Shown here one piece after another: positions 1-55,099 of a DNA stretch of 55,099 bases. This DNA is from a virus (Duplodnaviria; Caudoviricetes). The stretch lies in the IMG/VR virus record IMGVR_UViG_3300020473_000035, positions 1 through 55,099 of that record; one strand, 5' to 3'. A model generated the notes under the pieces. That model ran no database searches. It had not been told where the DNA came from and saw only the letters and a program-made list of their open reading frames with translations. How positions within the stretch are numbered: the stretch's first letter is position 1; each line of letters starts with the position of its first letter. A program made the translations under genes and the position numbers.

Positions 1-58
1 AAAAACAAACACATTTGTATTTCCTTTATTTCTTTACGTCAAAAACTACCACTATCCA

Positions 59-181
59 CTACATACTCGCTTGTATAACACTGTGTATACTGGGTAACTC
101 AATGATACTACCAAGGATAATGAATAGAAGTATTGTTATTAGTAATGCCTGAAGGTATTCTATGTCTATGTGATCTCGCAT
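59..181 (-). CDS. 40-aa single-TM micropeptide
   Basis: Hand-translated MRDHIDIEYLQALLITILLFIILGSIIEL...; hydrophobic core; ATG 1 nt after upstream stop. Confidence 0.5.
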   Translation of the reverse strand: MRDHIDIEYLQALLITILLFIILGSIIELPSIHSVIQASM

Positions 182-182
182 G

Positions 183-263
183 TTAAATGTGTGGCCTCGT
201 GTGATACGCAATAATACCAATACTAATAGCGAGTATCAGTAACATTATTAACTCTGTGCTCAT
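183..263 (-). CDS. 26-aa single-TM micropeptide
   Basis: MSTELIMLLILAISIGIIAYHTRPHI; ATGA overlap with upstream ORF. Confidence 0.45.
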   Translation of the reverse strand: MSTELIMLLILAISIGIIAYHTRPHI

Positions 264-358
264 GTCATCCTCATTAAAGAACCAATGAAACCAAGGATCT
301 CGAAACGGTATTCCCACAAGACAATGGTTATAACCGCTGTAATCAATCTGTCTAACAT
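260..358 (-). CDS. 32-aa hydrophobic micropeptide
   Basis: MLDRLITAVITIVLWEYRFEILGFIGSLMRMT; GAGGAGG upstream. Confidence 0.5.
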   Translation of the reverse strand: MLDRLITAVITIVLWEYRFEILGFIGSLMRMT

Positions 359-359
359 T

Positions 360-698
360 TTACTCTTCTGTCCTCCTCTTGTTATTGTAATACGCTGTAC
401 CCTCGGCCATAAACATAAGCACACCGGGGGGAACTTCGCCGGATGTTGCGCCTCCATGCTTGATAATCAAGTCACGCACAACACCAACAGGCACGTATGG
501 ATAAACTGTATCAGTTGGATCGTTAAATGTTTCAGCATAACCGTCAAGCATAGGATCTGCACTGCTCGGAAAACCAAGCTCAACCTCAATATACGGTCCA
601 TAGTCATCACGCGGACAACTATACTTATGTTTACCTGCCTGGATAGATACACTATAACCATCTTGACAATAAACACGTCTATACTGCTTATTGTCCAT
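360..698 (-). CDS. hypothetical phage protein
   Basis: 112-aa ORF, overlaps upstream stop, GAGG RBS. Confidence 0.75.
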   Translation of the reverse strand: MDNKQYRRVYCQDGYSVSIQAGKHKYSCPRDDYGPYIEVELGFPSSADPMLDGYAETFNDPTDTVYPYVPVGVVRDLIIKHGGATSGEVPPGVLMFMAEGTAYYNNKRRTEE

Positions 699-894
699 CT
701 TTTCTTTCCTCGCTTATCGAGCTTATAACGTCCATTGCGTTCAGGCGAACCAGCGGAGTCCAGCCCGTATCAATGTGGATACGCGCACAATCAGCGTTAG
801 CGATACTTTTGAAACCTTTAACGATCCCCACTCTGCCGATTAAACCGCCAGCGCTACACCATTTATTTACGCGAACTAAATCACCGACTTTCAT
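688..894 (-). CDS. MKVGDLV-family small SH3/KOW-like protein
   Basis: MKVGDLVRV start, AGGAGA RBS, GIV strand. Confidence 0.75.
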   Translation of the reverse strand: MKVGDLVRVNKWCSAGGLIGRVGIVKGFKSIANADCARIHIDTGWTPLVRLNAMDVISSISEERKDGQ

Positions 895-1079
895 CATCTT
901 TCTCCTATATTGTAAAACCAACACCCAATAGAATAGGAGGTGCTTCCAACAAGATAAGATACACGATGATGCCACCGATAATCTTTATCATCGAATGGTA
1001 CGTCAAAAGCATCGAACCATCGAAAAGTAAACTCGCAAAATACGAATCCCAACCAATCTGTCAAATCACCGACTTTCAT
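894..1079 (-). CDS. small protein with MKVGD start (divergent body)
   Basis: Conserved junction GGAGGTTATCAATGAAAGTCGGTGAT. Confidence 0.65.
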   Translation of the reverse strand: MKVGDLTDWLGFVFCEFTFRWFDAFDVPFDDKDYRWHHRVSYLVGSTSYSIGCWFYNIGER

Positions 1080-1263
1080 TGATAACCTCCAACCATTTCT
1101 TGGGTTCCCAAGCTTGTTCTTGGTAATCAAACCAATACACACACACGCGAGTGTTACGAGGATCGCTGTAGTCTTTCATTTTGACCACCACGCCAAACTC
1201 GGCTTTGTTCCCTGCTTCTCGGCTGTACTCGCCAGGCATTATTACCAGATCACCGACTTTCAC
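1066..1263 (-). CDS. MKVGDLV-family small protein
   Basis: MKVGDLV...GVVV...LEVINESR; GTG start in junction motif. Confidence 0.8.
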   Translation of the reverse strand: MKVGDLVIMPGEYSREAGNKAEFGVVVKMKDYSDPRNTRVCVYWFDYQEQAWEPKKWLEVINESR

Positions 1264-1426
1264 TTATAACCTCCACAGGCTGAAGATGGTGACGAATAAC
1301 GGTCATTATAGAGCCATGCCAAAAGAGTCTTGCGACTGGCCGCCCGCGCTCTGAATGCCATCCGAGAATAATGCCGGTGCCCCGCACTGTTCCCCACTTG
1401 TGTTTGACCAGATCACCGACTTTCAT
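1250..1426 (-). CDS. MKVGDLV-family small protein (58 aa, not in ORF track)
   Basis: Hand-translated MKVGDLVKHKWGTVRGTGIILG...VEVISESR. Confidence 0.8.
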   Translation of the reverse strand: MKVGDLVKHKWGTVRGTGIILGWHSERGRPVARLFWHGSIMTVIRHHLQPVEVISESR

Positions 1427-1580
1427 CACTTACAACCTTCAGTTCCCACGGTCGAAACCACATACGTTGTTCGGGGAATCTCGCGAACACAATGCGAAAC
1501 AACGGGCCATCATGCTGCAACGCTTTCGCCATAACAACACCGAAACCATAGTCACAATGTACTATATCACCTATTTTCAC
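1413..1580 (-). CDS. MKVGDLV-family small protein (55 aa, not in ORF track)
   Basis: Hand-translated MKIGDIVHCDYGFGVVM...LKVVSDESR. Confidence 0.8.
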   Translation of the reverse strand: MKIGDIVHCDYGFGVVMAKALQHDGPLFRIVFARFPEQRMWFRPWELKVVSDESR

Positions 1581-1755
1581 TTACAACCTCCAATATAGCA
1601 TATGTCGCGGTGAAGCCTTCGCCGTCAAGACCGAGACAGTCATACGTCGTCACACTGCGCTCTTGAAAATAATCGAAGGACTCGCGCACTCTCACAATAA
1701 TACCCATCAAGTCGTCAGAGTGCCCGACAACACGCACCAGATCACCTATTTTCAC
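1567..1755 (-). CDS. MKVGDLV-family small protein
   Basis: MKIGDLVRV...GIIV...LEVVSENR. Confidence 0.8.
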   Translation of the reverse strand: MKIGDLVRVVGHSDDLMGIIVRVRESFDYFQERSVTTYDCLGLDGEGFTATYAILEVVSENR

Positions 1756-1909
1756 TTATAACCTCCCATTCGGTGGGATCGAGCCACCATGATCGCTTTC
1801 CTTTGTACTGTCCTTCAAGTTCAAAAACCTGATAGTGTCCCGGCATGACTTTGATAACAATCCCACGTGGGCCACCGTCTTTATACTGGACCAAATCACC
1901 GACTTCCAT
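1742..1909 (-). CDS. MKVGDLV-family small protein
   Basis: MEVGDLVQY...GIVI...WEVISENR. Confidence 0.8.
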   Translation of the reverse strand: MEVGDLVQYKDGGPRGIVIKVMPGHYQVFELEGQYKGKRSWWLDPTEWEVISENR

Positions 1910-2093
1910 TGGCAACCTCGTAATAGTTAGCATGATCGCGGATCACTCTCCCGTCCGTCAACAAGATCTGAATCAAGATACGCCCGCCGGGAAGGAAGCC
2001 GCTCCAACTCTTAAGCAAAACGCCCATATGACTTTCTCCATTATTGCGGATGATCCCCTCTTCATTGCTCTTGATCAGGTCGCCGATTTGCAT
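1896..2093 (-). CDS. MKVGDLV-family small protein
   Basis: MQIGDLIK...GVLL...YEVANGSR. Confidence 0.8.
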   Translation of the reverse strand: MQIGDLIKSNEEGIIRNNGESHMGVLLKSWSGFLPGGRILIQILLTDGRVIRDHANYYEVANGSR

Positions 2094-2305
2094 TAAACGC
2101 TTTCCTCCAAAGGTTTGAGGTGCTTACCGGGAATGTGAAACCCGTACATGATGCCATTAACAATAAAACGCACTTGGAAGTGGGGTAATCCGTCATCGGT
2201 CGCATCACCGGGGATCCATTCTTTAACCAGAAGCCCGATATTGCCCTCGATACGGGAATAACCCCGATCAGGGTGGACTTGAACCAGATCACCGACTTTG
2301 ATCAC
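2093..2305 (-). CDS. MKVGDLV-family small protein
   Basis: Probable GTG start MIKVGDLVQV after GGGAG; ORF can extend to 2419. Confidence 0.7.
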   Translation of the reverse strand: MIKVGDLVQVHPDRGYSRIEGNIGLLVKEWIPGDATDDGLPHFQVRFIVNGIMYGFHIPGKHLKPLEESV

Positions 2306-2410
2306 GCTCCCAGAAGCCCCCAGAGCGCCACAGGAGCCGCTTGAGCGGCTTGTACGACCCTGGACAGCCTGGAGGCGTGTGGAGTGCCCTGAAGGGCTTT
2401 GTGAGGCTTG
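2301..2410. other. 10-bp-phased GC repeat tract (candidate DNA-wrapping/strong gyrase site)
   Basis: cagaagcccc/cagagcgcca/caggagccgc/ttgagcggct...ggaggcgtgt/ggagtgccct/gaagggcttt/gtgaggcttg. Confidence 0.4.
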
Positions 2411-2415
2411 TACGC

Positions 2416-2625
2416 TCATGCGCTTGCAGGCTCCACGGTAGCGGCGAACACGTTGGCAAACTGCATCTCAAGATCGGGCGTCATGTTGCCATCGGCGCGG
2501 GTCTTCTGCATCTCCGCGAAAAGTCCCATTTGAAGCACCATAGCGTTCAGCGAGGTCTGGGCGCGCTCCAGGGGTCCGAGAGCGGGCTGGGTAGAAGTAG
2601 AGGAAGAAAGGGCTGTATCAGTCAT
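2416..2625 (-). CDS. hypothetical protein
   Basis: 69-aa ORF, GGAGA RBS. Confidence 0.7.
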   Translation of the reverse strand: MTDTALSSSTSTQPALGPLERAQTSLNAMVLQMGLFAEMQKTRADGNMTPDLEMQFANVFAATVEPASA

Positions 2626-2666
2626 TTAGTAGTCTCCGAGAAAGAAGAGGGAAGGAAAAGGTTTGT

Positions 2667-2951
2667 TTAGCCTTGCGCGAGGATCGCGGCAAGCTGGGCG
2701 GCGGTAAGGTGCTCAACGTTGATCGTCTTCACCTTGTGGACGGTGATCTCGGCTCCAGGCTTGCGAGCGGCGCGGATAGAGCCACCATCACAGGCAAGGA
2801 CGTATTCGCCACGGTTCGACTTGCGCGGACGGAAGGTGCCACCAGCCAGCTTGATACCTGCTTTCTTAGCGGCTGCGCGAATCTGGCGCTTGCCATCATT
2901 CCAAGAAACAGAGGAAGAACCAGGGGTAGAAGAGAGAAGTCCGATTTTCAT
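2667..2951 (-). CDS. small basic hypothetical protein
   Basis: First ORF downstream of promoter at 3008-3061; start MKIGLL chosen. Confidence 0.65.
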   Translation of the reverse strand: MKIGLLSSTPGSSSVSWNDGKRQIRAAAKKAGIKLAGGTFRPRKSNRGEYVLACDGGSIRAARKPGAEITVHKVKTINVEHLTAAQLAAILAQG

Positions 2952-3007
2952 AGGGTCAAAGTCCTGGGAAGGAGGGGAGCGACGGTTAAACCTCAACCGT
3001 CAAAGAC

Positions 3008-3061
3008 ATTATCTCACATGCGAACGAAAAGGTCAAGAGAAGTCTGTCAACTAAATGTCAA
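3008..3061 (-). promoter_or_regulatory. triple-TTGAC early promoter element A
   Basis: TTGACA-N5-TTGACA-N8-TTGACC-N17-GATAAT. Confidence 0.8.
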
Positions 3062-3279
3062 GAGATTTTCTCAACCCACATCGGGTGAAACTTCAGGATG
3101 GAAGTACCAAACTGGACACGGTATAGAATCTCGCCTTGTCTCCATGGGCGTTCGTCAGGCGCAACGACTTCCACGATCAAGCCCGTTCGGTGCGCGGGCA
3201 TGTCGGGGTCATGCGTACCTGGGCGGATCCTGACGAGATCGCCCACTTCCAAAGGTTTATTTCGGGTCTTCGTATCCAT
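3058..3279 (-). CDS. MKVGDLV-family small protein
   Basis: LEVGDLVRI...TGLIVEV...YRVQF. Confidence 0.75.
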   Translation of the reverse strand: MDTKTRNKPLEVGDLVRIRPGTHDPDMPAHRTGLIVEVVAPDERPWRQGEILYRVQFGTSILKFHPMWVEKIS

Positions 3280-3466
3280 CGGGGGTTGTTTGGGGCATCA
3301 AAAACGAAGGAACATACTCGTTTTCTGGGGTATACGGCTCAAGCTCCATAGGCGGGAGCGCTTCGAGGATCTGATCGAGGATGGCGCGAAGGTATGCAAT
3401 ATCCTCCTCGATCTCGGCGTCTTCCTTGGCTTTTCGGTACTCTGAAAGGTTTACAAGGTTGTCCAT
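3257..3466 (-). CDS. acidic hypothetical protein
   Basis: MDNLVNLSEYRK start with GAGG RBS, TAATG coupling. Confidence 0.7.
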   Translation of the reverse strand: MDNLVNLSEYRKAKEDAEIEEDIAYLRAILDQILEALPPMELEPYTPENEYVPSFLMPQTTPDGYEDPK

Positions 3467-3777
3467 TAGAACGGCACCTCTTCCATCCATCCAGTGCCGG
3501 AAAGCGGCGATACATCCCAGACTTTCGGGTGCATGACCAGATCAGCCACGCCCTTCGCCAGTCCGACATGAACGCTGGTGGTGTGGGACTGGAAAGTGCC
3601 GGTAGCAGCGGTGTAATCAGCGACAACGCACGCATTACCGGCGCGCATTCCGATCTTCAAGCCATACGAAAATAGAGCTTTGCCGTCTGTTGTCAGGGCG
3701 CGCTTGGAACTGTGTGCGGGCTGACCTTTAGACCAGCGCTCGATCACGCCACGGTTGTTTGTTCTGATTGATTTCAT
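3466..3777 (-). CDS. hypothetical protein
   Basis: 103-aa ORF, GAGG RBS. Confidence 0.75.
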   Translation of the reverse strand: MKSIRTNNRGVIERWSKGQPAHSSKRALTTDGKALFSYGLKIGMRAGNACVVADYTAATGTFQSHTTSVHVGLAKGVADLVMHPKVWDVSPLSGTGWMEEVPF

Positions 3778-3791
3778 AGGTTTGTCCTCTC

Positions 3792-5063
3792 TTATACGTC
3801 AATCGCGATGACGCGCTCTTGGGTTTGGAAGTAGGGGCGATCTGCATACTCTTTGGTGGTCATCCACATCCGTTGGCATGCGCTTGAAATGGGCTTTGGA
3901 GCCATCATATCGGTGAGGATGATGTGACCGTCAAAGTTGTGCTCATTGACATAGCGGGTGGGCGCATTAAAGCAGGTTCCACCGCACATAACGCGCTCCC
4001 ATACGCGGGTCTGACCTTTCTTCCAGACATAAATCTTGTCTTCACCGACCACTGAATCGAAGGGGATCACGGTGAACTCGGCAACATCGGCAAGCTCATT
4101 CAACTCGGAGAAGAACGCGGCAAGCATGCGATCATCCACGGATCCGCTTTGATCGATGCTAATGGCGATCTTGGCATGGCGACGAACGCGCTTGCCTGGG
4201 TGGATGCGAGGAAAACGACGGTTCAAGCGTCGAGGCGTGGAGCGGCGATCTGAACGCTGGGAGGTCTTGACGAAATAACGCAGTACCTTCCTCCAATCTA
4301 CGCGGGTGGTGATGCGGTCCATGATCTCTTTACGCATGCCAGCCGAAACAGATCCCCAGTTGCGGGCTTTCTCCGCGTCTTCTGCGGCTTTCTTGACGGC
4401 TTCCTTCAAGCGCTCTTTAGCGATCTCGTTCGCGGTGCCATCGGTGTCACCGAAAGCGTCGTGGTCGTCGAAAGAGTCCATTCCACCGAAAGGATCGCCA
4501 TTCCCAGGCTGACCCTGACCGCTTCCAGGCTCGCCGGGTTGCCCCTGACCATCGCCTTCGCCGCCCTCTGGATCGCCTTCGCCCATCTTCTTAAGAGCTT
4601 CCAGATACCATTCGTAAGTCATGTTTGCGGGAAGGTCAGCGAACGGTCCTTCGCCTGGAAGGCAGCCTTTCATCGGCTCGCCTGAAGGCATGAGAGGACC
4701 GGGATCGCTCTCACATGGCAGTTTGCCAACCATCTCGGGCAGACCGTTGATCGCAAGGTCCATCGCGATATTGTCGATGCGGCGGATGCCCTCGGAGGGC
4801 TTGCGACCCGTGACATGCTCCAGAATGATGTGATAGAACTCATGCATCAATACGCCAAGTTTATGCTCGTCTTTCAACTGGGCGAAGAACTCTGGATTGT
4901 ACATAAGCTCGAACTGCTGGCGATCAGGGTTGACGCGCACGCCAGCGGTCGGGATCGCGGTCGTCGGGGTCTTGTCGATCCGCCGCGACAACGACGCGAA
5001 AAACGGCTCCTGCATGAGCAGGCGAGCAGTGTGAAGATTAAGGTTGAAGGGGGCTTCAGACAC
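3792..5063 (-). CDS. metallopeptidase-VWA domain protein (DUF2201-like, MoxR partner)
   Basis: HEFYH zincin motif; DQSGS MIDAS, GGT and ILTD VWA motifs; G/E/P-rich linker. Confidence 0.85.
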   Translation of the reverse strand: MSEAPFNLNLHTARLLMQEPFFASLSRRIDKTPTTAIPTAGVRVNPDRQQFELMYNPEFFAQLKDEHKLGVLMHEFYHIILEHVTGRKPSEGIRRIDNIAMDLAINGLPEMVGKLPCESDPGPLMPSGEPMKGCLPGEGPFADLPANMTYEWYLEALKKMGEGDPEGGEGDGQGQPGEPGSGQGQPGNGDPFGGMDSFDDHDAFGDTDGTANEIAKERLKEAVKKAAEDAEKARNWGSVSAGMRKEIMDRITTRVDWRKVLRYFVKTSQRSDRRSTPRRLNRRFPRIHPGKRVRRHAKIAISIDQSGSVDDRMLAAFFSELNELADVAEFTVIPFDSVVGEDKIYVWKKGQTRVWERVMCGGTCFNAPTRYVNEHNFDGHIILTDMMAPKPISSACQRMWMTTKEYADRPYFQTQERVIAIDV

Positions 5064-5089
5064 GGGGCAACTCCTTGATCATATACCTA

Positions 5090-5143
5090 AGTATACAGGA
5101 AGAATCAAAAAAGGTCAAGCGATCTTTGTCAAGAGAATGTCAG
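5090..5143 (-). promoter_or_regulatory. triple-TTGAC early promoter element B
   Basis: CTGACA-N5-TTGACA-N8-TTGACC-N17-TATACT. Confidence 0.8.
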
Positions 5144-5421
5144 GACTGCTCATCTTCGTTAAAAGCGGCTTCGATCTCGGCAATGTCCGCCACGGTCATC
5201 TTCTTCTCGGCTTTTCGACGCTTGTTTTGAGCAGCCATCAGCTTGCGGTATCGGCTCGGAGTGTGCTTGCAAACGGCGATATTCTCGATTCCGATGCGCT
5301 CCATGCGTCGAAGGGATTCATTGGATGCCGCGAGAGTATCGGGCTTTGTAAGGATGGTTTCGGTCGCTTTGATGCGCCCGTCCACGATGGCGATGTCAGT
5401 TTTGCTCACGTAGTACTTCAA
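5140..5421 (-). CDS. hypothetical protein
   Basis: TTG start after AGGAGA, downstream of promoter C. Confidence 0.65.
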   Translation of the reverse strand: MKYYVSKTDIAIVDGRIKATETILTKPDTLAASNESLRRMERIGIENIAVCKHTPSRYRKLMAAQNKRRKAEKKMTVADIAEIEAAFNEDEQS

Positions 5422-5446
5422 GGTCGATCTCCTAACTTGATGTCTC

Positions 5447-5500
5447 ATTGTCTCATATGCGAGAGAGAAAGTCAAGGTTTTTTTGTCAAAGGAATGTCAA
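5447..5500 (-). promoter_or_regulatory. triple-TTGAC early promoter element C
   Basis: TTGACA-N5-TTGACA-N8-TTGACT-N17-GACAAT. Confidence 0.75.
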
Positions 5501-5560
5501 GAGAATGAGGGTCAATCTGGGTTCATGCGCGGCATGCCAGGAAGACCGAAAAGGTTTATT

Positions 5561-5660
5561 TGAGCGCTCTGTGAGGCTCCTGAAGGCTTGCTAACGGCTC
5601 CCAGGTATGACGACAGCCCAGAGCGCTCACAGGGGCTCACAGAGGCTCCTGGGCGCTGCT
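5561..5660. other. 10-bp-phased GCTC tract (candidate DNA-wrapping/strong gyrase site)
   Basis: GCT(C/T/G)/GCCC at 5566, 5576, 5586, 5597 then 5616, 5625, 5635, 5645, 5655. Confidence 0.45.
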
Positions 5661-5861
5661 ACGGCGGTACTCCGCAGCCAGTTGTAGATCGTGCTTCCAG
5701 AATGACCGTCCATTCTCGAAAACCCTGTAAAGACGCCGATCATCAGTGGATCCACGCCCATAGGTCGAGCGCCCACTTGGGCGACTTTCGAGGATAATAG
5801 CGGTTTTTCCTGTTTTAACACGGATTAGAAGCTCTCCAATCTCAAAGGTTTGTTTGTTCAT
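5637..5861 (-). CDS. SH3/KOW-like small protein (MKVGDLV-related)
   Basis: FEIGELLIRV...AIIL...YRVF. Confidence 0.7.
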   Translation of the reverse strand: MNKQTFEIGELLIRVKTGKTAIILESRPSGRSTYGRGSTDDRRLYRVFENGRSFWKHDLQLAAEYRRSSAQEPL

Positions 5862-6091
5862 AGGGGATCGCCCTCCTTGATCGGCATGAGCGCATCACCG
5901 TGAAAAATCATCTCCAAGCCGCTCTTTAACCACTTGATGCGGTATCTCGGCTTGAAAAGTCCATCACGAGCGACGACGCCCACAACCATGCCAGGACCAG
6001 ACTTTTCAGTAAAAGCTGAATCGGGCGATCCCCTCGCGAGGCGGTTGGTCATGTAGACCAACTCGCCCAGAGAGTAGTTGTAATCCTCCAT
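5858..6091 (-). CDS. SH3/KOW-like small protein (MKVGDLV-related)
   Basis: YSLGELVY...GMVVGV...YRIKW. Confidence 0.7.
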   Translation of the reverse strand: MEDYNYSLGELVYMTNRLARGSPDSAFTEKSGPGMVVGVVARDGLFKPRYRIKWLKSGLEMIFHGDALMPIKEGDPL

Positions 6092-7168
6092 TTAGCCACC
6101 CAGGATGGTCACCAAGTGCTCGCTAACACGGACGCCGCTGGTAGTGTCGGCTTTGTGGAGCGCGACCACGTTGGGGACCATATCAGCGTCACCCAGGACG
6201 GTCCAGAGCTTCATAGCCACCTCGGAAGGCAGGGAAACGAAGTAATCGGCGAGGTTCTTGATCTGAACGTCGGTGAGTTCCGTCTTGAAGGTTTCAGCCG
6301 CCTCGAACTTCTCGATCATGGCGGCGTGATCGTTGATGCCCCACTCGGAAGTCTTGGCGATCTCGCCGTTGTCCAGCAGATCTTCGATGGTCACTTGCCA
6401 GGAGTAGTTGACCACGAAGTCCTTCAGTTGAACAGCCGCCTCGAAACCGAGGAATGCATTGGCGAGGTTGAAAAGGAGATCGAGATCGCCCTTCTCCTCG
6501 AAAACGCCCGCTGGAGTAGCGGTATCGTTGAAGCGCTTCCAAGAGCGACGAGAAGGATAAACCTTGTTCGGCTCGAAGTCGCTGCGATGCTCCAAGTGGG
6601 TGCGGTTCTGGTTGATGAAGTCCCAAACGACGCTTGCAACCTTGCCATTCGCCCACTTGAGCCAATCTTCGTCAGACGGATCCACGTCGAAGACGGTCCA
6701 GCGGTCGAGTTCGGCGGGATCCATCTCACCGACTTGGTACTGGGCACCGTGCTCGCCACCGTTGACGGCAGCGATGATCAGGGTTTCAGGGTGAAGATGC
6801 CAGCCATTGATCTTGCGGCTATCGGTAAGCTCGAAAAGACCCTGGCGAACCTCCATAGTCGCGCGGTCGACCTCATCCAAGAACAGGACGACGGGCTGCT
6901 CGCAAGCGGTCACGAGCCAATCGGGAGCGTTCCACGTGGTAGCCTTGCGACCATTGATAGCGGTGTCCGCCGTATCTGGCAGACCGAGAAGATCGCCCTC
7001 GGTCATCTGGGAAGCGCGGCGCTCGACGACGGGAAGCTGGCGATCACGGGCGATCATGTAGACCACCTCGGATTTACCGACACCGTGACGACCACGGATA
7101 AGGACGGGCAAACGCGCATCGAGGATGTGGGGGGCGACAGAAAGGAAGGTGGCGAAGTCTACAGCCAT
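6092..7168 (-). CDS. MoxR-type AAA+ ATPase
   Basis: Walker A GRHGVGKS, Walker B LFLDEVDR, MDPAELDR, SRRSW sensor; near VWA gene. Confidence 0.9.
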   Translation of the reverse strand: MAVDFATFLSVAPHILDARLPVLIRGRHGVGKSEVVYMIARDRQLPVVERRASQMTEGDLLGLPDTADTAINGRKATTWNAPDWLVTACEQPVVLFLDEVDRATMEVRQGLFELTDSRKINGWHLHPETLIIAAVNGGEHGAQYQVGEMDPAELDRWTVFDVDPSDEDWLKWANGKVASVVWDFINQNRTHLEHRSDFEPNKVYPSRRSWKRFNDTATPAGVFEEKGDLDLLFNLANAFLGFEAAVQLKDFVVNYSWQVTIEDLLDNGEIAKTSEWGINDHAAMIEKFEAAETFKTELTDVQIKNLADYFVSLPSEVAMKLWTVLGDADMVPNVVALHKADTTSGVRVSEHLVTILGG

Positions 7169-7211
7169 GTGGTTTCTCCAGGGGAGTGTGAAGTTTTTAG
7201 CTTACTCTGTA

Positions 7212-7265
7212 AGTATACAGGAAGAAAGAAAGAAGGTCAAGTGTTTTTTGTCAAGAGGGTGTCAA
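7212..7265 (-). promoter_or_regulatory. triple-TTGAC early promoter element D
   Basis: TTGACA-N5-TTGACA-N8-TTGACC-N17-TATACT. Confidence 0.8.
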
Positions 7266-7274
7266 GCCTCGATT

Positions 7275-7496
7275 TTACCCATTGCAGGCGGGATGACCCC
7301 AGTTGTTATACTGCCAATCGCTGATCTCTTGATCTTTGCACAGGCTATCAGTCCAGTTGTTCCACGCTTCGCGGCGAGCGGGATAATCGGGATCGCCGTC
7401 GCGCTCCCATCGCTCTTGGATCAGGGGGAGAATGTGAACCTCGAAATATGCACATGCATCCTCGAAGGTCATGACGTAGGGAAGGTTTTTAGCCAT
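7275..7496 (-). CDS. hypothetical phage protein
   Basis: MAKNLPY start after AGGAG; AWNNWTDSLCKD motif. Confidence 0.75.
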   Translation of the reverse strand: MAKNLPYVMTFEDACAYFEVHILPLIQERWERDGDPDYPARREAWNNWTDSLCKDQEISDWQYNNWGHPACNG

Positions 7497-7527
7497 TGGC
7501 GAACTCCTATTGCTCAATGATGGATCC

Positions 7528-7581
7528 ATTATCTCATAGGCGAGAAGAAAGATCAAGGGTTTTTTGTCAGGTAAATGTCAA
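7528..7581 (-). promoter_or_regulatory. triple-TTGAC early promoter element E
   Basis: TTGACA-N5-CTGACA-N8-TTGATC-N17-GATAAT. Confidence 0.75.
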
Positions 7582-7612
7582 GAGTGAAAAGAGTAGGAAG
7601 AAAGTATTAAAA

Positions 7613-7792
7613 GAGGTGGTGGGGAGTGCCGCTGTCCTCGTCGCGCCACATGACCAGCCGCGTTTTCACTGCCCGCTGTGGGGCGCGCTCACCTAAGCCC
7701 CCATTCCCGAAGGCCTTATTATCCTTACAGTGAGCAAGGGTTCATTCACGGCTTTGAACCCCGGTTTACATTAAAAATCTCCCCACCACCTC
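7613..7792 (-). ncRNA. putative structured ncRNA (~180 nt, unclassified)
   Basis: Perfect 14-bp closing inverted repeat (7613-7626/7779-7792), three internal stems, UUCG and GAAA tetraloops on minus strand, U-run after. Confidence 0.6.
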
Positions 7793-7835
7793 ATTACAGG
7801 CCACTTTATAGATCGCGCATAATACGCTTTCCTCC

Positions 7836-8645
7836 TTATTTCTTCTTCTTTGGGGTGCGAGCGCGCTTAAGCTGGCGCTCCTCGCAGATAAAGGTTTGCG
7901 CTCCACCGATGGGAAGGAGCTTATAGAGCTTGTTTCCGCGTGCTGCGCTGGTGGGCACTGCGATATTGGTGGCGATCACCATCGCGAGATTGTCTTTGTT
8001 AGGGCAGCTTTGAGATTGTGCGTAGGTCGCACCAGCACCAAGGGCCACCATGCTCCCCACTGCATATTTCGGCTCGGCAAACCACCCAGCGTAGATCTTA
8101 CGGATGAACTTGTTATCAGTCACGCGGTTGTACTCGTCCATAGTGGGAACCATGGAAGTATCAGCGAAATAAGCGGCCACCTGTTTGCCGTAATACCCGC
8201 TGCTGCGGTAGTATGACATGGCAATAGCATAGCGCTCTGCTTTCTCGTCATTCCACGCGGCATACCACTGATCGCGGGCGTCCATAGCTTCATCGCTGTA
8301 TTTCCCCTGGATCTTCTCCAGAATCTCCTTCTGACGCTCGGAAAGGTTGCGGCCGCCCAAAAGCTGGGTTCGGATGCTGCTAACAAAGCGGTCATCCCAT
8401 GAGCCGTTGTCCACAGCGGACACGCGCCCCTTGAGCACGTTGATCTCGTCCAGACCCTCGGCAGGTTCGGGGCGCGTAGCATAGCGCTCTTCCATCTGGA
8501 CGAAGCAGCGACGGCGGCCAGCGGTCAGTGAACCCTTGCGCTTGTAGTGGCTGTAAAGGCTCTCCGCAAAGCTGCGATCCCGGTCGGAAACGTAGTCTTT
8601 CGCGAGAAGGGCAGCGAAGCGGTCATGGTAGGTAGTGCGGGGCAT
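7836..8645 (-). CDS. hypothetical protein, two helical repeats plus C-terminal SH3-like domain
   Basis: DRSFAESL..SLTAGR / DDRFVSSI..NLSERQ repeat; YAVGSMV C-terminal domain; AGGAG RBS. Confidence 0.8.
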   Translation of the reverse strand: MPRTTYHDRFAALLAKDYVSDRDRSFAESLYSHYKRKGSLTAGRRRCFVQMEERYATRPEPAEGLDEINVLKGRVSAVDNGSWDDRFVSSIRTQLLGGRNLSERQKEILEKIQGKYSDEAMDARDQWYAAWNDEKAERYAIAMSYYRSSGYYGKQVAAYFADTSMVPTMDEYNRVTDNKFIRKIYAGWFAEPKYAVGSMVALGAGATYAQSQSCPNKDNLAMVIATNIAVPTSAARGNKLYKLLPIGGAQTFICEERQLKRARTPKKKK

Positions 8646-8671
8646 GTGGCTCCTTTGATGATTACTCTGTA

Positions 8672-8725
8672 AGTATACAGGACGCGGAAGAAAAGATCAA
8701 GCCTTTTCTGTCAAGAGAATGTCAA
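8672..8725 (-). promoter_or_regulatory. triple-TTGAC early promoter element F
   Basis: TTGACA-N5-TTGACA-N8-TTGATC-N17-TATACT. Confidence 0.8.
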
Positions 8726-8901
8726 GAACCCTCTTCGAGAGCTTTAACGGCGGGCAAAGTCTCCTTTAGGGCGGTGAGAATCTCATCACACTCCTTCAGA
8801 AAGGGATCCATGCCTTGACCGGTAGCACTGTGCTGGACCGTCGCACGGTAGTGCTGGAGCGCGGACCAAAGAATGGAGCGCTGGCGTTCAGAAAGTTCCA
8901 T
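8722..8901 (-). CDS. hypothetical protein
   Basis: MELSERQ start after AAGGAG. Confidence 0.7.
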   Translation of the reverse strand: MELSERQRSILWSALQHYRATVQHSATGQGMDPFLKECDEILTALKETLPAVKALEEGS

Positions 8902-8928
8902 GTTGTAGTTCTCCTTGAGCATGTATAC

Positions 8929-8983
8929 ATTATCCGATCTTTTCGAGGTAAAGTCAACAGAAAAGTTGTCAAGAGAGTGTCAA
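8929..8983 (-). promoter_or_regulatory. triple-TTGAC early promoter element G
   Basis: TTGACA-N5-TTGACA-N9-TTGACT-N17-GATAAT. Confidence 0.8.
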
Positions 8984-9285
8984 GAACCCCTGACAAGCTC
9001 GTTAAGCCCCCTTGCAAGCTCAATATCGGCTTGCACTTCTGGCTCGGTAAGCCACTCGATAGCACCCTCCGTGATCCCCCAAACGTCCAGCCAAGCGCCG
9101 CCAGGGGTCTGGAAGCGCTCGATAAGCCCCTCCAAAACCAGAATGTCGAGGGTCTGACGAGTCAGATCGTCAGGCTCATCTTCTGGCGCATAGATGTGAT
9201 CGGGGGTGTCGAGGATGCCGGTGAACATGTGGACTTCGCAGGGCGCAAGCTCACAACCGCCGATGTTGAAAAGTGTTTGACTCAT
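8980..9285 (-). CDS. acidic hypothetical protein
   Basis: 101-aa ORF, GGAG RBS. Confidence 0.7.
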   Translation of the reverse strand: MSQTLFNIGGCELAPCEVHMFTGILDTPDHIYAPEDEPDDLTRQTLDILVLEGLIERFQTPGGAWLDVWGITEGAIEWLTEPEVQADIELARGLNELVRGS

Positions 9286-9326
9286 AAGGTTTATTTGCTC
9301 CGTGGTTGAATGAAAAGGTTTGTTTT

Positions 9327-10187
9327 CTACTTCTTCAGGCTCTTGAAGTGCTCGATAATAGCGGGGGATTCTCCATTTTCCCAGCCAGCGGGGGGTCGGA
9401 TGCAGTCAGCGGGGACGCCGCCAAGAAGCTCCACCTGAACATAAGTACCGTCGCTCTGGGTATCCCAGCGACCGATGCGCTGACCTTGGCGTCCCCATCC
9501 AGCCGCTGGACTAAACCGGCGGCGATATTCGCCATCGCCGTCATCCACCCAATGATGTGGAAGTTCGCACACTGAATAACCATTGGTGGTGCCCATTTCG
9601 CTCATGCGCTGGGTGAGGATAATATCGTCATGTGAGTTACAATATGCGATCTGATCCCACTTGACTTTTCTGACGATGGCCGGGCACAATCGACGATCCC
9701 AATGCTCTTCGCCGTTCTCGTCGGTGAAATACCCAGAGGTGCGGATGTTGAGCAGAGCGCCAACGCCGATCCTATTGGCGCGAAGGTTCTCCAGCACGCC
9801 AGCCCGATAAACCTTGTTCGCCTCGATCATGGCGGCCATATCTGTTTTAAGCTCCTGGCACGTGCGGCGAGTATGGCCCAACCCCTCATCAGACCAAGCA
9901 CCGTGCTTGTGCTTGCAGTATGAGCACTTGCGGGTAGGTCCGCGCTTGGTGATCTTCTGCTTTGTAAGCGGATTTGTGCCTGTGCGCTTGCCGATCTTTG
10001 CTGCCAGCGCTTCGATGCGGCGGCTATGATATTCGGCTTCTCCGCCGCTTGCGCGGAGTCTGTCGCGCTCGGCCACGTGGCGCTCGAACTCGCTAACCAA
10101 GTGTTTTGTATATGTCGGGCATGAACGCTTATTATGCCCTCGCTGATAGCACACGCTGCATCTAACTGATCCGTTGTAGTTTCCCAC
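9327..10187 (-). CDS. double CCHC zinc-knuckle protein
   Basis: CSVCYQRGHNKRSC and CSYC...GHTRRTC. Confidence 0.75.
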   Translation of the reverse strand: MGNYNGSVRCSVCYQRGHNKRSCPTYTKHLVSEFERHVAERDRLRASGGEAEYHSRRIEALAAKIGKRTGTNPLTKQKITKRGPTRKCSYCKHKHGAWSDEGLGHTRRTCQELKTDMAAMIEANKVYRAGVLENLRANRIGVGALLNIRTSGYFTDENGEEHWDRRLCPAIVRKVKWDQIAYCNSHDDIILTQRMSEMGTTNGYSVCELPHHWVDDGDGEYRRRFSPAAGWGRQGQRIGRWDTQSDGTYVQVELLGGVPADCIRPPAGWENGESPAIIEHFKSLKK

Positions 10188-10235
10188 GATTTAGCTCCCG
10201 GTTGGAGTGAAAGGTTTTTCTCGACTTGATGACCT

Positions 10236-10289
10236 ATTATCTCATAGGCGGAAGAAAAGATCAAGCCTTTTCTGTCAAGAGAATGTCAA
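10236..10289 (-). promoter_or_regulatory. triple-TTGAC early promoter element H
   Basis: TTGACA-N5-TTGACA-N8-TTGATC-N17-GATAAT; 43 bp identical to copy F. Confidence 0.8.
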
Positions 10290-10579
10290 GCCTCATCAAG
10301 CCCGTCCCAGTGGGCATCTACGAAGCGCTTGGTATTCCGCAGTGCGGAAAGCTCTGGATCCTCGCCGTTTATTTTGGCGCTGGCCACCTGTGCCTCACAC
10401 TCACGTGCAAAGGCGCGGATAAACTTGATCAGTGCGATCTTGCCAAATGCCGCTTTCTTGCCTGTGATCTGACCGCCATAGGGCGGGCGCACGTGCCTCT
10501 TGTGAAGCATCAGCGCGATCTTATAGGCATCATCCAACCCTTTGGTGTCGTCGGTGTCGAGCACAATCGTCATTTTCAT
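10286..10579 (-). CDS. hypothetical protein
   Basis: MKMTIVLD start after GGAGG; KIALIKFIR...LRNTKRFVD weakly reminiscent of L7/L12 C-terminal motif. Confidence 0.7.
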   Translation of the reverse strand: MKMTIVLDTDDTKGLDDAYKIALMLHKRHVRPPYGGQITGKKAAFGKIALIKFIRAFARECEAQVASAKINGEDPELSALRNTKRFVDAHWDGLDEA

Positions 10580-10755
10580 ATTACTACCTCCAGTTCCGTC
10601 CATGGATGGAGCGTGTCTTTCCCAGACGCATCCACTGGACCATTGACGAGCTTGTACCAAGTATTGTCATGATCCTCGGCCACCAGAAAGATGCCCGGTG
10701 TGTTAGGATCCTTGAATCTGACGAGATCGCCCACCTTAATAAATCGCGTCTTCAT
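10576..10755 (-). CDS. MKVGDLV-family small protein (not in ORF track)
   Basis: Hand-translated MKTRFIKVGDLVRFKD...ELEVVI. Confidence 0.75.
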   Translation of the reverse strand: MKTRFIKVGDLVRFKDPNTPGIFLVAEDHDNTWYKLVNGPVDASGKDTLHPWTELEVVI

Positions 10756-10907
10756 GATACCACCTCTATGCCCTCGTAGTGGATGTTATAGCCGCATGCT
10801 GGGCGGCCACTGGCGAACCAGCACACCAGAAAAGAGAGCTTGTGAAGCTCAACGACAACGCCCATCTCGCCGGTACTCTTCCAACGAACCAGATCACCGA
10901 CTTTCAT
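10752..10907 (-). CDS. MKVGDLV-family small protein (not in ORF track)
   Basis: MKVGDLVRWKSTGEMGVVVE...IEVVS. Confidence 0.75.
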   Translation of the reverse strand: MKVGDLVRWKSTGEMGVVVELHKLSFLVCWFASGRPACGYNIHYEGIEVVS

Positions 10908-11074
10908 TGACTCACAACCTCAAGATCACAGGGGGAAGCAATAGTCCTATGTTCAACGTCCAAGCGCTTGACCACATAATCAAGCCCAAGAGGGCAGCTA
11001 TGAAGCCCAACGATCAAGGCGAGTTTCCACCCTTCATATTTGGTTTTAACCTTCACGAGATCGCCGACTTTCAT
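10904..11074 (-). CDS. MKVGDLV-family small protein (not in ORF track)
   Basis: MKVGDLVKVKTK...LEVVSQ. Confidence 0.75.
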   Translation of the reverse strand: MKVGDLVKVKTKYEGWKLALIVGLHSCPLGLDYVVKRLDVEHRTIASPCDLEVVSQ

Positions 11075-11214
11075 AACCTAACCTTCTTCCGGCACAAAGT
11101 TTTGTTTGCTTGCTTCTTGCGATCTGGGTGTCGCCCTCCACCACTGCGATTTCTCGCAAAGGCTTGGACTGCCAACCAGTTGCGCGTTTTCGGGGCTTTA
11201 ACCTTCTTTTTCAT
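11071..11214 (-). CDS. 47-aa highly basic peptide
   Basis: MKKKVKAPKTRNWLAV...GGGRHPDRKK; ATGA-coupled on both sides. Confidence 0.65.
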   Translation of the reverse strand: MKKKVKAPKTRNWLAVQAFARNRSGGGRHPDRKKQANKTLCRKKVRL

Positions 11215-11309
11215 AGCACTGGCTCCATTAGGTAGACGAACCACCAACCAAAATACATCATTCCGCCAAGCATGGCGACAGCCAAAAAGTCTTCAAGTTG
11301 CTCTTTCAT
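11211..11309 (-). CDS. 32-aa membrane micropeptide
   Basis: MKEQLEDFLAVAMLGGMMYFGWWFVYLMEPVL; GGAG RBS. Confidence 0.55.
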   Translation of the reverse strand: MKEQLEDFLAVAMLGGMMYFGWWFVYLMEPVL

Positions 11310-11315
11310 ACTGGT

Positions 11316-11675
11316 TTATTCTCCCTTCAACATCTTGATGCGGCGGACTTGCGCCAGTGATCCCGTTCTAATCTCGAACTCGCCAAAAGCCTCGGCAGCA
11401 CGCGCACGTTGGCGGGCGCGGAGCTTCATCAGTTCACGGGCTTCTACGCCCGCATTGAACATTTCATCCTCACAACTCACCGGGGAATCTCCCCAGCCAT
11501 CGTGATGGCCGGAACTTTCCGCGAGCAGATCATCGCGAAGCTCGTTGAACTCGTTGATCTCGTCGGCTTGTTCCGCAGTCGGAAGACAGCCGCTCATCAA
11601 CGAATGGGTGTGGGTGTCAAGCGCGGTCATGATCATCTCAAGCTCGCGAGGGGTGAAGGTAATAGTGCGGTTCAT
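11316..11675 (-). CDS. hypothetical protein
   Basis: MNRTITFTPRE start after GAGG; N-terminus resembles 8722-8901. Confidence 0.75.
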   Translation of the reverse strand: MNRTITFTPRELEMIMTALDTHTHSLMSGCLPTAEQADEINEFNELRDDLLAESSGHHDGWGDSPVSCEDEMFNAGVEARELMKLRARQRARAAEAFGEFEIRTGSLAQVRRIKMLKGE

Positions 11676-11701
11676 GTGGTCCTCTCTCAAAGTGTGAACC
11701 T

Positions 11702-11755
11702 ATTATCTCATAGGCGAAGGGGGAAGTCAAGGTTTATTTGTCAAGCAAATGTCAA
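11702..11755 (-). promoter_or_regulatory. triple-TTGAC early promoter element I
   Basis: TTGACA-N5-TTGACA-N8-TTGACT-N17-GATAAT. Confidence 0.8.
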
Positions 11756-11934
11756 AGGATCTGGAGATCTTTAGGAAGGAAGGGGCGAGGGTGATTATTG
11801 CTGACCTTCACGTTGCTCATGAAGTATACGTGGCAAATGTTGCCCCACAAGCCAGTTTTTACGATCAGCCCGATAGTTCCCTTTGGAATACCGATACTGG
11901 CGCGTGTAATCTTTACCAAGTCACCGACTTTCAT
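11752..11934 (-). CDS. MKVGDLV-family small protein
   Basis: MKVGDLVKI...GLIV. Confidence 0.8.
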   Translation of the reverse strand: MKVGDLVKITRASIGIPKGTIGLIVKTGLWGNICHVYFMSNVKVSNNHPRPFLPKDLQIL

Positions 11935-12124
11935 TGACTGCCTCCAGATATTTCCAACTGATTTGCCGAACGGGCCACTTAGTAACTCCATTCCACAATA
12001 CCTCGGCAGAGTTATATGCGGGATGGATACCCTCTTTCATCTCATGAAAGAAGATCCTCAACACAACGCCCATACCAAGCCTATCACCGGAACCCGTGTA
12101 TCTCACCAGATCACCGACTTGCAT
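11921..12124 (-). CDS. MKVGDLV-family small protein
   Basis: MQVGDLVRY...GVVL...LEAVNESR. Confidence 0.8.
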   Translation of the reverse strand: MQVGDLVRYTGSGDRLGMGVVLRIFFHEMKEGIHPAYNSAEVLWNGVTKWPVRQISWKYLEAVNESR

Positions 12125-12296
12125 TGATTGTCTCCAATGAATCTATGCGAAAGAAGCGCACGGGCATGCCTTTATAGGTCACGCGCGCATGCTCACCGTC
12201 GAGACAAATGGCAGTTACCAACATCGGTACACCGATAAGAGAGCCTTGGTAGCCACGCGCGATTTTTCGAGGAGTGACCAAATCACCGACTTGCAT
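12111..12296 (-). CDS. MKVGDLV-family small protein
   Basis: MQVGDLVT...LETINASR. Confidence 0.8.
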   Translation of the reverse strand: MQVGDLVTPRKIARGYQGSLIGVPMLVTAICLDGEHARVTYKGMPVRFFRIDSLETINASR

Positions 12297-12635
12297 TTAA
12301 GCCTCCAGCATAACCCTGTTAATATCTACCGTATAGCCATCATAGTTATCCCATGTACACATATTCCACTTTGAAAAAATCTTCCAAAGCTGGCTTGATT
12401 CCATGGTTTTTAAGACGCCCACATCCCAGATTTTTGTAACCTCTTCGTCAGTAGGGCGATTGTCCATATTTCCGCCCCACTTGTCTCGCATTGTGATCCG
12501 CGCCTGTACCTCGTCGTCAACGCCCAAAAAGCAGAATACGTCCGCCAAAGCGCGGAGCAAAGCGCCCTTCTCGGTTAGATGAGTAGAACACGTTAGCTCC
12601 CCGCTGTAGTAAACCTGTGTAACCCAAAGTCTCAC
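12297..12635 (-). CDS. hypothetical protein
   Basis: GTG start overlapping upstream stop, GAGG RBS. Confidence 0.7.
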   Translation of the reverse strand: MRLWVTQVYYSGELTCSTHLTEKGALLRALADVFCFLGVDDEVQARITMRDKWGGNMDNRPTDEEVTKIWDVGVLKTMESSQLWKIFSKWNMCTWDNYDGYTVDINRVMLEA

Positions 12636-12976
12636 GCTGTTGCCCTCTTGGCTTTGCTGTCTGCAAGCATCTTTTCGACCCATGCGCCATCGAACTCGGC
12701 GGCGTATTGGTTCCGCAACACCAGCAGGCTTTCGCCATCCTTGACCTCATTCCGCAGCTTGTAGCCAGGGATCAAGAACTCGGTGCCAGCAGGTGCGCCA
12801 AGAAAAACCTCGCAGATCGCGTAAGGGACGGACTTCCACTTGAAGCGGTTCTCGCCCGTCTTCTTGTCCTTCCAGCTACGCCGAAAACGGCGGAACTGCA
12901 TGTCAACCACGCGAGCCTGGATCATTGTGTCGCTTGTGCGGATCATTACGATGTCGTTTTTGTGAAGATATGCCAT
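12632..12976 (-). CDS. hypothetical basic beta-barrel-like protein
   Basis: 114-aa ORF, AGGAGG RBS, follows promoter J. Confidence 0.8.
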   Translation of the reverse strand: MAYLHKNDIVMIRTSDTMIQARVVDMQFRRFRRSWKDKKTGENRFKWKSVPYAICEVFLGAPAGTEFLIPGYKLRNEVKDGESLLVLRNQYAAEFDGAWVEKMLADSKAKRATA

Positions 12977-13007
12977 GTGCTAAAGCCCTCCTTGACTTTG
13001 TGATACT

Positions 13008-13062
13008 ATTATACGATCTGCGAGCAAGAAAGTCAATCACTTTCTTGTCAAGCAAATGTCAA
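13008..13062 (-). promoter_or_regulatory. triple-TTGAC early promoter element J
   Basis: TTGACA-N5-TTGACA-N9-TTGACT-N17-TATAAT. Confidence 0.85.
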
Positions 13063-13065
13063 CCC

Positions 13066-13440
13066 TCAAAAATCTACGTGGATGCTGGTGTATGGATAGA
13101 TGTTCGCGAAGCCGTAGCCGCGACACTCGATGTCATCCGAGTTTTCACCCGTGCGAACGAAGCGATAAAGCTCAACCGGATCGATTTCTTCACCATCGAT
13201 CTCGATCATGTCGCTGTTATCCAGGCGATCCATAAAGTCCACCAGCGCGCTAACTTCTGCATAGGACTCGTACCACTTGATTTGCGACCATGAGAACAGG
13301 ATCGCATCGTCGCGTTCTTTGCGCTCGTCAACATGCTCATGACACAACGCATGCGCCGATGGGCAGCTTGTGAACGCATGCATCAGCATGCCCTCGATGC
13401 GCTTGTCTACTACCAAAACCACTTCTGAACGATAACCCAC
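13066..13440 (-). CDS. hypothetical phage protein
   Basis: MGYRSEV...KWY...RFVRTGE; GGGAGAG RBS. Confidence 0.8.
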   Translation of the reverse strand: MGYRSEVVLVVDKRIEGMLMHAFTSCPSAHALCHEHVDERKERDDAILFSWSQIKWYESYAEVSALVDFMDRLDNSDMIEIDGEEIDPVELYRFVRTGENSDDIECRGYGFANIYPYTSIHVDF

Positions 13441-13472
13441 TGGCTCTCTCCCTTCTTTTGAGCTTGTGATAC

Positions 13473-13527
13473 ATTATACGATCTATTTCAGGAAAAGTCA
13501 ACCATCAAGTTGTCAAGGAAGTGTCAA
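13473..13527 (-). promoter_or_regulatory. triple-TTGAC early promoter element K
   Basis: TTGACA-N5-TTGACA-N9-TTGACT-N17-TATAAT. Confidence 0.85.
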
Positions 13528-13753
13528 CTGATGATTCCACAAGTTTAATCTCGGATGTGCTGATTTTGTAGAAGCGCCCCATCTGTCCGAGATACACCAG
13601 ATCAACAGCGCCGCCATAGGTTCCAGCGAGATGCCCCATTCCATGGGCAATCATCTCCTCATCTTCTGGTCCGAGAAATCGCGTGGTGTACTCGTCGCGC
13701 ATGACGGTCGCAAGCCCTCCTCGATATTCAACTAAATCGCCTTTCTTATACAT
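13505..13753 (-). CDS. MKVGDLV-related small protein
   Basis: MYKKGDLVEY; GAGGAG RBS. Confidence 0.75.
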   Translation of the reverse strand: MYKKGDLVEYRGGLATVMRDEYTTRFLGPEDEEMIAHGMGHLAGTYGGAVDLVYLGQMGRFYKISTSEIKLVESSVDTSLTT

Positions 13754-13991
13754 CTTTCTTCTCCTCTGATGGCGGACTGGAAAGGATCTCAAACCTTTTC
13801 ATTCCAAAGTGTGATCGCGAAGTGGAGCGCCCGCAATGCACGGGGTACGGCTCGAACCACTCCACAGCAACATGCATCTCACCCGTGGTTTGGTGCCTGC
13901 TGTGCTTGGCTACGTAGCCAACGTGACCAATGAAAGACTGGTATAGCTCACCTTCTTCCAAGCCGACATATTTGATTACTGATCCAAGCAT
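13746..13991 (-). CDS. SH3-like small protein, possibly leaderless
   Basis: MLGSVIKY...GHVGYV; ATG 7 nt after -10 of promoter L. Confidence 0.7.
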   Translation of the reverse strand: MLGSVIKYVGLEEGELYQSFIGHVGYVAKHSRHQTTGEMHVAVEWFEPYPVHCGRSTSRSHFGMKRFEILSSPPSEEKKDV

Positions 13992-13997
13992 GATAGT

Positions 13998-14051
13998 AGT
14001 ATACTCCAGATAAATAGAAAAGTCAATGGTTTCTCGTGAAGAGAATGTTAA
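13998..14051 (-). promoter_or_regulatory. triple-box early promoter element L (degenerate)
   Basis: TTAACA-N5-TTCACG-N8-TTGACT-N17-TATACT. Confidence 0.7.
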
Positions 14052-14239
14052 GAGGAAGATATGATGTTGCGGATCTGCGAGCGACTGACAAGTCCAAAGG
14101 TTTGTTTGCCGTCGTTAATGGTGAAAAGCACATCACCTGCGCGTTGAACAGTGCCGATAATGATCCCCCGCCTCATGGTTGTGAAGGTTCGTCCTGATGG
14201 ATGGTAAGTCTCGAAGGAAACATAATCACCGACTTTCAT
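14048..14239 (-). CDS. MKVGDLV-family small protein
   Basis: MKVGDYVSF...GIII. Confidence 0.8.
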   Translation of the reverse strand: MKVGDYVSFETYHPSGRTFTTMRRGIIIGTVQRAGDVLFTINDGKQTFGLVSRSQIRNIISSS

Positions 14240-14477
14240 TTTGGTTTGCCCCTTTGACCCTGATCTTTATGTAGTCTTCCACGCTCAAGTAATAATAGGA
14301 AGCATCTTCGATGATCCCCTCGGTCGGATGAGCAACTTTTAAGACGGGATAATCCACATCAGCCCAGCCCATGCTGGCATCGTCGGGTTTGCCGAAATAC
14401 GGACCTTCGTAAATGTCAAGGATGGTACACCATCCCGTGGGCATTCTGTCCTGCCAAACTAAATCGCCAATGTTCAT
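14226..14477 (-). CDS. MKVGDLV-family small protein
   Basis: MNIGDLVWQ...NESR. Confidence 0.75.
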   Translation of the reverse strand: MNIGDLVWQDRMPTGWCTILDIYEGPYFGKPDDASMGWADVDYPVLKVAHPTEGIIEDASYYYLSVEDYIKIRVKGANQNESR

Positions 14478-14656
14478 TTCATCACCTCGCATTGCCAGGA
14501 TACCCAGCCGACTTCTTTGCCGCCGCAAAGCACGATAATGTCGCTCCATTGAGAGGACGTTTTGTGTCCGTTCTTTGGCATGTGCCTAATAAGTAGTCCA
14601 ACATGAGCAGTGTCATTGATGTAATCGTAAAATCTAATCAGATCACCGGGTCTCAT
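14474..14656 (-). CDS. MKVGDLV-family small protein
   Basis: MRPGDLIRF...GLLI...CEVMK. Confidence 0.75.
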   Translation of the reverse strand: MRPGDLIRFYDYINDTAHVGLLIRHMPKNGHKTSSQWSDIIVLCGGKEVGWVSWQCEVMK

Positions 14657-14879
14657 TGCTTTCCTCCTCAACTATAGTAAGATAATGAACCAGCAAACCT
14701 TGCGCCAGTTCGCCCGACTTTGCAAACCAAACATTGCACTGGTAGTTATCAGCGCTGATAATAGGTTGTCCAGTTGCACAGTGATGATCATCTATATGTA
14801 CCACAATCCCCAGCCCATGGGTGTCGTTGATAGTTGTGCCATAACGATCATTCCATCTAACTAAATCTCCCACCTTCAT
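14643..14879 (-). CDS. MKVGDLV-family small protein
   Basis: MKVGDLVRW...GIVV...NETR. Confidence 0.8.
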   Translation of the reverse strand: MKVGDLVRWNDRYGTTINDTHGLGIVVHIDDHHCATGQPIISADNYQCNVWFAKSGELAQGLLVHYLTIVEEESNETR

Positions 14880-15037
14880 GCCACCACCTCAAAGCAATCT
14901 GGATCAGACCACATCTTATAGCCAGTTCGCATGCACAACACAAGCATATCTGGACCTTTAAGCTGCAATACGATCCACAGTATGCTCATATCAAGGGCAT
15001 ACTCCATCTTCATTTTGACGAGGTTGCCAACTTTCAT
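14876..15037 (-). CDS. MKVGDLV-family small protein (not in ORF track)
   Basis: MKVGNLVKM...FEVVA; AAGGAG RBS. Confidence 0.75.
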   Translation of the reverse strand: MKVGNLVKMKMEYALDMSILWIVLQLKGPDMLVLCMRTGYKMWSDPDCFEVVA

Positions 15038-15060
15038 ATGTATCTCTCCTTAGTCATAAT

Positions 15061-15115
15061 AATATATCAGATGAGGACCAGAAAGTCCACCTCTTTCTTG
15101 TCAAGAGATTGTCAT
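15061..15115 (-). promoter_or_regulatory. triple-box early promoter element M (degenerate)
   Basis: ATGACA-N5-TTGACA-N9-TGGACT-N17-TATATT. Confidence 0.65.
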
Positions 15116-15504
15116 GGAAAATATGAGTCGTTGACCGGTGTATATGGGCAAGGGCATGCCTCGGCTTTAAGGTCGAGGGCAAAGGCTTCGAGATCCCAAC
15201 ATTCATCCTTGTTAATCGAATGGTAAACATCAAGCTCAAAGTCCTCCACGATATACAAGTTGGGAGGCTCATAAGTCCAAGACCACTCCTCATCAGTCAT
15301 CCATAGATCACTTTCTTTGTAGGTATAAACGGTCTGCACACATGACTCACCTCCACAATCGACAAGCCTGAAGCATTTATCGGTCATGTATTTATCAAGT
15401 AAAAGGTTTGTTCCGGCAAACTCTTCTGTACTTGTGCCTGGATTGCAATCACGTGTGCTGCACCCAACCAAAGCCACGAAAGACAAGAGATAAAGTAAGT
15501 TCAT
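15112..15504 (-). CDS. putative lipoprotein, Cys-rich
   Basis: Signal peptide with lipobox LVGC. Confidence 0.7.
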   Translation of the reverse strand: MNLLYLLSFVALVGCSTRDCNPGTSTEEFAGTNLLLDKYMTDKCFRLVDCGGESCVQTVYTYKESDLWMTDEEWSWTYEPPNLYIVEDFELDVYHSINKDECWDLEAFALDLKAEACPCPYTPVNDSYFP

Positions 15505-15719
15505 TCCCAGGTTCCCCGCTCATCAAACAAGTCTTCAACAGAACCCGTAAAGCTATGCGGGGCCATTTCGCGCAGATTTTCTCGGGTACGACGTGCAATA
15601 ATGCGATTCGCATTGCGCCCCCCGCAATCCAAGCAAGTTCTATAGCCCAACTCCCTACGTTTATAGTTGTAGTCCTCGCCACAGTTGATGCATTCGGCGT
15701 ATTTAATCTCGACTTTCAT
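15501..15719 (-). CDS. C4 zinc-finger protein
   Basis: CINC...CLDC; AGGAG RBS. Confidence 0.75.
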   Translation of the reverse strand: MKVEIKYAECINCGEDYNYKRRELGYRTCLDCGGRNANRIIARRTRENLREMAPHSFTGSVEDLFDERGTWE

Positions 15720-15993
15720 AATACTCTCCTTGGTTGTTATAGTAATGATAGCGTCTTCTCAAATTGTAAAGGTTTATTTCGCACTCGGTTCCTTCGCGAT
15801 TGTCGCGTGCCATCCCGCGAAAGCGTTTGTGGGTATTGCGATAAGGAAATGGAATATCGGTGAGCCAACGTATACGCCATGACCATGTGCCATGCACTTC
15901 GATTCTCTCCATCAAAATCCCATGATGGCCCGGGTAGGAGTGGTATTTGCTGGTGACGATTAGATCGCCTTGTTTGAACTTATAGTGACTCAC
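15703..15993 (-). CDS. MKVGDLV-related small protein
   Basis: FKQGDLIV...HGILM. Confidence 0.7.
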   Translation of the reverse strand: MSHYKFKQGDLIVTSKYHSYPGHHGILMERIEVHGTWSWRIRWLTDIPFPYRNTHKRFRGMARDNREGTECEINLYNLRRRYHYYNNQGEYYESRD

Positions 15994-16180
15994 TGATTAT
16001 CTCCAACTTGTGCCCCCTTACCCATGTGCGTTCAACGCCGGGAGTCAGCGGCAATACAAAATACCAATCGTCAACTGTGCCTGGACGCTTGGCATCTGGA
16101 TAGTCTGGTTCAAGGCATTCAATCACACACATTTGTTTAACTCCTCGTATCTGTGCCCACACTAAATCTCCTCGCTTCAC
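15980..16180 (-). CDS. MKVGDLV-family small protein
   Basis: MKRGDLVW...LEIISESL. Confidence 0.75.
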   Translation of the reverse strand: MKRGDLVWAQIRGVKQMCVIECLEPDYPDAKRPGTVDDWYFVLPLTPGVERTWVRGHKLEIISESL

Positions 16181-16401
16181 TTATCTGTCCCAATCCATTC
16201 AAAATCACTTCCCAACCATTCTTCGGGGGGATCGCTCGATGGAAACTTAACAACAATGGTTTCTTGTTGGTATCGCGACTGCTCAAACGTCTTGATAACA
16301 ACTCCAACCTTGAGGATATATTCACCATAACCACCATGATTGATGTGGTTCTTGGCGACCTCTCGGTCCATTACTACTAAGTCTCCTACTATAAATCGCA
16401 T
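16177..16401 (-). CDS. MKVGDLV-family small protein
   Basis: FIVGDLVV...GVVI. Confidence 0.7.
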   Translation of the reverse strand: MRFIVGDLVVMDREVAKNHINHGGYGEYILKVGVVIKTFEQSRYQQETIVVKFPSSDPPEEWLGSDFEWIGTDK

Positions 16402-16436
16402 TCTTGTGTCTGTTGTGTGGGTGGAAGGGAAAAAAT

Positions 16437-16685
16437 TTACCGCGAAGTTTCTTCGTCAACATCTCTCTCTACGCAAACTACCTCTGCGTCTGTCTCAATC
16501 CAAACTCGCGCGCCGCAAGAGAGCGGCTTGTCTGGTGAATATACTACTCTGCATGGTCCGTCGATGATCGCCTCGTGACAATAATCATTAGACTTATAAG
16601 TCTTGACCGTCAAAACTGCTTCTCGATTGCCCGATTTGTGATTGGAACGTATCTTGTGTTGATTGACATGTATTCGCTTCTTCAT
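16437..16685 (-). CDS. conserved-type hypothetical phage protein
   Basis: IHVNQHKIRSN...KPLSCGARVWIET; AGGG RBS. Confidence 0.8.
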   Translation of the reverse strand: MKKRIHVNQHKIRSNHKSGNREAVLTVKTYKSNDYCHEAIIDGPCRVVYSPDKPLSCGARVWIETDAEVVCVERDVDEETSR

Positions 16686-16700
16686 GTTTTTCCCTATAAA

Positions 16701-16777
16701 TGGTGGACCCTGTAGGACTTGAACCTACGACCCTCGCGTTATGAGCGCGGTGCTCTAACCAACTGAGCTAAGGGTCC
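16701..16777 (-). tRNA. tRNA with CAU anticodon, probably Ile2 (lysidine type)
   Basis: GGACCCT acceptor, CTCATAA loop, GTTCAAG T-loop, CCA end; resembles ileX-type. Confidence 0.9.
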
Positions 16778-16788
16778 ATTTACTCATC

Positions 16789-16956
16789 TCATCGGCAAAG
16801 CGGAAGTTTCACAAACAAGGTGACATCCTCTTTAGCTTGCCACTTGTTTTCCTTAATGTACTTCGCTTTAGCCTTCTCTGCATCCGACGCCCGAACGTGC
16901 GCCAATCTCTCATATTCTTTAGTGTTTTTGTTATATTGCATAATGGTGTATTCCAT
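16789..16956 (-). CDS. small hypothetical protein
   Basis: 55 aa, AAGGAG RBS, lies between tRNAs. Confidence 0.65.
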   Translation of the reverse strand: MEYTIMQYNKNTKEYERLAHVRASDAEKAKAKYIKENKWQAKEDVTLFVKLPLCR

Positions 16957-16979
16957 TTTCTTTCTCCTTATATTGAATA

Positions 16980-17055
16980 TGGCACCCCAAAGAGGATTTG
17001 AACCTCTGACCCTCGGTTTAGAAGACCGATGCTCTATCCGCTGAGCTATTGGGGC
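16980..17055 (-). tRNA. tRNA-Arg(UCU)
   Basis: Cloverleaf, CTTCTAA loop, CCA end. Confidence 0.95.
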
Positions 17056-17058
17056 TGA

Positions 17059-17277
17059 CTATTTACCTGATAGTATAACACGGGAGAACTCGCTTGTCAA
17101 GCGTTCATCCTTATTAAATATCACTCCGTGATGACCGGGGATCAAAGCCAACACTCGATAAGTCTTCGAGCGCTGCGAGATTTGCTCCCATGCCATGGTA
17201 CGATCCGGGTTCGCAATCTCCTGCGAAAAGAACGGCTCGTTAGTGGCTGAATCCAACCAGATTACTGTGTAACACAT
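17059..17277 (-). CDS. hypothetical protein
   Basis: 72 aa, AGGAG RBS. Confidence 0.65.
   Translation of the reverse strand: MCYTVIWLDSATNEPFFSQEIANPDRTMAWEQISQRSKTYRVLALIPGHHGVIFNKDERLTSEFSRVILSGK
17072..17100 (-). promoter_or_regulatory. sigma70-type promoter for tRNA-Arg
   Basis: TTGACA-N17-TATACT. Confidence 0.75.
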
Positions 17278-17286
17278 CCATTTCTC

Positions 17287-17475
17287 CTATGTCGGCTCAA
17301 TGAGCCATAGTGGGCATACAACCCGTTTTCCTTCGCGGTAGCCTTTCTTTTTGGGCACGTTGACCCAACCTTCCGGCGTTTCCACCAAGCATTCGTCCCC
17401 ATCACATTGATCAATGACGCACTCTGGCTCTTCGGGAACATCAAAAGCCAGCAGCATAAGTATAAACAACATCAT
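17287..17475 (-). CDS. small secreted Cys-rich protein
   Basis: N-terminal hydrophobic segment, 4 Cys. Confidence 0.65.
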   Translation of the reverse strand: MMLFILMLLAFDVPEEPECVIDQCDGDECLVETPEGWVNVPKKKGYREGKRVVCPLWLIEPT

Positions 17476-17508
17476 TCTTCGTTCTCCATATAAACATACT
17501 GCAAATTG

Positions 17509-17694
17509 TTATCCGTCATAGAATTCCATGTTTAAACCGTATAACCTTTGGGCTAGTTTTTCAATTAATCTTAGTTTAAAATCATCAGACAAACCGGAAG
17601 TAAATGTTAGACTATCTTCATATTCTGATTCTTTAACCACTTCATCGATCAGTGCTTCTGCTTCTGTTTTTGCATGATATAAAAAATAACTCAT
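17509..17694 (-). CDS. hypothetical protein
   Basis: 61 aa, GAGGAG RBS. Confidence 0.65.
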   Translation of the reverse strand: MSYFLYHAKTEAEALIDEVVKESEYEDSLTFTSGLSDDFKLRLIEKLAQRLYGLNMEFYDG

Positions 17695-17716
17695 TCTTCG
17701 TTCTCCTCTTTGAAAG

Positions 17717-17789
17717 TGGGTTGTGTGGGATTCGAACCCACGACCCTCGGCTTAAAAGGCCGGTGCTCTGCCAACTGAGCTAACAACCC
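17717..17789 (-). tRNA. tRNA-Lys(UUU), CCA not encoded
   Basis: GGGTTGT acceptor, CTTTTAA loop, GTTCGAA T-loop. Confidence 0.95.
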
Positions 17790-17793
17790 AAAA

Positions 17794-17945
17794 GTTCCCC
17801 CGACACCAAACTTCGATGGAGTCACAGCTTCAAACGTACCATGGGTGCTTTTTCCTATCTCGGAGAAGTGACCTAACTTCCTGCTACCATACGGTGGTGG
17901 CCTGCACCAAGTGTCGCTTTTCCAAGGCGACGACGAACGGGGAAC
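17794..17945 (-). ncRNA. putative structured ncRNA inside tRNA operon
   Basis: Ends pair GTTCCCC/GGGGAAC; internal stems GTCGC/GCGAC and GGTCAC/GTGACT. Confidence 0.4.
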
Positions 17946-17951
17946 GGAAAA

Positions 17952-18038
17952 TGGTAGCTCCGATGGGACTCGAACCCATAAGCTCAATCGAGCGCGAGAT
18001 TTTAAGTCTCGTGTGTATGCCAATTCCACCACGGAGCC
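17952..18038 (-). tRNA. tRNA-Leu(UAA)
   Basis: CTTAAAA loop, long variable arm, CCA end. Confidence 0.95.
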
Positions 18039-18057
18039 ATTCCTTAATTGTGATACC

Positions 18058-18112
18058 ATTATGCCACATGTAGCTCAAGAAGTCAACACTTATTTTGTCA
18101 GTGAAATGTCAA
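18058..18112 (-). promoter_or_regulatory. triple-TTGAC promoter element N (tRNA operon)
   Basis: TTGACA-N5-CTGACA-N9-TTGACT-N17-CATAAT. Confidence 0.8.
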
Positions 18113-18363
18113 GACTCTTTTGCTTTCCTCAAAACTTCAATCTCCCAGGTAGCAAAGTTCCGACGAACGCCATCTGTGCATAAAACCTCGTACATGATGT
18201 CCCGATCAAAAAACACAACTTGATGTTCCTTGATGGATAGAATGATTCCAATGAAAAACAGTTGCTCATATTGTTCCTGCAAATAGGAGGGATAATACAA
18301 ATACTCAAAATCATATTTACATATGACCAAATCGCCTCGGGCATATTTGAACTTCTTGGGCAC
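18109..18363 (-). CDS. MKVGDLV-related small protein
   Basis: YARGDLVI...GIIL...IEVL. Confidence 0.7.
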   Translation of the reverse strand: MPKKFKYARGDLVICKYDFEYLYYPSYLQEQYEQLFFIGIILSIKEHQVVFFDRDIMYEVLCTDGVRRNFATWEIEVLRKAKES

Positions 18364-18379
18364 ACAATAAGTATGTGCG

Positions 18380-18784
18380 TCAGTCTACTTTTTTTAGCCA
18401 TTCGGCGGGATACCACCCAGAATTCCGTCTAATCTGTATTTGTTCATATTCTGACGGGCGTTTAAGCCACTGAACGCGCACAAAGTTTACTTTCGCTCCT
18501 TGTTCTACGGGCTTAAGGGGTCGATATGAATGAAATGAGTTGTACCTTAAAAATGCTTCAGCCACTTCTACAGGTAAGCCGCATTCCTCAATAAATGTTG
18601 AACAGGCAGCATTGCGCTGCTGCCAAGTGTGGCCGCCCTCTCTCGTTTTATATAAAGAACACAGCGCATCGGGCACTTTCATTTCCTTTACAACATCTTC
18701 GATGTGTATAGTAACCAGGCCAATTCCTGGCTGTTTTCGTCTAAACAGTTTGACCAAATCGCCAACCTGCACAGTTTTTTTCAT
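18380..18784 (-). CDS. MKVGDLV-related protein with insertion
   Basis: VQVGDLVKL...GIGLV...VRVQW; AAGGAG RBS. Confidence 0.75.
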   Translation of the reverse strand: MKKTVQVGDLVKLFRRKQPGIGLVTIHIEDVVKEMKVPDALCSLYKTREGGHTWQQRNAACSTFIEECGLPVEVAEAFLRYNSFHSYRPLKPVEQGAKVNFVRVQWLKRPSEYEQIQIRRNSGWYPAEWLKKVD

Positions 18785-18786
18785 AC

Positions 18787-19071
18787 TTACTCCTTATCTT
18801 TAATAATTGAACCAATACTTCCTCGTGGGCATTTCATGATCATGTGACGCCAACCCATCCACTTTGTAGTATGCAGGGCATCTTTTATATATGGCTCTAA
18901 AAAGTCTTCAGGGTTCTCCACTTCAAGATAAAGCACCACGTGCTTCCCTCCATCATCCGACTCAAAACGAACAGCATATACTAAATCACACACTGCTTGC
19001 ACGTGCTTCTCTAATTCTCTCTTAGCTTCCTCCTCTGGTGCCTTCTCTCCACTGAAAAATATGTTTGCCAT
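18787..19071 (-). CDS. hypothetical protein
   Basis: 94 aa, GGAG RBS. Confidence 0.75.
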   Translation of the reverse strand: MANIFFSGEKAPEEEAKRELEKHVQAVCDLVYAVRFESDDGGKHVVLYLEVENPEDFLEPYIKDALHTTKWMGWRHMIMKCPRGSIGSIIKDKE

Positions 19072-19074
19072 GAT

Positions 19075-19323
19075 TTAATCTCCACTTAATAATTCAAAGT
19101 TGTCATGTATCATATGTAGCAATTGCCAAGTCCCATCGGCAAAGCAAAAAACTGCTATATTGTTGTGAGAGCCGTCTTCTCCCGATAAGCCCACCTCCAT
19201 AACGATGCCATAATTGTAAATGGGTTCTTGAGGATACACACCTCCAAGATCTCCTGGTGCTGCGTAGTATTCATAATCCACTACCCAGCGAACCAACGAG
19301 CCGCGCTTTAGCTTTTGTCCCAC
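19075..19323 (-). CDS. MKVGDLV-related small protein
   Basis: LKRGSLVRW...GIVMEV...FELLS. Confidence 0.7.
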   Translation of the reverse strand: MGQKLKRGSLVRWVVDYEYYAAPGDLGGVYPQEPIYNYGIVMEVGLSGEDGSHNNIAVFCFADGTWQLLHMIHDNFELLSGD

Positions 19324-19355
19324 ACAGTATATATGGTGCCGAAATCATTAAACTG

Positions 19356-19384
19356 ATTATATACTATACAGAATGAGAAGTCAA
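19356..19384 (-). promoter_or_regulatory. sigma70-type promoter
   Basis: TTGACT-N17-TATAAT. Confidence 0.7.
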
Positions 19385-19385
19385 G

Positions 19386-19649
19386 CTATTCTTTCAATTT
19401 TGTTTTAATTATATCAGCATAGTAAGGACCACTGCGATATCTTACTGTTATGTCGCATTTGCCCTTGAATATATTCCGTAGGTCTTTTAAAGAAGGGGAA
19501 ACGGGGCCATGTTCAGTTTCCATATATATTGAGGCAGGGCCGCGATTGGCCAACTTTAAAGCATCACGATGGACCGCCTTCAATGAAGAATAAACACCAT
19601 GAAAGCCCAGGTGTTCATCAAAAAGACAATATGTATATATTTTAGTCAT
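19386..19649 (-). CDS. hypothetical protein
   Basis: ORF in operon, overlaps upstream stop. Confidence 0.65.
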   Translation of the reverse strand: MTKIYTYCLFDEHLGFHGVYSSLKAVHRDALKLANRGPASIYMETEHGPVSPSLKDLRNIFKGKCDITVRYRSGPYYADIIKTKLKE

Positions 19650-19923
19650 GCAAAGAACCGCTGAATGGAGATGAGATACGATCAACTACCGCTCGCATAG
19701 CGACGTCTACCACTTCTTCATAAAACATTATTTCCTTTTTCTTGACAGCCATTAGCGCGGTATCCTGCTCTTCAATTGCGGCGTCATATTCTTCTTGAGC
19801 TTGTAAAAGAGCTTCCAATGTGTTTGTGAAACAATAGTTGTAGTACAGTCCATAACCAAACTTCTCAGCGTTCTCATAAGCATCCTTAAAAGGCCCAAGT
19901 CCTGCTATTTTTCGCGACATCAC
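19642..19923 (-). CDS. hypothetical protein
   Basis: 93 aa, GGAGG RBS. Confidence 0.7.
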   Translation of the reverse strand: MMSRKIAGLGPFKDAYENAEKFGYGLYYNYCFTNTLEALLQAQEEYDAAIEEQDTALMAVKKKEIMFYEEVVDVAMRAVVDRISSPFSGSLHD

Positions 19924-20153
19924 TTTTTACAACCTCCGCAAGTGCGTTTCATCTTTTTGCGTTCGGCTGGGTCTACTTGCAACTTCTGAAAATTTTCGAT
20001 AGCATCCTCCATCACTCGACCTCTTGCCAAAACTTTAATCTTATTGTCTTGCCTGCGAAATGCGCCGCACATCACAATTTGTTTGGAGGGCACATGAAGC
20101 AGATATTCCCCAGGATAAACCACGCTCTCTTCAGTGATCACATCAAATTTCAT
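19920..20153 (-). CDS. hypothetical protein
   Basis: 77 aa, GAGG RBS, C-terminal CGGC. Confidence 0.75.
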   Translation of the reverse strand: MKFDVITEESVVYPGEYLLHVPSKQIVMCGAFRRQDNKIKVLARGRVMEDAIENFQKLQVDPAERKKMKRTCGGCKK

Positions 20154-20154
20154 C

Positions 20155-21141
20155 TTATTCCTCTTTTATTGTCATCATTTGATCATACGCTTCGCGCTTA
20201 AGCTGACTAAGGCGATCCAACACCCCATCGCGGCGAAGCATTTTAAAGGCTATGTTTTCGGCTGAGAATTCGGCTTCTTCAGATTCAAGCCCAACTTTAC
20301 GCATGTCTCTGATCTTCTCTTTGATTCTATCTACACAGCGAATGGCTTGCTCATAGTCCTTGCGTTTGCCTATAACCTCTTTCTCGATACATTCTGCCCT
20401 GTCGGTGTAATCTTGCGCCTTCTTCTCGGCGGTATCAAAATCTATCTGGGAGTCTCCAAGCTCGGGTTTAACAAGCCAGTCAGCCGCATCTTCACCAGCA
20501 GTCCACGAGTCTGCGCCTAACGAATAAATACCTGAAGACTTGTGTTCTTCACCCACGTCTTCCACATAGATTTCAACCTCAAACCCATGAATTAGAATGC
20601 GATGCTGGTCGTTCCAGCGCATCCTCACCTCGTCAAAAAAAGCTTTGACCAGTCCAGTATCCTCATTAATTTTGGAGAAGTCTACAATGATGTGGAGGTC
20701 TATATCAGAATACTTAGACCAGTTATAGTTAGCCAGAGAACCTGTAAGTCTTACGTCTTCAACAGTGATGGGGGCACCTAAGTCCTTAGATTCCTCAATT
20801 TTCTCAATAAAATCGCGTGCTATCTCAACAAGACGTTTTTCGACTTCCTCATTTAATCTGTCATCCCGCCAAATATCAGGCTGAAGTTCATCGTGCAATT
20901 TGAAGCTGGATTTTTCTGCCTCCTCCAATCCTCCAGGGGCACCCGGCGGGGCGGAAATGTCATTAAACTTCTTACGTCGAAAGTTCGGACGGCGGTTTTT
21001 GGGATACCCACCTTTCTTTTGTGGGCCAGTGTCCAAGAACCACTTTAACGAACGTTCAATGCCATCACCAGATTTACGCGAACGTTTATTACGATACTTC
21101 TTGGCCTCTTCTAAGGTCTGTAAATAATCGTCCCAACTCAT
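20155..21141 (-). CDS. Pol-beta superfamily nucleotidyltransferase
   Basis: hGS...DxD motif TGSLANYNWSKYSDIDLH, third acid in EVEIYVE. Confidence 0.85.
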   Translation of the reverse strand: MSWDDYLQTLEEAKKYRNKRSRKSGDGIERSLKWFLDTGPQKKGGYPKNRRPNFRRKKFNDISAPPGAPGGLEEAEKSSFKLHDELQPDIWRDDRLNEEVEKRLVEIARDFIEKIEESKDLGAPITVEDVRLTGSLANYNWSKYSDIDLHIIVDFSKINEDTGLVKAFFDEVRMRWNDQHRILIHGFEVEIYVEDVGEEHKSSGIYSLGADSWTAGEDAADWLVKPELGDSQIDFDTAEKKAQDYTDRAECIEKEVIGKRKDYEQAIRCVDRIKEKIRDMRKVGLESEEAEFSAENIAFKMLRRDGVLDRLSQLKREAYDQMMTIKEE

Positions 21142-21142
21142 T

Positions 21143-21484
21143 TCAATCGCCTCTTCCATAAATAGTCTGTTCACCGTCTTCAAAGGTGATAATAGTGCCA
21201 TTACCTGGATGTGAAGTTACATGTATTTTTATAAAATCGTCGAATGCATCAAAAAATGCAATCGAGCCACGTGGCGCTGGCGTCAGCCAGTGAATCACAG
21301 TGTGGCCAGTAGCAAACATTGCTCCCTCAATAACAACACCTTCCCCCGAAATACCAGTTTCATCATTTTGCCTGCAAACCGTAAAAGTGCGAATACCCTG
21401 TGGTGCTCGGTTACTTGGCTTTTTAGGCTTTAAATCTTCTGGCTCGGTGGAAGCAGTCGATTGGTCCACATCTTCAGTCATCAC
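21143..21484 (-). CDS. hypothetical phage protein
   Basis: DETGISGEGVVIEG motif; AGGAG RBS. Confidence 0.75.
   Translation of the reverse strand: MMTEDVDQSTASTEPEDLKPKKPSNRAPQGIRTFTVCRQNDETGISGEGVVIEGAMFATGHTVIHWLTPAPRGSIAFFDAFDDFIKIHVTSHPGNGTIITFEDGEQTIYGRGD
21158..21166 (-). promoter_or_regulatory. candidate late-promoter motif ACTATTTAT
   Basis: Same or near motif just upstream of RBSs at 26510, 34077, 41715. Confidence 0.4.
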
Positions 21485-21714
21485 GCATCTCCTTTTGGTT
21501 CGATATCAAGAAGCGCATCCAGACAAATGTCACTAACTGCTTCATAGGCTGCTTTGTCTGCTGCGATTACGTCAGGACAACCTGCGCGGAGTTCTTCTTC
21601 AGCGTCGTAACGCTCCTTGAGGCCCTTGACGGATCTTTGAATATCCTCAACCTGTTTCTGTATTGTTTTAAATTGTTCCAACAGTTGGTGATAACAATTA
21701 TCTTTCTTGCTCAT
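21481..21714 (-). CDS. coiled-coil hypothetical protein
   Basis: 77-aa ORF. Confidence 0.7.
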   Translation of the reverse strand: MSKKDNCYHQLLEQFKTIQKQVEDIQRSVKGLKERYDAEEELRAGCPDVIAADKAAYEAVSDICLDALLDIEPKGDA

Positions 21715-21747
21715 ATTTCATTCCCTTTGTTCACATGATACCCTAAT

Positions 21748-22515
21748 TTACTTTAATAGTGTAGCCCAATCTATTTTAAAAGCTGGGACTACAATAACTA
21801 TGTTTTCCAACACGTCCACGCCATACATTGTTTCGCCTATATCTATTGCCAATATATATCCTACAAACTGACCATTCGCCGTAAACACTCCAGAACCAGA
21901 GGCGCCGCCCCATGCGAAAGAGTGCATATAAATATAGTCCCCTTCCGTATAGCCAGCCACCCTCCCTGCAAAAGTTAAAGGCCCCGTGCTATTTGGAAAA
22001 CCAGTGTAAAAAAGTTTTGTTTGTGCTGATAGCGTTTCTCTCCATTCGGACGCTTTAGGTAATGCTCGTGGGAAATTAATTGGAGTCAGGGAAGGTATTT
22101 CCTCCACTTCGATAATTGCGTAATCAATGGCTGCATTGCCAATTGCGACCCTTTTACATGGTGTAAACCCCTCACTCTCGGTCCATATGCGAGTTAGTTC
22201 GCACGGCCCCACCAAACCATGCATGACGGTCAGAACATAATAGTTGCCTTGCATCCTAAAATAAGTTCCAGTGGTTGTGGCCACCCCTTGCTCTGGCCCC
22301 ATAGACAAGACGCGAACTGTGCTTGCTCTGGATCTCTTAAGAGTCTGCCGCTCTACAGCGGGCAACAGCGAAGTGATGTTTTCTACTTCTTGAATTTCTT
22401 GTGTTGTAGGTAATTCTATTAATGTTTTATGTACGCCCATAAAGATCAAGGCAGCTAAGCCAGCCCCTGCTAAAACAGCCGCTGTAATTCTCATAATTTT
22501 CTTGAGCACGCGCAT
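21748..22515 (-). CDS. membrane-anchored trypsin-like serine protease
   Basis: N-terminal TM; TVMH (His), DYAII (Asp), GASGS (Ser). Confidence 0.85.
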   Translation of the reverse strand: MRVLKKIMRITAAVLAGAGLAALIFMGVHKTLIELPTTQEIQEVENITSLLPAVERQTLKRSRASTVRVLSMGPEQGVATTTGTYFRMQGNYYVLTVMHGLVGPCELTRIWTESEGFTPCKRVAIGNAAIDYAIIEVEEIPSLTPINFPRALPKASEWRETLSAQTKLFYTGFPNSTGPLTFAGRVAGYTEGDYIYMHSFAWGGASGSGVFTANGQFVGYILAIDIGETMYGVDVLENIVIVVPAFKIDWATLLK

Positions 22516-22525
22516 CTTTCAAATC

Positions 22526-25500
22526 CTATACTTGTTTTTGATAACTAAAGAACACAGGCACATCTTCCAAGCCCGCTCTTTTGGCGAACCAAACTATATC
22601 TTCATTCCCTGTTATTTTTACTCTCCCATTTTGACCCAGTGCCACATACACAGGCATCTGTGGGCCTTCCTTAATAAAGTGTTTATATCTCCCATCAAAA
22701 TCATTTTTATCGCCACGATAGAATCGTGATGTGTGCGGCCACAGTTCTGCGACGGGCATCATCACGTGATATTGCATTTGGTTGGTGTTCATTGGAGTAT
22801 CATATATTTGAACGCCACCCTCTGCCCAATCGTCAACGACTACATCTAATGATACACGCGGTGTGACCATCTGCGGGAGATATTGATCGTGGGGTGGTGC
22901 AGCATAGCCCAAGCCGCCCCACTCGCGCAGTGCCATATGTGGTGCATCTGCCAATTCGGGAATGCCTCGATCTCTCACTGTCACGCCCGTCACCTCTTTC
23001 TCGATGGACGGCACCAACACAGTATCGCGATAAATATCACGCGCTTGCTGACCAGACAACTCAAACTTGATTTCATACACACGATACAGCGCGTTCTGTC
23101 CCACATTCCGCTCTAAATCAACTCTATGACTAACAGTCGTCACCTCTCGGATACCACGAATCTGGTTTTCAACTTGACTGTCGGTGCCTGCGACATTAGT
23201 ATTAACCACACAACCCAGCGCAACCTTGTAAACGCGTAGATCAATTGGCTCGCGCTCGTTGAGCATCTGATCGATTCTGTCGATTTGCTCTTCAAGACTT
23301 TCATTCACGCTTCCGCGAATAATACGAACAAACTCTTCTCTGTCGCCTCGAACCAAAGCATCCATAGCATTAGAGCGTTCTTCGTCACTCAATCCTTGAA
23401 GTGTATTCTCTGCCTCAACAGACTCCTCGGGAGACATCCCCAGTGTACGTTGCATTACAGCTTTGTCGTCTGCACCCGGCTTCCAATCGCTGCCCCAAGT
23501 ATAACTTCCTGCGTTAGCAACCCCGCCTAGGCGCATCTTGGCGCGGACAATTCCGTCCCATCCGTTAGGTTTATCGCCGTCATTGTCCCATATGCCATAA
23601 GGGCGCGCTGTGCCTTTATGCAAGGTGAGAAGGTAGTTGTCAATTGCGGCCAGTTTTTCAAATCGGCTAAACTTGCCCCAGTTTTGTTGAATAAACATGA
23701 TAAGCAACATGGCTTGCTCTGCGGCTTGATCGCCCTGTTCTGCGCTACTATTGTAGACGGACGATAACGACTGGGTGAGCCAGCGCATGTCGCTACCGTC
23801 GAGCTTGCGCGCCTCTCTATCTTTGACCTCCTTGATTTTGTTATCCAAAAACTGCTCATAAGTGTCAATGACAATCTTGATGATTTGGTTGGGATATCGA
23901 TCAATGAAGCGCATGAACTCGAAAGCACCCTTAATATCAGCCTCATCGGAGGATGCCTCAACAACGAGTTTCATTGTAAAGTAAACTTCCCCTGGCTGGG
24001 GAGGTGTGGTGTTAATTCTTGAGTTTATGTTAAACCTTATCATCGCATGTCCGAAATCAAGCGGCTCGTACGAAGGGCGGTTGTAGCGATCACCGAACTC
24101 AAACTCTAATTGTTGTTCTACGTATCCATTGGCAGCATCAACCAAAGGTTTTGAATTCTGAATGACCATGTTGGTAAAAGGAACGCCGGGCCTTATCATA
24201 CGTTTTTCAATTGTTCCGCTGTTACCAAAAATGCTTCGCAACGCCTCGGGTGTGTTGCCAATAGTCAGAGGAAATTTGCCAGGAACGTAAACGAGTGTGC
24301 TAGGTGTGTTGCTAACATTCACAGGTTTAAAGTTGAACCACACCTCTCCATCGTCATCGATATCATCATTCTCGTCAATACCAAGCACTTCCCAGTTAAC
24401 CAGTTCTTTACTCTGCTCAACAATATCATCAGCCAACCGATCAAAGTCATTAGGTGGAAGGTATCCTCCGAGTACTAAAGCGCGCCGGATCTTCTGGAAC
24501 TTTTCGTCGTATTCATCATCTATTTCGTCTATAAGATTGTCAACAAAACCATCATATTCTTCGGGCGTGCTCCCATTATCGAAATCAAATCGAAACCTTA
24601 CATCAATGGTGTCCGAACTCACATCCCATTCAGTGTTATTGCTGTACTCACCAAGCGCATCGTCTAAGAGTCGCGTAAAGTTACTTCGTACGCCCCAATC
24701 ACCACCCCATGGCTTTGGAATCGGTGTGTGTTCTCGCTCTTCGTCTGGCCAGACATATCCCTCTTCATTGTTGGGATCAACGGCGCCTTCCCACTCAATA
24801 TCAAAGCTAAAATCTACGTCGGCGCCGCCGATTACATACGGTTGCTCGTCCCCCTCGACTTCTGCGTCGAAATGTATATGCTCTGCACGGTTCTGTGCGG
24901 TATTCAACACTTCTTCAAGTTCGTTCTGTGCCTCTTCAAACGGATCGTCTTCATCCTCTGTCTCGTGCTGGACGTTGCTATAGCCGTATTCATTAATATC
25001 TTGTCCAGACATCGAAAAGAAGGCGTCAAGCAGAGGTCCGTCGTTAGTATCTTCATAAGAGCCACCATAGCGGATAAGATAGCGCGCGCGGGGAAGCTCC
25101 AGATGATCATCGTCCATAAACTTGAATTTCTGTGCTTCCCACGCCCATTCTTGGACAGCAGTACGGAAACGATCAGCGCCCTCATCGCCGTATAGGCGCC
25201 TCTCTGGCACGGTAAACCAGTCGCCGCTTGCACTATCAAAGAACTTACGCATGCGTACGCGCGAGGTTGCGCCGATGCCAGGAATTCCACGCTGGGGATC
25301 TCGGAAAATCTCTTGCTGGTCGAAATCAGAGATGGGCACAGGTGTGGGAAGATTGTCGTCGTGTGGCCAAGTTGGCTTATTGTCCAGCTTGGCGTGGACG
25401 GCATCACGCACCATATCGAGAGTAATCATTTCCGTCATCTTGTCACCAAAAGCCCCGCCATAATCGCGCCATCCGTGATTCCACGCCTTAATGTCGGTCT

Positions 25501-26491
25501 TTATGAGGTCCAGCAGAAACTCCAAATGTTCTGTGTCATTCAACGCTTTGTGTGCCGCGTCAACGCGAGGGCGGTAGTCCAGCCAACGCCACAAAGATCT
25601 CTCTGCCTCGCGCTGCAGTTGGGCATCTGTATCGTCTGCTGCAGTACGCAAGAAGCGATCCAGTTCGCTCTTCTTGACCAAATATGCGATCAGTCCGTTG
25701 CCCTTTGATTCTGCCACAGCGCACTTAAAGTGGCTGCGCCCCTCTTTGTGGCAAGACTCCATTCCAGGCAGATCGCTCATCCGCAACACATCAACAGGAT
25801 GACGCGAAAGGATAATACTCCAGTCGTCATCTCGAATGTTGCCCTCGAAAGCATCCTCAATCAAAGTATAGGTATCTTCGTTTTTTGTATAAAAGGTTTG
25901 TTTCTGGCGCCACCAGTCCAACAACTCGGGGCGCAATCTCTTAAACTTTACTGCGTTCTGAATCGCGCGGGACATTGTGGTCTTATTTGTTTTCGTGATT
26001 GTTTCTCCCTCGCGAGGACCAGCGGGGATCGTGTATTCAAACTCTTTGACCAACTCAAAAGAGGCAACACGAACCTCGACATAATAACTCTCAACGGGTC
26101 GCGGATCGGGGTTGGTTTCTGGATCGGGGATCCCAAACCCAGGTGGCAGTTCTCCAACCCTACGCTGTTTCTTTTGTTTAACCTGCTTAGTGGGGAACGC
26201 CACCGCAGGACCATGGTTAACGTAGGGAGGATGCCAGCCTTCATCTTTAAGGACGCGGACAATCTCTAAAATCTTTCCGGTGTCACTGTCATTAAGAGGG
26301 ATAACCTTGCGCATTGCGCCATCAAAAATATCATCGAACTCCGTCTGAATTTCGGGTCCATTGTCAGCCATGAAACTGAACGTTTCTTCTGCTGCATATT
26401 CACTAATCTCGTCAAGACGTTGTGGCTTCTTAGCGCCAGAAGGTTTGATTTGTCGAAGGTTTCTAAACCATAAGTCGGTTGCAATACTCAT
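22526..26491 (-). CDS. large acidic multidomain protein, probable virion component
   Basis: 1321 aa; LxE motifs; C-terminal degenerate ParB/Srx-like segment. Confidence 0.8.
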   Translation of the reverse strand: MSIATDLWFRNLRQIKPSGAKKPQRLDEISEYAAEETFSFMADNGPEIQTEFDDIFDGAMRKVIPLNDSDTGKILEIVRVLKDEGWHPPYVNHGPAVAFPTKQVKQKKQRRVGELPPGFGIPDPETNPDPRPVESYYVEVRVASFELVKEFEYTIPAGPREGETITKTNKTTMSRAIQNAVKFKRLRPELLDWWRQKQTFYTKNEDTYTLIEDAFEGNIRDDDWSIILSRHPVDVLRMSDLPGMESCHKEGRSHFKCAVAESKGNGLIAYLVKKSELDRFLRTAADDTDAQLQREAERSLWRWLDYRPRVDAAHKALNDTEHLEFLLDLIKTDIKAWNHGWRDYGGAFGDKMTEMITLDMVRDAVHAKLDNKPTWPHDDNLPTPVPISDFDQQEIFRDPQRGIPGIGATSRVRMRKFFDSASGDWFTVPERRLYGDEGADRFRTAVQEWAWEAQKFKFMDDDHLELPRARYLIRYGGSYEDTNDGPLLDAFFSMSGQDINEYGYSNVQHETEDEDDPFEEAQNELEEVLNTAQNRAEHIHFDAEVEGDEQPYVIGGADVDFSFDIEWEGAVDPNNEEGYVWPDEEREHTPIPKPWGGDWGVRSNFTRLLDDALGEYSNNTEWDVSSDTIDVRFRFDFDNGSTPEEYDGFVDNLIDEIDDEYDEKFQKIRRALVLGGYLPPNDFDRLADDIVEQSKELVNWEVLGIDENDDIDDDGEVWFNFKPVNVSNTPSTLVYVPGKFPLTIGNTPEALRSIFGNSGTIEKRMIRPGVPFTNMVIQNSKPLVDAANGYVEQQLEFEFGDRYNRPSYEPLDFGHAMIRFNINSRINTTPPQPGEVYFTMKLVVEASSDEADIKGAFEFMRFIDRYPNQIIKIVIDTYEQFLDNKIKEVKDREARKLDGSDMRWLTQSLSSVYNSSAEQGDQAAEQAMLLIMFIQQNWGKFSRFEKLAAIDNYLLTLHKGTARPYGIWDNDGDKPNGWDGIVRAKMRLGGVANAGSYTWGSDWKPGADDKAVMQRTLGMSPEESVEAENTLQGLSDEERSNAMDALVRGDREEFVRIIRGSVNESLEEQIDRIDQMLNEREPIDLRVYKVALGCVVNTNVAGTDSQVENQIRGIREVTTVSHRVDLERNVGQNALYRVYEIKFELSGQQARDIYRDTVLVPSIEKEVTGVTVRDRGIPELADAPHMALREWGGLGYAAPPHDQYLPQMVTPRVSLDVVVDDWAEGGVQIYDTPMNTNQMQYHVMMPVAELWPHTSRFYRGDKNDFDGRYKHFIKEGPQMPVYVALGQNGRVKITGNEDIVWFAKRAGLEDVPVFFSYQKQV

Positions 26492-26509
26492 TTATTTGTG
26501 CTCCACCCT

Positions 26510-26518
26510 ATAAATAGT
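26510..26518 (-). promoter_or_regulatory. candidate late-promoter motif ACTATTTAT
   Basis: Intergenic, immediately upstream of GGAG RBS of the 1321-aa gene. Confidence 0.45.
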
Positions 26519-26532
26519 TGGCTTTTAGTGAT

Positions 26533-26883
26533 TTATCTCCATAGCAATTGGATTAGTGCTATCACAAATGCTAGTCCAACACACACCATAGTCTTAACTG
26601 TAAACATGCTTTCATGTAAAAAATACCAAGTTAAAAATGGGAAGGTCAAATAAGATAGCGCGAAGATCAAGAAACGCGGCCCCCAAACTTCCCCCATCTC
26701 TGCGTATGCCATTTGAATGCCAAGCCAGAAACATAAGCCTGCTGGAAGAGAAAAAGCGAAAAGCGCAAGAAACGGCTTGTCTTTCCACCACTCCCAAACA
26801 AACTGCGAATTTAAATGGAACCAGCCAAATGTCTGTCCGATAGCGAACAAAGCACATGCCATGAGTAATTTAGAAGTTAGCAA
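26533..26883 (-). CDS. 4-TM small membrane protein (SMR/DMT-like)
   Basis: Four hydrophobic segments in 116 aa. Confidence 0.75.
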   Translation of the reverse strand: MLTSKLLMACALFAIGQTFGWFHLNSQFVWEWWKDKPFLALFAFSLPAGLCFWLGIQMAYAEMGEVWGPRFLIFALSYLTFPFLTWYFLHESMFTVKTMVCVGLAFVIALIQLLWR

Positions 26884-27628
26884 TTACAAGCTCCTCCGCA
26901 ACATCTCTTTTTTTAACCTCGCGCCCATATTTATCCACCATTCGAATATTATATTTTTCGTACATCTTAAATAGACGCGCGTGATACTTGTAGACAATGA
27001 CCACTCTCTTATTAAGAGTCTGGATGCGCGATTCCAATTCACGATGGTTAAAGGAGGCATCCTCGGCGCCTCGACTTTTCCCATATTCAAATAAATTAAA
27101 ACTAAATCTACCTGCGGGAATCAAAAGATAATCCGCGCCTCGCGCATTGTGTAACCCCTCTAAACAGTTCTCCGCATTGTCCCACAAGGGAAAAAAATTA
27201 TTCCCATCAAAATTCTTGATGTAACTAAGTGATATCGGATTGAATTGAGTTTTATCTAAAACGCCTGCTGATACTTGATTGCTATCAGAGCATCGATTTA
27301 AGATAAAAAACAATGCAGCACGAGTGCGTTCATTGCCAACTGCTGACCAGTTATCTTGTAAAAAATAAAATAATTCCGTATCAATCTTGGGATAAAATTC
27401 TTCAGCCGCTGCAGCAACCGCTTGATTATTTTCCTTTAAAGCCTTCCAAAATTCAAATACCCTATACTTGTTTGTGTGGGCCACAACTCTGCGACCTGCA
27501 GCCGCTAGCGCAAGCTCCATTGTTCCGTCATATAACAAGAACGAACTCACGTCCGATTCGGGAGGAATTAGTTTCTTTACAACACTGGTGCCTTTGAATT
27601 GATGAGCTACTCTAAGTGGAGACTTCAT
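26870..27628 (-). CDS. degenerate Dam (D12-class) methyltransferase-like protein
   Basis: RAALFFILNR, FNHRELE and EELVIANF match the Dam fold; FxGxG and DPPY absent. Confidence 0.65.
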   Translation of the reverse strand: MKSPLRVAHQFKGTSVVKKLIPPESDVSSFLLYDGTMELALAAAGRRVVAHTNKYRVFEFWKALKENNQAVAAAAEEFYPKIDTELFYFLQDNWSAVGNERTRAALFFILNRCSDSNQVSAGVLDKTQFNPISLSYIKNFDGNNFFPLWDNAENCLEGLHNARGADYLLIPAGRFSFNLFEYGKSRGAEDASFNHRELESRIQTLNKRVVIVYKYHARLFKMYEKYNIRMVDKYGREVKKRDVAEELVIANF

Positions 27629-27947
27629 CAGCTTGTTCCCTTTCCAAAAACTCCCTTAAGACAGAAGGATCCACATTCTCTTCCATAGGCTGAGATGATT
27701 GAGCTTTAAAAGAAACATAAGAAGCAACAATAGCCGATGCATCGCGTAACGCATGATCAACATCTGCAAGCCGTTGGCGTACACTATCGATCTCTTCGAT
27801 AGTCTCCAAACTCAAGACTTGGCCACCGCCGCTTAAAGGCGCGGGAAGGTTGCGTAGTTTCTCCATTGCGCCGTTAACCATACGCAGCATTTCTTCTGGC
27901 AACTCCTCCATATCTATAGAATATTGAATATTAATCCTTTGTCCCAT
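27612..27947 (-). CDS. hypothetical protein
   Basis: 111 aa, GAGG RBS. Confidence 0.75.
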   Translation of the reverse strand: MGQRINIQYSIDMEELPEEMLRMVNGAMEKLRNLPAPLSGGGQVLSLETIEEIDSVRQRLADVDHALRDASAIVASYVSFKAQSSQPMEENVDPSVLREFLEREQADEVST

Positions 27948-27948
27948 T

Positions 27949-28242
27949 CTAACCTCTCAATAATTGTTTTGCTGAATTCTGAAGTTTTGTTTCAACTGTA
28001 TCGGGGGCACCAATAACTACAATTTCAGTACCTGATTGTCCCCTATTTATTGTCAGCTTGGAAAAACGATGACTCACGTCCAAGCCTTCACTGAGCATTC
28101 CTCGCTCATTTAAATCTTGAATTCTTCTCTCCTCGCGGATCATGACAACATGTTCCGGATTCACAAAGACCTCCCGCAAAGTATAGCTATTGGGTGTCGT
28201 TACAGCACCATTGACACATACTTCTGTTAATCTAACCAACAT
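27949..28242 (-). CDS. hypothetical protein (FlbD-like pattern)
   Basis: MLVRLT...VFVNPEHVVMIRE; GGAG RBS. Confidence 0.7.
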   Translation of the reverse strand: MLVRLTEVCVNGAVTTPNSYTLREVFVNPEHVVMIREERRIQDLNERGMLSEGLDVSHRFSKLTINRGQSGTEIVVIGAPDTVETKLQNSAKQLLRG

Positions 28243-28480
28243 TGACTCCCTCCATTGGATAAACATCTTTTTCATGAACTGCCCATGATTGCCCTCTGGC
28301 ATAAATCTGAATTAAACGATCATTTGTTTTAGTGTTCAACTCTGCAATGCCACCCATACAGATTGCTGTTATGGGGCGCTCTGTGGTCATGTAGGGGGCT
28401 GTATTTTGACTTGCGTCTGACCACAGCATAACCGCCTGTGGGATATAAACCAAGTCGCCTTCATTAAATTTTCGTGGCAT
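28232..28480 (-). CDS. MKVGDLV-related small protein
   Basis: FNEGDLVYI. Confidence 0.7.
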   Translation of the reverse strand: MPRKFNEGDLVYIPQAVMLWSDASQNTAPYMTTERPITAICMGGIAELNTKTNDRLIQIYARGQSWAVHEKDVYPMEGVNVG

Positions 28481-28486
28481 TTGTTA

Positions 28487-30058
28487 CTACTCCGTTTGAA
28501 TAATACCATAATTAGTGGTTATCAAGGTTCCAGCGCAACTTACAGCATTTTGTAATGCCGTTTTAGTTACCTTAACTGGATCTATAATGCCGCTTTCGTA
28601 GAGATTCACTAATTCATCATTGCGAAAATCCCAACCGCTGTCATTAGGGGCGTCGAGAACGTTCTTAATTATAATGTCAGCGGAAAAACCAGCATTGTGC
28701 GCCATCTGTCGCAAAGGCGCGCGGCATGCAGCCTGAATAATACCGCCTGCCATAGCCTGTTCGGCACTTTCAGTTTTCATCACCAGTGTGTTGCTGGCTC
28801 TGAGTAATGCAGTGCCTCCGCCACCAACGATTCCTTCCTGCTGTGCAGACCTAACCGCTTCAAGAGCATCCTCAATTCGATGCTTCTTTTCGGTCATCTC
28901 CACTTCGGTTGCACCGCCGACGCGGATAACCGCCACTCCAGAAGATAAACGAACAATACGATCTTGAATTTGTTCGCATGCCTGAAGCGATTCCGTTTGT
29001 TCAATCAAAGCTTTGAGTTGTTCAATCTGCTCTTCGATTTGTTTATGGTCGCCATGGCCTCCCACTACAGTTGTAGAATATTTGGTGCTCTCGATAAACT
29101 TTGCAGTACCCAAATGTTCCATCTTGACTTCTTGAAGCTTCACTCCACTCTCGCGAGTGATAAAGGTGGCACCAACAGAAAGCGCCAGATCATGCATTGT
29201 GTTGCGCCGCTCTTCGCCATATCGTGGAGCCTTGATCCCTGCAATCTTCATAGTGCCCCTCATGGCATTCATGATGAGTGCGGCCAACGCCTGACCCTCG
29301 ATGTCTTCGGCTACGATAACCAAGGGGCGACCCTCTCTTGCGGCCATCTCTAGAATGGGGAGAATTTGTTCAACAGTGTTAATCTTATAGTCAGTCACCA
29401 GCAGCAAAGGCTCGTCATGATACATCATTGCCCTGCGCTCATCATTAATGAAAGCTCCAGCACAGTAGCCTGCATCAAGTTTGAAGCCTTCGGTAACATC
29501 CAAAGACGTTTCAAGCGAACGCGATTCTTCGATTGTGATAGAGCCATCTTGGCCCACACGATCAACTGCCATGGCAATCAGTTCTCCAATCGTCGTGTCG
29601 TTATTGGCAGAAATAGCAGCGACATGTCTAATGTCCTCAATGCTCGTGACAGGCTTGGCTGCAGCCTTAAGGTTGTTGACAACTTCCTTCGCAGCAATCC
29701 CCAGGCCACGCTGTAATTCTGTAGGTGGTATACCAGCCAGAATATATTTTTGGGCTTCTGTAAGGATAGCTCTGGCCAGCACAGTAGCCGTAGTGGTGCC
29801 GTCACCAGCATCACTATTCGTCTGGATTGCGGCTTGCTTAATCACCTGCGCTCCAGCGTTCTCAAACGGATCCTCCAACGCAACAAATTGTGCGACGGTA
29901 ACACCATCCTTCGTAATGAATGGCGCTTTTCCCTTCTCTTGGAGTAAAACGTTTCGACCTTTCGGTCCTAAAGTTGATGCCACGTTGTCTGCTAATGTGT
30001 TGGCACCCTTAATAATCTTTTGTTGAAGTGTGTCTTTACTCTCATATGCTCTGCTCAT
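28487..30058 (-). CDS. groEL: chaperonin GroEL (phage-encoded)
   Basis: LGPKGRNV, ITKDGVTVA, GDGTTTATV, GIIDPVKV; no GGM tail. Confidence 0.97.
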   Translation of the reverse strand: MSRAYESKDTLQQKIIKGANTLADNVASTLGPKGRNVLLQEKGKAPFITKDGVTVAQFVALEDPFENAGAQVIKQAAIQTNSDAGDGTTTATVLARAILTEAQKYILAGIPPTELQRGLGIAAKEVVNNLKAAAKPVTSIEDIRHVAAISANNDTTIGELIAMAVDRVGQDGSITIEESRSLETSLDVTEGFKLDAGYCAGAFINDERRAMMYHDEPLLLVTDYKINTVEQILPILEMAAREGRPLVIVAEDIEGQALAALIMNAMRGTMKIAGIKAPRYGEERRNTMHDLALSVGATFITRESGVKLQEVKMEHLGTAKFIESTKYSTTVVGGHGDHKQIEEQIEQLKALIEQTESLQACEQIQDRIVRLSSGVAVIRVGGATEVEMTEKKHRIEDALEAVRSAQQEGIVGGGGTALLRASNTLVMKTESAEQAMAGGIIQAACRAPLRQMAHNAGFSADIIIKNVLDAPNDSGWDFRNDELVNLYESGIIDPVKVTKTALQNAVSCAGTLITTNYGIIQTE

Positions 30059-30081
30059 TAATACCTCTGAGTTGTTTATTT

Positions 30082-30110
30082 ATTATAACCGTTGCTGGTT
30101 AAAGTGTCAA
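30082..30110 (-). promoter_or_regulatory. consensus sigma70 promoter of groEL
   Basis: TTGACA-N17-TATAAT. Confidence 0.85.
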
Positions 30111-30123
30111 GTGTTTTTGGAAA

Positions 30124-32322
30124 TTATTCTGCCGCTTGTGGCAATGGGATTACCCTGCTGGGATTGTTTGCGGCTCCTTCTGGCGATTTTTCTTTGCGAA
30201 CTTTCGCTGTCTCCTCGGAAATGGTGTCTGCGTTTTTTTCAGCGTCTTCAGCGTATTTCGACTTATTCATACCTCCGGCAACGTATGTATTGATGTTATC
30301 CTGCAATTGTGCTAAATTGTCAAAAACTGTATTCAGTGATTCATTAATATTTTCAAGCACGACCTTCACAGTTGTATAAACAACATCCTCTCCAATTTGC
30401 AAACTAGCCACTTTTCCATTTTCGTCAGTGTCATATGGCAGTTCTACACCACTCTCTGCGCGCGCGCCACCTTTGCCGTCCTTCATTAATTTCATAAGTT
30501 TGGGTCTAGTAAGTTCAAACTGTCTTGTGAGTTGATAGCCAATCGTAGCCTTCAAAGCTGCCTCATAATACTTTTTGGCGTCAGCCGTTCCAGCTACACG
30601 GATTTTCTTCTCGGGATTGTTGGGGTCGGCCTGTTCTTTATATGCTTCATTGTATGCGCGCTTAAGTACTTCCACTGATTCATCCGATGAAAGTCCCTCG
30701 CCCCCCTCGCCAGTTCCGTATAGTTTATGAATTTTCGCTTTGCGAGGGTTGCTCTTAGCATTGCCTTCACTCTCTTCCGTTGGATAATTATCTGTATACG
30801 CGCTCTGAATAATATTCCTAATTGCAGCCTTATATTGATTTCTTAGGATGGTGTTAACCTTGCCTTGGACGGTTTTGGTCAAGGCCATGTCCGCATTGCC
30901 CGAAACCTTAAATTTTACTGTTTTATCGTTAATTATCAAAGGGTAAATTTCATCTCTCAAAGCAGTATCGTATTTGAATCGTCGCTCGCCGCTCTTTGTT
31001 TTTGCTTGAGCGCTTCCTGCGGCAGTAAAAATAAACACTGGCTTCTCGTCAGAGGATAGATTTTTGTCTCTTCCTACTTTAAAATCTGCCTCTGGATCTT
31101 GGGTATTTGCTTCTTTTTGATCATATTTGTTTGCCAAAAAGTTCTCTACTGTTGTCTGAATGGTGTCTGTATTGACTTTTTCCGGATCAAATTGAAAGGT
31201 GATCGTGACCGGTGTGCCACCAATCTTGTATGTTCCCTCGCGCGAGGCCTCGCCCAACGCTTTATTCACATCATGTCCTGCGCGAACAATTTTCGTCCCC
31301 TCTTTGGCCAAATTATTTTTAAGAGCAGCCTTAAACCTACTGTAATTGTCGCTAACGTTGACGCGGGATTTCGGGGGAAGTTTCAAATATTTGTCCACAT
31401 CAGGGGTTGCCTCATAAGTTTGCTGGGTCTTAAATATTTTGGGCAGTCTCAATAGTTCAGCATCCAGATTAACTGCATCCAGCATCGAAGGCATGTTTCC
31501 TCGTGTGAAGGCGAAATAATAAAAATCCAAACTATCAACCGCCTTATCTTGCTTCTCGCCAACAAAGTTCTTCGCAGCTACAAGATAATCCATTTGGCCA
31601 TCTTTTATTAAGTCATCAACTAGTTGCTTAAAAGAGCCGCCAACCTTAACCGTTTTCTCATCATACAACTTAAGAGAAATGGGTATTGTTTTTCCATTAG
31701 GATAGACAATAATATCTGCGATTGTTGAAGCACCACTGGCAGGCACCTGATGTCCTTTCTCGGCATCCAACAATACTGCCAAAAATGACTCAAACAAAAA
31801 TCCAGCAGACGCCGCATTAAAGTTGGATATGATCATTGAAAGTGTTCTATAGAAAACCAAAAACGACATTGATTTGGCTATATCCAATTCCTTAGCTTTC
31901 GTCGCGGCGTCTTTGATGAAGCCATTTAGCTCATCAATTTTAGCTTTAAAATTGCCCGGGTCGTTCTTTAAGCCAGGAATATTTTCTAAATACATCTTAA
32001 GCGCGTTACGATCCGCAGATGTGGGAATCGATACTTTGTCATCGGGTCCGACTGTGGCGGCAGTTCCCCACCCCAACTCTGTAAACTGGGGTACCGGGAC
32101 ACGACGCAGGATTCTTTCTTTTTCTCTGTAAGCCTTGATGCTGTCGCCTGGATCCTGTGCCGCTGCCTGTTGTGCGGCAGCGGACGACGGCTCCTCCAGA
32201 ACCAAACCAAACGCCTCTTGCAAGTTCATCATCTCTTCGATCATTTCCATCAAAGACTGCGTGGTGATTGTGTTCTTTTTCTTATCGTACTCTTCTTTCA
32301 GAATCTTATTCAAATCAGACAT
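30124..32322 (-). CDS. large hypothetical protein, possible virion protein with PD-(D/E)xK-like domain
   Basis: ILKEE/LQE/VLEE N-terminus; GFLFE...IADII...ISLK. Confidence 0.7.
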   Translation of the reverse strand: MSDLNKILKEEYDKKKNTITTQSLMEMIEEMMNLQEAFGLVLEEPSSAAAQQAAAQDPGDSIKAYREKERILRRVPVPQFTELGWGTAATVGPDDKVSIPTSADRNALKMYLENIPGLKNDPGNFKAKIDELNGFIKDAATKAKELDIAKSMSFLVFYRTLSMIISNFNAASAGFLFESFLAVLLDAEKGHQVPASGASTIADIIVYPNGKTIPISLKLYDEKTVKVGGSFKQLVDDLIKDGQMDYLVAAKNFVGEKQDKAVDSLDFYYFAFTRGNMPSMLDAVNLDAELLRLPKIFKTQQTYEATPDVDKYLKLPPKSRVNVSDNYSRFKAALKNNLAKEGTKIVRAGHDVNKALGEASREGTYKIGGTPVTITFQFDPEKVNTDTIQTTVENFLANKYDQKEANTQDPEADFKVGRDKNLSSDEKPVFIFTAAGSAQAKTKSGERRFKYDTALRDEIYPLIINDKTVKFKVSGNADMALTKTVQGKVNTILRNQYKAAIRNIIQSAYTDNYPTEESEGNAKSNPRKAKIHKLYGTGEGGEGLSSDESVEVLKRAYNEAYKEQADPNNPEKKIRVAGTADAKKYYEAALKATIGYQLTRQFELTRPKLMKLMKDGKGGARAESGVELPYDTDENGKVASLQIGEDVVYTTVKVVLENINESLNTVFDNLAQLQDNINTYVAGGMNKSKYAEDAEKNADTISEETAKVRKEKSPEGAANNPSRVIPLPQAAE

Positions 32323-32331
32323 TTGGTTCCC

Positions 32332-32958
32332 TCATATAATTTCGTCAGCGATGCCATATTCAACTGCTTGTTCTGCAGATAAATAGATGTTAACTTTTTG
32401 TTCCAGCAACTTTTTGAGTTGCTTTTTGGTCATTTTTGTTTCCTCTACTAAACGTTCTATGTACATTTCTTGCAGGTCTTGGATTGCTTCCATCTCATTA
32501 ATAAGGTTGTGAAGCGGTCCCTGGTTGCCTGCAATAACTGAATGTAGCATCACTCGGCAATTGCGACCAATCTTTCTTTTGCCCTTGGTTCCACCTGCAA
32601 GAATCAACACACCAGCCGACATAACTTTACCCATGCCGATAACGCTGATATCTGTGTCGTTCTCAATAATCTTCATCATGTCATAGAGGGCAAACATATC
32701 ATCTGCAGACCCTCCATAGGTTGATAGATAAAACTCAATGTCTTTTCTCTTCTTCTCGTCTTCTTCTGCTTTATTCATCTCGTTCATAAACAACATTGCG
32801 TGAATAATCTCGGCAATCTTCTCATCTACGATCTCGGAAAACAATCCGACAACCCGTAAATCAGGCTCTCTAGAGCCGCCAGAGGCATCCATAAGAATAA
32901 TCTTTTGCTCTTCTTCCTCTATAATACTGGCGAGCTTATCTTTTAAACGTTTAATCAT
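32332..32958 (-). CDS. clpP: ClpP-like peptidase 1
   Basis: STYGGS, GKVMSAG (Ser), VMLHS (His), YLSAEQAVEYGIADEI; start MIKRLK after AAAGGA. Confidence 0.9.
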   Translation of the reverse strand: MIKRLKDKLASIIEEEEQKIILMDASGGSREPDLRVVGLFSEIVDEKIAEIIHAMLFMNEMNKAEEDEKKRKDIEFYLSTYGGSADDMFALYDMMKIIENDTDISVIGMGKVMSAGVLILAGGTKGKRKIGRNCRVMLHSVIAGNQGPLHNLINEMEAIQDLQEMYIERLVEETKMTKKQLKKLLEQKVNIYLSAEQAVEYGIADEII

Positions 32959-32959
32959 A

Positions 32960-33364
32960 TTAATCCTTTCTGATAAATGTTTCGACTGATTCTTTGTTGC
33001 CTTCCAAGAACACCATGGCGCTCTTCCAGTCGGTGAAGTCAACTAGTTCTTTAAAGAAACTACCGTGAGCATCAATAATATTTCGTATGGAACGTGTTTT
33101 GTAAAGGTTCATTTCGTCCTCGAATTGATATAAAAATGCTTGAATGTTTTGTTCGCTAGCGTCCTCTGCCTTCATGGTTGCAAGGCGAAACTCTTTAGCA
33201 TAATGAAAGTGTTCCAGACCGCGTACAATAATAAATAGTGTCACCGATTGAGTTACCTTCAAAAGTGCTGCGCTTTTTCGCACAGCGCTCATAAAATAGA
33301 ATGTTCTGCAGGTCACGTACCCAAACAAAAAGAACAGAACATAAAACAACCATGGGTGGTCCAC
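32960..33364 (-). CDS. membrane-anchored hypothetical protein
   Basis: N-terminal TM; GGGAG RBS. Confidence 0.75.
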   Translation of the reverse strand: MDHPWLFYVLFFLFGYVTCRTFYFMSAVRKSAALLKVTQSVTLFIIVRGLEHFHYAKEFRLATMKAEDASEQNIQAFLYQFEDEMNLYKTRSIRNIIDAHGSFFKELVDFTDWKSAMVFLEGNKESVETFIRKD

Positions 33365-33377
33365 AAATCACTCCCTA

Positions 33378-33413
33378 AAATAAATAACCACCGAGATCTC
33401 TCTCAGTGGTTAT
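33378..33413 (-). terminator. intrinsic terminator
   Basis: ATAACCACTGAGA-GAGA-TCTCGGTGGTTAT followed by TTATTTT. Confidence 0.7.
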
Positions 33414-33442
33414 ATTATAACTGCTCGCAAGACCTATGTCAA
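33414..33442 (-). promoter_or_regulatory. consensus sigma70 promoter
   Basis: TTGACA-N17-TATAAT. Confidence 0.8.
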
Positions 33443-33445
33443 CAA

Positions 33446-34045
33446 TTATTTTTGGGTTAATCTATTGAAAATGCGTTCTGTAAGTTCTTCGGTCAGTTTG
33501 GCCTTTCTATTTTGTTTGACCAGACGTGCTGCAACACGCTGTGCCACCTTATTCACAAGTTGCTCTTGCATCGAGAATTCAACTTCTTCTTCCTCTGCGC
33601 CAACTTCCATATCGGGCATTGGCTCTGCTTCGGGACCATCTAGTGCAACATCACCCCCTTCTAGGTCCTCAGCTTCTTCTTCGCCAGCCTCAAGGTCAAC
33701 CTCAGTACTAACTTCTTCGCCCGTAACCTCTTCCAAAGCAGTCTCTAATGCGGCCATGAAATCATCCACAGACACCATTGCGCCTGCAGCATCCATACCC
33801 ATGTCATCTACTGGTTCTTCCATAGGTGCCTCATCAGCCATAGGCTCATCTAAGGCCACTTCGTCTTCGACAGCCACATCCCCTTCGGGTGTGTCCATCT
33901 CAACGCCAGCCTCGGCTTCCAACTCTTCATCTCTTGCACCGGGTGGATACATTTCATCCATTCTTTCAGTAGCCACTGGTGCCATGTTAGCTAATTTCAT
34001 AAAACGGCGGATTTCCGCCTCGTTCAAAAGTGTCTTGCGAGCCAT
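33446..34045 (-). CDS. highly acidic protein, prohead core/scaffold-like
   Basis: LLNEAEIRRFMKLA N-terminus, E/D-rich body; AAGGAG RBS with upstream ACTAATTAC. Confidence 0.7.
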   Translation of the reverse strand: MARKTLLNEAEIRRFMKLANMAPVATERMDEMYPPGARDEELEAEAGVEMDTPEGDVAVEDEVALDEPMADEAPMEEPVDDMGMDAAGAMVSVDDFMAALETALEEVTGEEVSTEVDLEAGEEEAEDLEGGDVALDGPEAEPMPDMEVGAEEEEVEFSMQEQLVNKVAQRVAARLVKQNRKAKLTEELTERIFNRLTQK

Positions 34046-34105
34046 TATATTTCTCCTTAAAAATGAAAACTCATCTGTAATTAGTAATTGTTTTTGATAA
34101 ACACC

Positions 34106-34369
34106 TTAAAAAGTGATCCCTTTATTTAAACAGCGCTTCCTAATCTTCGCCAGCGCTTGGGTTTCAATTTGCTTCACTCTGGCAAAAGAAATTCCCAATC
34201 GTTCAGCCACCTCTCGTAATGTCATGCGACCGTTTTCATAAATAGATATTAAAGTGCAATTTTGCTCTTCTTTATAATCAATCCAAAATCGACACTTACG
34301 ATGCTGACATCCCATCTTGTGCTTCATGCACAGTCGCGAACATTCTAATAGGCCATCTTGATATTTCAT
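34106..34369 (-). CDS. stand-alone sigma70 region-4 HTH protein with Cys-rich N-terminus
   Basis: MTLREVAERLGISFARVKQIETQALAKI. Confidence 0.8.
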   Translation of the reverse strand: MKYQDGLLECSRLCMKHKMGCQHRKCRFWIDYKEEQNCTLISIYENGRMTLREVAERLGISFARVKQIETQALAKIRKRCLNKGITF

Positions 34370-34698
34370 AATTCTGGCCCCTCTTCCTCAATCAAGTCAA
34401 AGATACTCTCCACATCTTCTTCAGAAAGTCCAAAATCTCGTATTTTTTGGCGGCCAAAATTTTGGTCTTTTTGGCTTTTTGCCTTCTTGGCCTTTGATTT
34501 GAAAGAAATTCCGTTCGTATATTCAAGAATGCGTGGGTCGTCTTCTATCAGGCCAGTTATAATATGGCGAAAAAACGCCGCCTGTGTAATACGCATATAT
34601 TTCAACTTTAATATCAACTGTGCATGACGATGATCATTCTCTGTAAAAACAATCCTTTTAGTGTTGTTGCCATAGTTTGTCTCTTGAGTCATTGCCAC
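34366..34698 (-). CDS. hypothetical protein (possible ribbon-helix-helix)
   Basis: KRIVF strand followed by two helices. Confidence 0.65.
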   Translation of the reverse strand: MAMTQETNYGNNTKRIVFTENDHRHAQLILKLKYMRITQAAFFRHIITGLIEDDPRILEYTNGISFKSKAKKAKSQKDQNFGRQKIRDFGLSEEDVESIFDLIEEEGPEL

Positions 34699-35735
34699 TT
34701 CCTATTGGTAATATGAGTGCGACTCTCCGACAATCCTGCAGACGTCTGTTCAACAAACTCGGCTTTACATTGCAATTCGAGGATATCACGAGCACCCGAA
34801 TAACTAAATCCAGAGCGCATGCCTCGTTCCAAGTCCCCAAGGATATCGTTTACGCTTCCACGATATGGGACGCGCGTTGCAACACCCTCGTGAGAATTAT
34901 AGCGTCCATGCCATTGAACCTGCGCTTCCTTGCTCGCCATCCCCCTATAGGACTTCCATTTTGTACCGTCTATATCTTCAAAAACTTGACCAGGGGTTTC
35001 GGTAGTCCCTGCAAAAAGCGACCCGCACATAACAGCATCAGCACCTGCAGCAAGCGCTTTAACAATATCGCCAGAGTTGCGTATGCCACCGTCAGCAATT
35101 ATTCTTACATTACGATCTGAACGAGAGCACTCTACGATGGTATGAAAACCAGGAACACCATGACCAGTCTGAATTCTGGTGGAACAGATGGAGCCTCCTC
35201 CAATGTTACAGCGTACACTATCCGCACCCCAATCTGCTAAGTCATTAAAGCCTTCCAGTGTTGCGACGTTGCCAGCCATGATATGTATATCATCACCCAG
35301 CACTTTGCGCAAGTTGCGCAGTGCGCTCTTCATCAAAGAATGGTGACCATGAGCCACGTCAACGCAAATAAACCTAGCAAACATGGTGCGTAGAGCTTGA
35401 GCGCGTTCCAGATAATCCCCCGTAACCCCGACGGCGCCACCAATCATCAAGTTTAAGTAACTCTCTTGCGAACACAAAGAAGATACGACACGAACATGTC
35501 GCATCTGCTCCTCAATAGTGTTATAGCGGTGAATGATGGCGGCGCCGCCACTCTTTTGCATTGCCACGCCCATTGTCGATTCAGAAATGGTATCCATAGG
35601 GGAGGCTAAAACAGGCAGCTTAAGCTTTAACCCCTTTCCCAAATCAGATTCTAGTTTAATTTCGCTGCGCGATTCGATATCCGAATACTGTGGTTTAAGC
35701 AGTACATCATCATATGATAAACCTTTCTTAAACAT
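34689..35735 (-). CDS. guaB: IMP dehydrogenase/GMP reductase family, no CBS domains
   Basis: [39 protein letters not shown]. Confidence 0.9.
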
Positions 35736-36184
35736 TAGCTCTTCTCGGAGTCATCTGTACTGACAACTTTTGTTTTCGCTGCTGCTTTGGTCTTTGTCGC
35801 CTTCTTAGGTGCGCGTTGAGCCTTCTGCTGCTGAGACTTTCTAAATGTTGGGGAGCGCTTCTGAAGCTCCTCTTCGGTGATAGGCTCAGGTGAAGGAGGA
35901 GGTGCAGCCTGACGCATATTCGCCATGGCTGCCTTCATCTCCTCTGGGGTTGGGCGGCGTTGTTGTGGGGGTGCTGCGCCCGTCGAATTAAAGTACTGCT
36001 GCATGCTCAACAGTGCTGCCTCATGCTGCGACAATAGCTGGGCATGTTTAGTAATTTCCTCCACGATACTGGAATGATCGGGAACCATCGTTGGATCTGT
36101 CAAATACAAATCCAAAAGAGCTAACGACTCCATTGCCTTTGCTCTCAATTGTGTAATTGCTGCATTGTATAGTTTGATGTTCAT
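35735..36184 (-). CDS. hypothetical protein, P/Q/K-rich tail
   Basis: 149-aa ORF, coupled. Confidence 0.75.
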   Translation of the reverse strand: MNIKLYNAAITQLRAKAMESLALLDLYLTDPTMVPDHSSIVEEITKHAQLLSQHEAALLSMQQYFNSTGAAPPQQRRPTPEEMKAAMANMRQAAPPPSPEPITEEELQKRSPTFRKSQQQKAQRAPKKATKTKAAAKTKVVSTDDSEKS

Positions 36185-36558
36185 AATGATTTCTTCTCCT
36201 TTGCAATAAATTTCTTAATATCATTAGAATAATACCATTTGTCTCTATGGGGATCCTTGGGGTCCGGCATCAGCTTTACCCTGGGGCGTGTTTCGCTTAC
36301 AAGAATTGTGCAAATGGTAGGCACACCCTCAAATCTTAATGTTCTTTGTATGCTTGGCTGATCATCTATATTGAAGGCAAAATAATGTGCCTCTTCATCC
36401 GAATCATCTTCAGCTATTTGAGCATAATCTGAATGAAGCCCGTGACAATAGTGACAATTATTCCTATAGAATTTTATTACCACAAGGGAAGGCTTTTCTT
36501 TAATCCTTCCAGCCAAAATTTGATTTAAAAATTTAGGCGACAACCTACGCACTGTCAT
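36181..36558 (-). CDS. thioredoxin-fold protein
   Basis: VIKFY..NCHYC, GVPT cis-Pro loop. Confidence 0.8.
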   Translation of the reverse strand: MTVRRLSPKFLNQILAGRIKEKPSLVVIKFYRNNCHYCHGLHSDYAQIAEDDSDEEAHYFAFNIDDQPSIQRTLRFEGVPTICTILVSETRPRVKLMPDPKDPHRDKWYYSNDIKKFIAKEKKSL

Positions 36559-36778
36559 TGGCGCCATCCTTTTTCTTTGTTTTCTTCGTCTGCGGCGGGT
36601 TGTCGATGAGATATTGCAGGCGCCTGCGTTCTTTGACGGCGCCCACGCCATCCCCCAATCTACGATCAAGAACGGCTAATTGTTCTGCAGGCGTACGGCG
36701 GCTTCTTTGTTCAACTAACTCCGCAGCGCGGTCGCGCAACTCTTCTCGGCGTGCGATGCCTCTGTTAACATTTCCCAT
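36545..36778 (-). CDS. basic hypothetical protein
   Basis: 77 aa, AGGAG RBS. Confidence 0.75.
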   Translation of the reverse strand: MGNVNRGIARREELRDRAAELVEQRSRRTPAEQLAVLDRRLGDGVGAVKERRRLQYLIDNPPQTKKTKKKDGANDSA

Positions 36779-36954
36779 TACTTTTTCTCCTTCTTTTGTG
36801 GGAGCACCTTATCTACTTCCTCTGTAGAGAGACCCATAGACTTCATCACTTTCTGTACTTCTTCGGTAATCTCATCCACATCCTTGACTTCCCATACATC
36901 ATGACGCTGCATGGGTGTAAGTTTTCCATTTTTAGAATTTTTGCGTGTAATCAT
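36778..36954 (-). CDS. small hypothetical protein (58 aa, not in ORF track)
   Basis: MITRKNSKNGKLTPMQR...; AGGAGG RBS, TAATG coupling. Confidence 0.7.
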   Translation of the reverse strand: MITRKNSKNGKLTPMQRHDVWEVKDVDEITEEVQKVMKSMGLSTEEVDKVLPQKKEKK

Positions 36955-37189
36955 CTATAACCTCCTGTGTTTTTTTGATGCATTCGGGGCAAAACAAGCG
37001 TACTGTCTGCTCCTTTACTACCACACTCCAAGAGAATACCATATCACGATTCTTCTTGTCAAACGATTTCGTGCATGCATCACATTTATCTGGGAGTTGT
37101 CCGAACAAATGCACCTTATCGGACATCACCTGTTCGGCATCTCCTTTCTTTCTTTTTCTCTCGGCGGCGCGGCGTTGCTTTCTATTCAT
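36932..37189 (-). CDS. zinc-finger protein
   Basis: MNRKQRR, CDAC...CPEC. Confidence 0.75.
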   Translation of the reverse strand: MNRKQRRAAERKRKKGDAEQVMSDKVHLFGQLPDKCDACTKSFDKKNRDMVFSWSVVVKEQTVRLFCPECIKKTQEVIDDYTQKF

Positions 37190-37671
37190 CGAACTGACAA
37201 GACCTCAAGTCGGGGCATCTCTTTCGGACTGTCTTCTTTCTTAAAGACGATGACAGCCGATGGGAACGGAGCACTATTCTCTCCATTGCCAAACTTCAAT
37301 CTTCCCTTTACAAAGTAAATCGAATGAGCCTTCATCACATAGTCATGCCAATAGCGTGTGTCAGTGCGTGCTGGAATCAAAGCGACAACTGTGGTGTCAT
37401 CTTTTTGACCTTCTTCGTATGCCTTTTTGATCCAATGTTTAATCCCTCGCCCATAAGGTGGGTTCATAAACACCACGTTCTTCGACCAATCTCGGCTAAG
37501 TCCGTCATCCTTTTCGGTAAATCGGTTTTTCACTTTATAATTGGACTCATTAGAGCACGGATCCAAAGTGAATGGTCCGAACTTCTCATCCAACTGATCA
37601 AAAAAGTGTTGTGGAGTAGCCCACTCCATCGATTTCGAACTAAACATTGTCTTCTGTGTTGCCTTATCCAT
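37186..37671 (-). CDS. phage DNA N6-adenine methyltransferase (Dam-like family)
   Basis: WATP, LDPC, MNPPY, LIPARTDTRYW, GRLKF. Confidence 0.9.
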   Translation of the reverse strand: MDKATQKTMFSSKSMEWATPQHFFDQLDEKFGPFTLDPCSNESNYKVKNRFTEKDDGLSRDWSKNVVFMNPPYGRGIKHWIKKAYEEGQKDDTTVVALIPARTDTRYWHDYVMKAHSIYFVKGRLKFGNGENSAPFPSAVIVFKKEDSPKEMPRLEVLSVR

Positions 37672-38482
37672 TATCATCTTCCTTTTGTTGTAAGTTTTTT
37701 GCGGCAAACCTTTCGTCTGCCTTTTTGTTAATCTCTATAATCTCTTCGATTTCATACGGAACTCTGCATGTTTTTTTCTCAAAAACCCAAAAATATGAAT
37801 GAAATTTTCTTGCGTGAGCTTGATTCTTGCGATGATTATGTCCAATGATACGCGACTTTGCTGTTAAGACAAACATATCACGAGGATAGAAGCCATGCTC
37901 AAGCGCACGGTTCATAATATAACAGTGAGAAAACCAATTCTTCCCAGACGATACAGTATCCTGACACTTAAATGCTAAGATGCCGCCGTCTGCGAGCACT
38001 CGATGAAACTCAGCGAGGCATTTGTCATACCACCCCCACAGATCAGACACATATCTAAACCCGTGAAAGCGCTCCCCGATTATGCCCGTAGGCTTTTTCT
38101 TGGTATGGCCAGCAACAAAGGGAGGATCAAACATAATGCTCTTAATTGTCCCGCTTTCTATTGGTAGGGCCTCTGCACTAGCTGGCAACGTATCTGGCGT
38201 CTGTGGAAAGAGGTCATACTTCAAAGGCGGATCAATGATCCCTGGCCTGTTGAAAGCTTTTCCTTTCTTGTAAGTCTTATAAAATTTTCCCTTACTGTAT
38301 GTGGGATCCAACTCAAAACCTTCGGGCACATACAATGCCTGAATATTTCGAATGATATCATGTTGATCATCAGACACTGTGCGAATGACTGGTATGCTTT
38401 CAGTTGCTTCCACTTGTTCTCCTATAGTACTGGACACTTGAACTGAATCCTTTTTCCTTTTGAACCAGTAGCATAGGTCCAT
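37664..38482 (-). CDS. DNA amino-methyltransferase (N6-A or N4-C)
   Basis: LDPTYSKG, MFDPPF, EFHRVLADGG, KCQD; start uncertain. Confidence 0.85.
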   Translation of the reverse strand: MDLCYWFKRKKDSVQVSSTIGEQVEATESIPVIRTVSDDQHDIIRNIQALYVPEGFELDPTYSKGKFYKTYKKGKAFNRPGIIDPPLKYDLFPQTPDTLPASAEALPIESGTIKSIMFDPPFVAGHTKKKPTGIIGERFHGFRYVSDLWGWYDKCLAEFHRVLADGGILAFKCQDTVSSGKNWFSHCYIMNRALEHGFYPRDMFVLTAKSRIIGHNHRKNQAHARKFHSYFWVFEKKTCRVPYEIEEIIEINKKADERFAAKNLQQKEDDNG

Positions 38483-39186
38483 GACAAACCAGTTCCAAAA
38501 CCTGCGCGACCCTCAAGAATCTTATTGACTTGCTCTTCAATGGTATAAGAACTAAAATCTCGCAACCTAAAGCACCGCGAATCAACCTTGAACATAATTG
38601 TATGATTGGCTATTCTTGTATCCGTAGAACTCTCGTCAGGAGAACCTGACAACACCCATTTAACAAGCTTCTTCTTAAAGGGGGATAGGCGGCGCTTCAA
38701 ATCCGACTTCTCGTCTGCCGTAAAAAGCTTAGCTGACGCGTCTTTCTGGTGCTTTTCCAAGAGCCGCGCTGCTTCCGCATCTCCGATACCCACCTCATCA
38801 CAAATGGTATCCGCAGAAAACTCAGCGACAGTAACGTTATTAGAATGTGACTGTTTAACAGACAGTTTAATATCCACAGCGCCGTTGATTCGCAAATGTA
38901 CATCCGTCTTCGGTTCTCCACCAGACTTTCTGCAAGGAACTGGCACTACCTCTACAGTTTTCACTGCAGTAATTCCGTATGGCTGCAAAGTACTGTGGAA
39001 AACCTTCTCCATAGTGGTCTCTGCTGGCGCCTTGGAATTATATTTACGCCAGACATCTTCAGAGGTGAATATGTTCTTCGTATATTCTTCATACAAATCG
39101 CCAAGAGCATCGGAGCGTTTCCCATACGAGAGGTTACTGATGTTGTACTTTTCGTATAAGTCTTCCAAGGTTTGTTCGCTATCCAT
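38422..39186 (-). CDS. MspI-family type II restriction endonuclease
   Basis: SDALGDLYE, GGEPKTD, SVK, KHQKDASAKLFT, GFGTGLSWTYATGSK..IQFK follow the R.MspI sequence as recalled. Confidence 0.85.
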   Translation of the reverse strand: MDSEQTLEDLYEKYNISNLSYGKRSDALGDLYEEYTKNIFTSEDVWRKYNSKAPAETTMEKVFHSTLQPYGITAVKTVEVVPVPCRKSGGEPKTDVHLRINGAVDIKLSVKQSHSNNVTVAEFSADTICDEVGIGDAEAARLLEKHQKDASAKLFTADEKSDLKRRLSPFKKKLVKWVLSGSPDESSTDTRIANHTIMFKVDSRCFRLRDFSSYTIEEQVNKILEGRAGFGTGLSWTYATGSKGKRIQFKCPVL

Positions 39187-39643
39187 CTGTACTCCCCAGG
39201 GCACCATCGCCCCTGTTGCTAATGGTCATTGGATAGTCGTATAGACCGCCCTCGCTGCGTTCAGTAGCCCTAAAATGCACTACAGGAGTCAACACCACTT
39301 GCGCAATTTTCATGCCCGCCTGGATGAACTGGGGAACAGTTCCAACGTTGTGAAGGTTGATGAACACCTCTCCATCATAGCCTGAATCAATCACGCATGC
39401 GCCCACAAGCAAACTCTTCTTGGCTGCGTTGCCAGAACGATTCTTAACCTCAAGCATATATCCATGAGGCACACCAAACTTAAGCCCTGTCCCCAGAATC
39501 ACAGACTCGCCAGGACTAACGTATACGCCTGGAGTTTGTTCGGTGCCGCGTGGACTATAGAAAACATCCAAGCCTGCGTCTGATGGATTGGCACGGTCGG
39601 GCGACTTAGCGGACCTGTGTACCTTCTTATATTCTAGAATCAC
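39179..39643 (-). CDS. dut: dUTPase (trimeric)
   Basis: AGLD, RSG, VIDSGYDGE, KIAQ, RGDGALGST. Confidence 0.95.
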   Translation of the reverse strand: MILEYKKVHRSAKSPDRANPSDAGLDVFYSPRGTEQTPGVYVSPGESVILGTGLKFGVPHGYMLEVKNRSGNAAKKSLLVGACVIDSGYDGEVFINLHNVGTVPQFIQAGMKIAQVVLTPVVHFRATERSEGGLYDYPMTISNRGDGALGSTDG

Positions 39644-39915
39644 ACTTCCTCCTTAGAATTGTCAACGATGATTCCCTTTCCATTAAACATGTTAAAGTTG
39701 TCAACGATCTCATCGATGTTGAAGTTCCCCTGGAACAGTCGGTATGCCTTGACGGCAGCCCTAATTTCATCCGTATTCAACCATGAATTATCGCGGAACT
39801 CCTTGCGCAAGTCGCGCTTTTGTTCCTTGTATGGTTCCATGGCTTCTTCGATAGCTTTAAGTGAACGGATGTATTCTTTCACATAACGCTTCTTCTCTTC
39901 ATATGTATTGGCCAT
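39640..39915 (-). CDS. small helical DNA-binding protein (T4 DsbA/GapR-like, tentative)
   Basis: YIRSLKAIEE..KEQKRDLRKEF..IRAAVK pattern. Confidence 0.55.
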   Translation of the reverse strand: MANTYEEKKRYVKEYIRSLKAIEEAMEPYKEQKRDLRKEFRDNSWLNTDEIRAAVKAYRLFQGNFNIDEIVDNFNMFNGKGIIVDNSKEEV

Positions 39916-39938
39916 TAAGCCCTCCTTTATTCTTTATT

Positions 39939-39967
39939 AATATATCAGATACAGTATTGGTTGTCAA
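39939..39967 (-). promoter_or_regulatory. sigma70-type promoter
   Basis: TTGACA-N17-TATATT. Confidence 0.65.
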
Positions 39968-40950
39968 ATGAATTCTGGAGAATCTGAAAAATAAATTTCC
40001 TGTACTGTATTTGGCAGGCTCTTAGTCAAGAATTCTCTGATCTCTTCTTCACCAGCAAAATAAAGCGTAGGATTATTAATCCCCCATTGACCCACTTGAC
40101 GGAGCACATCCATCTTGTTGAAAATAAGCTTGTTAACCCCATTCATACGAATAGCTTGTTCAAGCTGCTTAAAGTTCAACCAGTTACATTGGCGCACACG
40201 TCCCGTAGTTGCACCGAACTCTTCGCCAGCGATTTGAATCTCATTATAAATCTCTCCCCGAGGCTGGAACTGTTTCTTGCCAACGTATGTTTCGTAGATC
40301 TTGGCTACACCGTAAACGTTTCTCAATGAACGAGGATTCACCCCATTCAACAAAGCTGCAGCTACACCGCAATGACTGGATGTGACATAGGGGTAGTCTC
40401 CCCAGTCAGGATCGAGCCAGAAACCTTGTGCGCCTTCCATCAAAATGACAGGCGGTGTCTCCTGATTGTGTAGTTCTTCATAAACGTCGATTAGAAATGG
40501 TTTAAGAAAATCAATATCGGTAGCACGTACCCCGCGACGAGCGTACTTATCTCGATAAGCAGGTCCATTTCCTGATTTCGTTGTGCCGATTCTCTCGTCT
40601 TTGGAATCCTCATTGACATGTTCTTCCGTAATGATGTGTACGTTGCTGGCGATCTTGAGCGTGCGAGCCAAACTAACGCCGCGCTCTGCCAATCCCACGA
40701 TTTCATTAAATAGTTTGTTAACGTTTAAAACGCATCCAGGTCCGATGATAGAGGGAATGCCAAAGAACACGCCCGCTGGAATGTGGTGAGTAACAAACTT
40801 CTCACCTTCATGATAGATTGTATGTCCCGCATTACATCCTCCATTAAATCTAATGCAATGTGTATAATTCCCACTCTTAAGAAGGTGGTGTGTCACCTTC
40901 CCCTTGCCTTCATCTCCGTGCTGAAGACCAATAACGATGTCTGTAATCAA
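39964..40950 (-). CDS. purA: adenylosuccinate synthetase (short form)
   Basis: GDEGKGK, GGCNAGHT, EGAQG, YPYVTSS, GATTGRVR, NKMD. Confidence 0.95.
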   Translation of the reverse strand: MITDIVIGLQHGDEGKGKVTHHLLKSGNYTHCIRFNGGCNAGHTIYHEGEKFVTHHIPAGVFFGIPSIIGPGCVLNVNKLFNEIVGLAERGVSLARTLKIASNVHIITEEHVNEDSKDERIGTTKSGNGPAYRDKYARRGVRATDIDFLKPFLIDVYEELHNQETPPVILMEGAQGFWLDPDWGDYPYVTSSHCGVAAALLNGVNPRSLRNVYGVAKIYETYVGKKQFQPRGEIYNEIQIAGEEFGATTGRVRQCNWLNFKQLEQAIRMNGVNKLIFNKMDVLRQVGQWGINNPTLYFAGEEEIREFLTKSLPNTVQEIYFSDSPEFI

Positions 40951-40965
40951 GTTAGCTCCTGTATA

Positions 40966-41700
40966 TTATGGTATTGTCACTTGGAATAGTTGCTGAATAA
41001 ATTGTCTGATCAGGTTGTCCTTTACTTCATCCGAATCTGCTTCTGCAAAAAGATAATTATAACTTCTCATCTCGCCACCTATCTTCCCGCGCACTACTTC
41101 CAATTCCCTTTTCATCCAGCGTGTTTGTTGCTTATAGTTCTTAGGCAGCGGCACCTTTAATCTCTCTGCGTAATCAATAAGAATGAAGTACCTTCTCTCC
41201 TCCAGAGCAGCTTTAGCTTTAGTGAACATGTTAAGCATATCATTCTTTTCTTCCTCTGTCAAGTCCATATTGGCAAGTTTATCAGGGTGAAGATGTAAAG
41301 CCAGCTTCTTAAAGAGTTTTGAAAATATGTCGTACATGTCTCGGTCATCGGTGGGGTTGGTGCCCTGGAGCATTCCACCTGTTTCAGCATCATAGAACTG
41401 TTCTGTTGGCTCTGCTTCAGGCTCACCCTCAAAGGGAATGAGATCGGTCGATCCGCTATAGGGTACATTACCGGGGGCTTTCTGTTCTTTCTTGACACCA
41501 TAAATCTCTTGAATCCTTTCCGCATTCTGTCGGTTTAACTCAGCAATGTCTACATCGCGCTCATGACAGAATGCTTCGTAATATTCCTGAAACTCTTTGG
41601 CTGCTTCGGAGGACATCTCCGTTACAATATCAAGCTCCTCGTACATATAACGAAGTTGATTGACGAGTTTCTTCCATCTAAGTTTTTGAGCAACAGACAC
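40966..41700 (-). CDS. J-domain (DnaJ-like) protein
   Basis: FKKLALHLHPDK with HPD motif. Confidence 0.75.
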   Translation of the reverse strand: MSVAQKLRWKKLVNQLRYMYEELDIVTEMSSEAAKEFQEYYEAFCHERDVDIAELNRQNAERIQEIYGVKKEQKAPGNVPYSGSTDLIPFEGEPEAEPTEQFYDAETGGMLQGTNPTDDRDMYDIFSKLFKKLALHLHPDKLANMDLTEEEKNDMLNMFTKAKAALEERRYFILIDYAERLKVPLPKNYKQQTRWMKRELEVVRGKIGGEMRSYNYLFAEADSDEVKDNLIRQFIQQLFQVTIP

Positions 41701-41728
41701 ATCAGCACCTCGCTATAATTACTACTAT

Positions 41729-42334
41729 CTATTCGAAGTCAAACTTAACATTCGCAGTAATTTTAAGCGTAGGCACATGATCGTGGTTGGCTAAATTGTG
41801 TTTTCTAGCCTCATCAATGTCCAAAAACCAATCGGCATGTCCCTTCTCGTGGATGATATCTAAAAAGTAATCCTTGTGGTGTCCACAGTTTTCTGCCATC
41901 ATATGATAAACCTTCTTATTCAACCTCTCTGTCTCGGCAGCATCAGCTTTGATCTCCTCGACTTTGCCCCAGCCCATCGAACTAACATCATGAATCATAA
42001 CAGTGGCATCAGGGTCCATATATCGATAACCCTTGGAGCCGAAACTAAACAGCACGGCACCGCATGACATAGCTTTTCCCTGCACTATTGTAACCACGGG
42101 AATGCTGGAGTGTTTAATATCTGAAATCATAGACATTAGACTATAAACTTGACCCCCGTAGCTATCAATAATGACTGGCACAATTGGTTGTCCTGTGTTT
42201 TGGGCTTTATTCATCTTGTTGGAGAAATCGTTTGCTGAACTCTCGTCAAACTTTCTTACCCGAATAATCACAGGAAGATCGTCTACAAACTCTTTCTCTT
42301 TCAAGAGCGGACTAAAAAGTTTCATCACTTTCAT
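41729..42334 (-). CDS. clpP: ClpP-like peptidase 2
   Basis: DSYGG, GKAMSCG (Ser), MIHD (His), ADWFL (Asp). Confidence 0.9.
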   Translation of the reverse strand: MKVMKLFSPLLKEKEFVDDLPVIIRVRKFDESSANDFSNKMNKAQNTGQPIVPVIIDSYGGQVYSLMSMISDIKHSSIPVVTIVQGKAMSCGAVLFSFGSKGYRYMDPDATVMIHDVSSMGWGKVEEIKADAAETERLNKKVYHMMAENCGHHKDYFLDIIHEKGHADWFLDIDEARKHNLANHDHVPTLKITANVKFDFE

Positions 42335-42339
42335 GTTGT

Positions 42340-45300
42340 TTACCCCAACTGTTTAAACGTTTTCCCCACAGCGTATGTCGAGAAACCCCACTGCTCATCA
42401 TATTTCAGGCGTGCCATGTAAGGTCTGTTTAAGTAAATACGATCCTTTTCAGGTTTAATGCCCCAGCATCTGATCTTTGTTGTCTGATTATTGGAATCAA
42501 TAACCTCAACAATCCAGTAAAGCTTACCGTTCTTCGTCTTCTTTGGAGTAATCTTGCGCGGAATAAACCAGCACAAGAAAAGAGCTTTGTCAAACTCAGA
42601 GATAGGAGGCACTCCCTTCTCATGCAAGCGCTCAATAGTTGCTCGCTTGATAACCAAGTTAAGAGGAAACACACCAGTTAAGTCAGTCTTGAACTGGATG
42701 ATCTCTTCTTCGCTAAAGTCGCCTTCAGGTCTAAAGGTTTCAAGGTTTTCATTAAAGCGCTTAAGGTTCTTCGGTCTGTCAACAATACATGCTGACCAGA
42801 AATGCTTACGCCCAGTGAACCTGTCATCGACAATGTGATCCAAAGCCCCTGCCCGACACAAAGCATCCAAAGACTTCTTGTTTAGTTTGCTATAAACCAC
42901 TTCCTCTCGGAACAAAAGATCCTCTGCGTTAGTAAACGGTCGGTTGTTTAGAATCTGTTCAATCGCTGACATTCCCAAACCTTTGATCGAAGTCAGTGGC
43001 TGGATGAGTGTCTTGCCATCCTCGCTGATCTCCCACACAGTGCCCGACTTGTTCACATCAAGTGGCGCAATCTTGAAACCAAAGCGCTTTGCAATGTTGA
43101 TCGCTTTCTCTTTGCGACTCTCGGGTTCCTTGTCCAAGAATGCAGCCATCCACTCTGCGGGGTAGTAGGTCCACAACCAAGCACACTGGTAAGAAATCAT
43201 ACTATAAGACACAGCATGCGACTTGTTGAATCCGTACCCAGAGAAGAACTCGAACTTGTTCCATAGACTAATCGCCGCGTCACGGTCGATGCCGTTGGCA
43301 ACACAACCATCGACAAACTTCACACGAAGCTTTGTTTTGATGCCGCCCTTGCCAGTACCTTTCTTGGTGAGCACCTTGCGTAGCAAGTTGCCCTCGTCCA
43401 TCGTCAGCCCTCCCAGCTTGTTAGCCAGCAATGCAATCTGTTCCTGAAAGATTAGGAATCCAAACGTTTCTTGCGTGATCTCTCGTGCGTCATCCGATAG
43501 GTATTGGATGCGATGTGGGTGGCCCATGGCTTCGATGTACTCTTCATGCACATCAGCAGACAAAGGACCAGGGCGATAAATCGAGGTGATAGCCGAGATA
43601 TCAATGATGTTGTTGGGCTTGACACGCTTACAGAAGTTCTGCGCTCCAGTTTCAGTAAACTGGAAGATACCAGCCCACTTCCCTCGGTGGAATGTGTTCT
43701 TATAAACCTTCTTGTCATCAAGGTCTACCACATCTGGATGGATGGTCTCGTCGTAATACTTCTTGACGTCGTTGAATGTCGGGTTCTCAACGCCATGATG
43801 GCGGCGAAGGATGTGCTCGATGCAGCCCTCCATCATCTTCAGCGTAGAAAGCCCAAGTAAGTCGAACTTAATGAAACCCATCGGTTCAAGGTGGCGAACG
43901 TTCTGACCTTCGGACCATGGTGTTTGGCGCACACCGCCAGAGTTAATCAGAGGCATGCTCTCATCAAGGTTCTCTGCGATCACAACACCACCAGCGTGGC
44001 GGGAGCATGACCTAACCTGCCCCACAAGCCCCTCAACGTGAGCCTTGACCGCTGGATACTTGCGCAAATATGCCTGAAGAGAACTGGAATATTCCATAAC
44101 CTCTTCCCAAGTTGGCGTATAAACACCAGCCTTCATGCCGTGCGCCTTCTTGGCAACAGGGGTAGCCTCGCGCATCATGACGCTTGTAACCGTGTTCGCT
44201 TCGGTGAAGGGGATACCATACAGCTTTGAAATATCTTTGATAAGCGAACGAAGCTGCAGCGTATTCCAGTTGGAAATTGGAGCAACCGTATCCTCGCCCC
44301 ACATATCAACCAGCTTCTCTTTGAGTAGCATGCTGTCGGATACATCGTAATCAATATCTGGATAGTCGGTAGCGTCAGAACGTAGGAACCGCGAGAACAG
44401 TAGCCCGTATTTGATGGGATCAATCTGTGTGATTCCCAAGGCGTACGCCACCAGCGACCCAGCCGCAGAACCGCGACCAGGGCCAGCCAACATCATACTA
44501 TTAGCTACGTCGGCGATTGCCTTCATAGTGAGGAAATACTTACTAAAACCCCTATCACTAATAACATGTAACTCACGATCAAGACGGTCCAAATACGCCT
44601 GCTGTTCATGAAGCCCTTTCTCCCTAAGCCCTTCAAGGGATAGGTTAATTAGTGCTTGATCATCTGTAAAGCCTGCGGGGACCACAAAAGAAGGAAGGCT
44701 GACCGTATTGTCAGGGAAGAAAGTCTCGATGCGCTCGTGTGCAATCGTGTAAGTTTCCTGAATAGAATCCAAGACAAGCTGATCATCATAGTCATAGTCT
44801 GCGGCGTACTTCTTGTAGCTCTCCCACATCTGATCGCCGTTCTTCGGATACAATTCGTAACCAATCTCTTCGACGCCATCGGGCAACTCGTTGCCGTCAG
44901 CCCAGTCGGGAGCACCCTTGCCAAGCCAACCAAGACGCTTGTAAAGCTCGCGATCCTTCCAAGCGTCAGGGTTGGGGTAATGGCTGTCGGCTGTAGAAAT
45001 CAGTCCAACGCCAAACTCTTTGGCAACTTTGATGATGTACTGGTTGAGTTCGTGCTGCTCGGGAATGTTGTTCCACTGGAGTTCTGCGTACCAGCGATCT
45101 CCAAAGATATCAACCATCTGCGCTGTTGTCTCGCGCATGGCAGTCAACACTGCTTCGTCACCATCTTCTCGGTTCTCCCAATAATTACCAGCATAGACGC
45201 CGCCAAGACAAGCAGACGCGGCGATGATGCCCTCGTTGTACTTCTTAAGCAGTGCGTAATCCAAACGCGGATACCGATAATAGTTCTCGGGCTGATAGGA

Positions 45301-45762
45301 TTCTGAAATCAATTTGAATAGATTGTTTAGACCAGTCTGGTTCTGTACCAGTAAAATCAAGTGACGGCGACGGCGCAAAATACTTTGCACCTTCTTGCTA
45401 TCGGTCTCGTCTTCAACTGTTGCGCCTGACTGTCCAGACTTCTTGATGGAACGTGCTCGCTTCTTGTCCTCCATAGCCTTCGCGTACTCATCGCGCCAGT
45501 CATCAAGTGATGGCAGAAAGTATGCTTCGCAGCCAAAGATGGGCTTGAAGTCTTTACCTTCTTCCTGCATCTTACGAGCGTGTAGGACTTGATAAGCCAG
45601 TCCGTTCATATTTCCATGGTCAGTTAATGCCAGCGCATCGCACCCATTTTCATACGCAAAGTCCATATGTGCTTGTGGATACCCTAGGGCATCAAAGAGA
45701 GAGCCTGCTACGCTATGTGCGTGCAGACCCACAAATTTAATTTCAGATTGTTTTCGGTTCAA
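42340..45762 (-). CDS. dnaE: DNA polymerase III alpha subunit (family C)
   Basis: PHP LHAHS/TDHG, GRGSAAGS, PDIDYD, KFDLLGL, YGFNKSH. Confidence 0.97.
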   Translation of the reverse strand: MNRKQSEIKFVGLHAHSVAGSLFDALGYPQAHMDFAYENGCDALALTDHGNMNGLAYQVLHARKMQEEGKDFKPIFGCEAYFLPSLDDWRDEYAKAMEDKKRARSIKKSGQSGATVEDETDSKKVQSILRRRRHLILLVQNQTGLNNLFKLISESYQPENYYRYPRLDYALLKKYNEGIIAASACLGGVYAGNYWENREDGDEAVLTAMRETTAQMVDIFGDRWYAELQWNNIPEQHELNQYIIKVAKEFGVGLISTADSHYPNPDAWKDRELYKRLGWLGKGAPDWADGNELPDGVEEIGYELYPKNGDQMWESYKKYAADYDYDDQLVLDSIQETYTIAHERIETFFPDNTVSLPSFVVPAGFTDDQALINLSLEGLREKGLHEQQAYLDRLDRELHVISDRGFSKYFLTMKAIADVANSMMLAGPGRGSAAGSLVAYALGITQIDPIKYGLLFSRFLRSDATDYPDIDYDVSDSMLLKEKLVDMWGEDTVAPISNWNTLQLRSLIKDISKLYGIPFTEANTVTSVMMREATPVAKKAHGMKAGVYTPTWEEVMEYSSSLQAYLRKYPAVKAHVEGLVGQVRSCSRHAGGVVIAENLDESMPLINSGGVRQTPWSEGQNVRHLEPMGFIKFDLLGLSTLKMMEGCIEHILRRHHGVENPTFNDVKKYYDETIHPDVVDLDDKKVYKNTFHRGKWAGIFQFTETGAQNFCKRVKPNNIIDISAITSIYRPGPLSADVHEEYIEAMGHPHRIQYLSDDAREITQETFGFLIFQEQIALLANKLGGLTMDEGNLLRKVLTKKGTGKGGIKTKLRVKFVDGCVANGIDRDAAISLWNKFEFFSGYGFNKSHAVSYSMISYQCAWLWTYYPAEWMAAFLDKEPESRKEKAINIAKRFGFKIAPLDVNKSGTVWEISEDGKTLIQPLTSIKGLGMSAIEQILNNRPFTNAEDLLFREEVVYSKLNKKSLDALCRAGALDHIVDDRFTGRKHFWSACIVDRPKNLKRFNENLETFRPEGDFSEEEIIQFKTDLTGVFPLNLVIKRATIERLHEKGVPPISEFDKALFLCWFIPRKITPKKTKNGKLYWIVEVIDSNNQTTKIRCWGIKPEKDRIYLNRPYMARLKYDEQWGFSTYAVGKTFKQLG

Positions 45763-46649
45763 GATATTTCCTCCTCTTGGATTATTAATTTAGCATGTTT
45801 GTGCGGCCCTGTCAACCCCTTGTAGGGTTTTTTTATATTATTTTCAGAACCCAGGAACTTCCTATATTCTCCCCACGTGGATATATCATAAAACCATTCC
45901 AACTCGACGGCGTGTGGCGCATCTGCCAACACCTCACTGAACACTGTATCAAAACCAAAATTTCGTGCCGACCACCTTTGGTTTAGGGGGAGTCTTTGGG
46001 ACGGATACTTTTCGCCTGGGGGCGGTGGTAAAAACTCCCTTGTTGTCAGCTTGTTTACTTTTCTTCGACATTGTATAAAATCTTCTCCTTTCATGGTAAA
46101 GGGCAATGGAACATTATCCTTCACTGTTTTGTCGTTATAGGTTAAAAAGAAATTAGCCTTTGTATCGGCTATTTCTCTTCGGTGTTCTCGTAAGGAATAT
46201 ATATCGTATGCTGTCATGGGGAACGAAATGAAATATTTCTCTGGCACAAGCCATTTCGAAATCTTATTGCCAACCCACCACGCTGAATTTACTCCGTGCA
46301 GAACTGACCAGCCGTACGAATCGCGGCGGTCGCGGTCACGATCATTGATCGGGACGTAATAAATAGGTATCTCTTTGCGTAATTCCTTGTAGAATTTTAC
46401 CTTTGTTCGGTTATAATAAACGGGATCTTGTACCCAGTCACCCACACATTTGCGGACAATTGGCGCGAGGTCTTGATTAGCAACAATCCATATAGTTTTA
46501 CAGCCCGCTATAGCACACTCAAAAACAGACTTTTGAATAGCAGTGAAGCCAGCATCAATCGGCAACAAACAAGACGGTGTGAGCAAATCATGATCCGTCT
46601 GAAGATTTGCTAATGGGATGATGCCGGCCACATGAATGCGGCGATTCAC
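45759..46649 (-). CDS. divergent sugar-phosphate nucleotidyltransferase-like protein
   Basis: AGIIPLA...PSCLLPI...AGCKTIWIV...WFYDISTW; lacks GxGxR. Confidence 0.6.
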   Translation of the reverse strand: MNRRIHVAGIIPLANLQTDHDLLTPSCLLPIDAGFTAIQKSVFECAIAGCKTIWIVANQDLAPIVRKCVGDWVQDPVYYNRTKVKFYKELRKEIPIYYVPINDRDRDRRDSYGWSVLHGVNSAWWVGNKISKWLVPEKYFISFPMTAYDIYSLREHRREIADTKANFFLTYNDKTVKDNVPLPFTMKGEDFIQCRRKVNKLTTREFLPPPPGEKYPSQRLPLNQRWSARNFGFDTVFSEVLADAPHAVELEWFYDISTWGEYRKFLGSENNIKKPYKGLTGPHKHAKLIIQEEEIS

Positions 46650-47527
46650 AATACCCTCAAAAGTCTATTGTACGCCACACTAGCCGGTGATAAATTTTTG
46701 TACAAATTGTATTCAGTGCAGTTAGGAATTTCGATGTAGCTTTGTGCTGATTCAAACGTTTCATTCTTCTTTTTTGTTCCTCGGGTGATATGTGTTGTTC
46801 TAAATCTATAATGTTTTGGTTTTCCGTTGGGTCCATAGCCATTAAACTTTCCTTTCATTCCGCGACTCTCCATCTCGTGGAGCATCTTGAATCTCGCCAT
46901 AGTCTCTGAATAATCAAAGTCTGATAGCTGTTCGGTAGTCAAGTGTGATACCACACAAGCGTCCTTAACAGGACTATTCCCATCAATTCGGTCAGAAGAA
47001 TAGAACCATATGGACCTAACGAAATCATCTTCAGTTGTAATGAAGTCAATGTCGTGCTTTCCTCCTCTATTGAATGCTATCCAATCATAGCATATATATT
47101 CGCCCGTGTCAACAGGCTTTTCATTTAAAAGTTTGTGACAGTTTTTGTCACCAAAGTAATAACAATGGTTGAAGTTAATCTCTGCCAGTTTAGAGTACTC
47201 ATCAGAAAAAACAATAGTAGAACCTGTGTAGCGCATTGACTTACAAAGGTTTGCAAAAGGAACCTTTCCAAAATATGAAAGCACAAACATTAGACGCTCC
47301 CATAATATTTCTTTGGGTAGTCCAACTTTCATTTCCATATCGAAAGTTCTCAAGGTTCTCTCTTCGTTCTCCAAATTCAAATCAGACAAGTCCAATGACG
47401 GATCGAGAAAGTCAAACCGAAACGGACGTTCAGCTTCAGAAAAGAAGACTGGTAGTTGGTTATTGAAAGCAAACATCAATGCTTCGAGCGAACTACCAAT
47501 CACTATCTTATCATAATTAAGAATCAC
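46646..47527 (-). CDS. divergent FAD/NAD Rossmann-fold-like protein
   Basis: YDKIVIGSSLEAL start. Confidence 0.55.
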   Translation of the reverse strand: MILNYDKIVIGSSLEALMFAFNNQLPVFFSEAERPFRFDFLDPSLDLSDLNLENEERTLRTFDMEMKVGLPKEILWERLMFVLSYFGKVPFANLCKSMRYTGSTIVFSDEYSKLAEINFNHCYYFGDKNCHKLLNEKPVDTGEYICYDWIAFNRGGKHDIDFITTEDDFVRSIWFYSSDRIDGNSPVKDACVVSHLTTEQLSDFDYSETMARFKMLHEMESRGMKGKFNGYGPNGKPKHYRFRTTHITRGTKKKNETFESAQSYIEIPNCTEYNLYKNLSPASVAYNRLLRVL

Positions 47528-47625
47528 TCTTCGTTCTCCTTAATAAGACAACAATTAGCGGAGTGAAAAACACACCAGCCAACAAAAAGTCCGAGGCTAA
47601 AAAATGTAATAGCTACATCAATCAT
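47524..47625 (-). CDS. 33-aa membrane micropeptide
   Basis: MIDVAITFFSLGLFVGWCVF...; coupled, GAGGAG RBS. Confidence 0.55.
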   Translation of the reverse strand: MIDVAITFFSLGLFVGWCVFHSANCCLIKENEE

Positions 47626-47943
47626 TCTTCGTTCTCCTCAAATGACGCCAGAGCCGTCCTCATTCCGTCAATACCGCGCTCCCGACAGTAGAACAGCCAA
47701 CCGATGGTTCCAAGTTCTTGGATCTCGTCGATCTTCTTTTCTTCGCCCCATTTGTTGTTTTCCCAATCATAGTCACTCACTGAGAGTGTTTTTATCCGCA
47801 GTTTTAAGTCGTCATTTTCGCGAAAGAACTCCTGAAAGATTCCTTTATATCGGCATGAATCAAATTTTCCACTTGCCCACACCTCGTCGCCGGGCTGGAG
47901 ACCGTGTAAGTAAAAGTCTTTTGAAACATCAATCATTCTTCGT
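47615..47943. repeat. 18-bp direct repeat flanking one gene
   Basis: acatcaatcattcttcgt at 47615-47632 and 47926-47943. Confidence 0.8.
47622..47936 (-). CDS. hypothetical protein (LQPGDEV SH3-like start)
   Basis: 104 aa between the direct repeats. Confidence 0.7.
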   Translation of the reverse strand: MIDVSKDFYLHGLQPGDEVWASGKFDSCRYKGIFQEFFRENDDLKLRIKTLSVSDYDWENNKWGEEKKIDEIQELGTIGWLFYCRERGIDGMRTALASFEENEE

Positions 47944-48259
47944 GCTCTCCACAACAATCGACTTCTACATCCTTGCTCTTCTTATTTATTTTCAGCCAGA
48001 TACCCCAGAGAATAGGGACAGCTAACCAATGAAAGCATAAGATCAACGATGCAGGAATGCCTGCGTAAAACGTTGGGTGAACGTAGTTTCCAAGCATCGC
48101 AAATATAATCGGGAACACTACGTCCTCGATAATCTCCCACCCAACAAAGATTATAACAAACGCGAGTCCGTTTTCCTTAAGGAATTCTTTTATTCTCTTG
48201 CGTGAGAAGTGTGCAAGCTTGTGAGAGAGCCTGTGTTTAAGCCAGTTATAAAGTTTCAT
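47933..48259 (-). CDS. membrane protein
   Basis: Two or three hydrophobic segments. Confidence 0.75.
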   Translation of the reverse strand: MKLYNWLKHRLSHKLAHFSRKRIKEFLKENGLAFVIIFVGWEIIEDVVFPIIFAMLGNYVHPTFYAGIPASLILCFHWLAVPILWGIWLKINKKSKDVEVDCCGEHEE

Positions 48260-48972
48260 TATTTGTTCCGAATGTCACGGTAAGCTTTCACTGTGACCGG
48301 CCAAAGATCCGTGGCAATCTCCAAGCACGCTTCTGCGAGTTTTTGGATTTCCCACTGGGCACCATCGTGGGTGCGGAGTTCAATAAATTTAAGTAAATTA
48401 TTAAGATTGACTGTTCCATAATATTCCGTATACATGTTCTGTGGTAAGACGCCACGGGCTTGCTCTCGGCAAACGCCCGCTTTAATCATATTGTTATAAA
48501 ATGTCAAGCACTCCTCGTGGTGCTTCTTCAGTTGGTGGGACACCTTATCCCCCATAAAACCTCTCCATACGTGTGGATTAATCAACTCTTCTGCGTTGGA
48601 GGCTTGTCGATTGGATTCGTGTTGCGTTCTGAAAGCCACTGGTTCATAGAATTTAATGTCCACGTCGGTATACCGCCTGGAGATTTCATTATACGACCAA
48701 GTGCGATGCCTGTGATGCTGACTACGCACATATAAAGGCACACAAAACCGAAATGTGACCAAGTTATGTTCAAGTGTTGAAGTGTGTCTATGTTTAACCA
48801 AATAGGTAATAAGTTTCTTGTCTCTATCATCTAATTCTTCTTTATGCTTACCAAAAGATACGCGAGCGCTATTGACAACAGAAAGATCTGTCCCCATATG
48901 CTCAACATATTCTACGTACCCCTTACCATCGTCATACAAATCAATGCTTTTAGCATAATTTTCATTTTTCAC
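48259..48972 (-). CDS. thyX: flavin-dependent thymidylate synthase
   Basis: RHRTWSYNEISRRY, AREQARGVLP-like, AQWEI. Confidence 0.95.
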   Translation of the reverse strand: MKNENYAKSIDLYDDGKGYVEYVEHMGTDLSVVNSARVSFGKHKEELDDRDKKLITYLVKHRHTSTLEHNLVTFRFCVPLYVRSQHHRHRTWSYNEISRRYTDVDIKFYEPVAFRTQHESNRQASNAEELINPHVWRGFMGDKVSHQLKKHHEECLTFYNNMIKAGVCREQARGVLPQNMYTEYYGTVNLNNLLKFIELRTHDGAQWEIQKLAEACLEIATDLWPVTVKAYRDIRNK

Positions 48973-49867
48973 TCTTCACCTCTTGAATTAATTTGTGAAT
49001 GTCTAACCCTGCGCAATCAATCTTTCTTTTGCTGCAGTGGTAATGACTAACGATTCCTTGATACTTTCCGTACACCACATCTTGAACATATTTTGTGGAT
49101 GTCTTACCAAATTGACTAAGTGGTGTTTGCATCTCTACATTTGTGGCAGCCTCAATGGCTTTCCAGAGAGCTTTGGCAGCCTCAATCTGCACAGGATAGA
49201 AGCCCAAAAATGGGTCTAGCTTACTGCCGTGAACCCATGCGCCTTCCACCATAGGACGCTCTCCGTGTCCGTTTCTGACGTACCAATCTTGGTACTTGGG
49301 GTAATAGGCATTACTAATTTCTACACCCACTGACGAGCGATTAACGCGGCTTGTGCCAGCGTGCCAACCACCGTGCTGCATGTCCATTGTCTGGTAAATT
49401 GTCCCATCATTGTCGATAAGAAAGTGTACCGAAATGCCTCGCTTATTCAAGACGTCGTTACACGCTTTGGAGCTTAAACAAACGTCCCAGTGATTTACAA
49501 AGAGGCGAATGTTTCTTTTTGGTCGTCCAGAGTAATCATAATAGTTGCCTGCCTTCGCTGCTAAACCGCCCTTTTCAGACCAAAGCACCACCTTGTCCCA
49601 TTCAATAGGAACAAAGCCACTATTGTAGACTAGGTAGTTGGAATATTGAGGGTCTTCTGGTTTGTGTTCGTCAATATCTGACTGTCTTTCCGTCCAAACG
49701 CGGCGGAATGTTGCGGGTCCGCAAAGGCCATCAGCAGTCAAGCCGTGAGCCTTTTGCCATTTCTTGATTGCACGGACAAGCTTGTCATCGAAGTGTTTCT
49801 CACCAAACCATGATGGCTCCCATCCCAATTGAGTCGCGGACGACTGATTGTAGAAATCTTTATCCAT
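48962..49867 (-). CDS. endolysin: PG-binding domain plus N-acetylmuramoyl-L-alanine amidase
   Basis: WQKAHGLTADGLCGPAT; SVHFLID, WHAG, SVGVE, SH...KIDC. Confidence 0.85.
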   Translation of the reverse strand: MDKDFYNQSSATQLGWEPSWFGEKHFDDKLVRAIKKWQKAHGLTADGLCGPATFRRVWTERQSDIDEHKPEDPQYSNYLVYNSGFVPIEWDKVVLWSEKGGLAAKAGNYYDYSGRPKRNIRLFVNHWDVCLSSKACNDVLNKRGISVHFLIDNDGTIYQTMDMQHGGWHAGTSRVNRSSVGVEISNAYYPKYQDWYVRNGHGERPMVEGAWVHGSKLDPFLGFYPVQIEAAKALWKAIEAATNVEMQTPLSQFGKTSTKYVQDVVYGKYQGIVSHYHCSKRKIDCAGLDIHKLIQEVKSEK

Positions 49868-49881
49868 ATTTGTGGTTCCTT

Positions 49882-50154
49882 TTATACTATGCCAATGACA
49901 TAATTATCTTGAACCACGCTAAATTTCGCTTTATTTACAACAATTTCCTCAATCATCCCACGATCTACGATCACCACTTCACCTGGGCGTAGCTTGTCTT
50001 CAAAGCGAACATCGCTAGCGCATGCGATAACAGTAGCTGCCACATATCTCTCTTTGGTCGGACTGTAATCTTCAGGAAGAACAATTCCTGAAGTGCTTTC
50101 TTGTCGTTTTGTCTCAATAACATCAATTTGAATATATCTATTTACCGGTTTCAA
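49882..50154 (-). CDS. groES: co-chaperonin GroES-like
   Basis: MKPVNRYI..TSGIVLP mobile loop, 90 aa; AGGAG RBS. Confidence 0.8.
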   Translation of the reverse strand: MKPVNRYIQIDVIETKRQESTSGIVLPEDYSPTKERYVAATVIACASDVRFEDKLRPGEVVIVDRGMIEEIVVNKAKFSVVQDNYVIGIV

Positions 50155-50166
50155 TTCTATCTCCTT

Positions 50167-52140
50167 TTAATAAATAACACACGAATCGCCATCACAGAAC
50201 TTTGTACCACCGCCCTGCTGATCTGTATCAAAGCGTTGGATCGGTGTGATACCCTTCACAAGCTCTTCATACTTCTCTTTAGTAATCGGCTCATAGGGTG
50301 CCTGCACATAACCAGTCTCCTCGTACTTCAAAAAAGATACGGCTTTAAGTCTGGTTTCATACATTTCCAAAGCATCTTTAATCTGATGGGCCTCTTCGGG
50401 CTTAAACGTCACCGTGACAGACACAGAATTATCCGCCCAATACTGCTGATATTGTGCAGCAATCTCTAGTTGTTCCCACATAGACACATCCTTTTTACCT
50501 TTGTGGAAATAAGGTTCATGTACTGGGAATTCAACACAGACTGTGTTTGGCGAATATTCATCATCCTCAATATTATAACCTGCTTCGCGTAAAGTGTCAA
50601 GCAATTTCGAATCTTTAGAGAATCTGATACGGCGAATGTAATATTCGTTCTCTGGGAAGTGAATTCCTGGCGATGAGCCGTTCAGCAACGAAACAGTGCC
50701 GGAAGGCTTAATTGATGTCATGCGAATAGACTTCGGAATACACAACCAATTGGAGTATTCTTCGTCAAGCTCCTTGATATATTCATAGGCACGATCACAC
50801 CATGCATATACCTGCCGACGACCAAACTTATTAAATGCCTGCACAACACCAGATTGTGAAAGGCCAATACGACGGTTCTTAAGCATCTTGGCGTTTGTTT
50901 CGGGCCAATGTGTGTTGGAAAGTGTGATTGTCTTGCCATACAAATAGGCGATTTTCAAAGTACGCTGATAATCCTCGTAATCTTCGTGCTTTGCTGGGAA
51001 AGTTTCCACCAAACAGCATAGCTCTGCATCCTCTAGCTGTTGCTCCACGCACGGATTAAATCCAGCAACGTTTATATCATCATACCTTTCGGGATCTTTA
51101 AAGCGACCTCTGGTACGGGCGTTATTAAGCCAGATATATCCAGGCTCCCCGTTCTTTTGTGATTGCTCTGCATGCCACGTGTAATCCATTCCGACAATAG
51201 CGTTCAAAGAGTTATTTGAACCCCAACGATGATGATAAAGCTTCTCTTGATCGTTCTTCATCTCCAAATAGTGACGGTCATCATGCCGACCCATGGCCAG
51301 TGCCGCAGAGCGACGAACATTGCCTGCCACCACACAACGACCAATAAGGTTTTCGGTGTCCACAATGTCAACGGACGTAATTGGCTCTCCGACCTTTGCG
51401 CTATACATTTCTGTTAAGTTTTCATGCAATTCTTTGAGAGGTCCAGCCCCAGAAGACGTTCCGCCAAAACCTTTGATGAGTGCGCCTTTCGGACGAATAG
51501 CTGAATAGTCAAATCTGGGAATTTTTTGGCCGAAAAAAAATCCGTCCAACAACATATGGACCGAATTGACCCATCCCTCCCTGGAGTCATCAATAACATG
51601 CACGTCATTAGTATACTGTGGCTCTCGGATAGTAACACTGCCTGCGCCCTCGGTATCAAAACCGACCCCGATACCCACCATCAGGGCATCCATCATCCAT
51701 GCAAAAAGATAGCCGCCCTTATAAGGAAGGTCTTTGGTAGAGCGGAAAGCACAGTTAAACAAACCTGCAGCCGTGCGCTCCTCAACAAACTTCGTTCCCA
51801 TCATCCACAACCCGCGACCAGGAGGTGTCCATTTAAGATTGAACAAACGATCATAGGCATCTTTAGCTGTTGCTTGCGCCTTACTATCAACCCATTCTAA
51901 TCCTAACAGGAAAACGTGCTGCTTCTGCATGTTAAACATGCCTTCGATCACGCGGCGACATGTCTGCCACCACTCTTCAGTACCTTCGGCTCCTGTTTCG
52001 AATTCACTCAACCTACGAGCATATGTCCGCTTAAACGTAACATAACCCAACGGACCCCAAGGCACTTCACGCTCCTTATAAGGCTCGATGAATGTGTCAG
52101 ATAGTCTAAATCTGCGAATGTTATCTATTGTTCTCATCAT
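50167..52140 (-). CDS. nrdJ: class II (B12-dependent) ribonucleotide reductase, monomeric type
   Basis: PPGRGLW, NC, GNVRRSA, NPCVEQ, KPSGTVS, C-terminal CDGDSC. Confidence 0.92.
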   Translation of the reverse strand: MMRTIDNIRRFRLSDTFIEPYKEREVPWGPLGYVTFKRTYARRLSEFETGAEGTEEWWQTCRRVIEGMFNMQKQHVFLLGLEWVDSKAQATAKDAYDRLFNLKWTPPGRGLWMMGTKFVEERTAAGLFNCAFRSTKDLPYKGGYLFAWMMDALMVGIGVGFDTEGAGSVTIREPQYTNDVHVIDDSREGWVNSVHMLLDGFFFGQKIPRFDYSAIRPKGALIKGFGGTSSGAGPLKELHENLTEMYSAKVGEPITSVDIVDTENLIGRCVVAGNVRRSAALAMGRHDDRHYLEMKNDQEKLYHHRWGSNNSLNAIVGMDYTWHAEQSQKNGEPGYIWLNNARTRGRFKDPERYDDINVAGFNPCVEQQLEDAELCCLVETFPAKHEDYEDYQRTLKIAYLYGKTITLSNTHWPETNAKMLKNRRIGLSQSGVVQAFNKFGRRQVYAWCDRAYEYIKELDEEYSNWLCIPKSIRMTSIKPSGTVSLLNGSSPGIHFPENEYYIRRIRFSKDSKLLDTLREAGYNIEDDEYSPNTVCVEFPVHEPYFHKGKKDVSMWEQLEIAAQYQQYWADNSVSVTVTFKPEEAHQIKDALEMYETRLKAVSFLKYEETGYVQAPYEPITKEKYEELVKGITPIQRFDTDQQGGGTKFCDGDSCVIY

Positions 52141-52142
52141 TG

Positions 52143-53534
52143 TTACCGTCCTTTTTTCTTTCTTAATTTATGATATTTTCTCTGCAATAGTTCCTTCTGC
52201 ATGCTGGAATCCAGGGTCACGGGATTTAACGGAACCTGACCATTCTGCATATGGGGGTTATTCTTGGGGAGGATCTTAATACACACGTTAGATGTGTCCA
52301 TGTGGATGGGATACACCAATCCATCTGGGCCATTTCTATTCTTTGCAATAAAGATCTTACCCAAGTTCTTTTGTTTGTCTTCAATGGTGCGCGAAACTGA
52401 AAAGATGAAGTCTGCCACAAAGCACTTGTTAAAGGCTTCAGAGATCTGTTCCATCGTGATAACTTCGGCGTTCAAACCTGACCTGTTCGTCTGCGATGCT
52501 GTCCAAATGGGACAACTAAACTCGGTCGAGAGCGCTCGAAGCTCTTCATAAATCGATTCCAATTCATTCCTCTTTTCTTTTCGTGCGGTTACTGGTTTAA
52601 GTAGATCGCCGTAGTCAACAATCACCATCCCTGGCTTAATTCCACGCTTCACTAATCTCGACAAGTGTGCGCGGATCGTGTTCGTAGATGCTGATTTGGT
52701 GGGGTATTCCTTGATGATAAGGGAACCATCAAGACCCTTAACTTCCTCATAAATTTCTTCTTTGAAGTTGATAATATCAGAAAGTGGATATCCTGTTAAG
52801 CATGAATCATATCGATTGGCTATAACTGTATCTTGTAGCTCTAGGGTATAATGCACAACTGTCTTGCCTTCGCGCAATGCTTCAGTTCCCAAGTGAACCA
52901 AGACCATGGATTTTCCAGCACCAGTGGGCGCAACCACAACTCCCAACTCACTTTTGCCCAGACCACCGCCACTGATACGATCAATCTCCGCCCATCCAGT
53001 ACTCACAGGATTGCGATGTTTCGGGACGAAGCGCTTTTCAAAGTCTGCCAAGTAGTCATACCCAAAGTTGTTCTCTGAACCAAGCTTTAATGCGTCATTA
53101 ATCGTTTTAGATATCTCATCAAACGAACAGTTCTGAAGAAGCCCTACAGACTTAAGCATTGCTTCTTTAAGATTCTGCTTGCGGCAGAAATCCAACGACG
53201 CTTCTTTGATATAATCAATGTCTGTCATCTCGCGCATGTGAATCTTGTGGAAGTATTCACGCACCTGCTTGACAACAACCTCGTCTTCATTCTCCAATTC
53301 AGTACGAAGAATGGTAGTCATCGCTTCGACTGATGGGTGCTTATTGTATTTCGCGCGATACGTCACAATTTTGTGAACGAATATACGCAAATATTGAAGC
53401 TCTAAAAAGTTAATGTTCAATACTTCTGTGATCTGGTCGGCAAAAGGTCGATCCTCGAAAATCAGTTGAACTAATCCTTCTTGGAAAGCTTTCCCATACC
53501 GACTGAAATCTGCGGTGTCCGCAGTTGCTAACAT
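52143..53534 (-). CDS. dnaB: replicative DNA helicase (DnaB/gp41-like)
   Basis: APTGAGKS, TLE, VDY, TASQTNR, KNRNG; start MLATAD after GAGGGG. Confidence 0.92.
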   Translation of the reverse strand: MLATADTADFSRYGKAFQEGLVQLIFEDRPFADQITEVLNINFLELQYLRIFVHKIVTYRAKYNKHPSVEAMTTILRTELENEDEVVVKQVREYFHKIHMREMTDIDYIKEASLDFCRKQNLKEAMLKSVGLLQNCSFDEISKTINDALKLGSENNFGYDYLADFEKRFVPKHRNPVSTGWAEIDRISGGGLGKSELGVVVAPTGAGKSMVLVHLGTEALREGKTVVHYTLELQDTVIANRYDSCLTGYPLSDIINFKEEIYEEVKGLDGSLIIKEYPTKSASTNTIRAHLSRLVKRGIKPGMVIVDYGDLLKPVTARKEKRNELESIYEELRALSTEFSCPIWTASQTNRSGLNAEVITMEQISEAFNKCFVADFIFSVSRTIEDKQKNLGKIFIAKNRNGPDGLVYPIHMDTSNVCIKILPKNNPHMQNGQVPLNPVTLDSSMQKELLQRKYHKLRKKKGR

Positions 53535-53553
53535 AGTGCCCCTCTTCATTTTT

Positions 53554-53582
53554 ATATTACACTTCCTCGCGCTGTTTGTCAA
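53554..53582 (-). promoter_or_regulatory. sigma70-type promoter of helicase operon
   Basis: TTGACA-N17-TAATAT. Confidence 0.6.
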
Positions 53583-54556
53583 GCGCTTTGTTTATTTTTA
53601 TTGTGATTGTGTGTGATACGATTTAAATTAGTTCGCAAATCTTCCCAATTCAATTCGCCAAACCCATCTTCCCTCATCATGCCTATAATTTCGGTCTTAT
53701 TGAATGTATATTCAAAGTTTTCAATCGCTTCTTGGACCACCATTTTTGATTGAATAGACATCTGGGGAGCGTACAACTGCATCATCTTATAATTATGTTC
53801 AATCAGTTGCTTTCCCTCAACAATATTGGAAAAGAACTTTAATTTGTTGCCCGTTTTATCGCAGAAATCAATAACATCTTGAATTGTATAGGTTTTATCT
53901 GCAGACAAAAAGTTCAATCTTTTTGCTACCGTAGCAAAGCCAGCACCACGAATCCCTGGAAGGTTATCCGATGCATCTCCAATAATGGCGCGAGCTAGTG
54001 CCATGTTGGTTGGATGCACTCCAGTCTGTTCAACTACTCGCTGGCGATTAAGGATCTCTTTCTTGGTAGGGCGATAAAGAACAGTCTCATCATCGCACAA
54101 CTGCATGAAATCCTTGTCATTAGACACAATAATCTTCTGCCAGCCTCTGTAATATTCCATTTGAGTGAGATAAGCTATTACATCATCAGCTTCAATCTCG
54201 GGAATAATAGTCTGCACGATGGGCATCTGGTTCAAATATTCCATCACTCTAACTTGTTGCCAAGTTTTGTTTTCTTGGACTTCATCCTCTGACAAGTTAT
54301 TAAATGCGCGATTTAAGCGCAACGGCTTGCGTCCAGACTTATAGTTCTTATCCATTTTCTTGCGCTTTGCTGAACCGTTGGGTCCATCCCAGATCACAGC
54401 AATCTCATCTGGCTGTGTGTCTCGCACAAGCTTCTGTAGGATCTTAATAAACCCTTTAATACCGCCAATGGGTTGTCCATGTGCCGATAGCGACGGGTCT
54501 ACAATGTAGGCTCGCAAGTACGCATTCAGCGCGTCAATAATCAATACTCTTTTCAT
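53579..54556 (-). CDS. 5'-3' exonuclease/flap endonuclease (T4 RNase H-like)
   Basis: IID, WD, YKSGR, EADD, SNDKDFMQL, GDASDNLPGI. Confidence 0.93.
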   Translation of the reverse strand: MKRVLIIDALNAYLRAYIVDPSLSAHGQPIGGIKGFIKILQKLVRDTQPDEIAVIWDGPNGSAKRKKMDKNYKSGRKPLRLNRAFNNLSEDEVQENKTWQQVRVMEYLNQMPIVQTIIPEIEADDVIAYLTQMEYYRGWQKIIVSNDKDFMQLCDDETVLYRPTKKEILNRQRVVEQTGVHPTNMALARAIIGDASDNLPGIRGAGFATVAKRLNFLSADKTYTIQDVIDFCDKTGNKLKFFSNIVEGKQLIEHNYKMMQLYAPQMSIQSKMVVQEAIENFEYTFNKTEIIGMMREDGFGELNWEDLRTNLNRITHNHNKNKQSA

Positions 54557-55021
54557 TTATCCTCTCCACCAATCTGGCTGTTTAGTTTTCCACGTGGCAA
54601 AACGTGCTTTCTCTCCATGGTAATACGCGCGATAAGCAGTGACCACACACTCATTTTTGTATTGTGGCGGCATTGCCTGCGCGAAGGGCGTCTGCTGCGT
54701 GCTTGGAAAGTCTAATGACAGCTTTGCGCAATGCTCAATAACTGCCTGACTTTTATGCACCTTGCCATAGCGCTTGGTATACTCGGCACACAGTGCTAGA
54801 CCGTGCGCAATGAGCCAATCCCAATTACCTTGCGAAGCACCTGCCCAAATAGTGCATGGGTGCTTTTTATGTGTAGCACCATATGGTGCATCAGAACCCA
54901 GCGCTCGTGCTGCAGTACACAACATCTGTGCTGTCTCCAAAATCATCTTGACCACATGCTTATCACATGCCATAGTGGCAGCGACAGCAGGATCTTTATG
55001 TAGTACAAATATATTCAACAA
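54557..55021 (-). CDS. pyrimidine-dimer DNA glycosylase (DenV-like) family protein
   Basis: NIFVL..DKHVVKMILETAQML, HPCTIW, EYTKRYGKVH. Confidence 0.8.
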   Translation of the reverse strand: MLNIFVLHKDPAVAATMACDKHVVKMILETAQMLCTAARALGSDAPYGATHKKHPCTIWAGASQGNWDWLIAHGLALCAEYTKRYGKVHKSQAVIEHCAKLSLDFPSTQQTPFAQAMPPQYKNECVVTAYRAYYHGEKARFATWKTKQPDWWRG

Positions 55022-55060
55022 AAACCTCCTGACCGATTTTTATTATACTCGATCAGGAGG
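55020..55060 (-). terminator. hairpin/terminator enclosing -10 box and RBS
   Basis: CCTCCTGATCGA-loop-TCGGTCAGGAGG followed by TTTTT. Confidence 0.7.
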
Positions 55061-55070
55061 CTGAAGTCAA
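55042..55070 (-). promoter_or_regulatory. sigma70-type promoter
   Basis: TTGACT-N17-TATAAT. Confidence 0.8.
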
Positions 55071-55099
55071 CAACTATTTTCAGATTCTGTAACTAATTT

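Follow-up and report, generated by a model that had tools for sequence, protein, structure and literature searches.

The host-takeover module of the Bacillus phage SPO1 consists of many small early genes with strong host-type promoters and ribosome-binding sites; to our knowledge these genes are neither paralogues of one fold nor joined by a conserved overlap. SH3-like barrels such as Sso7d (affitins) and the SH3 domain of Fyn ("fynomers") have been engineered as binder scaffolds for laboratory libraries, which yield binders of many different targets. T4-type phages have hyperplastic regions whose modular shuffling is mediated by PeSLs, borders that are composed of a promoter and a stem–loop terminator and lie between unrelated genes (PMC2839356, PMC4122927).

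The DNA analyzed here (the window, 55,099 nucleotides) is a 55-kb piece of the genome, about 195–205 kb in size, of an uncultured marine phage lineage, and it carries about 25 to 28 very divergent copies of one gene for a tiny barrel protein. As reported for the T4-type regions, small genes of unassigned function sit in variable islands between conserved genes, and a short conserved sequence at the cassette border appears to be the site of insertions, deletions and replacements. Unlike the borders reported there, the border here is intragenic: it contains the ribosome-binding site, the start codon and the 14 nt by which the genes overlap. Almost every cassette, moreover, comes from one protein family. 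The locus resembles the SPO1 module as a block of many small genes with strong promoters and ribosome-binding sites, "early" being a prediction in our case, and differs from it in that the barrel genes are paralogues of a single fold with a conserved overlap. With integrons it shares a population-wide pool of single-gene cassettes, their arrangement in arrays and expression from an upstream promoter; unlike in integrons, all cassettes are of one family and are joined through a stretch of homologous sequence. A scan of 60 ORFs in the window, 55 kb of the 195–205-kb genome, gave no integrase, nor was an attC-like site seen.

A preliminary description of this DNA had listed about 30 paralogues. 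The recurrence of the motif at these places is real and far above chance, as the pattern [VIRKPQL]GDL[VI] has 23 matches in the three frames of the minus strand and none in the plus-strand frames of the window, all of them confined to 688–18766. The candidate set comprised 31 minus-strand ORFs of 51–134 aa with an MKVGDLV-type start. The profile survey of phage sequences that had been proposed was carried out in two rounds on the window and 80 related loci, which together gave 10,928 six-frame ORFs with a length of 40 aa or more. Of the window ORFs, 25 matched at E < 1e-3, exclusively on the minus strand; three of the 31 candidates were borderline and three (28232, 13505 and 894) were unsupported as members. 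Since the profile training set included window members, the independent control is the strand asymmetry in the loci of other phages, where round 1 gave a ratio of 504:1 and round 2 matched 871 ORFs on the coding strand versus one on the opposite strand.

All ORFs and promoters named here lie on the minus strand. The array at 688–2305 starts with 2093–2305 (E 3.0e-4), whose open frame reaches 2419, and runs through 1896–2093 (E 5.2e-4), 1742–1909 (E 1.5e-12), 1567–1755 (E 3.3e-7), 1413–1580 (E 2.2e-6) and 1250–1426 (E 4.6e-12, with the junction codons), each overlapping the next gene by 14 nt, to the member 1066–1263, which was folded with AF2; 688–894 (E 2.2e-9) is the last gene. Three members are single or stand beside other genes: 3058–3279 (E 2.6e-7) with 19 full-length relatives in other loci, the GELV variant 5858–6091 immediately after an ATPase gene (E 1.1e-4; orthologue 64% identical) and the GELL variant 5637–5861 downstream of this MoxR-type ATPase (E 6e-5; orthologue 75% identical). 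Two clusters of three follow, 10576–10755 (E 7.1e-7), 10752–10907 (E 3.2e-9) and 10904–11074 (E 5.5e-9), the latter two with 4-nt overlaps, and 11752–11934 (E 3.7e-8), 11921–12124 (E 1.1e-10) and 12111–12296 (E 1.4e-5), the latter two with 14-nt overlaps. The next array consists of 14048–14239 (E 6.7e-6), the borderline member 14226–14477 (14-nt overlap, E 2.5e-3), 14474–14656 (E 3.1e-6), 14643–14879 (14-nt overlap, E 4.7e-12) and 14876–15037 (E 1.5e-7). Further on we find 15703–15993 with an N-terminal extension (E 4.6e-5), 15980–16180 (14-nt overlap, E 1.1e-4), 16177–16401 (E 2.7e-4) and 18109–18363 with a long first loop (E 4.5e-4). Two more ORFs are borderline: 18380–18784 combines the N-terminal barrel motif with a C-terminal extension of about 70 aa (E 1.6e-3; three relatives in other loci), and 19075–19323 reads RGSLV (E 3.1e-3). 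Of the preliminary description we thus retain the clusters and three of the singles (3058, 5637 and 5858). Its single at 28232 is dropped: 28232–28480 (E 0.1) is a conserved gene directly after GroEL with four orthologues of 82–88% identity, found in the same place where this was read (locus L083). Membership is also unsupported for 13505–13753, which starts with KKGDLV (E 0.1; one orthologue with 55% identity, in locus L059).

The AF2 model of 1066–1263 has a pLDDT of 92.6 with strands at residues 6–9, 22–30, 39–44, 49–54 and 59–62, and that of 19075–19323 a pLDDT of 75, also with five strands. Both are small barrels, and their best structural matches are all SH3-like (SH3, KOW or Tudor), so that the fold first proposed from the motif holds for the two modelled members; the remaining members are tied to these two by the profile. 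We are nearly certain that the genes encode a real SH3-fold protein family. When the family profile was compared with PDB sequences only sub-threshold matches to KOW, Tudor and PWWP domains appeared (Spt5, E 0.005). The Pfam KOW model (PF00467) matched none of the 33 window candidates at E ≤ 0.1 and one of 125 diverse members, at E 0.021 and below its gathering score. Unlike the KOW domains of NusG, Spt5 and uL24, the members stand alone, outside any NGN or ribosomal context, and number in the tens in each genome, their surfaces unrelated to one another. DUF2158 (PF09926, cut-off 22.3 bits) reached at best 14.1 bits among the window candidates, and only with 1742–1909. In PHROGs three of 125 members found a match at E ≤ 1e-3, each a different PHROG, and the window candidates gave weak matches only (phrog_16289 and phrog_7219). 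The Tudor, chromo and PWWP "royal" domains bind methylated Lys or Arg in an aromatic cage; in the present family a single tryptophan is conserved (91%).

Tandem members share an overlap of exactly 14 nt, each start codon lying 14 nt ahead of the stop of the gene upstream. What looks like a protein motif is partly a DNA feature: the C-terminal LEV(I/V) strand also supplies the Shine–Dalgarno sequence for the gene that follows, whose MKVGD, read in another frame, gives the tail (S/N)ESR*, and the upstream stop is the TGA within GGTGAT. At 1249–1274, for example, GGAGGT in the LEV codons is followed by the next start codon and by the stop TGA in GGTGAT. The whole junction module comprises about 31 nt with the consensus TgGAGGT.ATcA followed directly by aTGaAAGTCGGTGATtTgGT (235 unique junctions), and it is conserved at synonymous sites as well. 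An overlap of exactly 14 nt was counted in 261 pairs of consecutive genes among the 896 members, and one of 4 nt in 41 pairs. The exact junction pattern is present in at least 119 IMG/VR stretches, and of the 113 small proteins in the best 150 matches from all public data, 82 end in the overlap tail. This layout would couple translation along the array, which we regard as probable.

The operons are headed by sigma-70-like promoters, nine of which carry a triple TTGACA-type module. Promoters with a triple TTGAC module lie at 3008–3061 (operon ending in the array 688–2305), 13008–13062 (operon 12976–11752) and 11702–11755 (operon 11690–10576); further sigma-70-like promoters are found at 15061–15089, heading the array 14048–15037, and at 19356–19384, heading 19323–18109 with 11 of 12 matches. 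Between overlapping members there is no space for a promoter, and among the family candidates only 14876–15037 and 19075–19323 are the first gene after a promoter. The earlier statement that most of the genes sit behind strong early promoters is therefore correct for operons and incorrect for single genes, and "early" itself is a prediction from promoter-like motifs.

The arrays have no nucleotide similarity to the closest relatives, whereas the backbone genes are about 70–75% identical. Different downstream neighbours occur in 51 of the 85 clusters seen in tandem at least twice, and 21 isolated single-cassette matches have at least 88% nucleotide identity. As at PeSL borders, similarity breaks near the cassette ends: of 696 breakpoints, 98 fall no more than 25 nt from the start of a family gene, against 24.6 ± 4.7 for random placement (maximum 41 in 1000 trials). 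Mosaic phage genomes often have breakpoints where one gene meets another, and since alignments of related cassettes reach the conserved junction by construction this fourfold enrichment alone is no proof. Stronger evidence for exchange comes from two cassettes with 98.8–98.9% identity between phages that share 76% and 81% identity in the ATPase gene; in both the identity begins and ends inside the junctions, and their positions differ between the phages. In contrast to a PeSL the junction consensus contains neither promoter nor hairpin, promoters being present only at operon heads. We consider it likely, with slightly less confidence than for the coupling, that cassettes are exchanged at the junction, which would act as a short homology patch for gain, loss and exchange of single cassettes between co-infecting relatives. 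The window yielded no recombinase; the sole related gene encodes a FEN-type 5′–3′ exonuclease.

If cassettes are exchanged in this way, the lineage holds a very large pool of proteins with a constant core and different surfaces. The 896 members from the 80 related loci, which are stand-alone ORFs of 51–96 aa, form 553 clusters at ≥55% identity, 405 of them singletons, and 5,625 representative clusters exist in public data. In each of five complete genomes a single region of about 25 kb holds nearly all of the 17–30 copies. In 824 non-redundant members the only informative positions are MKVGDLV, G-[ILV]-[VI]-[VIL], one loop glycine, one tryptophan and LEV[IV]; every other position carries 0.2–0.5 bits and the loops differ in length, which agrees with a fixed scaffold and a variable remainder as first described. 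The barrel surfaces have almost no information in common between members. The suggested dN/dS check speaks for real proteins, with a median of 0.18 and all values below 1 (110 orthologous pairs, none of which involves a window member), and against the view that the loops evolve fast between orthologues: pooled values are 0.14 for the core, 0.20 for variable positions and 0.23 for inserted loops (46 independent groups). The loops are thus under purifying selection. A diversity-generating retroelement has a reverse transcriptase with a template and variable repeat pair; no reverse transcriptase was found among the 60 ORFs scanned in the 55-kb window. Judged from these sequences the diversity is that of an old, large pool of exchanged cassettes and not of loops mutating in place. 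There is no residue-level sign of an ongoing arms race; any such race would have to act via cassette replacement.

What could such a pool be for? The reading we prefer, to which we give about an even chance, is an expanded family of SH3-fold cassettes, coupled and exchanged at the junction, that act as early binders of differing targets. Each barrel would be made early and bind a different host or competitor target, in the service of host takeover, counter-defence or exclusion. That the barrels are diversified binders of host targets in particular is suggested by fold, position and diversity, and we hold it only tentatively. More doubtful is the idea that the lineage maintains, across its whole population, a natural combinatorial library of SH3-fold binders, integron-like and free of an integrase, in order to keep pace with host defences; the module of about 31 nt would then be at once last strand, ribosome-binding site, next start and universal recombination joint, and any related phage's cassette would fit any array, in frame and expressed. 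Alternatively all members could be KOW- or Tudor-like modules acting on one target class (RNA polymerase, ribosome or RNA), their many copies tuning host transcription or translation. The KOW domains of NusG and Spt5 and the Tudor-like domains of UvrD/PcrA and CarD bind such partners, the nearest structural or weak sequence matches are precisely the KOW domains of Spt5 and NusG, uL24, the Tudor domain of PcrA/UvrD and CarD, and GDLV...G[IV][VI] resembles the KOW motif, with weak scores for the Pfam KOW model itself. We regard a single target class as unlikely.

Less likely still, the cassettes could be mostly selfish or near-neutral passengers that the junction spreads and expresses, selected for folding and harmlessness. 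Single cassettes do move between diverged phages, cassette content differs strongly even among close relatives, and most clusters are singletons, but the constraint outside the core and in the loops is that of usual functional proteins, every one of the five complete genomes retains its many copies, and the copies lie in operons that have promoters and strong ribosome-binding sites. Genes that overlap and are coupled frequently specify parts of the same complex, and the SH3-like barrels Sm and Hfq assemble into rings of paralogous subunits; neighbouring members might likewise assemble into mixed rings or filaments, the coupling equalizing the subunits. As number, order and identity of the neighbours vary among relatives, which suits a fixed assembly poorly, we think this quite improbable. 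Sm and Hfq are also absent among the 50 structural matches listed for each AF2 model, though lower-ranking matches to them may exist. The conserved synonymous sites of the junction would also be expected if the motif were a non-coding DNA repeat yielding spurious ORFs. This is contradicted by 896 frames, confined to one strand, that remain open between the junctions, by the dN/dS values, by the confident barrel models and by conserved core glycine and tryptophan positions far from the junction, and we discount it almost entirely.

The family of early binders preferred here would have the same design as Sso7d, affitins and fynomers, in which surface and loops vary on a small barrel core that stays the same. 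If the barrels bind, they are a ready natural library of small, stable binding proteins and a route to host targets and defences of uncultured marine bacteria. The family is specific to this phage lineage; missing from Pfam and nearly so from PHROGs, it would, with its thousands of representative clusters, rank among the largest single-fold families in phage "dark matter". It also offers a compact way of making genes interchangeable, one coding overlap presumably serving as translation coupler and recombination joint. The isoelectric points of the barrel proteins span 4 to 11, with a median of 7.0, which would suit varied targets.

A gene outside the family adds to the case for exchange at the junction. 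ORF 894–1079, within the array at 688–2305, encodes a small aromatic-rich protein that starts with MKVGDL and has no significant profile score (E 1.7). Its orthologue (locus L029, 7046–7219) is 67% identical, starts with MFRWLGY and has its own promoter. By this comparison ORF 894–1079 is a junction chimera, a foreign gene which bears the first six codons of the family as a graft.

The preliminary description had counted about 30 paralogous barrel genes in the window. The minus-strand frames of the window contain the core motif [VIRKPQL]GDL[VI] 23 times, the plus-strand frames not once. We took 31 ORFs as candidates and made a first profile (A1) from 29. The search space for the profiles consisted of 10,928 six-frame ORFs (>=40 aa) of the window and of 80 related loci, i.e., IMG/VR phage stretches around relatives of the window's ATPase. 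At E<1e-3 A1 matched 504 coding-strand ORFs and one opposite-strand ORF in the loci; a second-round profile based on 485 non-redundant matches gave 871 and one, respectively, and 25 matches in the window. Since the profiles were trained partly on window members, the independent control is the strand asymmetry seen in the loci of the other phages. The estimate of about 30 thus holds for 25 profile-supported ORFs, with three more being borderline (18380-18784, E 1.6e-3; 14226-14477, E 2.5e-3; 19075-19323, E 3.1e-3) and three unsupported (28232-28480 and 13505-13753, both E 0.1; 894-1079, E 1.7). The single ORF proposed at 28232, for which membership is not supported, is a conserved small gene just 3′ of the GroEL gene, with four orthologues of 82-88% identity, and it has the same position in the one locus which was read for it (L083).

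The structure of one member (1066-1263, minus strand) was predicted with AlphaFold2 from an alignment of 48 relatives (A2) and shows five strands at a pLDDT of 92.6. Foldseek searches against the PDB returned PetP, Spt5 KOW, PWWP, Tudor, and SH3 domains, the best match being weak (E 0.025, TM 0.68), and against BFVD unnamed viral proteins with TM 0.7-0.8 and a best E of 1.7e-3. We assign an SH3-like fold on the basis of the topology and of the uniformly SH3-like match lists, the Foldseek E-values themselves being weak. A homodimer prediction with two copies of 1066-1263 gave no support for dimerization.

The barrel fold itself is already known. The sequence libraries do not cover this family. 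None of 33 window candidates passes in Pfam, and in PHROGs they yield weak rows only. With 125 diverse members we obtained scattered weak Tudor, SH3, and KOW rows from Pfam, and a PHROG match of any kind for three of them. The 30 nearest clusters in the ESM Atlas are all viral "hypothetical proteins" without a Pfam family, and tblastn of 1066-1263 against 50,697 phage records gave no match. When 5.8 billion proteins were searched with A1 by word seeding, 181 candidates were obtained, none at E<=1e-3, because the profile is too short for this search; the window members themselves reach 24-47 bits. A profile from 125 members (A3) matched 5,625 of 1.84 billion representative proteins at E<=1e-3. 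Among the best 150 of these 5,625, 113 are at most 105 aa long, 92 carry the strict motif at residue 1 and 82 end in the overlap tail described below. Two-barrel in-frame fusions and long proteins with many related repeats also occur in the public data; the fusions and a protein of 370 aa, which has five related repeats with weak scores to DUF1918, PsaE, Tudor_5, and SH3_15, were seen among P0004, P0008, P0022, and P0002.

When the DNA of tandem members is aligned on the glycine codon, the shared nucleotides include synonymous sites. The upstream gene ends with ...xTG GAG GTT ATA AGT GAA AGT CGG TGA. The Shine-Dalgarno sequence GGAGGT sits within its Leu/Trp-Glu-Val codons, the A(A/G)T GAA codons contain the start (ATG or GTG) of the following gene, and the upstream stop is the TGA within GGT GAT of the next gene. 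The C-terminal motif LEV(I/V) noted in the preliminary description does recur, and according to this codon reading it doubles as the ribosome-binding site of the following gene, since GGAGGT lies in these very codons. The tails SESR, NESR, NASR, and SASR correspond to the MKVGD or MQVGD of the next gene in a different reading frame. The overlap is 14 nt for 11 gene pairs of the window and 4 nt for six; among the 896 members of window and loci, exactly 14 nt are shared by 261 consecutive pairs and 4 nt by 41. The 235 unique 14-nt junctions have the consensus TgGAGGT.ATcA followed by aTGaAAGTCGGTGATtTgGT. From this geometry translational coupling along the arrays would be expected. A strict junction pattern is present twice in the window (0 expected) and in at least 119 IMG/VR stretches. 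The junction DNA pattern was also found in five MAG contigs (L085-L089), all with arrays and with one to seven family members each, from MAGs labeled Deltaproteobacteria, Flavobacteriales, Acidiferrobacteraceae, Legionellales, and Rubritalea. Most likely these are misbinned phage contigs, and they therefore give no clue to the host.

The window contains 38 sigma-70-like sites, compared with 21.6 +/- 4.4 in shuffled sequences. Nine minus-strand promoters between 3033 and 13527 share a triple module of TTGAC(A) boxes at intervals of about 11-12 nt (0 expected from shuffles). The last box is also the -35 element; a 17-nt spacer and a TATAAT-like -10 element complete the sigma-70-like promoter. 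Promoters with this module head operons in which the cassettes, i.e., the barrel genes, are mostly distal. The cassette region may be an early one, judging by its promoters. Strong GGAGG sites together with the TTGACA/TATAAT promoters suggest a proteobacterial-type host.

We then compared the members with each other. In 824 non-redundant members the informative positions are MKVGDLV, G-[ILV]-[VI]-[VIL], a loop glycine, a tryptophan, LEV[IV], and the overlap tail; the remaining positions carry 0.2-0.5 bits, loop lengths vary, and the pI of the members ranges from 4 to 11. Grouping of the 896 members at >=55% identity gives 553 clusters, 405 of them singletons, the raw member counts being somewhat inflated by five near-duplicate locus pairs. 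Five complete genomes have 17-30 matches each, and almost all of these lie in a single region per genome of about 25 kb. For 110 ungapped orthologous pairs, all from loci other than the window, the median dN/dS is 0.18 and every value is below 1. When a single pair per group is pooled over 46 independent groups, likewise from loci other than the window, dN/dS rises from 0.14 in the core through 0.20 at variable positions and 0.23 in inserted loops to 0.37 in the tail. The orthologues are under purifying selection, and we therefore regard the barrel proteins as real, each keeping its own surface. Hypervariable loops had been proposed earlier; the diversity exists between paralogues, but within a lineage the loops do not change fast.

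Such an array could have arisen by recent tandem duplication. We reject this explanation, since the best full-length identity between window members is only about 33%; some of them are closer to proteins of other phages (55-80% identical). Between the window and its closest relatives the backbone genes have about 70-75% nucleotide identity and the arrays fail to align, with few window members having orthologues at >=50% identity. Where the tandem downstream neighbor of a cluster was seen at least twice, it differs in 51 of 85 clusters. Of 696 ends of inter-locus matches of >=88% identity, 98 are no more than 25 nt away from a family start, as against 24.6 +/- 4.7 for random placement, and 21 matches each span precisely a single cassette and lack a collinear match in the vicinity. 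Two cassettes are shared at 98.9% and 98.8% identity by phages with ATPase genes of 76% and 81% identity, respectively; the identity runs from one junction to the next, and the sequences on either side are unrelated. Finally, the small aromatic-rich product of ORF 894-1079 (minus strand) is no relative of the barrel family and nevertheless starts with MKVGDL, the family's first six codons. Its orthologue L029:7046-7219 starts with MFRWLGY and has its own promoter, and to judge from this pair the MKVGDL start is a graft at the junction. Taken together, the non-aligning arrays, the change of neighbors, the clustering of match ends, the nearly identical cassettes, and the graft suggest that individual cassettes have moved recently, the crossovers probably lying within the conserved junction.

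What the barrels do can be addressed tentatively. They are possibly early-made binders with different targets, a reading to which we give somewhat less than even weight. It is suggested by the fold, a common binding module, by surfaces that differ completely between members and yet are each conserved, by the location of the genes in the variable portion of the genome and in operons with host promoters, and by the turnover of copies through replacement. Variable islands of small genes with shuffling border motifs (PeSLs) are described for T4-type phages (PMC2839356, PMC4122927). In the present phages the islands are filled by a single unannotated family, and the border is a coding overlap with ribosome-binding site and start codon. 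The one-family islands, the coding-overlap border, and the very large cassette pool are new. Our literature search found no published account of such a barrel family, which may still exist.

All sizeable ORFs of the window are on the minus strand. PHROGs and Pfam identify a DnaE-type polymerase, a DnaB helicase, ribonucleotide reductase, thymidylate synthase, a PurZ-like adenylosuccinate synthetase, two ClpP/S49-type proteases, and, about 20 kb apart, GroEL (28487-30058) and GroES (49882-50154). The ORFs 22526-26491 (1321 aa) and 30124-32322 (732 aa) are without any PHROG or Pfam match. The conserved backbone of the cassette region consists of the genes for a DUF2201 metallopeptidase/VWA protein and a MoxR-type AAA ATPase (3792-7168); directly 3′ of the latter gene lie the cassettes 5858-6091 and 5637-5861, whose orthologues are 64-75% identical. 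Four tRNA genes (Met, Arg-TCT, Lys-TTT, and Leu-TAA; 16701-18038) separate two cassette groups, and the tRNA stretches are among the few parts of the cassette region kept in relatives. With megablast, positions 1-20000 matched the 50,697 phage records only at tRNA-Arg, and for polymerase and ATPase cultured relatives reach at most about 33% identity. IMG/VR holds 188 ATPase relatives; the 80 loci obtained have ATPases 62-90% identical, on contigs reaching about 205 kb. Five locus records are rated complete (194-206 kb), two of them with terminal repeats, and the sequencing-run listing gives the source as "marine metagenome". Since close cultured phages are lacking, the complete relatives have this size and the label is marine, we conclude that the window covers 55 kb of the genome, about 195-205 kb long, of an uncultured marine phage.

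Two further gene groups on the minus strand may be mentioned. An MspI-like restriction endonuclease gene adjoins two DNA methyltransferase genes (37186-39207), which looks like a phage-borne restriction-modification system. The adenylosuccinate synthetase-like gene (39964-40950; phrog_1211, there named PurZ-type enzyme) is short and has a dUTPase/dCTP-deaminase-like gene (39179-39643) and an IMP dehydrogenase/GMP reductase-like gene (34689-35735) nearby; this cluster may indicate DNA with a modified purine (2-aminoadenine).

Follow-up and report, generated by a model that had tools for sequence, protein, structure and literature searches.

The window analyzed here, a 55,099-nucleotide stretch of DNA from a virus of the Caudoviricetes (IMG/VR record IMGVR_UViG_3300020473_000035), carries near its beginning a run of small genes joined by a recurring sequence that codes in two frames. 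This arrangement raises the question of whether genes are gained, lost and exchanged at the junctions, and by what kind of recombination. Its clade is marine and uncultured, and the longest contigs reach ~200 kb. Cultured phages gave no match to the DNA of positions 1-8000, nor to one cassette protein searched with tblastn, and the DUF2201 and DnaE-like proteins have only distant cultured relatives (at most 32% identity). Among the sequencing runs listed as containing the window stretch, none was an RNA run.

Genes and junctions of the array

The nine consecutive genes of 55-70 amino acids expected at 688-2305 are present as head-to-tail ORFs, all on the minus strand, which corrects the strand implied originally. 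Cassette 1 (2093..2305) probably starts with GTG at 2305 (MIKVGDLV...), a longer ORF from an ATG at 2419 being a possible alternative, and its TAA overlaps the ATG of the next gene. Cassette 2 (1896..2093; MQIGDLI...EVANGSR) stops inside the GGT-GA of cassette 3 (1742..1909; MEVGDLV...EVISENR), which in turn runs 14 nt into its downstream neighbor. GTG starts are found in cassette 4 (1567..1755; KIGDLV...EVVSENR), cassette 5 (1413..1580; KIGDIV...VVSDESR) and cassette 7 (1066..1263; KVGDLV...EVINESR), the last of which provided the protein for structure modeling; cassette 6 (1250..1426) reads MKVGDLV...EVISESR. Cassette 8 (894..1079) has the family N-terminus MKVGDL and an aberrant, low-GC body, for which a search for relatives returned 0 hits. 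Cassette 9, the last in the array (688..897, start at 894 or 897; M-MKVGDLV...), is without a family-type tail. The overlap was thought to be fixed at 14 nt at most junctions, and is exactly so at six of the eight internal ones (starts at 1909, 1755, 1580, 1426, 1263 and 1079); the other two overlap by 1 nt (TAATG, 2093) and by 4 nt (ATGA, 894/897).

Outside this array, the window has ten further family members, all located from 3058 to 18772, which bring the total to 19. A regular-expression search returned 20 matches, of which 19 were family-like; the remaining one, on the plus strand at 6347, is spurious. All the members described below are on the minus strand. A lone gene at 3058..3252 has a position that is conserved among relatives, with orthologues of 58-65% identity behind the same flanking DUF2201 gene in loci L019, L026 and L065. 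Two short arrays with six members together occupy 10576..12296 (starts at 10740, 10907, 11074, 11934, 12124 and 12296), two longer members of 83 and 78 amino acids with the tails ..NESR and ..NETR lie at 14226..14879, and a 130-amino-acid protein consisting of the family N-terminal domain and an extension is encoded at 18380..18772.

The proposed dual coding of the junctions holds. GAG GTT ATA AGT GAA AGT CGG TGA encodes the upstream C-terminus EVISESR*, and the embedded GTG AAA GTC GGT GAT CTG GT encodes the downstream N-terminus MKVGDLV, with GGAGGT placed 5-6 nt ahead of the start. The best copy in the window, at 1242..1275 (minus strand), combines the Shine-Dalgarno (SD) sequence GGAGGT, the GTG start, the KVGDLV codons and the upstream TGA, and many unrelated metagenome contigs match this segment alone while diverging on both sides. 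The claim that most junctions carry one ~30-nt motif stands only in part: the 30-mer as originally written, allowing up to 3 mismatches, recurs non-randomly (chance expectation 0.00 in 100 shuffles), but the motif is degenerate, also across the six junctions with 14-nt overlaps that are built on it, and only one other window site, at 1736..1765 (minus strand), lies within this limit. The junction at 1736..1765 has an 18-nt identical run in common with that at 1566-1583.

Five signals coincide in the junction: the final strand of the protein encoded upstream (LEV[IV]); the SD sequence, which lies in the Glu-Val codons of that strand; the start codon; the opening strand of the protein encoded downstream (KVGDLV); and the upstream stop within invariant Gly-Asp codons (GGT-GA). 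Since the stop sits in these invariant codons, an overlap of 14 nt is the family norm, found exactly in 231 of 486 consecutive family gene pairs (4 nt in 24), and 311 of the 490 unique family genes start 14 nt inside an upstream ORF. Of the 179 genes that precede another family gene, 175 have a Glu at a distance of exactly 7 residues from the C-terminal end, and its codon is GAG in 170 of the 179 (background 42% GAG). Among the 311 overlapped starts of the family, 280 have an SD-like tetramer ahead of them, at least 283 are followed by C or A as the third base of codon 3, and 144 are GTG, compared with 13 of 167 other genes.

Codon counts across the family bear out that synonymous sites are more uniform than protein constraint in a single frame needs. 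Much of this uniformity has plain causes, because the upstream TGA dictates GGT, the core of the SD sequence dictates GAG, and C or A at the third base of the Val/Ile-3 codon yields the C-terminal Arg of the upstream protein. However, the bias persists in 88 members without an overlapping upstream ORF, which dual coding leaves unexplained. Junction similarity is 67.5% within genomes versus 64.7% between genomes, so that homogenization within genomes is weak. No conserved RNA structure was found at 120 junctions (mean folding z +0.26), and a consensus scan of positions 1-6000 found no junction-linked promoter or terminator pattern (12 promoter-like sites, with 5.5 expected and none of the 12 linked to a junction; terminators no more frequent than by chance). 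Degenerate 25-26-mers of the motif match exactly in 14 viral and 10 MAG contigs. The hits in the cellular-genome search were only to MAG contigs, of inconsistent taxa, which are most simply explained as mis-binned phage contigs.

A family of predicted small barrels

The bodies between the junctions, described initially as almost unrelated, are deeply diverged paralogues of one family, as judged from a body-only profile and a structure model. The profile, for which 121 members from other phages were trimmed at both termini, was applied to eight array bodies, that of cassette 8 (1079-894) being omitted because it has no relative. Seven of the eight scored above the 95th percentile of 200 shuffles and four above the best shuffle; the body of cassette 2 scored 0.4 bits, which is noise level. 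Cassette 5 (1413..1580) has a 78%-identical relative in a different phage (L043). Hypervariability in the sense of a mutational process is not borne out either, since dN/dS is ~0.21 in 31 orthologue-like pairs, indicating purifying selection; the same value argues against hypermutation of the DGR type. The bodies are thus old, diverged paralogues of one fold.

The family comprises 759 members in 72 loci, and a profile search of 1.84 billion proteins returned 7,698 representatives of 50%-identity clusters at E<=0.001. Within the searches made, members were found only in viral records, metagenomes and MAG contigs. An AlphaFold2 model of cassette 7 (window 1069-1263, minus strand; 134 aligned sequences) has a pLDDT of 92 and a pTM of 0.77, with predicted strands at 6-9, 22-30, 39-44, 49-54 and 59-62. 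The model identifies the family as a predicted SH3-like, five-stranded small beta-barrel of ~60 residues. The top Foldseek matches are all to such barrels (PetP, KOW, Tudor, PWWP, SH3; TM 0.6-0.72), with E-values all at or above 0.038, and the weak matches of the family profile to PDB sequences are to such barrels only. With the known SH3-like barrels (KOW, Tudor, PWWP, chromo, PetP, SH3) the phage proteins share the predicted strand number and length; in contrast to them, they stand alone, have no significant Pfam membership and are massively expanded in arrays.

Pfam searches with 10 window proteins gave sub-threshold matches only (best DUF2158, E 0.04, 14.1 bits at a cut-off of 22.3), and those with 134 members gave 0 convincing matches, with 2 unrelated single matches at E>0.002. 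Of the same number of members searched against PHROGs, 2 matched at E<=0.001, and no PHROG family emerged. A uniform signature of DNA mimics or nucleic-acid binders is ruled out by the wide spread of isoelectric points (39% acidic, 40% basic). We speculate, with low confidence, that the proteins are produced early in infection and act as diversified binders that target components of the host or of its defence. The full-text literature searched, with subscription journals and supplementary files outside its scope, held no description of the family or the junction. The family is covered by neither a Pfam nor a PHROG model, and none of the sources searched gives it a name.

Gain, loss and exchange of cassettes

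The original prediction that breakpoints of cassette gain, loss and replacement fall in the junction motif is borne out by close relatives as well as by metagenome contigs from this phage itself. Array content is not invariant: 43 relatives have 0-9 family genes within 3.8 kb of the shared flanking gene, on the array side, compared with 10 here. The breakpoints are not random either. Among 143 homology endpoints located within 100 nt of a family start, 105 fall at -20..+19, where 20% are expected, a count in which the endpoints are not independent (one event is scored for each of its two partners and again in several relatives) and in which alignments are drawn into the junction by the conserved motif. 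Many joints with short sides (20-30 nt) and loose ends, which stem from other contigs with nothing but the junction motif in common, were not counted as events.

When the DNA of the window array was compared with 57 loci that have the same flanking gene, almost nothing aligned and no breakpoints could be read; the breakpoints of this array therefore come from contigs of metagenome runs, not from IMG/VR relatives. Contigs of two runs from different studies skip 1566-1740, a segment of 175 nt or one cassette period, and at the resulting 1565->1741 joint in cassette 4, 18 nt fit both sides. This shared run is shorter than the 31-letter index words behind the contigs, which were presumably also assembled at that word length. 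Contigs of runs X12 and X8 lack the region of cassette 8 at 886-1079. The 885->1080 variant has 15 unrelated letters in its place and is not a clean event.

The most detailed view of an exchange is provided by L026 and L065, which are 99% identical. Within 1.6 kb, 60 of their 65 differences are concentrated in one cassette body, both borders of the swapped cassette lie in identical ~30-nt junctions, and the flanks show zero differences over more than 500 nt on each side. In a second event between the same two loci, another cassette has given way to a 78% copy of a paralogue located 10 kb away; the left border lies directly after the MKVSDLV codons, and the right border is in a non-homologous position, creating a chimeric ORF in L026. 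L039 and L041 (95% identical) differ by the presence or absence of one cassette, with the crossover in the EV(I/V)S/SD codons, and L021 and L062 have a single cassette at different array positions, with ends at -12 and +13 of the starts. The crossover points vary within the motif, being located in the EV codons, after the DLV codons or within the 18-nt run. Apart from the one chimeric right border, no disrupted in-body cassette breakpoints were found among the close pairs examined. Differences away from the junctions are small in-body indels and one non-family block. A 215-nt indel between L046 and L047 is not junction-bound and proved to be no family cassette event. Comparison of relatives and of population variants thus shows cassette changes attributable to recombination at the junctions.

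Origin and meaning of the junctions

We consider it probable that the locus is a tandem array of paralogues in which fold and translation signals conserve the junction, and ordinary recombination between junctions reshuffles the cassettes. The last upstream strand and the first downstream strand are the most constrained parts of the family. The Glu-Val codons double as the SD sequence, and GGT-GA holds the upstream stop and thereby fixes the overlap. A ribosome finishing one gene would re-initiate on the next, making the genes translationally coupled. The junction sequence of 25-33 nt recurs every 150-230 nt, and because it is repeated, homologous or short-homology recombination between junctions deletes, duplicates, replaces or moves whole cassettes, as seen in relatives and population variants. 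Each event between two junctions leaves ribosome-binding site (RBS), start and stop intact. The enzymes would be general recombination functions of the phage or host rather than a dedicated recombinase. Since there is no intergenic DNA, selection alone could leave cassette-bounded events as the sole survivors, and given this possible filter, breakpoints at junctions do not prove mechanistic targeting.

A more far-reaching interpretation, which we find rather unlikely, is that the junction evolved as a plug-and-play adaptor, in which RBS, start and stop are joined to a portable recombination site, and that it serves a communal library of SH3-like mini-binders traded across the clade. If so, the arrays would constitute an integron-like cassette economy run by general recombination without an integrase, with thousands of mini-binders that would probably be counter-defence or host-takeover factors.

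It is improbable, to a still greater degree, that the junction has no role in recombination and that random illegitimate recombination or ordinary tandem duplication is filtered by selection that retains intact genes. In favor of this view, every element of the junction can be explained directly by translation or structure, homology is missing at a border in some events (the right border in L026; 885->1080), homogenization within genomes is weak, and indels away from junctions also separate close relatives. Set against this are the 175-nt deletion, with 18 identical nt at both borders and found in two studies, the allelic swap between L026 and L065, which starts and ends in identical junctions between unchanged flanks, and the lack of disrupted in-body cassette breakpoints among the close pairs examined, one chimeric right border excepted.

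A dedicated site-specific system, with an unrecognized recombinase or homing nuclease that reads the junction motif as in a true integron-like platform, would fit the striking uniformity of the motif across distant phages and the codon bias of the 88 non-overlapped members. We nevertheless regard it as very improbable: a PHROGs scan of 30 window ORFs, in a record that covers ~30% of the genome, found no integrase or recombinase, the junction RNA is without conserved secondary structure, and the crossover points vary within the motif. Metagenome misassembly across the short repeat is the least credible account, because, although all comparative data are assembled contigs and repeats are a known cause of mis-joins, the 1565->1741 joint recurs in two studies and has a shared run of 18 nt, less than the 31 letters of the index words and presumably of the assembly words, and the allele swapped between L026 and L065 is a diverged homologue in otherwise identical flanks.

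Reshuffling by ordinary recombination between junctions, the reading we prefer, has its nearest known counterpart, by analogy, in the modular shuffling mediated by promoter-early stem-loops (PeSLs) in T4-type phages, which Comeau et al. reportedly also described in 2014 (PMC4122927). In the PeSL study of Arbiol et al. (2010, PMC2839356), a short conserved repeat lies beside many small, non-essential ORFs with fast turnover, insertion, deletion or replacement of single ORFs between close relatives maps to the repeats, as it does here, and a gene that is moved by recombination between two repeats regains a functional expression signal. PeSLs as presented there are intergenic elements of ~100 bp with a promoter and a terminator stem-loop that flank unrelated ORFans, and mini-circles have been shown for them (Arbiol et al. 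2010, PMC2839356). In contrast, the phage junctions are 25-33 nt long, code in two frames, carry SD, start and stop, have no predicted structure and join members of one protein family.

The co-directional stop/start overlap with the SD sequence inside the upstream gene is found here as in known coupled gene pairs, for which termination-reinitiation has been described (Huber et al. 2019, PMC6728339). Common overlaps are ATGA (4 nt) and TGATG (1 nt), in contrast to the 14-nt norm and frequent GTG starts of the overlapped phage genes; translational coupling in the array is suggested by its sequence layout. With integrons, the array shares small co-oriented cassettes, content that varies among relatives and a repeat at each border, but its cassettes belong to one family, overlap and are probably read by coupled translation, and the repeat is coding. 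The integron comparison is an analogy only: no IntI-type integrase was found among the 30 window ORFs searched with PHROGs or the 10 searched with Pfam, in a record that covers ~30% of the genome, and the junctions show no attC-like excess folding as RNA under RNA parameters. The same applies to the supposed CRISPR-like architecture, as the repeats here encode protein and purifying selection acts on the units, which are homologous ORFs; the PHROGs scan of 30 window ORFs gave no cas-like match.

The combination of a small, stable barrel, in which two strands are fixed and the loops are free, with a self-contained expression junction amounts to a natural design for a binder library, and one that suits polycistronic expression. 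The family has at least 7,698 clusters at 50% identity and accounts for a noticeable part of what an abundant marine phage clade encodes: the 55 kb of the window contain 19 of its genes, and elsewhere the number rises to 25 or more within 10 kb. The arrays also bear on the origin of phage mosaicism, that is, whether it arises from homologous exchange at conserved boundaries or from illegitimate recombination followed by selection. They offer hundreds of natural replicates for this question, to which they are suited because the boundary sequence is defined to the nucleotide.

The array and its dual-coding junction

The mini-gene array occupies positions 688-2305 and comprises nine head-to-tail ORFs of 55-70 codons each. 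The original prediction gave the correct coordinates, but the strand needs correction to minus, which carries nearly all long ORFs of the window. The predicted dual-coding junction is indeed shared between the mini-genes, with an exact 14-nt overlap at six of the eight internal junctions, a 1-nt overlap (TAATG) at one and a 4-nt overlap (ATGA) at another. On the coding strand it reads (T/C)TGGAGGTT(A/G)T(A/C)A-(A/G)TG-AAA-GTC-GGT-GAT-CTG-GT, which encodes ..L-E-V-I-S/N-E-S-R-stop in the upstream frame and M-K-V-G-D-L-V in the downstream frame, with GGAGGT located 5-6 nt ahead of the start. The 30-mer initially proposed as the motif exceeds the chance expectation (none), but as written it matches only two sites in the window at ≤3 mismatches, and the junction motif is therefore degenerate.

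Over 486 consecutive family pairs, the overlap is 14 nt in 231, 4 nt in 24 and 10 nt in 7, and in 311 of the 490 unique family genes the start lies 14 nt within the upstream ORF (minimum 45 codons). This length is fixed because the invariant first-strand Gly-Asp, written GGT-GA, holds the upstream TGA, which also explains why the Gly codon is GGT in all 311 overlapped genes. Of the 179 genes followed by a family gene, 175 have the Glu exactly seven residues before their C-terminal end and 170 write it as GAG (gene-body GAG use, 42%); this codon forms the Shine-Dalgarno core. Codon 3 ends in C or A in at least 283 of the 311 overlapped genes, which gives the upstream protein a C-terminal Arg. 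In one relative's locus, a basic ORF unlike the family (MARKRNK...; L046, 1856-2023) has its stop within a family gene's GGT-GA and so gains a ..DENR tail; the tail therefore comes from the overlap itself, regardless of the upstream gene.

Given the TGA, Shine-Dalgarno and Arg constraints, most of the shared synonymous positions have plain causes. The suggestion that they exceed what the protein needs holds for a residual bias: in the 88 members without an overlapping upstream ORF, codons 2-7 still depart from body usage; for instance, Val is written GTC in 37 of 68 cases (20% expected, p = 3e-12) and Gly is written GGT in 49 of 88 (30% expected, p = 9e-7). This bias could be inherited from junction-bearing ancestors or could reflect selection on the initiation region. 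GTG is the start codon in 144 of 311 overlapped family genes versus 13 of 167 others (loci L005-L075), an excess that fits re-initiation by terminating ribosomes, and the cassettes are probably translationally coupled. Junction RNA showed no structure (mean folding z +0.26).

Base composition along the record is uneven: GC content is 0.41-0.49 in the array, 0.52-0.57 over the next 8 kb and then ~0.42-0.46 (window 1-3000 versus 2000-10000). Elsewhere, a minus-strand ORF at 39964-40950 matches (E 1e-63) an adenylosuccinate-synthetase-type PHROG annotated '2-aminooxy adenylosuccinate synthetase', and its product is presumably PurZ-like. Its neighbours, in 39179-39643 and 37186-38482, are a dUTPase/dCTP-deaminase-like ORF and two DNA-methyltransferase-like ORFs; together these genes may form a base-modification module. 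The window also encodes a GroEL-like chaperonin (28487-30058), a DnaE-like polymerase (42340-45762; ≤32% identity to the best cultured relative) and two ClpP/head-protease-like proteins (32332-33042, 41729-42334).

A family of SH3-like mini-proteins

Nineteen ORFs with the family N-terminal signature are present in the window, reaching 18.8 kb, and 15 of them have at least one BLASTP match among family members of other phages (best E 1e-32). The claim that the gene bodies are almost unrelated was not borne out. A body-only profile, based on 121 members from other phages with the conserved termini cut off, was compared with 200 shuffles: of eight array bodies, seven scored beyond the 95th percentile and four beyond the best shuffle, while cassette 1896-2093 stayed at noise level. 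Body dN/dS is ~0.21 (31 ungapped orthologue-like pairs), and the cassettes are therefore real proteins under purifying selection and not the hypermutated units that 'hypervariable' had implied. Isoelectric points spread widely, from acidic to basic.

The minus-strand cassette 8 (894-1079) lacks any relative and was omitted from the profile test for that reason. It retains the family's junction and its opening six residues, but its low-GC body has 0 hits. A hydrophobic 35-codon ORF lies inside it in a different frame (905-1012). In two metagenome runs (X12 and X8), contigs lack 886-1079 and carry 15 other letters instead. Cassette 8 may be foreign or decayed DNA carried between two junctions.

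An AlphaFold2 model of cassette 1066-1263 (134 aligned sequences, pLDDT 92) predicts a small five-stranded barrel. Its Foldseek neighbours are PetP, KOW, Tudor, PWWP, SAWADEE, chromo and SH3 domains (TM 0.6-0.72), with E-values all ≥0.038; weak E-values are usual for 60-residue folds. A sequence profile searched against PDB chains weakly matched SH3-like small barrels only. The SH3-like fold of the family is well supported, as is the junction anatomy.

A 26-nt degenerate junction pattern occurs in 14 viral contigs of IMG/VR, every one with arrays, the densest holding at least 25 genes within 10 kb. With the flanking DUF2201/VWA gene (3792-5063) as query, 57 related loci were found on contigs of up to about 200 kb, and all 72 loci together hold 759 family genes, 490 of them unique. 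A profile search of 1.84 billion representative proteins gave 7,698 matches at E≤0.001, some with 2-6 tandem domain copies. Among the matches, P0001, P0002, P0003, P0014, P0036 and P0064 are fused forms; some ORFs of 126-129 aa carry two family domains, and larger proteins of as much as 1,570 aa contain 4-6 stretches matching the family profile. Given such forms, cassettes can also fuse to give repeat proteins.

For 134 family members, Pfam gave no convincing match and PHROGs gave two. In a 5.8-billion-protein collection, 69 of 69 homologues among the matches listed are unnamed or 'hypothetical' and metagenome-derived, and the nearest ESM Atlas clusters are viral and without Pfam. DNA searches and tblastn found no carrier among cultured phages at the sensitivity used; in species-representative genomes, the pattern is confined to 10 MAG contigs, whose taxa are inconsistent. 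Sequencing runs containing the array stretch are marine metagenomes throughout.

Gain, loss and exchange of cassettes

Array content varies among relatives, as predicted. Phages related through the flanking gene (70-83% protein identity) have almost no array DNA in common with the window, and the 3.8 kb behind this gene contain 0-9 family genes across 43 relatives versus 10 in the window. Homology endpoints were mapped between 59 non-redundant loci and scored if ≤100 nt from a family start; 105 of 143 fall at -20 to +19 (20% expected), with the caveats that endpoints are not independent events and that the conserved motif itself draws alignments into the junction.

Near-identical pairs of relatives show recent changes more clearly. 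Between L026 and L065 (99% identical), one cassette body holds 60 of the 65 differences in 1.6 kb; its flanks are perfectly identical, both borders lie within identical ~30-nt junctions, and the differing body is an allelic cassette swap. A second replacement in this pair affects a neighbouring cassette, where a 78% copy of a paralogue from 10 kb away has taken its place, with the left border directly after the MKVSDLV codons and a non-homologous right border that leaves a chimeric ORF. A single cassette separates L039 from L041 (95%), and the crossover there lies within the EV(I/V)S/SD codons; in L021 and L062 a single cassette occupies different array positions, its ends at -12 and +13 of starts. 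Non-junction differences are also present between close relatives. Between L046 (1577-1791) and L047 (99.8% identical), a 215-nt indel, which carries a 43-codon non-family ORF and lies in an intergenic stretch, is not junction-bound.

Variants of the window's own array were sought by comparing contigs of four marine metagenome runs with positions 1-5100. In X8 and X9, runs from different studies, contigs skip 1566-1740, exactly one junction-to-junction period. The skip removes cassette 1567-1755, and 18 letters fit both sides, the identical 18-nt run being present at 1566-1583 and 1741-1758. The index word length of the runs is 31 letters, which we take to be the assembly word size as well; the repeat is shorter than these words, so a repeat mis-join is unlikely. 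Dozens of further contigs match at junction 1242-1275 only and are unlike on both sides. As anticipated, several independent sequence comparisons support cassette exchange at junctions.

Mechanism and known systems

On the simplest reading, junction repeats recombine with one another by general homologous or short-homology exchange. Crossover points differ in place within the motif, and each product would retain Shine-Dalgarno, start and stop. The junction's role in recombination may be selected or incidental; we consider a purely incidental role improbable. The integron-like and CRISPR-like comparisons of the original prediction survive as analogies only: the array shows the defining features of neither, and no integrase or recombinase was detected in 30 window ORFs (PHROGs) or 10 (Pfam) of this IMG/VR virus record, which has 55,099 bp and an estimated completeness of ~30%.

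Junction-mediated recombination follows the same logic as PeSL-mediated modular shuffling in T4-type phages, the closest described mechanism (PMC2839356). The PeSL repeat lies between genes, combines promoter and terminator and flanks unrelated ORFans (PMC2839356), whereas the junction is a gene boundary that codes in two frames and belongs to one protein family. The junction array can be placed under repeat-mediated modular shuffling. A full-text literature search found no description of the family or of the junction arrangement, which is real, widespread and, as far as this search shows, undescribed. It is a hyperdiverse phage family of SH3-like mini-proteins in arrays that are probably linked in translation, whose cassettes are gained, lost and exchanged at a dual-coding junction.

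Follow-up and report, generated by a model that had tools for sequence, protein, structure and literature searches.

A conserved pseudoknotted RNA family of uncultured large marine phages, encoded among early genes and beside tRNA and tmRNA genes

The phage record IMGVR_UViG_3300020473_000035, a stretch of 55,099 nt that was analyzed as a whole (the window), carries a 180-nt element on the minus strand at positions 7613-7792. The element belongs to a conserved structured RNA family whose reality we regard as practically certain. The comparative sequence evidence shows a fold in which a long stem (P1) closes a classical H-type pseudoknot, accompanied by two optional hairpins, a short helix P5 and a purine-rich core. 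As far as searched, the family is confined to an uncultured lineage of marine phages with genomes of ~200 kb that carry their own tmRNA and tRNAs. As to the molecular role of the RNA, we infer that it may be a discrete, accessory small RNA that acts in trans and derives from early and stable-RNA transcripts. This is the reading that we prefer, at a probability of about 0.45.

The 14-nt arms of the element, at 7792-7779 and 7626-7613, complement each other without a mismatch, and TTTT follows directly on the 3' side at 7612-7609, as a sequence-only reading of this DNA had described. Two inner helices proposed in that reading, GGGTTCA (7761-7755) with TGAACCC (7744-7738) and GCTCACTGTAAG with CTTAGGTGAGC within 7735-7687, the latter with cTTCGg at its tip, are complementary on the minus strand as well. 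The claim that the element fills the largest gene-free gap of the early region agrees with simple ORF calling, by which the 279-nt gap at 7557-7835 is the widest between minus-strand ORFs within positions 1-16500 of the window. The minimum free energy (MFE) of the element is -82.5 kcal/mol, compared with -65.0 ± 4.5 kcal/mol for 200 dinucleotide shuffles, none of which folded as well (z = -3.86). Folding energy alone leaves the strand undecided, because the complementary strand also folds strongly (z = -4.50). The element consists of the following parts.

7779 to 7792, minus strand: 5' strand of P1, the 14-bp closing stem (sequence, MFE fold, covariation, flank-swap control)
7762 to 7778, minus strand: J1/2, an AU-rich single-stranded joiner with a UA-rich motif that recurs in the family
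7738 to 7761, minus strand: hairpin P2, with a 7-bp stem (7761-7755 with 7744-7738) and a 10-nt loop (7754-7745)
7747 to 7752, minus strand: 5' strand of the pseudoknot, GCCGUG, which is nucleotides 3-8 of the P2 loop and has 7662-7657 as its partner
7687 to 7735, minus strand: P3, an optional variable hairpin with a cUUCGg tip (in the forms that have it, 83% of cells pair)
7671 to 7684, minus strand: P4, a small dispensable hairpin GCCC/GGGC (93% of cells pair, two of three pairs covary)
7663 to 7670, minus strand: A-rich strand AGUGAAAA, conserved, just before the 3' strand of the pseudoknot (alignments A5 and A7 have near-invariant columns for A, T and A)
7657 to 7662, minus strand: 3' strand of the pseudoknot, CGCGGC (covariation with the P2 loop)
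7640 to 7656, minus strand: UGG and P5 (closing pairs 7654-7640 and 7653-7641, enclosing an irregular apical part)
7627 to 7639, minus strand: near-invariant purine-rich 3' core GAGGACAGCGGCA (invariant or near-invariant columns in alignments A5, A7 and A8)
7613 to 7626, minus strand: 3' strand of P1 (sequence, MFE fold, covariation, flank-swap control)
7609 to 7612, minus strand: U4 tract directly after P1 (sequence)

Thirty distinct homologues of 116-222 nt, here termed v1, were found in IMG/VR contigs of a marine phage lineage with genomes of ~185-205 kb. One strong copy is present in eight of 13 complete genomes and none in the other five. The window element has all the parts that define v1, namely P1, P2 with a 10-nt loop, the 6-bp pseudoknot, CUGG, the P5 pairs and the RAGRACAGCG core; it scores 81.9 bits with the core model R2, and the other members score 36-83 bits. 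Compensatory changes among homologues, the check that the sequence-only reading had proposed, strongly favour a real RNA and occur in P1, P2, the pseudoknot and P5. All 14 pairs of P1 change on both sides across 21 homologues and 94.4% of cells pair in an alignment fitted by the first model; in the flank-swap control that belongs to these statistics, native flanks form duplexes of -28.8 kcal/mol on average versus -13.6 kcal/mol for non-native ones. The inner helices were evaluated on 32 sequences aligned by a pseudoknot-blind model, an earlier covariation test having used a MAFFT alignment. Here, 94.3% of P2 cells pair (5 of 7 pairs change on both sides), as do 96.9% of the pseudoknot cells (5 of 6) and 96.9% of the cells of the P5 closing pairs, both of which covary (GC/GU/AU and CG/UA/GC), compared with 29-47% in slid controls. 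Taken together, both sides change in 12 of the 15 pairs that make up P2, the pseudoknot and P5, and none of 500 shuffles reached the observed values. The pseudoknot cells include 22 G-U versus two A-C combinations, which assigns the RNA to the minus strand in the window.

The opposite strand also folds strongly, and in six phages the two P1 arms repeat a promoter box in inverted form. On these grounds the element might be no RNA at all and represent a chance fold, an inverted repeat acting at the DNA level or a small coding region. However, the compensatory changes and the strand bias of the G-U pairs speak against this, a pseudoknot makes no sense in duplex DNA, no ORF spans the element, and members do not differ in length by multiples of three. 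We therefore consider this explanation extremely improbable.

P1 is 9-23 bp long in v1 (median 14) and encloses 152 nt in the window. J1/2 mostly measures 12-22 nt and is longer where a hairpin is inserted. P3 occurs in long forms and is missing from L026, L017, L020 and every short form; P4, whose loops are often GNRA or UUCG, is missing from L082, L075, L078 and L079. The smallest form of the RNA comprises about 116 nt. The 3' core follows the family consensus RAGRACAGCGR, and the A-rich strand at 7663-7670 probably lies in the minor groove of P2. The internal fold suggested earlier is retained in its closing stem, P2 and P3; it lacked the pseudoknot, and its third helix, CGCGCC-CCACA with UGUGG-CGCG, is not conserved. 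The literal complementarity of that helix exists (7687-7677 with 7650-7642), but it is absent from the MFE fold, its 5' part is P4, and CGCGGC at 7662-7657 is the pseudoknot strand that pairs with the P2 loop. In place of the GAAA tetraloop drawn at its tip, the comparative data show the conserved single-stranded A-rich strand. Two further pairings were considered. A pairing of the J1/2 3' end with the strand that follows the core is not supported (native -2.40 kcal/mol versus -2.00 ± 1.73 kcal/mol for non-native combinations). The helices GC.GCUG/CAGC.GC, proposed by RNAalifold for the first model, were dropped because they never vary or break in half of the sequences and also clash with the covarying pseudoknot.

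The RNA either follows an ORF or immediately precedes another ORF or a tRNA, and its closing stem is very stable. These features are compatible with a passive stability element, a knotted transcript end that would block exonucleases and thereby lengthen the life of the early mRNA before it or of the RNA after it. A simple hairpin would suffice for this purpose, though, and five of the 13 complete genomes do without the RNA and carry no substitute for it. Across phages whose ATPases are only 62-65% identical, the unpaired core stays almost invariant and the pseudoknot keeps its geometry, which points to a specific interaction; passive protection is thus very unlikely to be the function of the RNA.

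The window and related loci were also compared with known RNA families. Rfam 15 (4227 models) gave only four tRNAs in the whole window at the gathering threshold, all away from the element, and ARAGORN placed four tRNAs at 16.7-18.0 kb and no tRNA or tmRNA at 7613-7792. At E <= 10, positions 7400-8000 yielded three chance-level Rfam matches with 16.3, 15.6 and 13.5 bits against thresholds of 50, 35.6 and 75 bits, respectively. Fifteen related loci showed only tRNA, tmRNA and tmRNA-derived matches, none of them over the element. The Rfam set includes 6S, Y RNA/YrlA, phi29 pRNA, riboswitches and the hammerhead, twister, twister-sister, pistol, hatchet and HDV-like ribozymes; neither 6S nor any self-cleaving ribozyme class of Rfam matched the element. 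The proposal of a structured phage RNA outside the known families is borne out by these searches, and the RNA family is previously unclassified and outside all catalogued RNA families. From IMG/VR, 8,495 unnamed candidate structured RNAs have been catalogued, and that catalogue may already list this RNA (PMC10690425).

In the window, the RNA would belong to an early transcription unit, and the surroundings have the following features.

7836 to 8645, minus strand: 269-aa ORF upstream of the RNA, on the same strand, with its stop codon 43 nt before the RNA
8672 to 8700, minus strand: predicted sigma-70-like promoter for the 269-aa ORF and the RNA (TTGATC-17-TATACT)
7528 to 7582, minus strand: predicted next early promoter (CTTGACA box at 7582-7571, then TTGATC-17-TG-GATAAT at 7556-7528)

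No promoter-like site was detected between the 269-aa ORF and the RNA. The 269-aa ORF matches no Pfam or PHROG family, and the neighbouring proteins gave no informative Pfam or PHROG matches. In 22 contexts the gene directly upstream of the RNA belongs to the 269-aa family (7), a 124-aa family (6) or a 55-aa family (4), and the downstream genes also vary between phages. The RNA is always located on the sense strand of its neighbours, none of which is fixed. In 12 examined loci that lack the RNA, the 269-aa gene runs directly into the next promoter or ORF, and no substitute terminator is present. Because the neighbour genes vary and loci without the RNA keep the 269-aa gene, the element would be a self-contained small-RNA module rather than a regulator of one given gene. 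Promoter-like sites are enriched in the early region (35 versus 18.9 expected); terminator-like sites are not (20 versus 18.1 expected), and a scan of 7000-9000 called no terminator.

A sister subfamily, v2, has P1, P2 and the pseudoknot in common with v1 but differs in its 3' domain. It comprises 28 distinct sequences (from 33 model matches among 74 loci), and 88.6% of its cells pair versus 34-50% when slid. Every match lies on the plus strand right after a 122-aa ORF. In 21 of the 28, v2 is followed by tRNA-Gly (14) or tmRNA (7) within 43-86 nt of a CUAG anchor, and in 14 of the 28 tRNA-Gly begins within a few bases, leaving no space for a promoter. The v2 RNA thereby separates a translated ORF from a long untranslated tRNA/tmRNA stretch. 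One v1 copy (L217) also sits within a tRNA cluster. No genome carries more than two related copies, and these are in different operons.

A U-rich tail with at least five T among the eight bases after P1 is present in 19 of 30 v1 members and missing from 11. Ordinary intrinsic terminators combine a G+C-rich stem, an adjoining U-tract and a loop of 3-8 nt, with which the hairpin can form in the exit channel. The window element has a 14-bp stem and UUUU, but structured "loops" of 110-190 nt (152 nt here) are far beyond that size. The RNA might nevertheless be a cis-acting transcription element, either an ornate intrinsic terminator or insulator based on P1 or, in the manner of HK022 put or Bacillus EAR, a nascent RNA that binds the polymerase transcribing it and renders it termination-resistant. 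Transcription could then continue into later early genes or into the tRNA/tmRNA cluster, which is not translated. Such a role is consistent with the U-rich tails, the constant co-orientation with transcription in sigma-70-driven operons without a fixed gene neighbour, the lack of any other terminator-like site at 7000-9000, and the small number of copies in separate operons; before the long untranslated stretch that follows v2, protection from Rho would presumably be useful. The upstream 55-aa ORF of four short-form contexts seems to stop inside J1/2, past the 5' strand of P1; folding would then be coupled to translation, which is more in line with a cis role. However, an efficient terminator would silence the tRNA-Gly that half of the v2 copies abut without room for a promoter, and the loci without the RNA have no replacement terminator. 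An antiterminator would have no evident set of terminators to override, since the early region shows no excess of terminator-like sites, and the RNA is not promoter-proximal, being ~900 nt from the promoter at 8700. On balance a cis-acting transcription element appears rather unlikely.

The U-rich tails would also suit a riboswitch-like sensor, in which ligand-dependent closure of P1 sets transcription into the next unit. The conserved multi-helix junction and pseudoknot are aptamer-like, and short forms end only 10-25 nt ahead of the next ribosome-binding site. Against this, the downstream gene class is inconsistent, no conserved alternative pairing was seen, and both in the window and in its nearest relatives a promoter stands between the RNA and the gene that follows. 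P1 of 9-23 bp is moreover far stabler than the stems that typically switch in riboswitches. Ligand sensing is accordingly given little credence.

The RNA might also be a new type of self-cleaving ribozyme, with defined cleavage sites in polycistronic early transcripts and in the precursors of tRNA and tmRNA; its compact pseudoknotted core, near-invariant unpaired nucleotides and variable optional hairpins would suit such a role. Small self-cleaving ribozymes typically show such variable gene context and few copies, and the present RNA occurs once or twice per genome and near tRNA/tmRNA genes. It matches no ribozyme family of Rfam, though, and its helix order is presumably unlike those of the HDV-like, twister, pistol and hatchet ribozymes. 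In addition, 3' domains that differ between v1 and v2 would be unusual for a catalytic core, and RNase P already supplies processing beside tRNA and tmRNA genes. Self-cleavage is therefore quite improbable.

For a discrete trans-acting small RNA, the preferred reading, the following course is proposed. Host sigma-70 RNA polymerase would start at the promoter at 8700-8672 and transcribe the element at the 3' end of the early mRNA that carries the 269-aa ORF, and P1 with the U-tract would end or trim the transcript to give a discrete, stably closed RNA of ~180 nt. A discrete 3' end is favoured because 19 of 30 members carry the U-rich tail; the 11 members without it count against the small-RNA reading. 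Termination at P1 could not be universal, because in six phages (L092, L032, L033, L026, L017 and L020) the CTTGACA promoter box itself is the 3' strand of P1. In v2, the RNA would be released by the RNase P cut at the 5' end of the adjoining tRNA or tmRNA. The pseudoknotted core and its invariant unpaired purines might form a recognition surface that acts in trans, and the likeliest target would be a component of the RNA-processing or translation machinery, from host or phage, which is favoured because of the tRNA and tmRNA company of the RNA. It is also conceivable, though rather unlikely, that the pseudoknot RNA represents a new functional class, either a self-cleaving ribozyme or a factor-independent binder of RNA polymerase or the ribosome, which would shape early transcripts and mature or protect tRNA-Gly and tmRNA precursors, with the 3' effector domains of v1 and v2 interchangeable on the P1/P2/pseudoknot scaffold.

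Several known RNAs resemble the element in part. The T4 species 1 and 2 RNAs (rnaC and rnaD, annotated beside tRNA-Arg in the T4 record) are, like v2, small stable phage RNAs beside tRNA genes and are reportedly matured from the same precursor as the adjoining tRNAs. Unlike them, the window copy lies ~9 kb away from its tRNA cluster, and a search of T4 positions 68000-76000 with R2 and filters off found nothing at rnaC or rnaD (best score 8.4 bits, elsewhere). GOLLD and ROOL are large ornate RNAs of phages and prophages that often occur near tRNA genes; they share with the element their phage origin, structure and neighbourhood but are several times larger, and neither was matched in the Rfam searches of the window and related loci, so that no homology is implied. 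In the H-type SAM-II, preQ1-II and fluoride riboswitches, as with P2 here, the loop of a hairpin base-pairs with a strand further 3' that has an A-rich stretch before it. The element differs from these in its much larger size, its long closing stem and the lack of an Rfam match, gene class or expression platform. Like 3'-UTR-derived sRNAs, it follows a stop codon on the same strand, has no promoter of its own that could be detected, and ends in a stem and U-tract. Most of these sRNAs regulate by simple base pairing and have no conserved tertiary core, whereas the pseudoknot of the element covaries and its junction bases are invariant. The Bacillus EAR element is a structured, cis-acting RNA for processive antitermination that is located in an operon and is indifferent to the following gene. 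In HK022, put RNA reportedly acts alone on RNA polymerase and is present in two copies in two early operons (PMC9378689). It consists of two plain stem-loops (~70 nt) near the promoter; the likeness lies in a structured nascent RNA within operons that is indifferent to the following gene. The element, with 116-222 nt, a closing stem and a pseudoknot, is in contrast not promoter-proximal and often ends in a U-tract.

RNAs with a pseudoknot so well supported by covariation are rare and have often proved to be ribozymes, riboswitches or partners of proteins. In the present family, two versions with distinct 3' domains are built on a common scaffold and one of them is wired directly to tRNA-Gly and tmRNA genes. 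At ~116 nt, the minimal form offers a small object for studying the early transcripts of large phages and the RNA of translation rescue.

As regards cultured relatives, no DNA match was found among 50,697 phage records, and the ATPase is <30% identical to that of any cultured phage. A pattern scan of 185,579 species genomes for cellular homologues, based on the short-spacing form, returned 18 stretches with at best 19.3 bits for R2, and the top-scoring stretch looks coding on inspection. No RNA run was found to contain the sequence, and three metatranscriptome runs from the sample that may be its source had nothing on 7200-8700, which carries no weight either way. When 3,070 ORFs from the 13 complete genomes were clustered, no protein family was present in all eight RNA-positive genomes and absent from all five negative ones. 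Any partner of the RNA would hence have to come from the host or belong to the core proteins of the phage. The best co-occurrence pattern, six RNA-positive versus no RNA-negative genomes, was found for a family without a Pfam domain. A v2-type copy was later seen by eye in G007, a genome counted as RNA-negative in this comparison.

The element is situated in a 279-nt gap (7557-7835) which, in agreement with the sequence-only reading, is larger than any other gap separating minus-strand ORFs over the window's first 16.5 kb. The perfect closing stem described in that reading is present, as the 14-nt arms at the ends of 7792-7613 (minus strand) are fully complementary and are followed by TTTT. 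The inner hairpins GGGTTCA/TGAACCC and GCTCACTGTAAG/CTTAGGTGAGC around cTTCGg were found as well. A 196-nt stretch showed a minimum free energy of -82.5 kcal/mol compared to -65.0 +/- 4.5 kcal/mol in 200 dinucleotide-preserving shuffles (z = -3.86), none of which was as good. The opposite strand of the element folds nearly equally well (z = -4.50). Thus, the strand had to be decided from other evidence.

Searches with nhmmer and R1, a first covariance model built from four sequences, located the element in related contigs near an ATPase gene, which in the window lies close to that of a putative partner:

6092-7168, minus strand, MoxR/AAA_5-type ATPase
3792-5063, minus strand, DUF2201 metallopeptidase-VWA protein

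From 82 sources, these searches gave 15 credible matches, each on the gene strand. In IMG/VR, a loosely defined pattern returned at least 118 stretches, and nine among the 80 loci listed were true members by the model (E < 1e-5). Two specific patterns yielded 15 and 10 stretches; five of the 15 from the first were rejected on inspection as coding false positives. R2, a core model of 106 positions from P2 to the 3' core based on MAFFT alignment A7 (22 sequences), contributed three short forms and, applied to whole records, further copies. In total, the homologues in large marine phages (v1) comprise 30 distinct sequences of 116-222 nt (median 158) with a closing stem of 9-23 bp (median 14). Their fold is composed as follows:

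Parts of the v1 fold, 5' to 3'
P1: closing stem, its 5' strand forming the 5'-most part
J1/2: AU-rich joiner after P1, usually 12-22 nt
P2: 7-bp stem with a 10-nt loop
P3: optional helix, missing from loci L026, L017, L020 and every short form
P4: small helix, missing from loci L082, L075, L078 and L079
A-rich strand: AGUNAAAA, between P4 and the pseudoknot 3' strand
Pseudoknot 3' strand: six nt, partner of P2 loop positions 3-8
UGG and P5: short, irregular helix with two covarying closing pairs
3' core: GCG-R-Y-RAGRACAGCGR, near-invariant, leading into the P1 3' strand

The pairing of the P2 loop with the downstream strand is a classical H-type pseudoknot. Together with P4 it takes the place of the third helix proposed from sequence alone, which was not borne out, and the supposed GAAA tetraloop proved to be the conserved single-stranded A-rich strand.

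Pairing in alignments of v1 members (cells paired; pairs with both sides changed)
A5 (MAFFT, 22 sequences), P2: 94.0%; 3 of 7
A5, pseudoknot: 98.5%; 5 of 6
A5, P5: 95.5%; 2 of 2
A8 (32 sequences), P2: 94.3%; 5 of 7
A8, pseudoknot: 96.9%; 5 of 6
A8, P5: 96.9%; 2 of 2
A4 (21 sequences, fitted by R1), P1: 94.4%; 14 of 14

Slid controls of A5 paired in 28-48% of cells. Compensatory changes, proposed earlier as a check, were evident in A8, which was aligned by R2, a model ignorant of the pseudoknot: both sides changed in 12 of 15 pairs, none of 500 shuffles reached any of the measures, and slid controls gave 29-47%. Next to these figures, the view that the element is not an RNA feature at all has a negligible chance of being correct. 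Because A4 was fitted to the structure under test, P1 was given an independent control in which flanks were swapped between members. Native pairs averaged -28.8 kcal/mol, whereas swapped pairs averaged -13.6 kcal/mol, and the native partner was best in 19 of 32 rows, most exceptions being close relatives with identical P1. In six phages, the CTTGACA box of the following promoter doubles as the P1 3' strand, and the opposite arm has turned into its complement. This indicates that P1 pairing is selected even under sequence constraint, and that the transcript must extend into the promoter region. G-U cells exceeded A-C cells in the pseudoknot (22 vs 2) and in P5 (6 vs 1), with 8 vs 8 in P2; this excess shows that the structure forms on the gene-sense strand. 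The element is a conserved, strand-specific, pseudoknotted RNA module. Pairing of the J1/2 end with the strand that follows the core, tested as a possible additional helix, was not supported.

The module does not belong to a catalogued class, as had been supposed: Rfam 15 at gathering thresholds detected nothing but four tRNAs, at other places in the window, and a permissive scan of 7400-8000 gave three chance-level matches far under threshold. ARAGORN predicted no tRNA or tmRNA at the element. Permissive Rfam scans of 15 loci with relatives gave only tRNA, tmRNA and tmRNA-derived matches, and in the single match alignment inspected the element fell within an unaligned insertion. The short-spacing pattern, scanned against 185,579 species genomes, revealed no credible member; its best match scored 19.3 bits, whereas true v1 members score at least 36 bits. 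By context, the nearest comparison is with the small stable RNAs adjoining the T4 tRNA genes, where the family model found nothing. EAR is an analogy only, by possible mode of action. The same applies to HK022 put (PMC9378689). The motif was not described in a full-text literature search for such motifs; the 8,495 candidate structured RNAs catalogued without names from IMG/VR (PMC10690425) may already include it anonymously. A new self-cleaving ribozyme is an improbable reading.

All v1 members are co-stranded with their neighbours and begin 3-43 nt past a stop codon. Among 22 contexts, the upstream gene encodes a 269-aa family in seven, a 124-aa family in six and a 55-aa family in four. Downstream genes vary as well, and no informative domain was found in the neighbours; a ligand sensor is a distinctly unlikely reading. 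On the 3' side an early promoter follows; short forms instead have the next ribosome-binding site there, within 10-25 nt. Of the 30 members, 19 carry five or more T among the eight bases after P1. A cis-acting transcription element is the foremost alternative, itself rather unlikely; a passive stability element is as unlikely as a ligand sensor. At 12 loci the 269-aa gene lacks the RNA; there, the next promoter or ORF follows it immediately and no structure replaces the RNA. Thirteen complete related genomes carry one strong v1 copy in eight cases and none in five (E <= 0.01), and no protein family tracks its presence or absence across them. One v1 copy (L217) is located inside a tRNA cluster.

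In two complete genomes R2 gave a second, weak match (25 and 23 bits) with P1, P2, pseudoknot and CUGG as in v1 and a different 3' domain, placed after a 121-122-aa ORF just 5' of the phage tmRNA. On 74 loci gathered via the 122-aa protein, R2 found 33 matches (E <= 1), all on the plus strand and right after this ORF. They represent 28 distinct sequences, each forming 5-7 of the 7 pairs of P2 and 5-6 of the 6 in the pseudoknot, and make up a sister subfamily (v2):

L222:1501-1590, L218:1501-1612 and L417:903-982, v2 examples, in addition to 25 other loci (L377-L448)
L222:1612-2019 and L218:1929-2349, phage tmRNA

In a MAFFT alignment of 23 of the 28, 88.6% of cells are paired across P2, pseudoknot and an 8-bp P5 hairpin (slid 34-50%), and both sides of P5 changed in five of eight pairs; v2 differs from v1 in its 3' hairpin domain. 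Of the 28, 21 have a tRNA-Gly (14) or tmRNA (7) beginning 43-86 nt past the CUAG anchor, between a few and some tens of bases after P1; it is farther off in four and absent from the locus in three. Loci without v2 have the tmRNA directly after the conserved 121-122-aa ORF. Further v2-type copies in the complete genomes G001 and G007 were recognized by eye only. Of the 13 complete genomes, 12 carry a tmRNA, with tag peptides such as ANNNNHFE..LAA, and ARAGORN found none in the 55-kb window itself.

The module is accessory, present once or twice per genome, and shifts among early and stable-RNA operon positions without a fixed partner gene. We favor a candidate discrete small RNA, at a probability of about 0.45. 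For v1, this RNA would correspond to an early-mRNA tail, terminated or trimmed at P1 and the U-tract; v2 might be freed by RNase P cleavage of the adjacent tRNA or tmRNA; and the invariant core could be the surface that a host or core-phage factor recognizes.

In four short-form contexts (L147:6478-6645; same gene in L205, L090 and L076) the upstream 55-aa ORF apparently crosses the P1 5' strand and stops inside J1/2, in which case translation of the ORF and folding of the RNA would hinder one another. At 7805-7823 (minus strand), in the stretch separating P1 from the 269-aa gene, a GGAGG-like motif and ATTATG precede a mini-ORF of 3-5 codons, an arrangement shared at the corresponding place in L061 and L003 (three close relatives with the window); it may have arisen by chance or represent a -10-like box.

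The window record is estimated to be 30% complete (IMG/VR). It encodes a DnaE-type polymerase, DnaB, a class II ribonucleotide reductase, GroEL, an IMPDH/GMP-reductase-like enzyme, adenylosuccinate synthetase and the MoxR-like ATPase with its DUF2201 VWA partner. No match to the window was found among 50,697 phage records at the DNA level. The ATPase is strongly conserved across the lineage (62-90% identity), is less than 30% identical to that of any cultured phage and has 188 relatives in IMG/VR, many on 185-205 kb contigs. The early region contains:

7571-7582, 7255-7266, 8715-8726, 8973-8984, 10279-10290, 11610-11621 and 14409-14420, all minus strand, CTTGACAnnnnC box repeats
16701-18038, minus strand, tRNA cluster (Met-CAT, Arg-TCT, Lys-TTT, Leu-TAA), with a strong promoter-like site near each

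Terminator-like sites are not enriched in 1-19 kb (20 vs 18.1 expected) and are absent within 7000-9000. Promoter-like sites in 1-19 kb number 35 vs 18.9 expected and are densely packed on the minus strand. The early promoters are sigma-70-like with CTTGACA boxes upstream; the CTTGACAnnnnC box precedes the -35 hexamer by about 10-25 nt and is frequently doubled in relatives (CTTGACA..TTTACA/TGACA). Its pattern matches the window eight times (1.75 expected), seven on the minus strand, and it may be a candidate UP-like element or regulator site. The G+C content of 2001-10000, which includes the RNA and early genes, is about 54-55% and that beyond 12 kb 41-50%; GC skew is close to zero in 2-10 kb and negative elsewhere in the window.
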